From an uncultured archaeon (lineage in GTDB: Archaea > Asgardarchaeota > Thorarchaeia > Thorarchaeales > Thorarchaeaceae), in contig CAZSWP010000003.1 in assembly GCA_964610875.1 (NCBI GenBank), positions 101,148-125,147 on the forward strand: 24,000 bases of DNA, in the 5' to 3' direction. The translations under genes and the position numbers were made by a program. Positions 1 to 24,000 of this stretch are shown here, piece by piece (position 1 is the first letter of the stretch; every line of letters starts with the position of its first letter). The notes beneath the pieces were generated by a model. The model had not been told where the DNA came from and ran no database searches. It was given only the letters and a program-made list of their open reading frames with translations.

Positions 1-6
1 ATCACT

Positions 7-1239
7 TTGAGAGATAATGACCCCCTGGATAAACTAAGACGATCTGCAAAAAGATACATTGAGAAAAAAAGTGAGAAGGAACTATTGGAACTAATTGTAA
101 ATTGTATTGGTGAGCGCCGTTCAAATGATTTACTTGATATTCTTGCGTCTGAAGAATCAAAAAGGGGCTGGCAAAAAGTTGTGTTTGATATAAAACACAT
201 ACTTGGAATGAGATATTCTATACCTCTAGGATTCACAAAAAATAAACTTGAAATTGAAGAGCTGAAGTTTAGAGAAGTTATCTTCGACACACTAGGATGC
301 CGAGGTCTTGAAGCAATTCCTTTGAGTATAGATTTGATACTTGAGAAACTAAATACATGTGAGAATATGACTGAGGCACAGAATACTCTAGCAGTGCTAT
401 GTGAGGAAGGGTTGAATGAATTAATCAGCAAGGGGGCACTACTTTTCTTTGACTCATCAGAATTTGCTGCTACTATTAAATCAGAATTACTGAGTCAAAT
501 TGAAAGTCGCCAGGAACAAAATATCTCACAACTTTATTTATCACGAGATGATCAATACATAGATATCACCGCTCTTTGGCACACAGAATTAGGCAGAAGA
601 GCACTTCTCAATATTGGAATAAAAGGAACTAAAATCACGGAAACTCAAATGGACCTTGTAATATCTGTATTACAAGTATCACGAGAAACGAAAAAATATC
701 TGATGGAATCCTTATCTGAGAACAAACAAGCGATTGAAACCAAATCTCTCAACCCATTGTATAACGAACTACTACAGTACATGATTGAATGGAACATTTC
801 TGGTCTTCGCTCTCTTGGAAGTAGATTTGCAATACCATTATTCAGACATATCACAATCTTTTCTTTTGAAAAATACTCAACTACTGAAGATAGTAAAACA
901 TACAATGAATATCTCGAAAGTCTGAAAAATCATGTACTTGTTAGAACATCTGAATCACTAGAAATACTTGAATATCTCTCTCAGAAATCAGACCCAAGAA
1001 TTGCAAGCCCTGCAATCACATATCTTGGAAACTTTTACACAGCAACAGTATCATCAATATTGGTAGATCTCGTCTGTTCAAGTAAGAAAAAAGTAATTCA
1101 ACATACCGCTGTTACAGCATTGAAAAACGTCCAAACAAGATGCCCAGAAACTAAGAATATAGTTGAGCTTGCTCTTAAAGCAGATTGCCAGAATAGAGGA
1201 AGACTATTGAAGTTTTATAGAGATTTGTGGCAAAAGTGA
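7..1239 (+). CDS. hypothetical alpha-helical repeat (HEAT/ARM-like?) protein, probably 5'-truncated by the window edge
   Basis: 410-codon ORF. The frame stays open back to nt 1 and the formal start is TTG, so the true start is likely upstream. Helix-prone Leu/Glu/Ser-rich sequence with no catalytic motif recognised. Contains an in-frame triple GTAWTAC array at 658-682. Confidence 0.6.
   Translation: MRDNDPLDKLRRSAKRYIEKKSEKELLELIVNCIGERRSNDLLDILASEESKRGWQKVVFDIKHILGMRYSIPLGFTKNKLEIEELKFREVIFDTLGCRGLEAIPLSIDLILEKLNTCENMTEAQNTLAVLCEEGLNELISKGALLFFDSSEFAATIKSELLSQIESRQEQNISQLYLSRDDQYIDITALWHTELGRRALLNIGIKGTKITETQMDLVISVLQVSRETKKYLMESLSENKQAIETKSLNPLYNELLQYMIEWNISGLRSLGSRFAIPLFRHITIFSFEKYSTTEDSKTYNEYLESLKNHVLVRTSESLEILEYLSQKSDPRIASPAITYLGNFYTATVSSILVDLVCSSKKKVIQHTAVTALKNVQTRCPETKNIVELALKADCQNRGRLLKFYRDLWQK
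658..682. repeat. three 9-bp-phased heptads GTAATAT-ct-GTATTAC-aa-GTATCAC (inside a CDS, in frame)
   Basis: Read directly. The units start at 658, 667 and 676. Confidence 0.6.
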
Positions 1240-1241
1240 CC

Positions 1242-1257
1242 GTATTACAAGTATTAA
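1242..1257. repeat. heptad dyad GTATTAC-aa-GTATTAA, 3 nt after the stop of ORF 7-1239
   Basis: Read directly. Intergenic, 65 nt upstream of the acdA start. Confidence 0.6.
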
Positions 1258-1321
1258 AAACAATACAAATCTAACTGCCATCTCGACAGACATAAAACCC
1301 ACTTGTATCTAGCTCATTATC

Positions 1322-2716
1322 ATGATGGTAAGAAATGAGATTGTGGAGGAACTAGACTCATTTTTCAATCCGAAAAGAGTTGCACTAGTAGGAGCCTCTG
1401 CTGACTATAGAAAACTGGGTAATTCAATATTGATGAATTTACTTGCATCAGAAATTGAAATTTATCCTATTACTATCAGTCGTGACCGTGTTTTAGGCGT
1501 CAATGCATATCCAAATCTCCATGATTTACCACAGCCTGTTGATCTTGTTATCATTGCTGTGGCAGCAAAATATTGTACTGGACTCATGTCAGAAGTCCGA
1601 AAAGCTGGAGCAAGAAATGCTATAGTAATATCTGGTGGATTTAGTGAAACTGGGGAGGAGGGGAAGAAACTTGAGAAACAACTTGTAGATGCTGCTAAGG
1701 CTGAGGGTGTCAGGATAATTGGTCCTAATTGTGTAGGAGTTTCAAATAGTAGATTGTTCAATGGCACATTTACTATGATGCCCGAGAGAGGAAATATTGC
1801 TCTTCTCTCTCAAAGTGGTGCATTAGGTGGAATGACCATATACACTACAAGAACAAAACGAATTGGGATGAGCAAATTTGTTAGCCTTGGGAATGCAGCT
1901 GATGTCAGTTTCACTGAAGTCCTTGAGTATTTCAGATATGACCAGAGAACGAACGTGATTGCAGTCTATGTTGAAGGTGTAGATGAGGGTCGTGATTTTT
2001 ATGAAGCATTAAAGAGAGCCTCGAGCGAAAAACCTGTTGTAGTTCTCAAGGGGGGAAGAAGTGAGGCTGGGGCAAAAGCAACCATGAGTCATACAGGGTC
2101 TCTTGCAGGTTCTATCAAAGTCTTTGATGGAATGATACGCCAAGCAGGTTGCGTGACTGCTCCTACATTTGATTCATTCTTTGAAGTTTGTAAATTATTT
2201 GATTATCAACCTTTACCGAAAGGTCGTAATATTGGTATTATTAGTAATACAGGGGGAGCTGGTGTTCTCGCTACTGATAAAGCGACCGACATGAACCTTG
2301 AAGTACCAGTTTTAAATCCTGAAACACGAAATGAATTAAGACAAGCCCTCTCTCCTATGGCATCAATTGAAAACCCAATCGATGTTGTTGCTAGTGGTGG
2401 AAGAAGGGAATACCGTATTGCTACAGAGTTATTGTTGAAAGATTCCAATGTTGATATGTTGTTAGTCATATGTGGCGTTCCAACCTTTGCAGGGATGACC
2501 CAAACTGAACATGCTGCTGGTACACTTGAAGGGGTACGGATGGCTGAAACTAGTAAACCAGTAGTGGGTGTTTGGCTCGCTGGCAATGTTGGAAAACCTG
2601 GAAAAGATCTTCTGGAGATGAATCGCATTCCTTGTTATGATGATCCAGCATTAGGTATTCTCTGCATGACTAAGATGGCTGAATATGCTGAAATGCACAG
2701 TCATATGAACTTGTAG
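1322..2716 (+). CDS. acdA: NDP-forming acetyl/acyl-CoA synthetase, alpha subunit (CoA-binding / succinyl-CoA-synthetase-like)
   Basis: 464 aa. CoA-binding N-terminus RVALVGASADYRKLGN, plus SQSGALGG and the phosphohistidine-loop-like MSHTGSLAGS. Length is typical of archaeal ACD alpha. No ATP-grasp beta subunit is adjacent. Confidence 0.8.
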   Translation: MMVRNEIVEELDSFFNPKRVALVGASADYRKLGNSILMNLLASEIEIYPITISRDRVLGVNAYPNLHDLPQPVDLVIIAVAAKYCTGLMSEVRKAGARNAIVISGGFSETGEEGKKLEKQLVDAAKAEGVRIIGPNCVGVSNSRLFNGTFTMMPERGNIALLSQSGALGGMTIYTTRTKRIGMSKFVSLGNAADVSFTEVLEYFRYDQRTNVIAVYVEGVDEGRDFYEALKRASSEKPVVVLKGGRSEAGAKATMSHTGSLAGSIKVFDGMIRQAGCVTAPTFDSFFEVCKLFDYQPLPKGRNIGIISNTGGAGVLATDKATDMNLEVPVLNPETRNELRQALSPMASIENPIDVVASGGRREYRIATELLLKDSNVDMLLVICGVPTFAGMTQTEHAAGTLEGVRMAETSKPVVGVWLAGNVGKPGKDLLEMNRIPCYDDPALGILCMTKMAEYAEMHSHMNL

Positions 2717-2737
2717 TAATTGTATTATTTGTAATAC
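2713..2737. repeat. three 9-bp-phased heptads GTAGTAA-tt-GTATTAT-tt-GTAATAC between the convergent acdA and RHH genes
   Basis: Read directly. The units start at 2713, 2722 and 2731. The array fills nearly the whole 25-nt intergenic gap and overlaps the acdA stop codon. Confidence 0.65.
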
Positions 2738-2741
2738 ACCA

Positions 2742-3047
2742 TTATTCAAGATACTTGTTTGCAAGTTCCGGAAACTCGTCTGTAACTGCATCCCTAAGCT
2801 TGCGCTCGACCCACATACTTAGATTGATTGCACGCTCATTTCTTACAGACTGAAGACAAGACCTAAGTTCAGTTGTAACACTGAATGACATTATTGGACT
2901 TCGTCTCTCACTGTTAGGAACAGCTGAGGGAGTTTCAGTCCTTCTAACCCGGGTCTGGCTGGTAGATTCAGTTGTTGATGTTGTTTCGTCTTTGTCTTTT
3001 TCATCTCTACCTTGTTCATCTTTCCGGTACTTTCCTAAGAGACTCAT
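2742..3047 (-). CDS. small putative ribbon-helix-helix DNA-binding protein with a disordered S/T/E/K-rich N-terminus
   Basis: 101-aa ORF whose ATG overlaps the stop of the upstream ATPase gene (TAATG on the minus strand, 3045-3049). The C-terminal MSFSVTTELRSCLQSVRNERAINLSMWVERKLRDAV shows a strand-helix-helix pattern like CopG/Arc/MetJ folds. This is pattern-based, not searched. Confidence 0.55.
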   Translation of the reverse strand: MSLLGKYRKDEQGRDEKDKDETTSTTESTSQTRVRRTETPSAVPNSERRSPIMSFSVTTELRSCLQSVRNERAINLSMWVERKLRDAVTDEFPELANKYLE

Positions 3048-4039
3048 TATCTGACCTCCCTAAGTAACGTCGCATATGCATCGGAAACTAGTGATGCTAT
3101 CTCTTCATTAACCTCAGGATTTCCATTGCTCCTGAAGTTTTCAGCAGCTACTTGTTGACAACCACGAGCTAACATTCTGATATCGCGAGGATTGCCTTTT
3201 GCAGCTGAATTGATTATATCAATCGCCTTCTCATGGAATGGATAAAGATCAAAATCATTTAGATCGAATGTGTCAATCTCACCACGTGCATATGCCAACC
3301 GTCGTCCTATGAACTCCTTTGCCTTCATAGCATCAAATGCAGGCACATCAAGGGGTTCAGTTCTATCAGCAATCTGTGGAAGATATGATAGCATAGCATT
3401 CCAATACATTGCAGTACCACTCATCACAAGAGTCACAATTGGTTCATCTAATGACTGTCCATGGCCTGCAATCATCTCTTCTGTAGGTAAATCTGCCAAG
3501 TAGCGTAATTTATGAAATGCTGCTTCCTGATTATCCGCAACATCTTCTATGAATAGTGCAGTACGACTTTGTTCTTCCATATATCTCCGAAGACATTCTT
3601 GAGCCACTGCTTCGATAATCTGACTAGACTCCCAAGACCTCCGATATTTTACTCGTAATGAATCGGCAATAGCTGCCGACATTTGCTTCTCGTATAACCC
3701 AGTCATTCCAACATAACCAGTGACGAATTTGTTACCACGTCGATCTGCCAGTGTTGGCAGGTCTCTCAGGGCAAGTAACATCAATGTACTTTTTCCAGAA
3801 CCAACAGGTCCACGAAGGAATACATGTCGCTCGTTTGTTATTATCAAATCTACAATAGAGTCAAGAAAGTCTGCATGCTCTATATAGAGCCGACTATCTG
3901 GCATCTTGAAACCACGAAATGGTGAGAATTTGGCCCTGATTTTATCCTCCCAAGCTTTTAGGGTTTCTTTTCGTGTATTGAAGTGACGTATTAGAGCACT
4001 CTCATGAATTGCAATTGTCATGGCTCGGCCTCGTATCAC
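3047..4039 (-). CDS. AAA+ P-loop ATPase of the ExeA/TniB/Orc1-Cdc6-like (AAA_22-type) clade, without a winged-helix domain
   Basis: 330 aa from GTG 4039, with an in-frame ATG at 4021. Walker A GPVGSGKS, Walker B ALFIEDV, sensor-1-like LVMSGT, and a C-terminal AKGNPRDIRMLARG arginine motif placed like the ExeA GxPRxIN motif and Orc1 sensor 2. The protein ends about 40 aa after that motif. Confidence 0.75.
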   Translation of the reverse strand: MIRGRAMTIAIHESALIRHFNTRKETLKAWEDKIRAKFSPFRGFKMPDSRLYIEHADFLDSIVDLIITNERHVFLRGPVGSGKSTLMLLALRDLPTLADRRGNKFVTGYVGMTGLYEKQMSAAIADSLRVKYRRSWESSQIIEAVAQECLRRYMEEQSRTALFIEDVADNQEAAFHKLRYLADLPTEEMIAGHGQSLDEPIVTLVMSGTAMYWNAMLSYLPQIADRTEPLDVPAFDAMKAKEFIGRRLAYARGEIDTFDLNDFDLYPFHEKAIDIINSAAKGNPRDIRMLARGCQQVAAENFRSNGNPEVNEEIASLVSDAYATLLREVR

Positions 4040-4057
4040 ATGTAGTTATTGTAATAC
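4033..4057. promoter_or_regulatory. three 9-bp-phased heptads GTATCAC-at-GTAGTTA-tt-GTAATAC at the 5' end/promoter of the ATPase-RHH operon
   Basis: Read directly. The units start at 4033, 4042 and 4051. The array lies 12-36 nt upstream of ATG 4021 and overlaps the GTG at 4039. Confidence 0.6.
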
Positions 4058-4070
4058 AATTTCAATACAC
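4050..4070 (+). repeat. copy 1 of a ~20-nt direct repeat, TGTAATACAATTTCAATACAC
   Basis: Aligns with 4158-4176 (TGTAATACATTCCAATCAC): 18 identities, one mismatch and two 1-nt indels. Confidence 0.6.
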
Positions 4071-4149
4071 TGCCCATTCATAAAGGTTCCGTGCGTTCAA
4101 AATACTTTATTCAAACAGCGCCAATAAAAAGCAATGTTTCAATAACATG

Positions 4150-4165
4150 GTATTAACTGTAATAC
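4150..4165. promoter_or_regulatory. heptad dyad GTATTAA-ct-GTAATAC upstream of the small membrane-protein gene
   Basis: Read directly. Lies 24-39 nt upstream of ATG 4189. Confidence 0.55.
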
Positions 4166-4176
4166 ATTCCAATCAC
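4158..4176 (+). repeat. copy 2 of the ~20-nt direct repeat, TGTAATACATTCCAATCAC
   Basis: See copy 1. The start-to-start distance is 108 nt. Confidence 0.6.
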
Positions 4177-4188
4177 GAAAATCCGAAC

Positions 4189-4533
4189 ATGGCACAACCT
4201 TTTTCAACCAATTGCTTTCGTGATTCAGTAGTTGACGCAAGGAGTCACAAGAAAATGGACGTTGACAGGACTCAGCGAATTCTGACATCATTAATGATCA
4301 TCAGTTTTCTAGTATTCGGCCTTTTAGCTGGAATCATTTTGATCACTGATGCACCATTGGACGCATCCACTACCTCACTGCCTTTTGCTTTTCTATTCAT
4401 ATCAGGAATGACACTGATAATTACCGGACAAATAAATGAGCGTCCAAAACGGGTAGATAGATACCTACGACAATGGTTGGTCATCTGTGTTTTTGTTGCC
4501 GTTCTTAGTGCTCTTGCATTTACACTTGCATAG
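4189..4533 (+). CDS. small hypothetical membrane protein (three predicted TM segments)
   Basis: The ORF track starts at ATG 4147, but 4150-4165 is a heptad dyad and ATG 4189 (MAQPF...) is in frame, so 4189 is preferred. Hydrophobic stretches are ILTSLMIISFLVFGLLAGIILI, LPFAFLFISGMTLIITG and WLVICVFVAVLSALAFTLA. Confidence 0.5.
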   Translation: MAQPFSTNCFRDSVVDARSHKKMDVDRTQRILTSLMIISFLVFGLLAGIILITDAPLDASTTSLPFAFLFISGMTLIITGQINERPKRVDRYLRQWLVICVFVAVLSALAFTLA

Positions 4534-4579
4534 AAACACCTATCGCAATAGTTTTAGGAATGCGAAAATGCAGTGGATT

Positions 4580-4599
4580 TATTGAGTAATGACTCAATA
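4580..4599. promoter_or_regulatory. 8-bp perfect palindrome TATTGAGT-aatg-ACTCAATA at promoter distance from atpD
   Basis: Read directly. Lies 27-46 nt upstream of ATG 4626 and abuts the AT-rich AATATAC. A hairpin of this size can arise by chance in a window of this length. Confidence 0.3.
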
Positions 4600-4625
4600 T
4601 ACTGAGCCATGAAAAAGTGATTATT

Positions 4626-5255
4626 ATGAGCAAGGTTCTGCCAGGAACAAAGACTACTCGAAGCGAACTACTTCGAATAAAGACAAGAATGCGTCTTGCA
4701 GAACGTGGTCATGATTTATTAAAAGAAAAACGTGACTCCCTTGTTTTAGAGTTTTTTAATGCTATTGCTGAAATAAAAGAAGCACGTGACAAGATGGAAA
4801 AAGCTCTCGATGAAGCTTTTTCAAGTCTTACACAAGCAAAGATGATTATGGGTCCTGCTCGAGTAATTGAATTCGCTCATGCGAGTAAAGTACGAACTGA
4901 CCTATCGATTACCACTCGTTCAATGATGGGTGTCCGTGTTCCGGTAATCTCTGTTGAACAACAAGTACCTGAACTTCCTTATTCTCTCCCTGACTCAAGT
5001 GCAAGGCTTGATACAATGAGTCTGAAATTTAGAGAGGCTCTAAAGGCAATAATACACCTTGCCGAAATTGAATCTGCAATCAAGCGCCTCGCTCTTGAAA
5101 TAGAAAGGACAAAACGCAGAGTTTCTGCTCTCGAAACTGTGGTAATACCACGACTAGATGCAACCCAGAGATTTGTGAAACTGGCACTCGAAGAACGCGA
5201 GCGAGAAGACTTCATTCGTCTGAAGATCATCCGTGATCGGATGGAAAACGAATAA
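4626..5255 (+). CDS. atpD: A/V-type ATP synthase subunit D
   Basis: The N-terminal TRSELLRIKTRMRLAERGHDLLKEKRDSLVLEF is the hallmark of subunit D, and the rest is coiled-coil-like. ATG 4626 is preferred over GTG 4617. Confidence 0.85.
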   Translation: MSKVLPGTKTTRSELLRIKTRMRLAERGHDLLKEKRDSLVLEFFNAIAEIKEARDKMEKALDEAFSSLTQAKMIMGPARVIEFAHASKVRTDLSITTRSMMGVRVPVISVEQQVPELPYSLPDSSARLDTMSLKFREALKAIIHLAEIESAIKRLALEIERTKRRVSALETVVIPRLDATQRFVKLALEEREREDFIRLKIIRDRMENE

Positions 5256-5259
5256 TACA

Positions 5260-5637
5260 CTAGGTTTTTCTAAGTTTTAAAATAGCTGCAGCCAAATCTC
5301 CACCCGTTTCCTTCAAAGTTTCAATTGCAGTTTCAATATCCACACCTGTCTGGCCTGCCACTAATGCTGCATCTTCAACTGGAATCTCAATCTCAGATTC
5401 TGCTACTTCTGTGACTTCACCACCAGATGTGAGTCCACGTTCTATCTTATTTCCTGATACTTGATATGATTCATTCCCTGCTTGCTTAATGACCATCACT
5501 TGCGCATTAGCAATCTGCCATTCTTTATCTTCAAAACGAATAATGACCTCTTTAACTCCTTTTAGCTCATTTTGTTCAATACCCATTTTTTTCATCATTC
5601 GTGCCATCTGTTTAGGTGATAGTCCTCGAAATCCCAT
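5260..5637 (-). CDS. nac: nascent polypeptide-associated complex protein (archaeal NAC, NAC domain plus C-terminal UBA-like domain)
   Basis: 125 aa. The N-terminus PKQMARMMKKMGI followed by the beta-rich VIIRFEDKEWQIANAQVMVIKQAG is typical of archaeal NAC. The C-terminal EDAALVAGQTGVDIETAIETLKETGGDLAAAILKL is UBA-like. Confidence 0.85.
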   Translation of the reverse strand: MGFRGLSPKQMARMMKKMGIEQNELKGVKEVIIRFEDKEWQIANAQVMVIKQAGNESYQVSGNKIERGLTSGGEVTEVAESEIEIPVEDAALVAGQTGVDIETAIETLKETGGDLAAAILKLRKT

Positions 5638-5657
5638 TATTCATTCCTCAGAAATCT

Positions 5658-5677
5658 GTAATTTTGATATCAATTAC
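5658..5677. promoter_or_regulatory. variant inverted pair GTAATTT...CAATTAC upstream of nac
   Basis: GTAATTTTGATATCAATTAC lies 21-40 nt upstream of the nac ATG (5637). Half-site spacing is 13 rather than 9, so membership in the heptad family is uncertain. Confidence 0.3.
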
Positions 5678-5730
5678 TTTCCTCTTTAGTGAAATAATTA
5701 TGGCCACTGATAAAACGGTTGTGCTCTAGT

Positions 5731-6558
5731 TCAAATAGATTCCAGCTCTATGTCAAAAACAAAATGGATAATATTGGGCGAATAGTATTTTATTTTACGT
5801 ATTTCAATACTAGCAGTGAAATTATATTTCCCAGAAATAGTATTAATTGTATTACAAACATTATGGATTGAATCTGGATGTGATGCAAGATGCATATGTA
5901 TGGCACCTCCTCTCTTGGAAAGTGTTTCAAGGGCGTAGGGCAGAAACTCTGTAGTGCTATGCAAGTAACCCATCACAATCCTATCTGCTATACCAATAGG
6001 ATGTACCTTCCTACAGTCTCCCAAAATTGCTTCCATTCTATCAGTTACATTATTGAGTTGAATGTTTTCCTGTAAATAAGAGTGTGCTAAAGGACTGATT
6101 TCAATAGCTATCACTTTTGCTCCACTCCTACTAGCTATATGCAACCCGAATTGTCCTACACATGCAAACATATCCACAACGGTTTCTGAGGGATCGACCA
6201 AGTCCGGCAAACGAATTCGCTCTGCACGATTACCTCCAGAAAAAGTAATCTTCAATGGGTCAAGTTTGAACTTTACTCCACTTTCAATGTGTGTGGTGAC
6301 AGTGTTAGAATCTCCTGCAAACAACTTGTATTGTGGTTCTCTGATCTCTCCTTTTGTGCCTCCAACCTTAATAGCAATAGACTTTGCCTTTTTCTCATAC
6401 TGCAGCGTAAGCTCTGCAATCATTTTGGATAGAACAGCAACCTCATTTTTTATCTGTAGTAGGACGACATGTCCTACAACGTGGTAACCTTGTGGTAAGC
6501 TAGACTCTGATGTAACATATTCTCTGAGTTCTGTTTTGAGGAAATTCCTATATTTCAT
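5731..6558 (-). CDS. Trm5/Taw2 (Met-10+) family SAM-dependent tRNA methyltransferase
   Basis: 275 aa. Has the class I SAM-binding motif VVDMFACVGQFGLHIA and the overall Met-10+ layout. Trm5 versus Taw2/Tyw2 cannot be resolved by eye. Confidence 0.7.
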   Translation of the reverse strand: MKYRNFLKTELREYVTSESSLPQGYHVVGHVVLLQIKNEVAVLSKMIAELTLQYEKKAKSIAIKVGGTKGEIREPQYKLFAGDSNTVTTHIESGVKFKLDPLKITFSGGNRAERIRLPDLVDPSETVVDMFACVGQFGLHIASRSGAKVIAIEISPLAHSYLQENIQLNNVTDRMEAILGDCRKVHPIGIADRIVMGYLHSTTEFLPYALETLSKRGGAIHMHLASHPDSIHNVCNTINTISGKYNFTASIEIRKIKYYSPNIIHFVFDIELESI

Positions 6559-6559
6559 T

Positions 6560-6575
6560 GTAATTCATGTATTAC
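6560..6575. repeat. heptad dyad GTAATTC-at-GTATTAC filling the 22-nt gap between the pan stop and the Trm5-like start
   Basis: Read directly. An in-phase related octamer, GTATATAC, follows at 6587. Confidence 0.6.
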
Positions 6576-6580
6576 AATTT

Positions 6581-7855
6581 TTAGCAGTATATACCTGCAG
6601 GAGCATCTTGTCCGCCTTTTCCACGAACTTGCATCTTTATAATGGCTTTCTGGAAATCATCATGTGTTACGCAGGTTCGTCCATCACGGATTGCAAACAT
6701 ACCTGCTTCCGTACACATTGCTTTGATATCCGCTCCAGTCTTGTTCTGAGTGAGAAGAACAATTTGATCAATATCTAATTCCTTGTCAATATTCATACCA
6801 CGTATGTGAATCTTGATTATCTCTTTCCTGCTTACTTGATCTGGCATTGGAAAGTCAATTATTCTATCAAAACGACCCGGTCTCAAAAGGGCTGGATCAA
6901 GGATATCAGGTCGGTTCGTTGCTCCAATAATGGCAACTTGACCTCTTGTTTCGAACCCATCAAGCTCGCTAAGAAGTTGCATTAATGTACGTTGTACTTC
7001 TCTATCTCCAGATGTAGCAATATCAAGTCTGTGTGAACCAACAGCATCAAGTTCGTCAATAAACACAATGGCAGGAGATTTCTCTTTTGCAAGCATGAAT
7101 ATCTCTCTTACCAACCTGGCACCTTCACCGATGAATTTCTGGACAAGCTCGGATCCAATGACTCTTATGAAAGTGGCATTGGTTTCATGTGCGACGGCTC
7201 TAGCGCTGAGTGTTTTACCTGTTCCAGGAAGTCCAGTAAGCAATACTCCTTTTGGAGGTTCTATGCCCACTTCCTTAAACAGGTCGGGCTTTATTAATGG
7301 CAATTCAACAGTTTCCCTAATCTCTCGTAATTGATCTTCCAAGCCTCCAATATCGCTATAGGATACTTCTGGAGCTTCTTCAATCTCCATAGCTCTAATC
7401 ATTGGGTCACGAGATGGTGGGAGTTCTTGAGTCACAGCAAAAGACCTCTGATTGAGTGCAACACGCATACCTGGCTGAATCCGATTTCTGGGAATAGATG
7501 ATGCCACATGGACTACAAAATTTGGTCCAGTTGAACTCTTGACAATGGCGCGTCCATCCTCAAGCATCTCTACAATAGTTGCTGTTATCAAAGGAGAAGA
7601 ACGTAGTTTCTCGAGTTCCGTTCGTAAAGTCTGTGTTTCCTTTTCCAATCTACTACGCTCTGCATGAAGAATTTGTTTTTCGGTTTCCAATGCTCGAAGT
7701 CGACGTTCAAGATGTCTTGTATAACTCTGTGAATAAGTTGAGTCATCAACGTTACCATCTTTCTTTGCATCAGTAGTTCCAGGCAAAAAGGTGCACCTCA
7801 GCTCCTCATCCTCTGCTAAGGTTTTAAGCATATCCGTATTGGTGTTTTTCATCAT
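6581..7855 (-). CDS. pan: proteasome-activating nucleotidase (PAN, Rpt-like AAA ATPase)
   Basis: 424 aa. N-terminal coiled coil ([22 protein letters not shown]), an OB region, Walker A GLPGTGKT, Walker B VFIDELD, and a C-terminal HbYX-like tail ending IYC. Confidence 0.9.
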
Positions 7856-7911
7856 TCAGGTCAAGCTTTATCTATGCTCTATCTTGAGAGTAATTAGAGA
7901 GGGAAGAACCC

Positions 7912-8493
7912 GTGCGCAACTGTGAACTATGTGGTCGAAGCATGAAAGGCCGCGGTAGAAACGTTGAGATAGAAGGTGCCATGATGAATGTCTGCCCTCA
8001 ATGTGCTACCAAGTTTGGAAGACAGTCTTCTGACCATGACTCCAAAACCACCTCATCAACAAGACGAACAAAACCATCATGGGTAGGACGACCCGATGTG
8101 CAGACAACTAGGCCCTCCACAACATCCTCTCCAGTCGTACACCGGAAAAAACCCCAAAAATCACGTCCAAGAGGTGGTCCTTTGATAGACGACCTTGAAC
8201 TAGTTGATAATTATGCTTCAATCATTCGCAATGCAAGACAGAAAAAGGGGATGAATCAGGAGGAGCTAGCTCAGAAAATAGGTGAACGTATTACTACTCT
8301 TCAGTCCATTGAGGCAGGGCGATTGAAGCCTACACGGAAGGCAATTCGTGGACTGGAACGTGAGTTAGACGTCTCTCTTCTTGAAGCGGTTGGTACACCT
8401 CCACTGAAAGTGAGTAAGGGCAGAAGCTCTGGTGGACCTACTTTAGGTGATGTTGTAAAGGTAAAAAGGAAGAAATCACAAAAACAAGACTAA
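7912..8493 (+). CDS. mbf1: archaeal multiprotein-bridging factor 1 (zinc ribbon plus XRE-type HTH)
   Basis: 193 aa with a GTG start. N-terminal CELCGR...CPQC zinc ribbon, a Ser/Thr/Pro/Arg-rich linker, and a C-terminal HTH (RQKKGMNQEELAQKIGERITTLQSIEAGRLKP). Confidence 0.8.
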   Translation: MRNCELCGRSMKGRGRNVEIEGAMMNVCPQCATKFGRQSSDHDSKTTSSTRRTKPSWVGRPDVQTTRPSTTSSPVVHRKKPQKSRPRGGPLIDDLELVDNYASIIRNARQKKGMNQEELAQKIGERITTLQSIEAGRLKPTRKAIRGLERELDVSLLEAVGTPPLKVSKGRSSGGPTLGDVVKVKRKKSQKQD

Positions 8494-8656
8494 GCTCTTA
8501 TTCCGCGCAGCTTAACTAACCACAGAACAGCTCTTAAATAGTATATGAACATATATTATTATAGGTGCAAATTTCTCCCAAGTTTGGAACTTCTAATGGT
8601 CCAACAGATACAGTAGACTATCCGACTTATGATATTACCAAGGTGATTACATCAAA

Positions 8657-9187
8657 ATGGCACATCCGACTTTCAACAGTGACTTATTCAGATTAGTAGT
8701 AGAAGAAATAGCAGGAAAAGAAGGAGTAGATGTTGCTACAGTCTTGGTAAATGCAGATGAAACAACCGATGAAGAGATTGCTACTAAAACTGATTTGAAA
8801 TTGAATGTAGTTCGTCGTATTCTTTACAAATTACATGATAATCATCTTGCCTCATATCGTCGAATACGTGATACAAACACTGGATGGTTTCTTTATTATT
8901 GGAAGATTGACCCAAAGAAAGCACAAACCTTAGTGAACAGGAAAAAAAGAATGGTTCTCAACCTTCTTCAACAAAGACTGGAACATGAGAGTAACAATGA
9001 TTTGTATGCTTGTGTAAATCGGGATTCCTCACCTGTACCCTTCGAAGAAGCTATGAACCTTTCATTCAGATGTCCTACATGTAATCAACCTCTTGAGTAT
9101 GTTGATAACAAACAATCCGTTGATTTCCTTAAGAAGCGCGTTGAGGAATTAAAGGCTGACCTTGAGGCTACATCATCAACTACCTAG
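8657..9187 (+). CDS. tfe: transcription factor E, alpha subunit (TFIIE-alpha homologue)
   Basis: 176 aa. Winged-helix region TDEEIATKTDLKLNVVRRILYKLHDNHLASYRRIRDTNTGWFLYYWKI, followed by a Zn-ribbon-like YACV...FRCPTCNQPL. Confidence 0.85.
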   Translation: MAHPTFNSDLFRLVVEEIAGKEGVDVATVLVNADETTDEEIATKTDLKLNVVRRILYKLHDNHLASYRRIRDTNTGWFLYYWKIDPKKAQTLVNRKKRMVLNLLQQRLEHESNNDLYACVNRDSSPVPFEEAMNLSFRCPTCNQPLEYVDNKQSVDFLKKRVEELKADLEATSSTT

Positions 9188-9238
9188 GAATCATATGAAG
9201 GAACTCTAAGCATTATACTGAGAGGAGATTATAATTAA

Positions 9239-9994
9239 TTGAAAGAAATTGTACTAATGCCCAAAATTTACGGTCAATACCGTAATAGACTATCCAATCA
9301 GATAGAGTCAGATATTCACGAAATGGTGCGAGAATTAGATGCCAGAATAATGCGCTTCTCTCTTGACAATAGAGGTCATCCAAAACTCATTGTTGAAGGA
9401 AAGGACGAAGAATTTGTAATAAATGTATTACGAACTGAATTTGGTGAAGCACTAACATTTCATCAAGCACTTCCTAACACATCATATCATGGAAATTTAA
9501 TTGATGTTGGAAAGGTAGGCTATGGTCTTTATATTGACATTGGAATTGTCGAACCTGAATTTTCAGATGCTTTAATCCCATTGCATAGACTTAGAGAACA
9601 ACTCGATATGGAAGGCATGTCTACTCGAAAAATCGCAAAGAATCTAAATCTCGTTGATTATCTTCCAGTAGAAGTAACCATCATAGAAACAGACTCATCT
9701 GACTCAAAAATAGAGGCTGAATTTAGTGATGTTCTGCTACAGAGGCTTGAGAACTGGATCAATGATGACCATGAACGACTTCTTGTGTTTGGCGCCAATC
9801 GAGAGATGATTGAAACTGCTTTAGGCATAACACATCATCTTGAAGACATTTATGAATTCGAACAACTAGGGCATCTTGAGTTTGCACTGAGATGTAAAAG
9901 AAGTACACGTGCGTCAGGAATTCTTGCTGCTATAGGCCCAAAACTAAAGGGAGTTCCAATGCATCTCTTCATACCATCAGAAATAGAGAGATGA
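9239..9994 (+). CDS. conserved archaeal hypothetical protein with an S1/OB-like segment (possibly DUF2110-type)
   Basis: 251-aa ORF with a TTG start at 9239 and an alternative ATG at 9257. YHGNLIDVGKVGYGLYIDIGI resembles an S1-like OB strand pattern. The position directly downstream of tfe fits a conserved neighbourhood I recall, but this was not verified. Confidence 0.55.
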   Translation: MKEIVLMPKIYGQYRNRLSNQIESDIHEMVRELDARIMRFSLDNRGHPKLIVEGKDEEFVINVLRTEFGEALTFHQALPNTSYHGNLIDVGKVGYGLYIDIGIVEPEFSDALIPLHRLREQLDMEGMSTRKIAKNLNLVDYLPVEVTIIETDSSDSKIEAEFSDVLLQRLENWINDDHERLLVFGANREMIETALGITHHLEDIYEFEQLGHLEFALRCKRSTRASGILAAIGPKLKGVPMHLFIPSEIER

Positions 9995-10672
9995 ATGATG
10001 CCACGAATTGATGTTTGGCTTGTGGAACAGGGACTATTCAAATCAAGGCAGGCTGCAAAGAGAGCTATAAGGAATGGATACGTAAAAGTCAATGGGGTCA
10101 TAGCAAAGCCGTCTACCAAAATTTCTGGAAACGAATCGGTTGAGGTTTCCGATGATGCTAAAGATGTGCCACTTGGTTATACTAAACTAAGGCAGATAAA
10201 TCATCATCTCCATAACAGACTTATCCAATCTGGAATGAGAGCACTAGATATTGGTAGTTCTGTAGGAGGTTTTCTCAAGTATCTACTAGAAAAAGATGTC
10301 ATTGTAACAGGAATTGAAATTTCAGATGAATTCATACAAGAGTTAGAACATCTAGTAGAAGAATATGACACACTCTCATTGATTATAGATGATGCATTTC
10401 TCCTCGAGCCCTCAGAACTGTTTGAAAAAGAAGACTTTGATTTACTTCTCATTGATGTAACAACAGATCCGGATGGCACAATCTCACTAGCAGAGAAATA
10501 CTCCCTATTTGTGAAAAAAGGAGGGTACATGCTGCTGGCAATCAAATCACAAGAAGATGACCTCGAAAGAAAAACGATTGATCATGTACTCCAAGAATTA
10601 GGGTTCTCTGAATTACAAGTAATACAACTTGATGACTCAAAGAAGGAAATACACATAGTAGCTCTTCGCTAG
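9995..10672 (+). CDS. tlyA: TlyA-like S4-domain RNA 2'-O-methyltransferase (FtsJ fold)
   Basis: 225 aa. The N-terminal S4 motif is RIDVWLVEQGLFKSRQAAKRAIRNGYVKVNG. The SAM-binding motif is ALDIGSSVGGFLKYLL. The start codon abuts the stop of the upstream gene. Confidence 0.7.
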   Translation: MMPRIDVWLVEQGLFKSRQAAKRAIRNGYVKVNGVIAKPSTKISGNESVEVSDDAKDVPLGYTKLRQINHHLHNRLIQSGMRALDIGSSVGGFLKYLLEKDVIVTGIEISDEFIQELEHLVEEYDTLSLIIDDAFLLEPSELFEKEDFDLLLIDVTTDPDGTISLAEKYSLFVKKGGYMLLAIKSQEDDLERKTIDHVLQELGFSELQVIQLDDSKKEIHIVALR

Positions 10673-10682
10673 TAAGCAACTC

Positions 10683-10690
10683 TTTTATTG
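10683..10690 (+). promoter_or_regulatory. TATA-like box (TTTTATTG) for tRNA-Val
   Basis: AT-rich octamer 22-29 nt upstream of the mature tRNA 5' end at 10712. This is the spacing expected for archaeal TATA-to-TSS. Confidence 0.4.
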
Positions 10691-10711
10691 GGATTAGACT
10701 AGCGATGGATA

Positions 10712-10821
10712 GGGCCGCTAGTCTAGCCCGGCTATGATGTCTCGTTTACACCGAGAATTCGCATGAGCATCATGCTCATCGACATCGAAGGTCGCTGGTT
10801 CAAATCCGGCGCGGCCCACCA
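10712..10821 (+). tRNA. tRNA-Val (anticodon UAC, 10747-10749) with a ~32-nt intron at a non-canonical site (variable-loop region) and encoded CCA
   Basis: Hand-folded. Acceptor GGGCCGC/GCGGCCC, anticodon stem TCTCG/CGAGA with loop TTTACAC, T arm GCTGG-TTCAAAT-CCGGC, A73, CCA. There are 37 nt between the anticodon stem and the T stem where about 5 are expected. The insert contains the hairpin ATGAGCA/TGCTCAT. Confidence 0.85.
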
Positions 10822-10853
10822 CTTTTTCAACCTTGGACAAATAACAAAGGTTG
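10822..10853 (+). terminator. oligo-T tract (CTTTTTC) directly after tRNA-Val, followed by a 7-bp hairpin CAACCTT/AAGGTTG
   Basis: T5 run at 10823-10827. Perfect 7-bp inverted repeat, 10828-10834 with 10847-10853. Confidence 0.4.
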
Positions 10854-10856
10854 AAG

Positions 10857-10865
10857 AGTAAAAAC
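10857..10865 (+). promoter_or_regulatory. TATA-like box (AGTAAAAAC) for tRNA-Leu
   Basis: A-rich element 23-31 nt upstream of the tRNA-Leu 5' end (10888). Confidence 0.35.
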
Positions 10866-10887
10866 GCCCGAAAAAAGTCATGCAAAT

Positions 10888-11009
10888 GCGGGAGTAGCCA
10901 AGCCCGGTCAAAGGCGGTGGACTTAAGATCGGATGAATTACGGGGTCATTACGTATAGGACATCCACTCTCGTAGGAGTCCGTGGGTTCGAAGCCCACCT
11001 CCCGCACCA
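10888..11009 (+). tRNA. tRNA-Leu (anticodon UAA, 10924-10926) with a ~34-nt anticodon-loop intron, long variable arm and encoded CCA
   Basis: Hand-folded. Acceptor GCGGGAG/CTCCCGC, anticodon stem GTGGA/TCCAC, loop CTTAAGA plus insert (41 nt between the stem halves), 14-nt variable arm TCTCGTAGGAGTCC, T arm GTGGG-TTCGAAG-CCCAC, A73, CCA. Confidence 0.85.
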
Positions 11010-11065
11010 TCTTTTCTATTCAGATAGTCTTATTGGTAATCAGATGTTCCAACCACAAGAGTACA

Positions 11066-12385
11066 ATGACCTATAAAGACCTCATTTTTCCAGATGGATT
11101 TCAGTGGGGTAGTGCAGCATCAGCCCATCAGACTGAAGGAGATAATCACAATAACTGGAGCGACTGGGAAAAGATTCCTGGCAAGATAAAGGATGATAGC
11201 GACTCCAGTATTGCATGTGATCATTACAACAGGTATCAGGAAGACTTCGAACTGGCAAAACAGCTTGGGCATCAAGTCCATCGTTTCTCCATCGAATGGA
11301 GTCGGATTGAACCAAAACAGGGTGAATGGAATCTAAAGGAGATTGACCATTACAAGTCCGTAATCAAATCATTAATAGATCTTGATATTCAACCAATGGT
11401 CACACTTCACCATTTCACAGAGCCCATTTGGTTCAGAAACATTGGTTCATGGCTGAATCCTGAGTCTGCGGAAACATTTGCACCTTTTTGCCGAAAAGTT
11501 GCTGAAGCGTTTAATGAATTTGATATCATCTGGAATACCATAAACGAACCAATCATTGTTGCATCTCTAGGATATCTCTTTGGAGATTTTCCTCCAGAAA
11601 TCAAAGACTTTGGAAAGACCGTAGAAGTTGCAATGAATCTCCTCAAGGCACATGGTCAAGCGGCAACACAAATACGTGAAGTATACAGTGACTTAGGGAA
11701 GCTACAACCTCAGATTGCTCCTGTACTCAGTGTTTCATATTTCATGCCACATAATCCACAAAATGAAGATGACTTGGAACTGGTTGCATATCTTGATGAT
11801 CTCTACAATCACAACTGGATCAGGGGTGCCATAAAGGGAATACTTCCAGAACCAATGGGTGATGGTAGTAGATACAAGCCACTTGAAAAATCGGTAGATT
11901 TCATAGGTGTGAACTATTACAGTAGGATGGTAGTGTCCTCGGAGATGGATTTCACGTCAGGTGAGATGCCTCCTAAAGATCCCAATCTTGAGAGGTGTGA
12001 GGGTCTTGACTGGGAGGTCTATCCTGAAGGCTACTATCATGTTTTGAAATCTTACTGGGATTCATACAATAAACCTCTCTTTTTGACTGAGAATGGAATT
12101 GGAACTAGTGACGATACAGTCAAACAGCGATACTTGATTACACATCTTCAGCAGGTACACAGAGCGATTGAGGAAGGTGCAGATATTCGAGGATATCTAG
12201 TATGGTCTCTGACTGATAACTTTGAATGGGCTGAAGGTTTCAGTAGTCATTTTGGACTTGTTGAAGTAGACTATGAAACCTTAGAACGCACTCCACGAGA
12301 GAGTGCATTCATGTTTCGTGATATCATACAGAATAATGGTATAACCTCTGGACTCCAAAAGAAATACCTTGATTCGAAGCAATAA
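11066..12385 (+). CDS. glycoside hydrolase family 1 beta-glucosidase/beta-galactosidase
   Basis: 439 aa from ATG 11066. The first 28 codons of the track ORF overlap tRNA-Leu and are rejected. GH1 signatures are FPDGFQWGSAASAHQTEG, the NTINEP acid/base motif and the LTENGIG nucleophile motif. Confidence 0.85.
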   Translation: MTYKDLIFPDGFQWGSAASAHQTEGDNHNNWSDWEKIPGKIKDDSDSSIACDHYNRYQEDFELAKQLGHQVHRFSIEWSRIEPKQGEWNLKEIDHYKSVIKSLIDLDIQPMVTLHHFTEPIWFRNIGSWLNPESAETFAPFCRKVAEAFNEFDIIWNTINEPIIVASLGYLFGDFPPEIKDFGKTVEVAMNLLKAHGQAATQIREVYSDLGKLQPQIAPVLSVSYFMPHNPQNEDDLELVAYLDDLYNHNWIRGAIKGILPEPMGDGSRYKPLEKSVDFIGVNYYSRMVVSSEMDFTSGEMPPKDPNLERCEGLDWEVYPEGYYHVLKSYWDSYNKPLFLTENGIGTSDDTVKQRYLITHLQQVHRAIEEGADIRGYLVWSLTDNFEWAEGFSSHFGLVEVDYETLERTPRESAFMFRDIIQNNGITSGLQKKYLDSKQ

Positions 12386-12437
12386 TGATGTTCAAATAGA
12401 AACATCTAAAGCAACAACTGAGGCGGCATAGTCTACA

Positions 12438-13001
12438 ATGCCTTTTCAGACTTTTATTATCTCAGCATGTCTTATCTTAATTATGGAATTAGGTGATAAG
12501 ACCATGTTGACAGCAATGTGTCTTAGTGCACAGTACCGAAGGTCTGGTATTGTTCTTCTCGCAACGATGCTTGCATTGACATTCTCAACTATAATTGCGA
12601 TAGTCATAGCATGGATTCTTTCTGCAACACTACCTGTCGAAATTATAATCTACATCTCTGGATTTCTATTCATATTGCTTGGTATTCACTCGCTAGTCAA
12701 AAGTAATTCCGAAGAGGTAGACAACTGTGAAAATCCAGGGACATTCCTAAGTATGTTCTCACTGGTATTATTCTCAGAATTAGGCGATAAGAGTCAGCTA
12801 GCAACCTTAGCTCTTGCTGCACAATCACTGTATCCCCTGATGGTATTTGTTGGTGCTATTTTGGGATTTCTAATTGTGAACCTGCTAGGCGTTGTAGTGG
12901 GTAAGAAAACATCATCTAGAATTTCAATCAAGACTGTGAAGAAGGTAGCTGGTCTGGTCTTCATAGTGTTTGGTATTCTCATTATCTTTGGTTTTCTCTA
13001 G
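12438..13001 (+). CDS. UPF0016/GDT1-family membrane protein (putative Ca2+/Mn2+:H+ exchanger)
   Basis: 187 aa and polytopic. The duplicated signature E-x-G-D-K-[TS] appears as MELGDKT and SELGDKS, one in each half. Confidence 0.75.
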   Translation: MPFQTFIISACLILIMELGDKTMLTAMCLSAQYRRSGIVLLATMLALTFSTIIAIVIAWILSATLPVEIIIYISGFLFILLGIHSLVKSNSEEVDNCENPGTFLSMFSLVLFSELGDKSQLATLALAAQSLYPLMVFVGAILGFLIVNLLGVVVGKKTSSRISIKTVKKVAGLVFIVFGILIIFGFL

Positions 13002-13065
13002 TAAGACGAAGCCTTTATGACTCGCCTAAGAGGGAATCATTCGTAGCATTGAGGTGTGATATATA

Positions 13066-14418
13066 GTGAGTCTGGACGAGTCAGGATATACTGGATCTGT
13101 ATTACAATTAATAGCATCAGCCAATGCAAAAGTTGGCGACCAAGTCAAAATATCACACGATGATTCTGAGTTCATTGGAATCCTTATGCCACGCAGCCAA
13201 GTTGGTTCTGACCCTAATCATATTGTTATCAAACTTGAGAGCGGATATAATATCGGCATCAGATTGTCTGAAAACACTACACTTGAGAAAATCAAGACAC
13301 CTCGTAGACCGAAACGAAAGGATATTGAAACAACAACTCTAACTACGAAGGGGTTGCCTAAAGTCTCAGTATTGAGTACCGGTGGAACAATTGCAAGTAG
13401 AGTTGATTATCGTACTGGTGCCGTGAATCCCGCTCTAACAGCACAAGATTTCTATGATTCCATTCCTGAATTACAGGAACATGCAAACATAACAGCAAAG
13501 ATAATGATGAGTGTTCTCTCTGAGAATGTCCATCCCAGTGATTGGGAAAAAATAGCGCGTAGTGTTGCATCTCAAATACGCAATAGTGCAGATGGCGTTG
13601 TTGTTGCTCATGGTACTGATACTCTTGCTTTCACTGCAACCGCTCTTGCATTTGCACTACAAGATTTACCAGTACCAGTGGCACTTGTTGGTTCACAAAG
13701 GTCTTCTGATAGGCCATCATCCGATGCATCCTTGAATCTAATTGGTGCTATAGACTTAGTAGGACGGGTTCATGCGGCAGAAGTAATGGTTGTGATGCAT
13801 GGAGTACCAGATGACAGCTTTCTCTATGCTCACAGAGCTGCACGGTCTCGTAAACTACATACTAGCAGAAGGGATGCCTTTCAATCAGTCAATGCACTCC
13901 CTCTATTCAAGATTGATAATGGAGAATCGTTCGAACTCAATGTGCCTCTACGGCGACGTGACAAGGATAGAAAACTCAAATTAAAAGCAAAATTTGATGA
14001 TAGAGTTGCTCTAGTAAAGACACATCCTGGAATTCATGACTCTTTTATTACCAGTCTGATCGATAGTGACTACAAAGGTATAATCATAGAGGGCACAGGA
14101 CTTGGTCATATTCCTGAGTGCATCTATCCTGGAATTCGCAAAGCAATTGCGGAAGACATCATTGTTGCAATGACAAGCCAGTGCATAAACGGACGAGTGG
14201 ATATGAATGTCTATCGCACAGGAGTAGAGCTCCTTGAGATGGGAGTGATATCCTGTGAGGATATGTTGTCTGAGGTCGCTCTGGTAAAACTAATGTGGCT
14301 TTTAGCAAATCAGAAGGATTCGGATAAGATTCGAGTTCAGATGGTTCAATCTCTGGTAGGCGAGATAGATATGCGAAGTGAACTCTCTGAATATACTGGA
14401 AACTCGGAGTTGATGTAG
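13066..14418 (+). CDS. gatD: Glu-tRNA(Gln) amidotransferase subunit D
   Basis: 450 aa with a GTG start. Asparaginase-like core with LSTGGTIASRVDYRTGAV and VAHGTDTL motifs. Located immediately upstream of gatE. Confidence 0.9.
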   Translation: MSLDESGYTGSVLQLIASANAKVGDQVKISHDDSEFIGILMPRSQVGSDPNHIVIKLESGYNIGIRLSENTTLEKIKTPRRPKRKDIETTTLTTKGLPKVSVLSTGGTIASRVDYRTGAVNPALTAQDFYDSIPELQEHANITAKIMMSVLSENVHPSDWEKIARSVASQIRNSADGVVVAHGTDTLAFTATALAFALQDLPVPVALVGSQRSSDRPSSDASLNLIGAIDLVGRVHAAEVMVVMHGVPDDSFLYAHRAARSRKLHTSRRDAFQSVNALPLFKIDNGESFELNVPLRRRDKDRKLKLKAKFDDRVALVKTHPGIHDSFITSLIDSDYKGIIIEGTGLGHIPECIYPGIRKAIAEDIIVAMTSQCINGRVDMNVYRTGVELLEMGVISCEDMLSEVALVKLMWLLANQKDSDKIRVQMVQSLVGEIDMRSELSEYTGNSELM

Positions 14419-14419
14419 C

Positions 14420-16339
14420 ATGGTGTCTAAAGAACATTACAAGAAAATCAGACTCATGGTTGGCCTGGAACTCCATCAACAATTGGACACCTCAAGAAAA
14501 CTCTACTGTCATTGTCCTACACTCATCCGCGATGACGAACCTCATGGCAAAATCATTAGGCGACTCAGACCTACCAAAAGTGAGATGGGGGAGATTGATC
14601 CAGCAGCTCTCTTCGAGTTTCAAAGGAAGAAGCGATTCTGCTATGAATACTACAATGATAGCACATGTCTGGTAGAAGCAGATGAAGAACCTCCTCATGA
14701 CATCAGTAGCGAGGCAATCGACATATGTCTTACAATGGCAGAGTTTCTAGAGTCTACACCTGTAGATGAGATTCACCCTATGCGTAAAATCGTAATCGAC
14801 GGATCAAATACAACAGGATTCCAACGAACGGCTATTATCTCTCAAGGCGGGAGTGTTGAAGTCGAAGGGAAAACGATTGGAATTCAAGCCATCAGTCTGG
14901 AAGAAGATGCGGCAAGAAAAATTGATGAAGATGACAAGAACAACATGAGAATCTACCGTCTAGATCGTTTGGGCATCCCTCTGATTGAGATTGCTACAGC
15001 TCCAGATATCAACACACCTGATGAGGCGCAGAATGTAGCACTAACTCTTGGACTACTCTTGAGAGCTACAGGCAAGGTGAAGCGTGGACTTGGCACGATT
15101 CGACAAGATGTGAACATCTCAATTCAAGATGGTGCCATTATGGAAATCAAGGGGTTACAACAACTCGATTTACTCTCCGTGGTGGTAGAATATGAAGCAC
15201 TTCGACAAGAACGACTACTAAATATTAGAGATACTCTCATTGAACGCGGAATTACTCCGGATACTATCAAGGATGATATCGTCAATGTGACAGCTGAGCT
15301 ATCAAAAAGCGAATCGAAGGTCTTGAAGCGCGCTTTGAAAGCAGATGGCTCCATTTTTGCTGTCAAACTACCCGGTTTTGCAGGACTAATCGGTATGGAG
15401 ATACAACCCAATCGTCGACTCGGAACAGAATTATCCGATTATGCGAAGTTCTGGGGCAACGTGGGAGGGATATTCCATACTGATGAACTACCAAAACATG
15501 GGATAACCCAAGATGAAGTAGATAGAATACGAAAGACACTCAAGACAGAAGAAGAGGACGCCGTTGTACTAGTTGCTGCTGCAAAAGAGAATTGTATAGA
15601 TGCTCTTACTGCAGTTGTAGAGCGTGCAAGAGAGGCTGTAATTGGGGTCCCAGCTGAAACACGTACACCACTACCAAATGGTACATCAAAATACGCTCGT
15701 CCGCGACCTGGCGCAAGTCGAATGTATCCCGAAACCGATGTACGACCAGTAAAAATCACAGAATCACACCTTCGTAAAATCAAGAAAAATATGCCCGAAA
15801 CCCTTGAAGAGAAGGAGAAACGTTACATAGCTGAACACAAATTGAGCCAAGAACTCGCTTTACAAATGGCCAAGTCTTTGAATATGGACCTCTTTGAAAA
15901 ACTTGTAGAAGAAACTGGCGAAAGCCCAACTCTGATTGCGGCCACTCTTGAGAATACTGTTGTCAGTCTTCACCGAGATGAAATCCCAACAGAACAAATA
16001 ACTGACCAGCACTTCATCGAACTTTTCCACATGACCAAAAGGGGGAAGATAGCACAAGATGCGATAGCAGAAATCCTCACATATCTTGCAAACCATCCCA
16101 ATTTCAGTGTAGAAGATGCAATCGAAGCTAAAGGACTTGGTATAGTTGATCAAGATGAGTTAACCGCAACCATCAGAAAAATCGTTAAAGAACGAAAGGA
16201 CTACATTCTTGAAGCTGGTGATAGAGCTATTGGTGGTCTAATGGGTGCTGCCATGAAGGAGTTACGCGGGAAAGCCGATGGTAAGACTGTAAAGAATTTG
16301 ATAGCAGCTGAGGTAAAACGAGTTCTGGACTCATCATGA
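14420..16339 (+). CDS. gatE: Glu-tRNA(Gln) amidotransferase subunit E
   Basis: 639 aa. GatB/E-type core (GLELHQQL, CLVEADEEPPH, RPGASRMYPETD) with the archaeal insertion and a C-terminal YqeY-like tail. Starts 1 nt after the gatD stop. Confidence 0.9.
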   Translation: MVSKEHYKKIRLMVGLELHQQLDTSRKLYCHCPTLIRDDEPHGKIIRRLRPTKSEMGEIDPAALFEFQRKKRFCYEYYNDSTCLVEADEEPPHDISSEAIDICLTMAEFLESTPVDEIHPMRKIVIDGSNTTGFQRTAIISQGGSVEVEGKTIGIQAISLEEDAARKIDEDDKNNMRIYRLDRLGIPLIEIATAPDINTPDEAQNVALTLGLLLRATGKVKRGLGTIRQDVNISIQDGAIMEIKGLQQLDLLSVVVEYEALRQERLLNIRDTLIERGITPDTIKDDIVNVTAELSKSESKVLKRALKADGSIFAVKLPGFAGLIGMEIQPNRRLGTELSDYAKFWGNVGGIFHTDELPKHGITQDEVDRIRKTLKTEEEDAVVLVAAAKENCIDALTAVVERAREAVIGVPAETRTPLPNGTSKYARPRPGASRMYPETDVRPVKITESHLRKIKKNMPETLEEKEKRYIAEHKLSQELALQMAKSLNMDLFEKLVEETGESPTLIAATLENTVVSLHRDEIPTEQITDQHFIELFHMTKRGKIAQDAIAEILTYLANHPNFSVEDAIEAKGLGIVDQDELTATIRKIVKERKDYILEAGDRAIGGLMGAAMKELRGKADGKTVKNLIAAEVKRVLDSS

Positions 16340-16346
16340 TTTTTTT
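16340..16346 (+). terminator. oligo-T (T7) tract immediately after the gatE stop
   Basis: TGA at 16337-16339 is followed directly by TTTTTTT. Oligo-T is the established archaeal termination signal. Confidence 0.5.
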
Positions 16347-16436
16347 GTGAGGACGGCAACTTTAATAGCGCAACCCGCTGGTTTGCTCAAACTGTGGAAT
16401 CTGGGCTTTGTCCATTCCATTTTACCTGAGAAACGT

Positions 16437-16574
16437 GCCGCAGTGGCCTAGCCTGGCAGGGCGCGAGACTCATAATCTGATTGAACTACTCAATCAAAAA
16501 TATGGGGTCAACGTCTCGAAGGCCCGAGATGAGAAATCTCGAAGTCGAGGGCTCGAATCCCTCCTGCGGCACCA
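16437..16574 (+). tRNA. tRNA with CAU anticodon (elongator Met or Ile2; 16471-16473) carrying two introns (~38 nt in the anticodon loop, ~23 nt in the variable/T-arm region) and encoded CCA
   Basis: Hand-folded. Acceptor GCCGCAG/CTGCGGC, D arm GCCT-AGCCTGGCA-GGGC, anticodon stem CGAGA/TCTCG, loop CTCATAA, T arm GAGGG-CTCGAAT-CCCTC, A73, CCA. There are 45 nt between the anticodon stem halves and 28 nt between the anticodon stem and the T stem. It is not initiator-like: G1:C72, and no triple G:C in the anticodon stem. Confidence 0.8.
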
Positions 16575-16950
16575 TCTCTCTTCCAAAATAGATGAATACA
16601 ATGACAATGCTACAAGTCAGGTATTTCTTCATGACTAGAATGACCAAATACAATCCGGACTCTCTAATAGAGAAGAAAAAGTGCAGTCATCAATTGAATT
16701 GGAATTGGTCCTGTATAGTAGAGAAAGTTGATTGGTGGAATTATCATTAGTGGAACAAGGAAACTGCCCATCGGAACGATTAGTGTACAGGCCTCCAAAA
16801 ATAGCGGTTCAATCAACAAAGAATGATTTAGATATCGTTTCACAATCTTTCCATCAATCAATTTATTTAGACCTTAACGGTTGCGCAAAAGGGGTCGTAG
16901 GTGGTATACAATTCCTATCGACCGTTTCACCAATCTGATGGTGTTGTCTA

Positions 16951-18447
16951 TTGGAGAGAAATCAGGGAATAATCAGCGTCTTCGACAAGACAGGAATTAT
17001 TGATTTTTGCAACAAAATATCAGAATATTTTCACTTTATCAGTACAGGAAAGACCGCAAAACTTCTCGAATCAGCCAACATACCTGTAAACACTGTTTCC
17101 AGTGTGACAAACTATCCTGAGATACTTGATGGGCGTGTAAAGACTCTGCATCCAAAAATCATGGGTGGCATCCTTGGGACTGCCGCGCACGAAACCGAGC
17201 TCAAACAAATGGACCTTCGACCAATAGGTTTGGTCGTTGTTAATTTGTATCCTTTTGAACAGGTCGTTTCAAAACCACATGCGTTCATGGATGCAATAGA
17301 GAATATCGATATTGGCGGCGTGACACTTCTGCGAGCAGCTGCTAAGAACTATCATGAAGTCATAGTGGTCAGTTCTCCTGAAGACTATGGTAGTGTGGCA
17401 GACGCGATAAAATCAGAATCGCTATCCATGGAATTTCGGAAAGAACTAGCCAAGGAAGCTTTCTTCCATACTGCAAAATATGATATTGCTATCAGTAAAT
17501 ATCTCTCATCAGAAGACAGATTTCCACCAAGTTTTGTCTTGGGATTTGACCGTCCTCAACACTTGCGATATGGTGAGAACTGGCATCAAGAAGCTCGATA
17601 TTATCTCCGAACCGACAAGGAGCCATTCTTTGAACAAATTCATGGGAAGGAGGTTTCTTACAACAATCTTGTTGATTTCTATGCCGCTATCGGACTATTT
17701 TCTGAGCATAACGGACCAGCATGCGCAATAATCAAACACACAAGTCCTTGTGGTTTTGCTACTGGTGATGACATTGAAACTGCTTTTGATCATGCTTTTG
17801 CCACGGACAATCTTTCTGCATTCGGTTCGATTATGGGTTTCAACCGCCCGGTGACCGCTGAACTAGCTAGAAAAGTCAATGCAATGTTTGTGGATGGAAT
17901 CATTGCACATAGCTATCATGATGATGCACTTGAGATACTGAAAAAGAAGAAAAACATCATAATCTGCAATTTCAAAGAGTATGAAATTCCTGATTTGACA
18001 ATAAGATTGGTTCCCAATGGAATCCTAGTTCAACCAACGGACACTCACATCATCTCAGAATTGGACTTCAAAGTGGTCACAAAGAAATCACCAACGCCTG
18101 AACAGATGAAGGAACTCATCTTCGCGTGGAAAGTAGTGAAATATGCCAAGTCTAATGCAGCAGTCATAAGTAAGAGGACACGAACCCTTGGAATAGGCAT
18201 GGGTCAGACTTCCAGAATCGCAGCTGTAGAACTCGCTTTACAACGTGCAGGTGATAGAGCAAGGAATGCAGTAATGGCATCTGATGCGTTCTTTCCGTAT
18301 CGTGACTCCGTAGATGCAGCTGTACAAAAGGGAGTCACTGCAATAATTGCACCTGGTGGTTCGATACGTGACAGTGAATCAATAAAAGCTGCAGACGAAG
18401 TCGGAATTACAATGGTCTGGTCCGGCAAACGAGCTTTTTTGCATTAA
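16951..18447 (+). CDS. purH: bifunctional AICAR transformylase / IMP cyclohydrolase
   Basis: 498 aa with a TTG start. N-terminal MGS-like domain (ISVFDKTGIIDF, RVKTLHPKIMGGIL) and C-terminal AICARFT domain (IIKHTSPCG, GGSIRD). Confidence 0.9.
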   Translation: MERNQGIISVFDKTGIIDFCNKISEYFHFISTGKTAKLLESANIPVNTVSSVTNYPEILDGRVKTLHPKIMGGILGTAAHETELKQMDLRPIGLVVVNLYPFEQVVSKPHAFMDAIENIDIGGVTLLRAAAKNYHEVIVVSSPEDYGSVADAIKSESLSMEFRKELAKEAFFHTAKYDIAISKYLSSEDRFPPSFVLGFDRPQHLRYGENWHQEARYYLRTDKEPFFEQIHGKEVSYNNLVDFYAAIGLFSEHNGPACAIIKHTSPCGFATGDDIETAFDHAFATDNLSAFGSIMGFNRPVTAELARKVNAMFVDGIIAHSYHDDALEILKKKKNIIICNFKEYEIPDLTIRLVPNGILVQPTDTHIISELDFKVVTKKSPTPEQMKELIFAWKVVKYAKSNAAVISKRTRTLGIGMGQTSRIAAVELALQRAGDRARNAVMASDAFFPYRDSVDAAVQKGVTAIIAPGGSIRDSESIKAADEVGITMVWSGKRAFLH

Positions 18448-18514
18448 CCTGACAATTTGAAAGAGTGCTTTTACTGTAGACAGATTTTTGAATGGTACTT
18501 CTCTAGCCAGACAT

Positions 18515-18540
18515 AATCAGAAAGAATATGTTCTGATTTT
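18515..18540 (+). terminator. 8-bp hairpin (AATCAGAA/TTCTGATT) running into a T-run, downstream of purH
   Basis: 18515-18522 pairs perfectly with 18531-18538 across an 8-nt loop, followed by TT. Its function as a terminator is only inferred. Confidence 0.3.
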
Positions 18541-18570
18541 GTAGAGTCATCTCAGGAGTGGTAGTAACAA

Positions 18571-19776
18571 ATGGTTCTCGCATTCAAAACCCTTGATGAT
18601 GTTGATGTCAAAGGAAAAAGAGTTCTCGTTCGGTTAGATATCAATTGTTCTGTTGAGCCGGATACTAAGGAGATACTGGATGACACTAGAATTGTGGCTG
18701 CTCTCCCTACCTTGAATGAATTATCCGAGAGCAAAGTCGTACTCATGGCACACCAAGGTCGTCCTGGTAGCGATGATTTCATCTCTCTAGAACCACATAC
18801 TGAGATTCTAAAGGAAAAAGGGATCAATGCACACTTTATCGATGACATCTTTGGTGATAAAGCAAAGCAGGCAATCAAAGCACTAGAAGATGGAGAAGTC
18901 CTAGTACTTCAAAATGTTAGATATTTTGACGGTGAACTCAAGAAGGCACCTCCTGAAGAGGTTGCAAAGGAGCCCTTGGTACAGGAGATCTATCCTCTAT
19001 TTGACCTATTTGTCAATGACGCATTTGGAGCTGCTCACCGTTCTCAAGCCTCTCTTGTTGGCTTCACAACTGTGTTGCCTTCCGTTGCTGGTAGATTGGT
19101 GGAAAAAGAGATACGTACATTGAAATCAGCGACCGAGACTGAGAAGTATCCTTGGACGCTACTGTTAGGAGGAAGTAAAGTAGAAGACAAGGTGAAGATT
19201 TTAGACAAACTACTAAGTGTAGAGCGTGTAGATCATGCCCTCCTTGGTGGACTTATCGGAACATTGTTTTTAATCGCAAATGGTGAAATATCTGAAACAT
19301 ATTCCAGACCTATCAAAGGATATAGTAAATCCGTTGAAACGGCAAGGACCCTTTTGGATAAATACCCAAAAGTAATCAGCCTTCCAAAAGATGCTGCAGT
19401 AGAGAGAAATAGGGAAAGAATTGAATGCAGTTTTGAAGAGATGAATGAAGCCCCCTTCTATGATATCGGTAGCAAGACAATAAACGAGTATGTGGAAATA
19501 ATCAAGGAGTCCGCAGTAGTATTTGCTAATGGTCCAATGGGCTTTTTTGAGAAAACACCATTTGCTCTGGGCACGGAAAAGACTCTAGATGCCATTGCAT
19601 CATGTCAGGGAATCACTGTGGTTGGTGGTGGTCACCTCGGATCAATGGCTGAAAAGAAGAAGCTGGATGATAAAATCACTCACATTAGCACAGGTGGTGG
19701 TGCAACTATAAACTTCCTCACAGGTAAAAAGTTGGAAGTGATAGCTGCCCTAGAGCAAGCTGCCAAACGGATGTGA
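18571..19776 (+). CDS. pgk: phosphoglycerate kinase
   Basis: 401 aa. Motifs VLVRLDINCSV and LMAHQGRPG in the N-domain, and GGGHLG...STGGGATINFL in the C-domain. Confidence 0.9.
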   Translation: MVLAFKTLDDVDVKGKRVLVRLDINCSVEPDTKEILDDTRIVAALPTLNELSESKVVLMAHQGRPGSDDFISLEPHTEILKEKGINAHFIDDIFGDKAKQAIKALEDGEVLVLQNVRYFDGELKKAPPEEVAKEPLVQEIYPLFDLFVNDAFGAAHRSQASLVGFTTVLPSVAGRLVEKEIRTLKSATETEKYPWTLLLGGSKVEDKVKILDKLLSVERVDHALLGGLIGTLFLIANGEISETYSRPIKGYSKSVETARTLLDKYPKVISLPKDAAVERNRERIECSFEEMNEAPFYDIGSKTINEYVEIIKESAVVFANGPMGFFEKTPFALGTEKTLDAIASCQGITVVGGGHLGSMAEKKKLDDKITHISTGGGATINFLTGKKLEVIAALEQAAKRM

Positions 19777-19782
19777 ATTCAA

Positions 19783-20076
19783 TTGCAGACAGCAGCTGAT
19801 CTATCATTCTGGATGCCAGTCATTTACCTATTCATAATCAATATCATTGCATTTTTCGCCATGTGGTGGGACAAGAGAAAGGCATCTCAAAATGCATGGC
19901 GTATTGCCGAAGCAACTCTTCATATCATAGGCTTCATGGGTGGTGCTTTAGGCATTTTTGGCGGAATGTACAAATTCAGACACAAGACCCAGAAGAGAAT
20001 ATTCCAAGGCATTGCAATAGTCAGTCTTATTGTTTCTCTTGTGATATACTGGTTCATAGCAAACATGTACATATAA
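19783..20076 (+). CDS. DUF1294-like small membrane protein
   Basis: 97 aa with a TTG start at 19783 and an alternative ATG at 19813. FFAMWWDKRKASQNAWRIAEATLH followed by two hydrophobic helices matches my recollection of the DUF1294 pattern. Confidence 0.6.
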   Translation: MQTAADLSFWMPVIYLFIINIIAFFAMWWDKRKASQNAWRIAEATLHIIGFMGGALGIFGGMYKFRHKTQKRIFQGIAIVSLIVSLVIYWFIANMYI

Positions 20077-20080
20077 TATT

Positions 20081-20096
20081 GTAATACTTGTATTAC
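20081..20096. repeat. heptad dyad GTAATAC-tt-GTATTAC (16-bp palindrome) between the DUF1294 gene and the 3' end of tRNA-Thr
   Basis: Read directly. It starts 5 nt after the stop codon, at a convergent junction. Confidence 0.65.
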
Positions 20097-20130
20097 CATC
20101 TTTCATCCCATGAATTGTAAAAAGAAGTAA

Positions 20131-20273
20131 TGGAGCCTCGGCCGAGATTTGAACTCGGGATCTCCTGATTTCTTGATCAAGAGACGGCAGTCTTCTGACG
20201 TACAAGTCAGGCGCATTCTAGGGAGTGATCCAAACCATGGTCACAACCTCTTAGACCACTTAGCTACCGAGGC
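20131..20273 (-). tRNA. tRNA-Thr (anticodon UGU, 20202-20204) with two introns (~34 nt in the D arm, ~31 nt in the anticodon loop) and encoded CCA
   Basis: Hand-folded on the minus strand. Acceptor GCCTCGG/CCGAGGC, U73, CCA, T arm CCGAG-TTCAAAT-CTCGG, anticodon stem CCTGA/TCAGG with CTTGTA plus insert. There are 53 nt between position 10 and the anticodon stem where about 19 are expected. Total 143 nt, against about 78 mature. Confidence 0.8.
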
Positions 20274-20297
20274 ATATACATGCGAAAAACTGAACCG

Positions 20298-20306
20298 ATT
20301 ATAGAG
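20298..20306 (-). promoter_or_regulatory. TATA box (AAAACTCTATAAT on the minus strand) for tRNA-Thr
   Basis: CTCTATAAT lies 25-33 nt upstream of the tRNA 5' end (20273). It shares ACTCTATAA with the tRNA-Arg upstream region. Confidence 0.5.
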
Positions 20307-20336
20307 TTTTCGTCGAGTACACAAGAAATTCATCAT

Positions 20337-20984
20337 TTACTTATCATGATATACATTGTCAATGATAATTGCGTACGCGAGAAGCATCAGTCGTGGTGCA
20401 TCAGGGTCAGCAATATGAATGACATATCTGTCCCTGAAATTGAATGAGGGCGCAAACACATCTTGCCACTTATCACCTTTCTTGATTTCAGCATAGACCT
20501 GTTTCTTGTCTTTGGGGTCTGTGATGGTGAAGTTCCACTTGGTTACTCCACCCTGCGCTTTGTATATCATCTTGTCATCAGCATCATACATGTCAATAGA
20601 TCCTCGAAAAGCAATCATTGGGCGTTTTGCTCTTCCAATGAGTTCACCATCTTTATCCTTTACATCATATATTGGCCGAGTACTGATGAGTTTCTTGTTA
20701 ATAGTACATAACAAGGTATCATCTGCATCCAGTATGCTGATCTCGGCACGCATAGAGAGAAGTTTTCTCTTCATCGTGCCTATCTTTTGACCTTGGGGAT
20801 TGGATATATCGCCGCCACCGAATTTCCATGATTTCTCCATGAGTACATAGTGTTCAATTGATCTGTCTAATAGTGTCAACATGGGGCACCATATTCTAAG
20901 ATATATAAGGCAATATAAGATAATGCTGTAAATAGGTAGTACAACAAGCACATGTTTATCAGGCAAAGAGTATACAATAACCAT
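20337..20984 (-). CDS. LURP-one-related / tubby C-terminal-like (DUF567, scramblase-fold) protein
   Basis: The repeating hairpin pattern KRKLLSMRAEISILDADDTLLCTINKKLIS...YDVKDKDGELIGRAKRPMIAFRGSIDMYDADD...FTITDPKDKKQVYAEIKK...RYVIHIADPDAPRLMLLAYAIIIDNVY is typical of the LOR family. The start is uncertain: in-frame ATGs occur at 20984, 20882 and 20840. Confidence 0.6.
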   Translation of the reverse strand: MVIVYSLPDKHVLVVLPIYSIILYCLIYLRIWCPMLTLLDRSIEHYVLMEKSWKFGGGDISNPQGQKIGTMKRKLLSMRAEISILDADDTLLCTINKKLISTRPIYDVKDKDGELIGRAKRPMIAFRGSIDMYDADDKMIYKAQGGVTKWNFTITDPKDKKQVYAEIKKGDKWQDVFAPSFNFRDRYVIHIADPDAPRLMLLAYAIIIDNVYHDK

Positions 20985-21116
20985 GAAGGCGAGTATCCCT
21001 CAGGCATGAACCCGCGTACCACGCCTGTAGTACAAACCCTAAATGGTAGACGAGAAAGCTAAAATAGCGCTCATATAATGCCAATCGTAAGATGATTTAC
21101 CAGTAGGTGAAGGTAG

Positions 21117-22160
21117 TTGCAGCAACCCCTCGATACATTCTTCCAATACGTATATGGATTCTTTAACATACTATCAGATATGCTACAACCACTGGGTATT
21201 CCTTTAGGACCTGGTGATTGGTTTTTCCTAATCTATACTATAGTTTTTGTAGCAATAATAGCTGCAATCGCACGTCGAGGTGGCAGCGGTAAGAGTGATG
21301 TTTCTGCTGGTGTCACACGTATCATTGCCTCTACTGGTGACGTTTCAGCTGGGATGACTGGTACAAAGAAACTTAGTTTTCTGAAGACTCCTGGCGATGC
21401 GTTAGTATTCCTTAGGGTAGAGGAAAACGCTGTTCAACAAGCAATCACAGCTGTCGAATATTATGCCCAACAAGGCGAACTTGACGATTCAATGAAGGAT
21501 CTTCTCATTGCAGTCTATCAGACTCGACTTGATGGTGTCCGTGCGGCAATGGCAAAGGACGAAGAACTCAAGGAGATTGTTGACACCGATGCAGCAATGG
21601 ATAGGGCACGTTCTGATTACTTGAGAAAACTTGCTGCCATGTCTGGGACTGCAGTCGAATCTGATGAAGAGCAAGCTGGACCTCCAAGTGTTGGTATGCC
21701 TGATTCTGCTGAAACCACAACCACAACAGTTGCGGCATCCACACCAGATACAGCACCAAGTGGTGGACCTCCAGGTGGTACAACACCAAGCGGCGGCCCT
21801 CCGGGTGGTGCAGCACCAAGTGGTGGACCTCCTGGCGGTGCTCGCCCAAGCGGTGGACCTCCAGCAGGCGGCCCACCCAACGGTGCAGCTCCTAGTAGTG
21901 GTCCACCAGGTGGCGCAGCACCAAGCGGCAGTCCTTCGGCAGGTGAAACAACTCCTAGTGGTCCACCAGGTGGTGCAGCTCCAAGTGGCGGCCCTCCGGG
22001 TGGTGCAGCTCCAGGCGGAGGAGCTCCTAGTAGCGGTCCACCAGGTGGTGCAGCACCAAGTGGTAGTCCCTCACCAGGTGGTGCAACTGGCAAGAGTTCA
22101 TTACAATCCGAGATGCTTGCAGAGATGGAACGGCTCAAAGCCCTAATGAGTGGAGATTAG
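21117..22160 (+). CDS. membrane-anchored protein with a helical domain, a long Pro/Gly/Ser/Ala decapeptide-repeat linker and a short C-terminal amphipathic helix
   Basis: 347-aa ORF with a TTG start at 21117 and an alternative ATG at 21180. One TM segment (WFFLIYTIVFVAIIAAIA), a helical region (aa ~95-180), about 11 copies of (A/T)(A/T)PSGGPPGG, and the C-terminus SLQSEMLAEMERLKALMSGD. Confidence 0.7.
   Translation: MQQPLDTFFQYVYGFFNILSDMLQPLGIPLGPGDWFFLIYTIVFVAIIAAIARRGGSGKSDVSAGVTRIIASTGDVSAGMTGTKKLSFLKTPGDALVFLRVEENAVQQAITAVEYYAQQGELDDSMKDLLIAVYQTRLDGVRAAMAKDEELKEIVDTDAAMDRARSDYLRKLAAMSGTAVESDEEQAGPPSVGMPDSAETTTTTVAASTPDTAPSGGPPGGTTPSGGPPGGAAPSGGPPGGARPSGGPPAGGPPNGAAPSSGPPGGAAPSGSPSAGETTPSGPPGGAAPSGGPPGGAAPGGGAPSSGPPGGAAPSGSPSPGGATGKSSLQSEMLAEMERLKALMSGD
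21753..22086 (+). repeat. about 11 degenerate tandem copies of a ~30-nt unit encoding (A/T)(A/T)PSGGPPGG
   Basis: In-frame units, e.g. gca cca agt ggt gga cct cca ggt ggt. Copies differ mostly at synonymous positions. A larger unit encoding APSSGPPGGAAPSGSPS recurs about 135 nt apart. Confidence 0.9.
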
Positions 22161-22307
22161 ATCTCCCCTCCTATTATCTTTCAGAATACTTTGTATAATA
22201 GAGCATAGTATACCAATACAGATTACAAATTCTATTCACATTTTTATCGTATATACTAACAAAACTATCCTTCTGTGATTAATAAGTCGAAAATTGGACT
22301 ATAAGGT

Positions 22308-22523
22308 ATGACCGTCGAGAAGTGGCGTCTTGTTGGTGGCCTCATCTATAAGTTGGCCGATGTGTTCGAAAGTGGACGTGATGCCATACTTCTCGCTAGG
22401 ACGCTTAAGAAAGACCGATGTGTTGTCATATCAAAGACTGTCGAAGGCCGATGGGCAGTCTACTGGAGAGCGAGGGTTGAGGCTCAATCAACTTGTGAAC
22501 AACTGTATCCCACCACCGCATAA
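22308..22523 (+). CDS. possible small protein (71 aa, beta-alpha-beta-beta-looking); competes with the ncRNA interpretation
   Basis: ATG-started ORF with a plausible amphipathic pattern (WRLVGGLIYKL / AILLARTLKK / CVVISKTVEGRWAVYWRAR). The region also has strong RNA-type complementarity and DNA repeats that fall in different reading frames. Confidence 0.35.
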   Translation: MTVEKWRLVGGLIYKLADVFESGRDAILLARTLKKDRCVVISKTVEGRWAVYWRARVEAQSTCEQLYPTTA

Positions 22524-22563
22524 GACACCTCACGCCTTCCTGAATTCCTTCCCCTCGCTCTCC
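22316..22563 (+). ncRNA. candidate structured RNA of unknown class (GC-enriched island)
   Basis: 22316-22329 pairs with 22380-22395 (14 bp, one G-U, 2-nt bulge). 22465-22476 (GGAGAGCGAGGG) pairs perfectly with 22552-22563 (CCCTCGCTCTCC). 22479-22483 pairs with 22534-22538. Strand assignment is tentative. Confidence 0.3.
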
Positions 22564-22627
22564 TTGGAAAGAATTTTGAGTATATTACATACAGAGCAGA
22601 TATCACTAGAATTTGAGTTGGTACTAG

Positions 22628-23311
22628 ATGTCACAAGTAAAACGCAATGCTGCAGAGAGTGCGGTGAAACTTATTCCGGAAAGCGGTGCTATCGGTCTTG
22701 GCAGTGGTTCAACTGTTGCAATATTTGCTGAGATACTGGGACAACAGATTGCTGATGGAAAAGTCGATGTAAGTATCGTGCCCAGTTCATATCAAGCATA
22801 CCAACTTGCAGTCGAGTATAATATACCCCTCACCACTCTCGATATCAATCCTACTCTATTACTCACAGTAGATGGTGCTGATGAAGTCGACAAGGAGCTC
22901 AATCTCACAAAGGGTGGTGGAGGTGCTCTATTTCAAGAGAAAATTGTAGCGTCCGCCTCTGAACAGCTCATCATAATTGTGGACGAGTCCAAGCTGGTGG
23001 ACCATCTTGCAACGAGATTCGACATCCCCATTGAGGTCCTCCCGTTCTCTCTTGGGGTTGTACGACGACGGATTGAAGCAATGGGAATCACACCCAATGT
23101 ACGGATTGCTGAGAGAAAGATGGGTCCTATTGTCACAGACAATGGTAATTTCATACTTGACCTCAAATTCTCAGAGCCAATCAAGGACCCAGCTAAAGTC
23201 GCAGTTGATTTAAAGATGATTCCTGGTGTCGTTGAAACCGGCTTATTTGTGGGAATGACTGATGAAGTACATGTAGGTACTGAAGATAGTGTATATGTTC
23301 TCAAGAAATAA
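22628..23311 (+). CDS. rpiA: ribose-5-phosphate isomerase A
   Basis: 227 aa with the classic RpiA motifs GLGSGSTV, VDGADEVD and KGGGGALFQEK. Confidence 0.9.
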   Translation: MSQVKRNAAESAVKLIPESGAIGLGSGSTVAIFAEILGQQIADGKVDVSIVPSSYQAYQLAVEYNIPLTTLDINPTLLLTVDGADEVDKELNLTKGGGGALFQEKIVASASEQLIIIVDESKLVDHLATRFDIPIEVLPFSLGVVRRRIEAMGITPNVRIAERKMGPIVTDNGNFILDLKFSEPIKDPAKVAVDLKMIPGVVETGLFVGMTDEVHVGTEDSVYVLKK

Positions 23312-23315
23312 TGAA

Positions 23316-23415
23316 TGGCGGGCCCGCGCGGATTTGAACCGCGGATCCCTTGCTTACTCCAGATTGTAAATTATCTTAGGAGGCAAGTGCCCGATCCAGG
23401 CTAGGCTACGGGCCC
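23316..23415 (-). tRNA. tRNA-Arg (anticodon CCU, 23378-23380) with a ~22-nt anticodon-loop intron and encoded CCA
   Basis: Hand-folded on the minus strand. Acceptor GGGCCCG/CGGGCCC, D arm GCCT-AGCCTGGATC-GGGC, anticodon stem CTTGC/GCAAG, loop CTCCTA plus insert, T arm CGCGG-TTCAAAT-CCGCG, G73, CCA. Total 100 nt. Confidence 0.85.
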
Positions 23416-23442
23416 CTCAGAAACGTTTTCGCTCTTGAGATA

Positions 23443-23451
23443 CTTATAGAG
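23443..23451 (-). promoter_or_regulatory. TATA box (GACTCTATAAG on the minus strand) for tRNA-Arg
   Basis: CTCTATAAG lies 28-36 nt upstream of the tRNA 5' end (23415). Same ACTCTATAA core as upstream of tRNA-Thr. Confidence 0.5.
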
Positions 23452-23473
23452 TCTTCGTTAGGCTTTCAGAATA

Positions 23474-24000
23474 CTATTCTGCAACACGTGCAGTTATTGT
23501 AGCGCCTTCTTCCAGTGCATCCACAATCATACTGCCTTGTCTAGTCTTTATCCTGATTGAACTCTCTCCATTTCTGCCAATGACAGTGGTAAGCATGTAG
23601 TTATCATCAGCATAGATTTCCAGACGTTGTTTTGCATATTTTCTGCCAGCGTAAATTGTTACTTTCTTCTTTGAATAACTGATTGACACTGGTACAGTTT
23701 CACCAGGCACTCCTTTCTTTGGAAACCTACCTCTATCCCTAGCATCTGTTTTTCGTGTACTCACAGGGACTACTACCTTTTCACCACCAAAAGTGAAGAT
23801 TTCATACTCTAAGTACCCATTCTCAAAATCCCGGACTTCTACAACAGGTCTTGCGAGGTCTCTCTGAGAACTGCTCATCCCTGTTGGAAGTTTGACCTTG
23901 AGGGATAATGAAGACACTTTGGCGACCTGTCCGGCTTCAATATGTATCACAGTATCAACAGTGCTGGGTAACTGGCCCAACTCTACTCGTCCACCAAGAA
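23474..24000 (-). CDS. hypothetical beta-rich protein, 5'-truncated by the window edge
   Basis: The ORF is open from the window end (the TTG at 23980 is only formal, and the frame continues to 24000). The C-terminal 168+ aa show alternating hydrophobic patterns typical of beta strands. No motif recognised. Confidence 0.5.
   Translation of the reverse strand, partial: LGGRVELGQLPSTVDTVIHIEAGQVAKVSSLSLKVKLPTGMSSSQRDLARPVVEVRDFENGYLEYEIFTFGGEKVVVPVSTRKTDARDRGRFPKKGVPGETVPVSISYSKKKVTIYAGRKYAKQRLEIYADDNYMLTTVIGRNGESSIRIKTRQGSMIVDALEEGATITARVAE

Follow-up and report, generated by a model that had tools for sequence, protein, structure and literature searches.

The window analysed here, a stretch of 24,000 nucleotides from a Thorarchaeote (Asgard archaea), carries an operon for a small RHH-like protein and an AAA+ ATPase, set among genes for a HEAT-like protein, a CoA ligase, a small membrane protein (start most likely at 4189 or 4255), AtpD, NAC (nascent-polypeptide-associated complex), a TYW2/Trm5-like protein and PAN (proteasome-activating nucleotidase); RHH stands for ribbon-helix-helix. 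Scattered across it is a palindromic heptamer, GTAWTAC, which recurs in pairs and triples at a 9-bp phase (Table 1). The exact heptamer occurs 15 times, against 1.82 ± 1.33 expected from dinucleotide shuffles (largest value 6), bearing out an initial annotation that had counted at least 14. When up to two mismatches are allowed, GTAWTACNNGTAWTAC yields 13 phased dyads in the window versus 0.23 expected. All ten loci that the annotation listed are present, each in its place. It had, however, overlooked the triple at 2226-2250, had stopped at 1257 in the site beginning at 1242, where a third unit reaches 1266, and had read 4033-4057 as three units of which the middle one is weak (4/7).

The proposed phase proved to be rigid. 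Among the Thorarchaeota loci, a partner heptamer matching at least six of seven bases is found 328 times at 9 bp, 69 times at 18 bp and never at 8 or 10 bp; since many loci are syntenic, such counts are pseudo-replicated and represent only ~46 independent site classes. In an unbiased scan for phased 7-mers, GTAATAC at spacing 9 was the sole outlier (16 + 8 occurrences, two loci), and resampled controls gave at most 4 occurrences. The heptamer is a palindrome, as had been stated, but the real core is longer: TTGTAWTACAA, palindromic over 11 bp and flanked on both sides by weaker units in phase, of which a site has one or two.

Table 1 Phased heptamer sites of the window and the genes of the AAA+/RHH-like operon
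Position	Strand	Feature	Context
658..682	.	Triple GTAATAT-CT-GTATTAC-AA-GTATCAC	Within HEAT-like ORF (7-1239)
1242..1266	.	Triple GTATTAC-AA-GTATTAA-AA-ACAATAC	3 nt past HEAT-like stop; upstream of CoA ligase gene
2226..2250	.	Triple in CoA ligase CDS, peptide NIGIISNTGG	
2713..2737	.	Triple filling convergent gap, CoA ligase stop (2716) / RHH-like gene stop (2742)	
2742..3047	-	Small protein, 101 aa, candidate binder	N-terminal MSLLGKYRK (conserved), disordered linker, C-terminal RHH-like domain
3047..4021	-	AAA+ ATPase, 324 aa, Walker A GPVGSGKS	Thorarchaeota-specific; co-operonic with RHH-like gene
4033..4057	.	Triple GTATCAC-AT-GTAGTTA-TT-GTAATAC	12-36 nt upstream of AAA+ ATG; ~20 nt downstream of TATA-like box
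4150..4165	.	Dyad, other side of divergent region	Upstream of small membrane-protein gene
5252..5258	.	Degenerate single unit ATAATAC	Spans 4-nt AtpD/NAC convergent gap
5840..5855	.	Dyad in TYW2/Trm5-like CDS, minus-strand peptide CNTINT	
6560..6575	.	Dyad in 22-nt gap, PAN stop (6581) / TYW2 start (6558)	Edge of dense domain
9416..9431	.	Lineage-specific dyad in DUF2110 CDS, outside conserved domain	1/26 orthologues
10610..10625	.	Lineage-specific dyad near 3' end of S4-methyltransferase CDS	2/32 orthologues
13099..13114	.	Lineage-specific weak dyad, gatD 5' end	1/29 orthologues
20081..20096	.	Perfect dyad GTAATAC-TT-GTATTAC, isolated outlier	5 nt past DUF1294 stop

Orthologous sites persist while the flanking sequence diverges, and they also persist through an inversion of the CoA-ligase/HEAT block. 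Footprinting in related genomes, which had been suggested as a check, finds the sites at 658, 1242, 2226, 2713, 4033 and 5840 conserved. The first of these has a dyad at orthologous positions in the HEAT-like genes of other Thorarchaeota, and the class represented by 1242-1266 is found in 23 loci. The site that fills the convergent gap at 2713, with the TAG stop codon inside its first unit, belongs to a class conserved in at least 20 loci despite diverging flanks, and at least six loci retain the dyad at 5840 in the orthologous place. The single unit in the AtpD/NAC gap corresponds to a full dyad in relatives, GTATTAC-AA-ATAATAC, of a class present in 32 loci. Five further sites are lineage-specific, namely those at 6560 (no dyad at this position in most relatives), 9416, 10610, 13099 and 20081 (missing at the equivalent position in L255-L258).

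The initial annotation had cautioned that copies within genes might be coincidences of codon usage. For the conserved copies this does not hold: we observed 159 dyads in coding sequences versus 21 in synonymous-codon shuffles, and the exact heptamer at 2226 is kept in 35 of 37 CoA ligase orthologues, with synonymous positions frozen and the spacer base alone varying; the site is also retained in L259, L260 and L261. The caution does stand for the single heptamers at 5142 and 8288, which are not conserved in relatives and are probably chance occurrences.

The sites are confined both to one clade and to one region. Every Thorarchaeota locus holds 5-13 dyads per 21 kb over a G+C range of 38-52%, and no dyad was found in the non-Thorarchaeota Asgard loci or in 31 outgroup loci. 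On the two sides of PAN the distribution is uneven, with 185 dyads on the AAA+ side versus 12 on the opposite side and the same direction in 22/22 loci; four stretches of 12 kb to the right of gatE (48 kb) contain none. In L259, L260 and L261 the same sharp edge appears at PAN/TYW2, and the arrays reach the edge of the locus 10 kb beyond the operon. The dense domain spans at least 13 kb and takes in TYW2/NAC, AtpD, the AAA+/RHH-like operon, the CoA ligase, the HEAT-like gene, HypF and POR (genes of the pyruvate:ferredoxin oxidoreductase type), with ~1-2 sites per kb (about 20-27 in 13 kb), one every ~0.3-1.3 kb. This regional picture is drawn from a contiguous neighbourhood of ~45 kb, and other dense domains may exist elsewhere. 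Nearly every intergenic gap of the block is occupied, be it convergent, tandem or divergent, as are conserved intragenic positions; in the window, 7 of the 15 exact heptamers lie in the ~13% of DNA that is non-coding, in keeping with the earlier estimate of about half. The suggestion of a general gene-boundary signal fails, because the motif is limited to one chromosomal neighbourhood. Taken together, the heptamer arrays form one regional, Thorarchaeota-specific block of putative protein-binding sites in double-stranded DNA.

A passive signature of the genome, either a highly iterated palindrome of the cyanobacterial HIP1 kind, driven by methylation or repair bias, or a spreading REP/MITE-like repeat, would account for a clade-specific, over-represented palindrome that occupies genes and spacers alike and of which fresh lineage-specific copies arise. 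We regard it as very unlikely indeed: the motif marks one neighbourhood and not the whole genome, such a bias would not produce rigid 9-bp arrays, the orthologous conservation of the sites is unlike that of mobile repeats, and neither repeats at the flanks nor signs of a transposase were seen. A REP/BIME or MITE-like extragenic repeat in particular was rejected, as the sites are orthologously conserved, regionally confined and in many cases intragenic.

We then considered whether the sites act on transcription. Heptamers concentrate 1-30 nt past stop codons, and the motif is present in ~80% of short convergent gaps versus 0-1% of operon-internal gaps, while a T5 tract comes after convergent gene ends in only 5% of cases in Thorarchaeota versus 70% in Methanobacteria loci. 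These figures could be read as a bidirectional terminator or insulator that replaces the archaeal oligo-T signal, RNA polymerase being halted by a palindrome-bound factor or by the sequence itself. Yet beyond the domain the motif is missing from gene ends, among them those of the convergent RpiA/T2SSE and PGK/LOR pairs, ordinary T tracts follow gatE and the tRNA genes, and few independent convergent gaps are left once orthologues are collapsed. Sites also fall in the interval from TATA box to start codon and, conserved, in the middle of genes; termination at either kind of place would be harmful, and altogether this reading appears distinctly improbable. The archaeal intrinsic terminator was rejected: there is no T tract within the motif, which does not mark the ends of genes elsewhere than in the domain but does occur at promoters and inside coding sequences.

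At the AAA+ operon, ~35 species share the arrangement TATA - ~22 nt - TTGTATTACAAGAAGTACTTGTGATAC - ~20 nt - GAGGTCC - ATG, and the triple at 4033-4057 has an operator-like placement just downstream of the operon TATA box. The TATA box of Thorarchaeota loci is a TTTTAT-like sequence distinct from the motif, which may lie up- or downstream of it, and the motif was therefore rejected as a BRE/TATA element. The placement downstream of the TATA box at both the AAA+ and HypF promoters, and in some lineages on the upstream side of the PAN TATA box, together with the palindromic dyad architecture and the restriction to a block of adjoining genes, would suit a local transcription factor that uses the sites as operators and controls POR, CoA ligase/ACD, HypF, AtpD, NAC and PAN jointly, without any structural or segregation role. 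We consider this unlikely, since many sites occupy convergent 3' gaps that have no promoter, many others lie deep in coding sequences with synonymous positions frozen, the sites, about one per 0.6 kb, lie at a density that does not resemble a regulon, and the inversion of the gene block was survived regardless of promoter position.

Whether the sites are read in DNA or in RNA can be judged from their symmetry. Motif k-mers are enriched to the same degree as their reverse complements, and the flanks are symmetric even at sites transcribed in one direction only. Sense and antisense RNA fold alike, with an MFE of -4.6 versus -3.7 for shuffles, a marginal gain. In only 59% of dyads does the central W of one unit complement that of its neighbour, and imperfect units deviate from the consensus in ways that are not wobble-compatible. 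Site symmetry, equal folding of the two strands and strict spacing thus point to recognition as double-stranded DNA by cooperating dimers, in agreement with the earlier proposal that a symmetric dimeric protein, which remains putative, would read them. An RNA element, be it a 3'-UTR/5'-UTR hairpin of adjacent self-complementary units or a target of a UGUA-type (PUF-like, CFIm-like) RNA-binding protein, would fit the position of sites just past stop codons, the UGUA with which the motif starts and the 10-bp stem that unit 1 of a triple can form with unit 3 when read by eye. The folding and complementarity results go against it, however, as does the symmetry of sites of which one strand alone is transcribed; a hairpin loop needs no strict spacing, and the regional restriction would be left unexplained. 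The data at hand weakly refute an RNA-level reading, and we hold it to be highly improbable.

Two proteins encoded in the middle of the array share its phyletic range. The AAA+ gene overlaps that of the 101-aa protein by one base, and the pair is syntenic in 38-39 Thorarchaeota loci. The small protein belongs to a family of 217 members, all in Thorarchaeota-type contigs; it has no Pfam, PDB-sequence or Foldseek match, and only 10 matches among 1.84 billion representatives. Its AF2 monomer model has helices at 59-72, 76-91 and 93-99 (pLDDT ~90), preceded by an extended SPIMSFSV segment (50-58), and three distant relatives match Pfam RHH_1 in the homologous region with E-values of 0.0014-0.047, below threshold. 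An RHH fold agrees with the predicted order of one strand and three helices and with these weak RHH_1 matches. This layout, the restriction to Thorarchaeota, the shared operon with an equally restricted AAA+ protein in mid-array and the triple at the operon TATA box make the 101-aa protein a circumstantial candidate for the binder of the motif; the link between protein and motif is likewise circumstantial, drawn from co-location, shared phyletic range and site architecture.

The ATPase family has 134 members, nearly all of them 74-100% identical (one 63%) and nearly all labelled Thorarchaeota. Pfam matches are weak (AAA_16, AAA_22). Foldseek places archaeal Orc1/Cdc6, Drosophila ORC, TnsC and the Sir3 AAA+ domain at the top, with E ~1e-8 at a TM score of only ~0.4. 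The proteins that the ATPase resembles, ORC/Cdc6, TnsC and Sir3, are DNA-loading or DNA-coating AAA+ proteins, and Orc1/Cdc6, the ORC subunits and the Sir3 AAA+ domain, which are nearest to the model, form assemblies on DNA, or coat it, at defined sites. The 324-aa chain stops once the lid domain is complete and lacks a winged-helix domain (no WHD_Cdc6 Pfam match), so membership of the Orc1/Cdc6 family was rejected despite the similar fold; nor are the sites ORB elements. A ParA/deviant-Walker-A ATPase was rejected as well, in view of the classical Walker A, the AAA_16/AAA_22 matches and the ORC/Cdc6-TnsC-Sir3 folds.

MetJ binds 2-5 tandem palindromes (metboxes) at 8-bp phase, one RHH dimer to each, with dimer-dimer cooperativity. 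Omega reads contiguous 7-bp heptads, direct or inverted, while ParG reads 4-bp boxes at 8-bp phase. The MetJ operators share the site grammar of GTAWTAC at 9 bp, although MetJ is a bacterial promoter-bound metabolic repressor with no regional array, intragenic sites or ATPase partner. ParF/ParG (TP228) and delta/omega (pSM19035) likewise combine short repeats at a sub-helical-turn phase with an RHH protein that binds the centromere, here a candidate binder. These two systems are plasmid-borne; their centromere is compact (~100-200 bp) and their ATPase of the ParA type, whereas the Thorarchaeota array lies on the chromosome and alternates with housekeeping genes over at least 13 kb. In these type Ib partition systems the RHH protein autoregulates its own operon, as we propose here. 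Its N-terminal tail activates the ATPase (PMC8682754).

SegB, of the Sulfolobales SegAB system, is an RHH protein whose unstructured N-terminus activates the partner ATPase; its sites are palindromes just upstream of segAB, ~83% intragenic and with peak enrichment around the operon (PMC12284271, PMC8682754, PMC12139799). The likeness to the present locus extends to a small protein, encoded in an NTPase operon, whose N-terminus is unstructured and whose RHH (here RHH-like) domain is followed by an extra helix, to palindromic sites that include a three-repeat site directly upstream of this operon, and to other sites that are mostly intragenic and most strongly enriched around it. Features typical of segrosomes are found together here: an operon of an NTPase and a small protein, with palindromic sites immediately upstream and clustered around it. 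The differences lie in the motif (13-bp TCTAGA-S-TCTAGA versus GTAWTAC arrays at 9-bp phase), in the partner (a ParA-type ATPase versus an ORC/Cdc6-like AAA+ protein) and in number, ~35-50 SegB sites per chromosome versus about 20-27 in the 13 kb of the block. No sequence similarity was detected between SegB and the 101-aa protein. We infer that the heptamers are read in the way in which RHH proteins such as MetJ, omega, ParG and SegB read tandem short palindromes.

Bacterial parS sites are palindromic, often intragenic, conserved across species and clustered within ~10 kb or more of the partition operon. Their clusters around parAB near oriC resemble the palindromic clusters described here, for which proximity to an origin may also apply. 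ParB, however, an HTH CTPase clamp, spreads outwards from a small number of 16-bp sites, whereas the present sites are short, phased and numerous, and the proteins are unrelated; the site density is far above that of SegB or parS.

By analogy with SegB/segS, ParG and omega, our preferred though tentative explanation is a centromere- or segrosome-like array that would serve the Thorarchaeota-specific RHH-like protein and the ORC/Cdc6-like AAA+ ATPase. One symmetric dimer, most likely of the 101-aa protein encoded within the block, would read each heptamer, with adjacent dimers in contact, and its conserved basic N-terminal tail would engage the co-operonic ATPase. The two proteins could then coat the block and build a higher-order nucleoprotein domain, acting like a centromere or segrosome, or as a loading or organising zone, beside the operon. 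The triple just downstream of the TATA box, over the presumed transcription start, would allow the operon to repress itself. A bolder version, which we think doubtful, is a chromosome-organising or segregation machine of the Thorarchaeota that has been unknown until now, in which a separate RHH adaptor would recruit an ORC/Cdc6-derived AAA+ ATPase, now without its winged helix, to a dense phased-palindrome array of at least 13 kb that would flank the replication origin. If true, a coated 'centromere' or a Sir3-like chromatin domain would have been made from parts of the initiator clade and not from ParA/ParB parts. In the proposed scheme the block would probably lie near a replication origin, a possible proximity suggested by synteny with L251. 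L251 and L252 represent the most divergent lineage to bear the operon (AAA+ 63% identical); they have no phased arrays and carry a single TTGTAATACA ~90 nt upstream of the operon.

Comparison of the window with its relatives leads us to regard the heptamer GTAWTAC, with high confidence, as the unit of a genuine, conserved, Thorarchaeota-specific regional array of predicted double-stranded-DNA binding sites. The window holds 15 exact copies, against 1.8 expected from dinucleotide shuffles, which bears out the excess over base composition reported in the initial annotation; the dyad GTAWTACNNGTAWTAC, with up to 2 mismatches allowed, occurs 13 times against 0.23 expected. Anchored on the exact heptamers, the core is an 11-bp palindrome, TTGTAWTACAA, with weaker units on both sides. 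Partner units with at least 6 of the 7 bases matching keep a rigid phase (328 at 9 bp, 69 at 18 bp and none at 8 or 10 bp), and a motif-blind scan for any phased 7-mer recovered solely GTAATAC at spacing 9. All ten loci listed initially were found in the window, although a triple at 2226-2250 had been overlooked, the site at 1242 actually consists of three units and reaches 1266, and the middle unit of the triple at 4033-4057 is weak (4/7). An apparent polarity rule for exact and imperfect units was rejected as a bias due to orthology.

Enrichment is as strong for the motif k-mers as for their reverse complements, the flanks are symmetric at gene ends that are transcribed one way only, sense and antisense RNAs fold equally and barely above shuffles, and the central W of adjacent units is complementary in just 59% of the dyads. 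Because of these features and the rigid spacing, we think it more likely that cooperating symmetric dimers read the sites as double-stranded DNA than that RNA hairpins or single-strand RNA motifs are at work, in agreement with the symmetric dimeric binder first predicted. An RNA hairpin or a UGUA/PUF-like RNA element is the less likely reading and was rejected on the strand symmetry, the weak folding and the spacing. A TATA or BRE element was also rejected, the TTTTAT box being separate from the motif; TTTTAT is enriched past stop codons because the following gene or tRNA has its TATA box there, outside the motif.

Several of the sites are conserved in syntenic relatives. In the orthologous convergent gaps between the NAC and AtpD genes and between the RHH-like and CoA-ligase genes, the dyad is kept while its flanks have diverged. 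Of 37 species, 35 retain the CoA-ligase site, with the third codon positions in the motif frozen and the spacer base alone varying, and where the CoA-ligase/HEAT block is inverted the sites are still present. Dyads in coding sequence number 159, against 21 in synonymous-codon shuffles. The earlier caveat that intragenic copies could be codon-usage coincidences therefore fails for the conserved sites and stands for the single heptamers at 5142 and 8288, which show no conservation in relatives. The dyads at 6560, 9416, 10610, 13099 and 20081 are lineage-specific and still far above chance. Annotators should note that several core-gene codons are constrained by selection at the DNA level. At the AtpD/NAC gap of the window the stop codons converge 4 nt apart (5253-5262), and the relatives' dyad is cut down to one unit overlapping the AtpD stop.

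Heptamers concentrate 1-30 nt past stop codons, the motif is present in about 80% of the short convergent gaps and absent from operon-internal gaps, and T tracts are rare at these Thorarchaeota gene ends; a bidirectional transcription terminator acting genome-wide was therefore first suggested. This reading is less likely for several reasons. The loci are syntenic, and collapse of orthologues leaves about 46 independent site classes, 21 of them in coding sequence. The AAA+ gene has a triple unit between its TATA box and start codon in about 35 species, HypF is similarly arranged, and ordinary T tracts are present after gatE and tRNA genes. The decisive evidence is that four PGK-centred loci have no dyad in the 48 kb to the right of gatE. 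Across the 22 full loci profiled, moreover, dyads number 185 towards the AAA+ gene from PAN and 12 away from it, every locus (22/22) being skewed the same way, and the sharp edge at PAN/TYW2 recurs in three AAA+-centred loci, one each from a 2.58-Mb chromosome, a 592-kb contig and a 43-kb contig. The genome-wide terminator was thus dropped, and the same counts contradict the picture of a general gene-boundary signal implied at first. A passive signature of the REP/MITE or HIP kind, also less likely, was rejected on this regional restriction together with the orthologous conservation.

Within the window, 8 of the 11 dyads with at most 1 mismatch fall in the first 6.6 kb (p = 0.002). In the AAA+-centred loci the arrays run on through HypF and POR up to the locus ends, the sequence of these Thorarchaeota loci (L259, L260 and L261) stopping in POR-alpha or just past it; the confinement describes one sampled neighbourhood of about 45 kb.

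The gene content of the window is archaeal (NAC, PAN, TFE, GatD/E and A-type ATP synthase subunit D), and the nearest genomes were assembled from metagenomes and belong to Thorarchaeota (Asgard); their PAN is 80-87% identical. Every Thorarchaeota locus has 5-13 dyads per 21 kb around PAN, across G+C contents of 38-52%, and none were found in 3 other Asgard loci or 31 outgroup loci. A scan of viral contigs gave single chance matches, and a search of metagenomes for a pattern of 18 columns, 14 of them fixed bases, gave, among the matches listed, mostly random AT-rich sequence; the exact window proteins are carried only by short Logan contigs. Literature searches on the motif or on Asgard terminators retrieved nothing relevant. 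The raised GTAWTAC counts of two giant-virus MAG contigs (L093 and L128) come from AT-rich coding repeats, among them (AGT AAT ACA)n runs encoding Ser-Asn-Thr, and were rejected as kin of the arrays. Even if the binder proposed below is wrong, the array provides comparative genomics of Thorarchaeota with a strong landmark.

Within the array block lies an operon of two genes; in the Thorarchaeota genome CP070658.1 (2.58 Mb) it is located at about 1.797 Mb. The AAA+ ATPase is conserved at the level of PAN; nearly all of the 134 family members are 74-100% identical, with one at 63%. The structures nearest to its model are archaeal Orc1/Cdc6, ORC subunits, TnsC and Sir3 (E ~1e-8, with low TM-scores of ~0.4), and it has no winged-helix domain. 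The 101-aa partner has 217 close homologues and only 10 matches among 1.84 billion representatives. Behind its invariant N-terminal MSLLGKYRK come a disordered linker and a C-terminal domain that is confidently modelled as an extended segment and three successive helices. Searches of Pfam, PDB and Foldseek gave no direct match to the protein; three of its distant relatives give below-threshold matches to Pfam RHH_1 in the aligned region. A protein of 5994 aa (P0362) contains 16 stretches that match positions 69-100 of the RHH-like family profile, its C-terminal part.

Protein-coding genes of the operon and intron-containing tRNA genes in the window (tRNA genes from Rfam, plus one odd ARAGORN call)
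Feature	Position	Strand	Remark
AAA+ ATPase	3047-4021	minus	Thorarchaeota-restricted small family
101-aa RHH-like partner	2742-3047	minus	Thorarchaeota-restricted
tRNA gene	10712-10818	plus	intron-containing
tRNA gene	10888-11006	plus	intron-containing
tRNA gene	16437-16571	plus	intron-containing
tRNA gene	23316-23415	minus	intron-containing

Typical targets of RHH dimers are short palindromes in tandem at a fixed sub-turn phase, as in the MetJ metboxes (8-bp phase), the omega heptads and the ParG boxes. As the most likely mechanism, though with a probability somewhat short of even, we tentatively propose that the RHH-like protein encoded inside the array would coat its sites cooperatively, joined by the ORC-like AAA+ partner, and that the coated array would act as a centromere-like or segrosome-like domain whose binding system autoregulates its own operon. 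A local regulon is the less likely reading. A known counterpart is SegB of the Sulfolobales, an RHH protein of one strand and then three helices whose unstructured N-terminus activates SegA. The palindromic SegB sites directly preceding segAB include the three-repeat segS, about 83% of the other sites are intragenic, and enrichment peaks around the operon (PMC12284271, PMC8682754, PMC12139799). The Thorarchaeota system, known here from sequence, follows this site grammar point by point, but differs in motif sequence, in site density and in the class of the partner ATPase, and its proteins have no detectable homology with those of the SegAB system. If the link between proteins and array is true, ParABS and SegAB would be joined by a third kind of system for partition or organisation, and an initiator-type AAA+ would have been redeployed for chromatin-domain formation before eukaryotes.

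Asgard archaea are the closest prokaryotic relatives of eukaryotes, which have reused the ORC/Cdc6 class for silencing (Sir3). To our knowledge, chromosome organisation and segregation in Asgard archaea are essentially unknown, and we know of no cultured Thorarchaeote. A sharply bounded, deeply conserved palindrome array with two lineage-specific proteins encoded within it, one of them probably descended from that ORC/Cdc6 class, offers a concrete handle on Asgard chromosome organisation.

The most divergent operon-bearing lineage (L251/L252; AAA+ 63% identical, 31% G+C; GCA_053994715.1 for the L251 lineage) lacks phased arrays, and its gene ends are T-rich. It carries a single TTGTAATACA about 90 nt upstream of the operon and no other, and a search of L251 for an alternative phased motif gave one unrelated palindrome pair and nothing more. 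An autoregulatory operator that expanded later would fit these features, as would a different binder. The POR-alpha/u96 synteny of this lineage reaches into true Thorarchaeota. Its operon lies about 8.7 kb from cdc6, which adjoins an AT-rich region with ORB-like repeats TTTCCACTGGAAA; the palindrome TTAGAACATATGTTCTAA is present twice (L251 1318-1786 and 2618-2936). This is probably a replication origin. Since PAN is also near cdc6 (about 8 kb) in three Methanomassiliicoccales loci (L054, L056 and L057), there are hints that a PAN-origin linkage may be old.

Between the motif and the HypF start, CACTTCAYTGGATTAATATCG is strongly conserved in all Thorarchaeota loci (about 19520-19560 in locus L001, and orthologues), perhaps as a second operator or a leader RNA. 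In the intron-containing tRNA genes of the window the CCA end is encoded, and short T runs come after the genes. On the minus strand at about 20125-20300, between the 20081 dyad and the next gene, acceptor-stem-like and T-arm-like ends around a long insert can be seen by eye; neither Rfam nor ARAGORN confirms a tRNA there. A T7 tract directly follows the gatE stop (16340-16350), so ordinary oligo-T terminators exist in this genome. The Thorarchaeota promoter signature, a BRE-like AAGCAACTC and then TTTTAT, lies about 30 nt before a tRNA 5' end (10673-10695 and related loci). TTTTAT boxes are also found 60-90 nt ahead of many start codons, which points to sizeable 5' UTRs and SD-like GGAGGT sequences.

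Follow-up and report, generated by a model that had tools for sequence, protein, structure and literature searches.

Asgard archaea are the closest prokaryotic relatives of eukaryotes, and next to nothing is known of how they control the cell cycle and organise and segregate their chromosomes. The locus described here, found in a 24,000-nucleotide stretch of a Thorarchaeota chromosome (the window), raises the question of whether an ATPase, a small putative DNA-binding protein and a family of short phased DNA repeats work together, and what they act on. It offers a testable three-part system that consists of a highly conserved Orc/Cdc6-like ATPase, a ribbon-helix-helix (RHH) partner and a defined DNA word, GTAWTAC, which corresponds to the box of the one crenarchaeal cell-cycle regulator characterised so far.

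A conserved gene pair

The open reading frames of the window place both genes of the pair on the minus strand. The TAA of the ATPase gene (nucleotides 3049-3047) overlaps the ATG of the small ORF (3047-3045) as TAATG, in agreement with the preliminary description of this DNA. The two genes are adjacent in all 63 related loci in which both could be read, and in nearly all of these they overlap or are at most 4 nt apart. Their housekeeping neighbours are unchanged across the Thorarchaeota loci, and the pair is also present in Heimdall-, Odin- and Frey-type Asgard relatives, so that the two genes, whose co-occurrence the preliminary description had proposed to survey, are syntenic in every relative examined. 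The two genes form an operon that is chromosomal and conserved in Asgard archaea.

The ATPase

The first gene (3047..4021, minus strand) encodes a 324-amino acid AAA+ ATPase, as defined by the starts of its homologues, its motifs, and its fold and profile matches. A length of 330 amino acids had been proposed earlier; we corrected it to 324 from the ATG at 4021, the GTG at 4039 falling within a conserved non-coding array (see below). Nearly all of the full-length homologues listed have 324 amino acids (a few have 323 to 327) and start with MTIAIHES, and the rare longer calls have upstream extensions. Identity among homologues is 75-87% (about 80% across Thorarchaeota) and drops to ~43% with the Heimdall-type relatives. 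The motifs first recognised by eye, Walker A GPVGSGKS (residues 71-78), Walker B ALFIEDV and GNPRDIRML, which includes the sensor-2 motif GNPRDIR, are all present and are invariant or nearly so in 26 homologues.

Pfam AAA_16 and AAA_22 match the window protein below threshold (AAA_22, 24.1 bits vs a 27-bit cut-off, E 4.7e-5), and 9 of 10 members of the family match AAA_22, the best with an E value of 6.5e-14. An AF2 model (pLDDT 71) consists of an alpha/beta core and a helical lid, and its top Foldseek match is A. pernix ORC2 (E 3e-7). The family profile aligned residues 60-285 with ORC1 and Cdc6 chains at E values of 1e-9 to 3e-8; the NCBIfam orc1/cdc6 model gave an E value of 0.029 and covered 61 residues only. 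The best sequence and fold matches are Orc1/Cdc6, ORC and TnsC. Neither the profile search (no WHD_Cdc6 match) nor the model, whose last element, up to residue 324, is the helical lid, revealed a C-terminal winged helix. Profiles, model and Foldseek results bear out the earlier assignment to the AAA_22/ExeA-Orc kind without a winged helix, and by homology and model the protein is an AAA+ protein of the AAA_22/ExeA type with an Orc1/Cdc6-like core and a helical lid. The source annotations name this ATPase family 'ExeA'. A ParA ATPase with a deviant Walker A motif, or an actin-like NTPase, as found in partition cassettes, was considered and rejected, the ATPase being an AAA+ protein of the AAA_22/Orc kind.

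The small partner protein

The second gene (2742..3047, minus strand) encodes 101 amino acids and was characterised by its 217 homologues, their conservation pattern, a structural model and a Pfam RHH_1 match in an orthologue. The protein is organised as a conserved N-terminal peptide, MSLLGKYRK(D/E)E (codons 3015-3047, minus strand; consensus [SV][LV]LxKY[RK]K), a disordered acidic/Ser-Thr linker, an RHH-like domain at about amino acids 50-91 (2775-2900, minus strand), and a C-terminal EFPxxAxKY helix. In the AF2 monomer model the N-terminus is disordered and helices span residues 59-72, 76-91 and 93-99, the first two at pLDDT 80-90; the extended segment that precedes them was not called a strand by DSSP.

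No Pfam RHH match was obtained with the window protein itself, even at E values up to 10. It aligns over its full length with the Heimdall orthologue (BLASTP E 2e-12), which scores 25.9 bits against RHH_1, above the 20.5-bit cut-off. Two further orthologues reach 18.9 and 19.1 bits on the same model, and a relative in the L004 lineage reaches 17.1 bits on RHH_3. A Foldseek search of the PDB with the monomer model returned nothing significant, an RHH antitoxin ranking seventh (E 7.9). The small ORF, which the preliminary description had taken to be RHH-like, is real, conserved and RHH-like, and its orthologue lends support to its assignment as a putative RHH DNA binder. The N-terminal peptide occurs three times in a KaiC-like partner protein encoded beside a related ATPase at another locus, L208; by this association only, it is probably a docking peptide for the partner ATPase.

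The upstream array and the operon promoter

The upstream array (4033..4057, minus strand) is a putative operator of three heptads that ends 13-38 nt before the ATPase ATG. On the forward strand its units are GTATCAC (4033), GTAGTTA (4042) and GTAATAC (4051), at 9-bp phasing; on the gene strand it reads GTATTAC-aa-TAACTAC-at-GTGATAC. Across 46 distinct upstream regions of Thorarchaeota orthologues it hardly changes, while its flanks vary: no variation is seen at positions 1-8, 12, 14-15, 20 and 22-25, and very little at positions 16, 18, 19 and 21. The conserved positions of the middle unit (A12, T14, A15 and C16) fit the heptad register, and no compensatory changes were found at the variable positions of the array in these 46 orthologues.

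Anchoring the orthologues on the array uncovered a conserved block, acCacacattttatatc, at -38 to -22, and this array-anchored conservation defines a TATA-like box of the operon promoter, TTTATGAA (4077..4084, minus strand). The array starts 22 nt past the TATA 7-mer in 27 of 34 cases. A Shine-Dalgarno-like GAGG (4029..4032, minus strand) lies 7 nt before the ATG at 4021, and the orthologues have GAGG(T) 6-10 nt ahead of their ATG. The array is predicted to span about +1 to +25 of the transcript, a classic archaeal operator position. An earlier placement on the promoter and start needs adjustment: the array is downstream of the TATA box, where the transcription start and 5'UTR are predicted, and is not on the start codon.

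Heptad arrays of the window

The downstream array (2713..2737), of two to three heptads, has the forward-strand units GTAGTAA (2713), GTATTAT (2722) and GTAATAC (2731), and reads GTATTAC-aa-ATAATAC-aa-TTACTAC on the gene strand. It begins 4 nt past the stop of the small ORF and runs into the stop codon of the acetyl-CoA synthetase gene, which is convergent. Of 61 orthologous loci, 51 have a GTAWTAC-containing array at most 50 nt from the small-ORF stop; the perfect unit switches between orthologues. The positions and exact 9-bp phasing of both three-heptad arrays, as first described, were borne out by a sequence check, and the arrays looked for around orthologous pairs are conserved in relatives. 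Both also end, as had been pointed out, in the identical TTGTAATACA in the same orientation (copies at 2729-2738 and 4049-4058). The copies are as described, but the shared orientation means little because TGTAWTACA is palindromic except for its centre base.

The proposal that these two arrays specifically bracket the gene pair did not hold. At least 11 such arrays are found in the window, and the count of arrays with two or more units is 10, vs 0.02 in simulations. One further array, GTATTAA-ct-GTAATAC (4150..4165), shares the divergent intergenic region of the upstream array and precedes the adjacent membrane-protein gene (ATG at 4189) by 24-39 nt. The sequence TGTAATACA occurs 7 times in the window, with 0.25 expected. 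The window includes 15 perfect GTAWTAC heptads, 11 of which have a neighbour matching in at least 6 of 7 positions at exactly 9 bp; none has a neighbour at a spacing of 7, 8 or 10-15 bp. The heptad arrays of the window are beyond chance.

Distribution of the arrays in Asgard genomes

Contrary to what had been suggested, the module is not self-contained: the arrays form a genome-wide family in Thorarchaeota, with 260 copies of TGTAWTACA in 580 kb vs ~5 expected, an excess of about 50-fold. They are scattered, with about 0.35 per kb outside the operon, and most are at gene boundaries; arrays also occur within genes, on either strand. Among the distinct sites away from the operon, about 35% are within 40 nt downstream of a stop codon and some 40% are in ORFs, which is not the usual placement for the sites of a simple repressor. 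The operon itself has housekeeping genes around it and no long non-coding region.

Three Heimdall-type loci have 14, 9 and 16 copies of GTAWTAC, where about 1.2 would be expected. All are located from just upstream of the ATPase gene onward, none in the 5-6 kb left flank, and the adjoining region, 1-2 kb in length, AT-rich and free of ORFs, includes arrays of 2-7 phased heptads. In a relative that is 63% identical, the sole TGTAWTACA in 13 kb is 93 nt upstream of the ATPase gene. The operon of a Frey-type contig is 2.6 kb from orc1/cdc6 and the gene for the PolD small subunit; no orc1/cdc6 gene was found near the Heimdall or Thorarchaeota loci. The difference between the dispersed arrays of Thorarchaeota and the clustered ones of Heimdall-type genomes is, taken by itself, a genome feature that lacks an explanation.

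Proposed function and alternatives

We propose, with roughly even confidence for and against, that the pair is an autoregulated module in which an RHH adaptor and an AAA+ ATPase act on heptad arrays. Dimers of the small protein would recognise the palindromic heptad GTAWTAC in arrays of two to three units at 9-bp phasing. An RHH gene that lies beside the densest cluster of RHH-type sites makes self-binding the simplest explanation. Binding to the array at +1 to +25, a position deduced from conservation, could block RNA polymerase and result in negative autoregulation. In ParG and omega, both RHH proteins, the N-terminal tail acts on the cognate ATPase, and the N-terminal peptide of the small protein, carried on its disordered linker, may likewise dock to or stimulate the partner ATPase. 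The Orc1/Cdc6-like ATPase, with no DNA-recognition domain of its own, would be brought to, or would remodel, the RHH-DNA complexes on the arrays. Possible cellular outputs are global or cell-cycle-linked regulation, or chromosome organisation. If the small protein does bind the arrays, the aCcr1-type recognition code would reach from Sulfolobales to Asgard archaea, where it would for the first time be seen in combination with an ATP-driven partner. A much broader reading, which we consider rather unlikely, is that of an Asgard-wide DNA machine in which the RHH adaptor tethers the Orc/Cdc6-like ATPase to phased GTAWTAC arrays, at roughly a thousand gene-boundary sites per Thorarchaeota genome (extrapolated from about 0.35-0.45 per kb) and at one centromere- or origin-like cluster in Heimdall-type genomes; its task would be to organise or segregate the chromosome, or else to mark the limits of transcription units, and it might be under cell-cycle control.

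The arrays may instead have another binder. A canonical CdrS/aCcr1-type small RHH protein encoded elsewhere in these genomes could be the real one, with the operon as one conserved target (for example, a cell-cycle-regulated pair) and the local small protein binding something else. The heptad agrees with the aCcr1-box, which was defined by experiment (PMC9976878, PMC9976892), cdrS homologues have been reported in most archaeal clades (PMC7439475), and the motif is spread genome-wide in Thorarchaeota, as expected of the sites of a global regulator. The local protein has only weak sequence similarity to aCcr1, and its predicted DNA-facing strand residues, S54 and S56, are unlike aCcr1, where K7 is important. 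We nonetheless hold this explanation to be possible but not probable: nearly all the heptads in 11-13 kb of the Heimdall-type genomes are at the operon and its adjacent non-coding region, the only copy in the 63%-identical relative, where the motif is rare, is upstream of the ATPase-RHH operon, and no other aCcr1-like ORF was found in the loci examined, which cover this gene neighbourhood only. It is quite unlikely, in turn, that the pair is a chromosome partition or replication-origin machine in which the RHH protein binds a centromere or iterons, the Orc-like ATPase is the motor or initiator and the arrays are the cis sites. The ATPase is outside the ParA, ParM and TubZ classes, the arrays of Thorarchaeota are dispersed rather than clustered, the operon there lies amid housekeeping genes, and no orc1/cdc6 gene is near the Thorarchaeota or Heimdall loci. 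This is so despite a layout that recalls ParG/ParF and omega/delta (a flexible-tailed RHH protein, a partner ATPase, repeats by the operon), an ATPase whose closest solved relatives are Orc1/Cdc6, the Heimdall-type non-coding region with up to seven phased heptads, and the Frey-type proximity to orc1/cdc6 and the PolD gene.

The elements might also act as RNA, as a stem-loop at the 5' end of the operon mRNA and, after stop codons, as short stem-loops that serve as 3'-end, stability or termination signals. For the upstream element a stem of 8-10 bp that includes a U-G wobble can be drawn, with a predicted energy of -5.1 kcal/mol in the window and -9.6 in the consensus, and the abundance of distant sites just past stop codons would fit. 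The GTAWTA-N4-TAWTAC units are inverted repeats, and 105 of 159 have complementary bases at the central W, but a third of the units are non-complementary there, the variable positions of the stem (9/17 and 10/16) give mismatches and not compensation, and the supposed loop is conserved exactly at heptad positions. In a distant orthologue, L190, the heptad register is retained and the stem is broken. The stems are short and AU-rich (-3.7 kcal/mol) with no U-tract after them, the switching of the perfect unit from side to side between orthologues leaves no strand polarity, and arrays also lie inside genes on either strand, all of which makes hairpins a very improbable explanation. RHH-plus-ATPase pairs are common in toxin-antitoxin, defence and mobile-element modules, where the RHH protein is an antitoxin or regulator, and the related ATPase of L208 lies beside a D5-type primase and a tRNA gene, like an integrated element. 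That the present pair is such a module is extremely unlikely, given the same housekeeping neighbours across Thorarchaeota, an ATPase that is 75-87% identical, the lack of an ATPase match in PADLOC, where the small protein had only a weak, chance-level match, and the failure to find viral relatives.

Comparison with known systems

The earlier view that the module matches no recognised archaeal system has to be revised for its sites: the GTAWTAC heptad is the core of the aCcr1-box. The protein aCcr1 is an RHH cell-cycle regulator of Sulfolobales that binds the box AGTA[A/T]TACN (PMC9976878, PMC9976892), and cdrS, the gene for another small archaeal RHH cell-cycle regulator, is reported to co-occur with ftsZ2 in all archaeal clades except DPANN (PMC7439475). 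The small protein shares with aCcr1/CdrS the nature of an RHH DNA binder (putative here) and the site core, since A(T/G)G(A)TA(G)A(T/G)TACN, AGTATTA and TGTATTAT (aCcr1-box / ccr-2 box) all fit GTAWTAC. At the sequence level only, the operon array is an aCcr1-type box at a promoter, starting 22 nt after the TATA box. BLASTP with the small protein found nothing of the aCcr1 type; hhalign aligned it in register with the aCcr1 homologue gp29 of ATV (E 0.0018, probability 15%, 28% identity), a weak similarity. While aCcr1 is a bare 58-amino acid RHH domain with no partner ATPase, in the small protein the RHH-like domain is preceded by roughly 50 amino acids that include a conserved peptide, and translational coupling links the gene of the small protein to that of an AAA+ ATPase. 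The Thorarchaeota sites differ from those of aCcr1 in their strict 9-bp phasing and in being abundant also after stop codons and inside genes.

The ParG-ParF (TP228) and omega-delta (pSM19035) systems have in common with this pair a flexible-tailed RHH protein (putative here) thought to act on a partner ATPase, and the binding of phased short repeats beside the protein's own operon with autoregulation, which is proposed here. They have a ParA-type Walker ATPase instead of an Orc/Cdc6-like AAA+ protein. The present genes are a chromosomal core pair, and the sites in Thorarchaeota are dispersed genome-wide; a repeat cluster beside the operon is found in the Heimdall-type loci. SegAB is likewise a two-gene operon for an ATPase and a site-specific DNA binder (putative here) with sites by the operon, but SegA is ParA-like and the sequence and distribution of the sites differ. 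The AAA+ core and helical lid are shared with the AAA_22 group of Orc1/Cdc6, TniB/TnsC and ExeA. The ATPase lacks the peptidoglycan-binding domain of ExeA and the transposon context of TniB/TnsC. It differs from Orc1/Cdc6 in having 324 amino acids vs about 400 and no winged helix, and sequence-specific DNA binding would here be supplied in trans by the RHH partner.

Conservation and setting of the gene pair

The genes of the AAA+ ATPase (3047-4021) and of its small partner (2742-3047, 101 aa) are both located on the minus strand of the window. The ORF listing places the ATPase start at a GTG at position 4039, which gives the 330 amino acids reported in the preliminary description. This length has to be corrected: the homologues share the N-terminus MTIAIHES at an ATG equivalent to window position 4021, nearly all of about 110 full-length homologues consist of about 324 amino acids (the few longer calls being upstream extensions), and an exact look-up of the proteins retrieved a record for the 324-aa product and none for the 330-aa product. 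The overlap of the ATPase stop codon (TAA, 3049-3047) with the ATG (3047-3045) of the 101-aa ORF as TAATG stands as first described.

Across Thorarchaeota metagenome-assembled genomes the ATPase is 75-87% identical, and the small ORF, for which 217 homologues were collected, follows the ATPase gene in all 63 related loci in which both genes could be read, overlapping it or lying at most 4 nt away in nearly all of them. When 1.84 billion representative proteins were searched with a profile of the ATPase, just 26 matches were obtained at E values up to 0.001, so the ATPase family is narrow. Its distant members belong to Heimdall/Gerd-, Frey- and Odin-type Asgard archaea, and a small ORF follows each of them, so that the conservation of the small ORF and its synteny with the ATPase, both expected from the preliminary description, were found. 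Within the Heimdall-type clade identity is 75-87%, and to the Thorarchaeota proteins it is about 43%. In the Frey-type locus L206 (1-2358 and 5001-6569) the distance from the pair to orc1/cdc6 and the gene of the PolD small subunit is 2.6 kb; such surroundings are typical of an archaeal origin. In the Heimdall and Frey lineages, and in that of L004, a 63%-identical relative, HypF recurs next to the pair.

The pair is surrounded by housekeeping genes, namely those of ADP-forming acetyl-CoA synthetase, V-ATPase subunit D, NAC, Trm5/Tyw2, PAN, MBF1, TFE-alpha, GatD/GatE and PGK, together with tRNA genes, and the closest homologues of the ATPase carry a Thorarchaeota annotation; on these grounds the window is identified as Asgard archaeal chromosome. 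Three tRNA genes of 107-135 nt, detected with Rfam and missed by ARAGORN (10712-10818, 10888-11006 and 16437-16571), probably contain introns, and at 23316-23415 ARAGORN reported instead an odd tRNA-like call of 100 nt whose anticodon has 4 bases. A GC-rich gene (GC 0.51) at 21117-22160 encodes an N-terminal hydrophobic segment followed by about a dozen Pro/Gly-rich repeats (APSGGPPGGA), with 15/30/45-bp tandem repeats at 21749-22064, and its product had no match in Pfam.

The ATPase

The motifs first noted in the ATPase, Walker A (GPVGSGKS), Walker B (ALFIEDV) and the sensor-2 sequence GNPRDIR, are invariant or nearly so among the homologues. Pfam gave sub-threshold matches of the window protein to AAA_16 and AAA_22, the AAA_22 threshold is passed by its relatives, and several sources label the protein ExeA. 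The AlphaFold model (pLDDT 71) has an alpha/beta core and a helical lid at which the protein ends, and includes no winged helix, in agreement with the original reading. Foldseek matched this model best to Aeropyrum ORC2 (E 3e-7), followed by ORC subunits and TnsC. A profile of the wider family, over residues 60-285, matched ORC1, Sulfolobus Cdc6-1, ORC5, ORC4 and Cdc6 at E values of 1e-9 to 1e-5, with TnsC ranking after them; only this broader profile reached ORC/Cdc6 in the PDB, where sequence searches with Thorarchaeota-only profiles were uninformative for both proteins. The modelled fold, taken with the profile matches, is that of an Orc/Cdc6-like AAA+ module without a DNA-reading domain of its own. 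In a Hadarchaeia locus (L211, 3351-4918) the start of a related ExeA-like ATPase gene is overlapped by the gene of a 217-aa winged-helix (HTH_24) protein rather than an RHH protein, so the pairing of such an ATPase with a DNA binder on a protein of its own recurs.

The small protein

Three conserved parts can be distinguished among the homologues of the small protein: an N-terminal peptide (MSLLGKYRKEE), a variable acidic/Ser-Thr linker that is disordered in the model, and a C-terminal block of about 55 amino acids. The RHH-like character attributed to it could not be recovered from the window protein itself, which had no match in Pfam and whose monomer model gave nothing significant in Foldseek, and was recovered through a Heimdall orthologue that can be aligned with it along the whole length (E 2e-12) and passes Pfam RHH_1 with 25.9 bits against a cut-off of 20.5 bits; two further orthologues reach about 19 bits. 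On these grounds the window protein is accepted as a predicted RHH protein by transitive homology.

In locus L208 (2390-5021) the gene of a related ATPase has those of a D5-type primase and of a tRNA as neighbours, and its surroundings resemble an integrated element. There a small RHH-like ORF (3000-3199) with a weak NikA-like match precedes or overlaps the start of the ATPase gene, and a KaiC-like (KaiC/RecA-like) protein encoded after it has an N-terminus of three copies of SVLSKY[RK]K, the same peptide as that at the N-terminus of the small protein in the window. Its recurrence on a different partner suggests that this peptide may be an ATPase-docking element.

Distribution of the arrays

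The window includes 15 perfect GTAWTAC heptads, 11 of which have a neighbour matching in at least 6 of 7 positions at exactly 9 bp; the remaining spacings between 7 and 15 bp gave no such neighbour. Arrays of at least two units number 10, against 0.02 expected. In 580 kb of Thorarchaeota loci 260 copies of TGTAWTACA were counted where about 5 would be expected, with 1.8 copies per kb of non-coding DNA and 0.23 per kb of coding DNA; the 462 kb away from the operon still hold 161 copies. A third array (4150-4165) shares the intergenic region of the upstream array, as two heptads 24-39 nt upstream of a divergent gene (4189-4533) for a small membrane protein; this protein probably begins at the ATG at 4189 (MAQPF...), because that N-terminus is conserved in the orthologues. 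The arrays described at the outset as bracketing the two genes are thus members of a genome-wide family, of which those flanking the pair are kept around its orthologues: the upstream array (4033-4057) in 46 distinct regions, and the downstream array (2713-2737) in the same position in 51 of 61 loci. The perfect unit of the downstream array flips between orthologues, which argues against a strand-specific RNA signal.

Alignment of all GTAATAC contexts gave GTAnTAc-TT-GTAATAC-AA-tTAnTAC. The spacer between paired units is fixed, with the four-base form in 159 of 163 cases, and only 105 of those 159 have central W bases that could pair with each other. According to rough ORF calls, the 141 distinct sites away from the operon include 49 within 40 nt after a stop codon (such arrays are seen in the window at 1242-1266, 6560-6575 and 20081-20096), 30 in the 120 nt before a start and 59 inside ORFs. 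This bias towards gene ends, about a third of the distinct distant sites, is unusual for transcription-factor sites. One intragenic array of three heptads (658-682), in a HEAT-repeat gene (7-1239), encodes V[IL]SV[LI]QVS and is kept in five orthologues whose proteins are 36-57% identical over that segment; nearly all of its Val codons are GTA, which points to constraint at the DNA level and suggests selection on the DNA sequence itself. The window and the Heimdall-type loci yielded nothing but tRNAs in Rfam; neither the arrays nor the ORF-free region described below can therefore be ascribed to a known RNA family. Literature searches found no description of the motif in Thorarchaeota.

The motif accompanies the operon outside Thorarchaeota. 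In L004 (GC 31%) the sole TGTAWTACA in 13 kb lies 93 nt upstream of the ATPase gene. Three Heimdall-type loci include 14, 9 and 16 copies of GTAWTAC, against about 1.2 expected. These extend from just upstream of the ATPase gene across the operon and mainly into an AT-rich, ORF-free region of 1-2 kb directly downstream of the small ORF (L204 6353-7304, L209 7386-9453, L210 7351-8484), with one or two copies further downstream and none in the 5-6 kb left flank. This region has a GC content of 23-30%, no ORF longer than 64 amino acids and no Rfam family, and its arrays of 2-7 phased units are the only part common to the three genomes. Centromere-like site, origin-like site and large regulatory region are all possible readings of it.

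The upstream array and the operon promoter

On the gene strand (minus, 4057 to 4033) the upstream array reads GTATTAC-aa-TAACTAC-at-GTGATAC. When 46 distinct upstream regions of orthologues are compared, positions 1-8 (GTATTACA), 12, 14-15, 20 and 22-25 of the array are invariant, positions 16, 18, 19 and 21 are nearly so, and the flanks are variable; the array is a conserved element of operator-like character. Ahead of it, a TATA box that is also conserved (consensus ttttatat; TTTATGAA at 4077-4084 of the minus strand in the window) stops 22 nt short of the array's first G in 27 of 34 cases, which by what is established for archaeal promoters would place the array at about +1 to +25 of the predicted transcript. 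As this TATA box is separate, the motif was rejected as being one itself. The array-to-ATG distance varies from 13 to 38 nt among orthologues, and the interval holds a GAGG(T) ribosome-binding site. A protein bound at the array would be expected to block recruitment of RNA polymerase, the usual mode of repression in archaea. The same mode has been proposed for aCcr1 (PMC9976878).

Possible functions

The observation of the preliminary description is real and strongly non-random, and its interpretation proved right in part. The model that we favour, with about an even chance of being correct as a whole, is that the local RHH protein would bind the arrays, would autoregulate the operon by acting at the transcription start and would be coupled to the ATPase through its N-terminal peptide. 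A serious rival binder, somewhat unlikely in our estimation, is a separate regulator such as a canonical CdrS/aCcr1 protein encoded elsewhere. In comparisons of the small protein with the aCcr1 homologue ATV gp29, hhalign gave a weak match (E 0.0018, probability 15%) and BLASTP none. A partition- or origin-type role, which partly overlaps the favoured model, appears rather improbable.

The arrays could also be read as RNA hairpins, since the upstream element is predicted to be able to fold as one. However, variable positions in the stem produce mismatches and not compensation, the supposed loop is conserved exactly where the middle heptad (xxAxTAC) would sit, and a distant orthologue retains the heptad register with the stem broken; we regard this reading as very unlikely. 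A scan of contigs with an 18-nt hairpin pattern gave only chance matches in unrelated taxa, and an intrinsic terminator was rejected on account of weak stems with no U-tract after them. Defence, toxin-antitoxin and mobile-element readings were likewise rejected, given the conserved housekeeping synteny and the lack of defence or viral relatives; scans of viral contigs revealed no relatives of the ATPase, and tblastn with the RHH domain found nothing in phage and archaeal-virus genomes.

Comparison with known systems

The RHH protein aCcr1 has 58 amino acids and is essential in Sulfolobales. Its binding site is a box of 9 bp, given as A(T/G)G(A)TA(G)A(T/G)TACN or as AGTATTA, which resembles the older ccr-2 box TGTATTAT and is said to resemble the haloarchaeal CdrS motif (PMC9976878, PMC9976892). 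The Thorarchaeota heptad GTAWTAC is the core of this published box, so the DNA word and the logic of an RHH operator were already known, contrary to the initial statement that no named archaeal system could be recognised. What appears to be new is that the RHH domain is fused to an N-terminal tail and has an obligatory AAA+ partner of Orc-like type, that the arrays keep strictly to 9 bp, and that they are spread over the genome in Thorarchaeota and clustered in Heimdall. The system, conserved throughout the Asgard archaea, lends itself to direct tests, and its locus is classed as a variant of two known kinds of arrangement, the aCcr1-type RHH operators and the ParG/omega-like cassettes of an RHH protein plus an ATPase.
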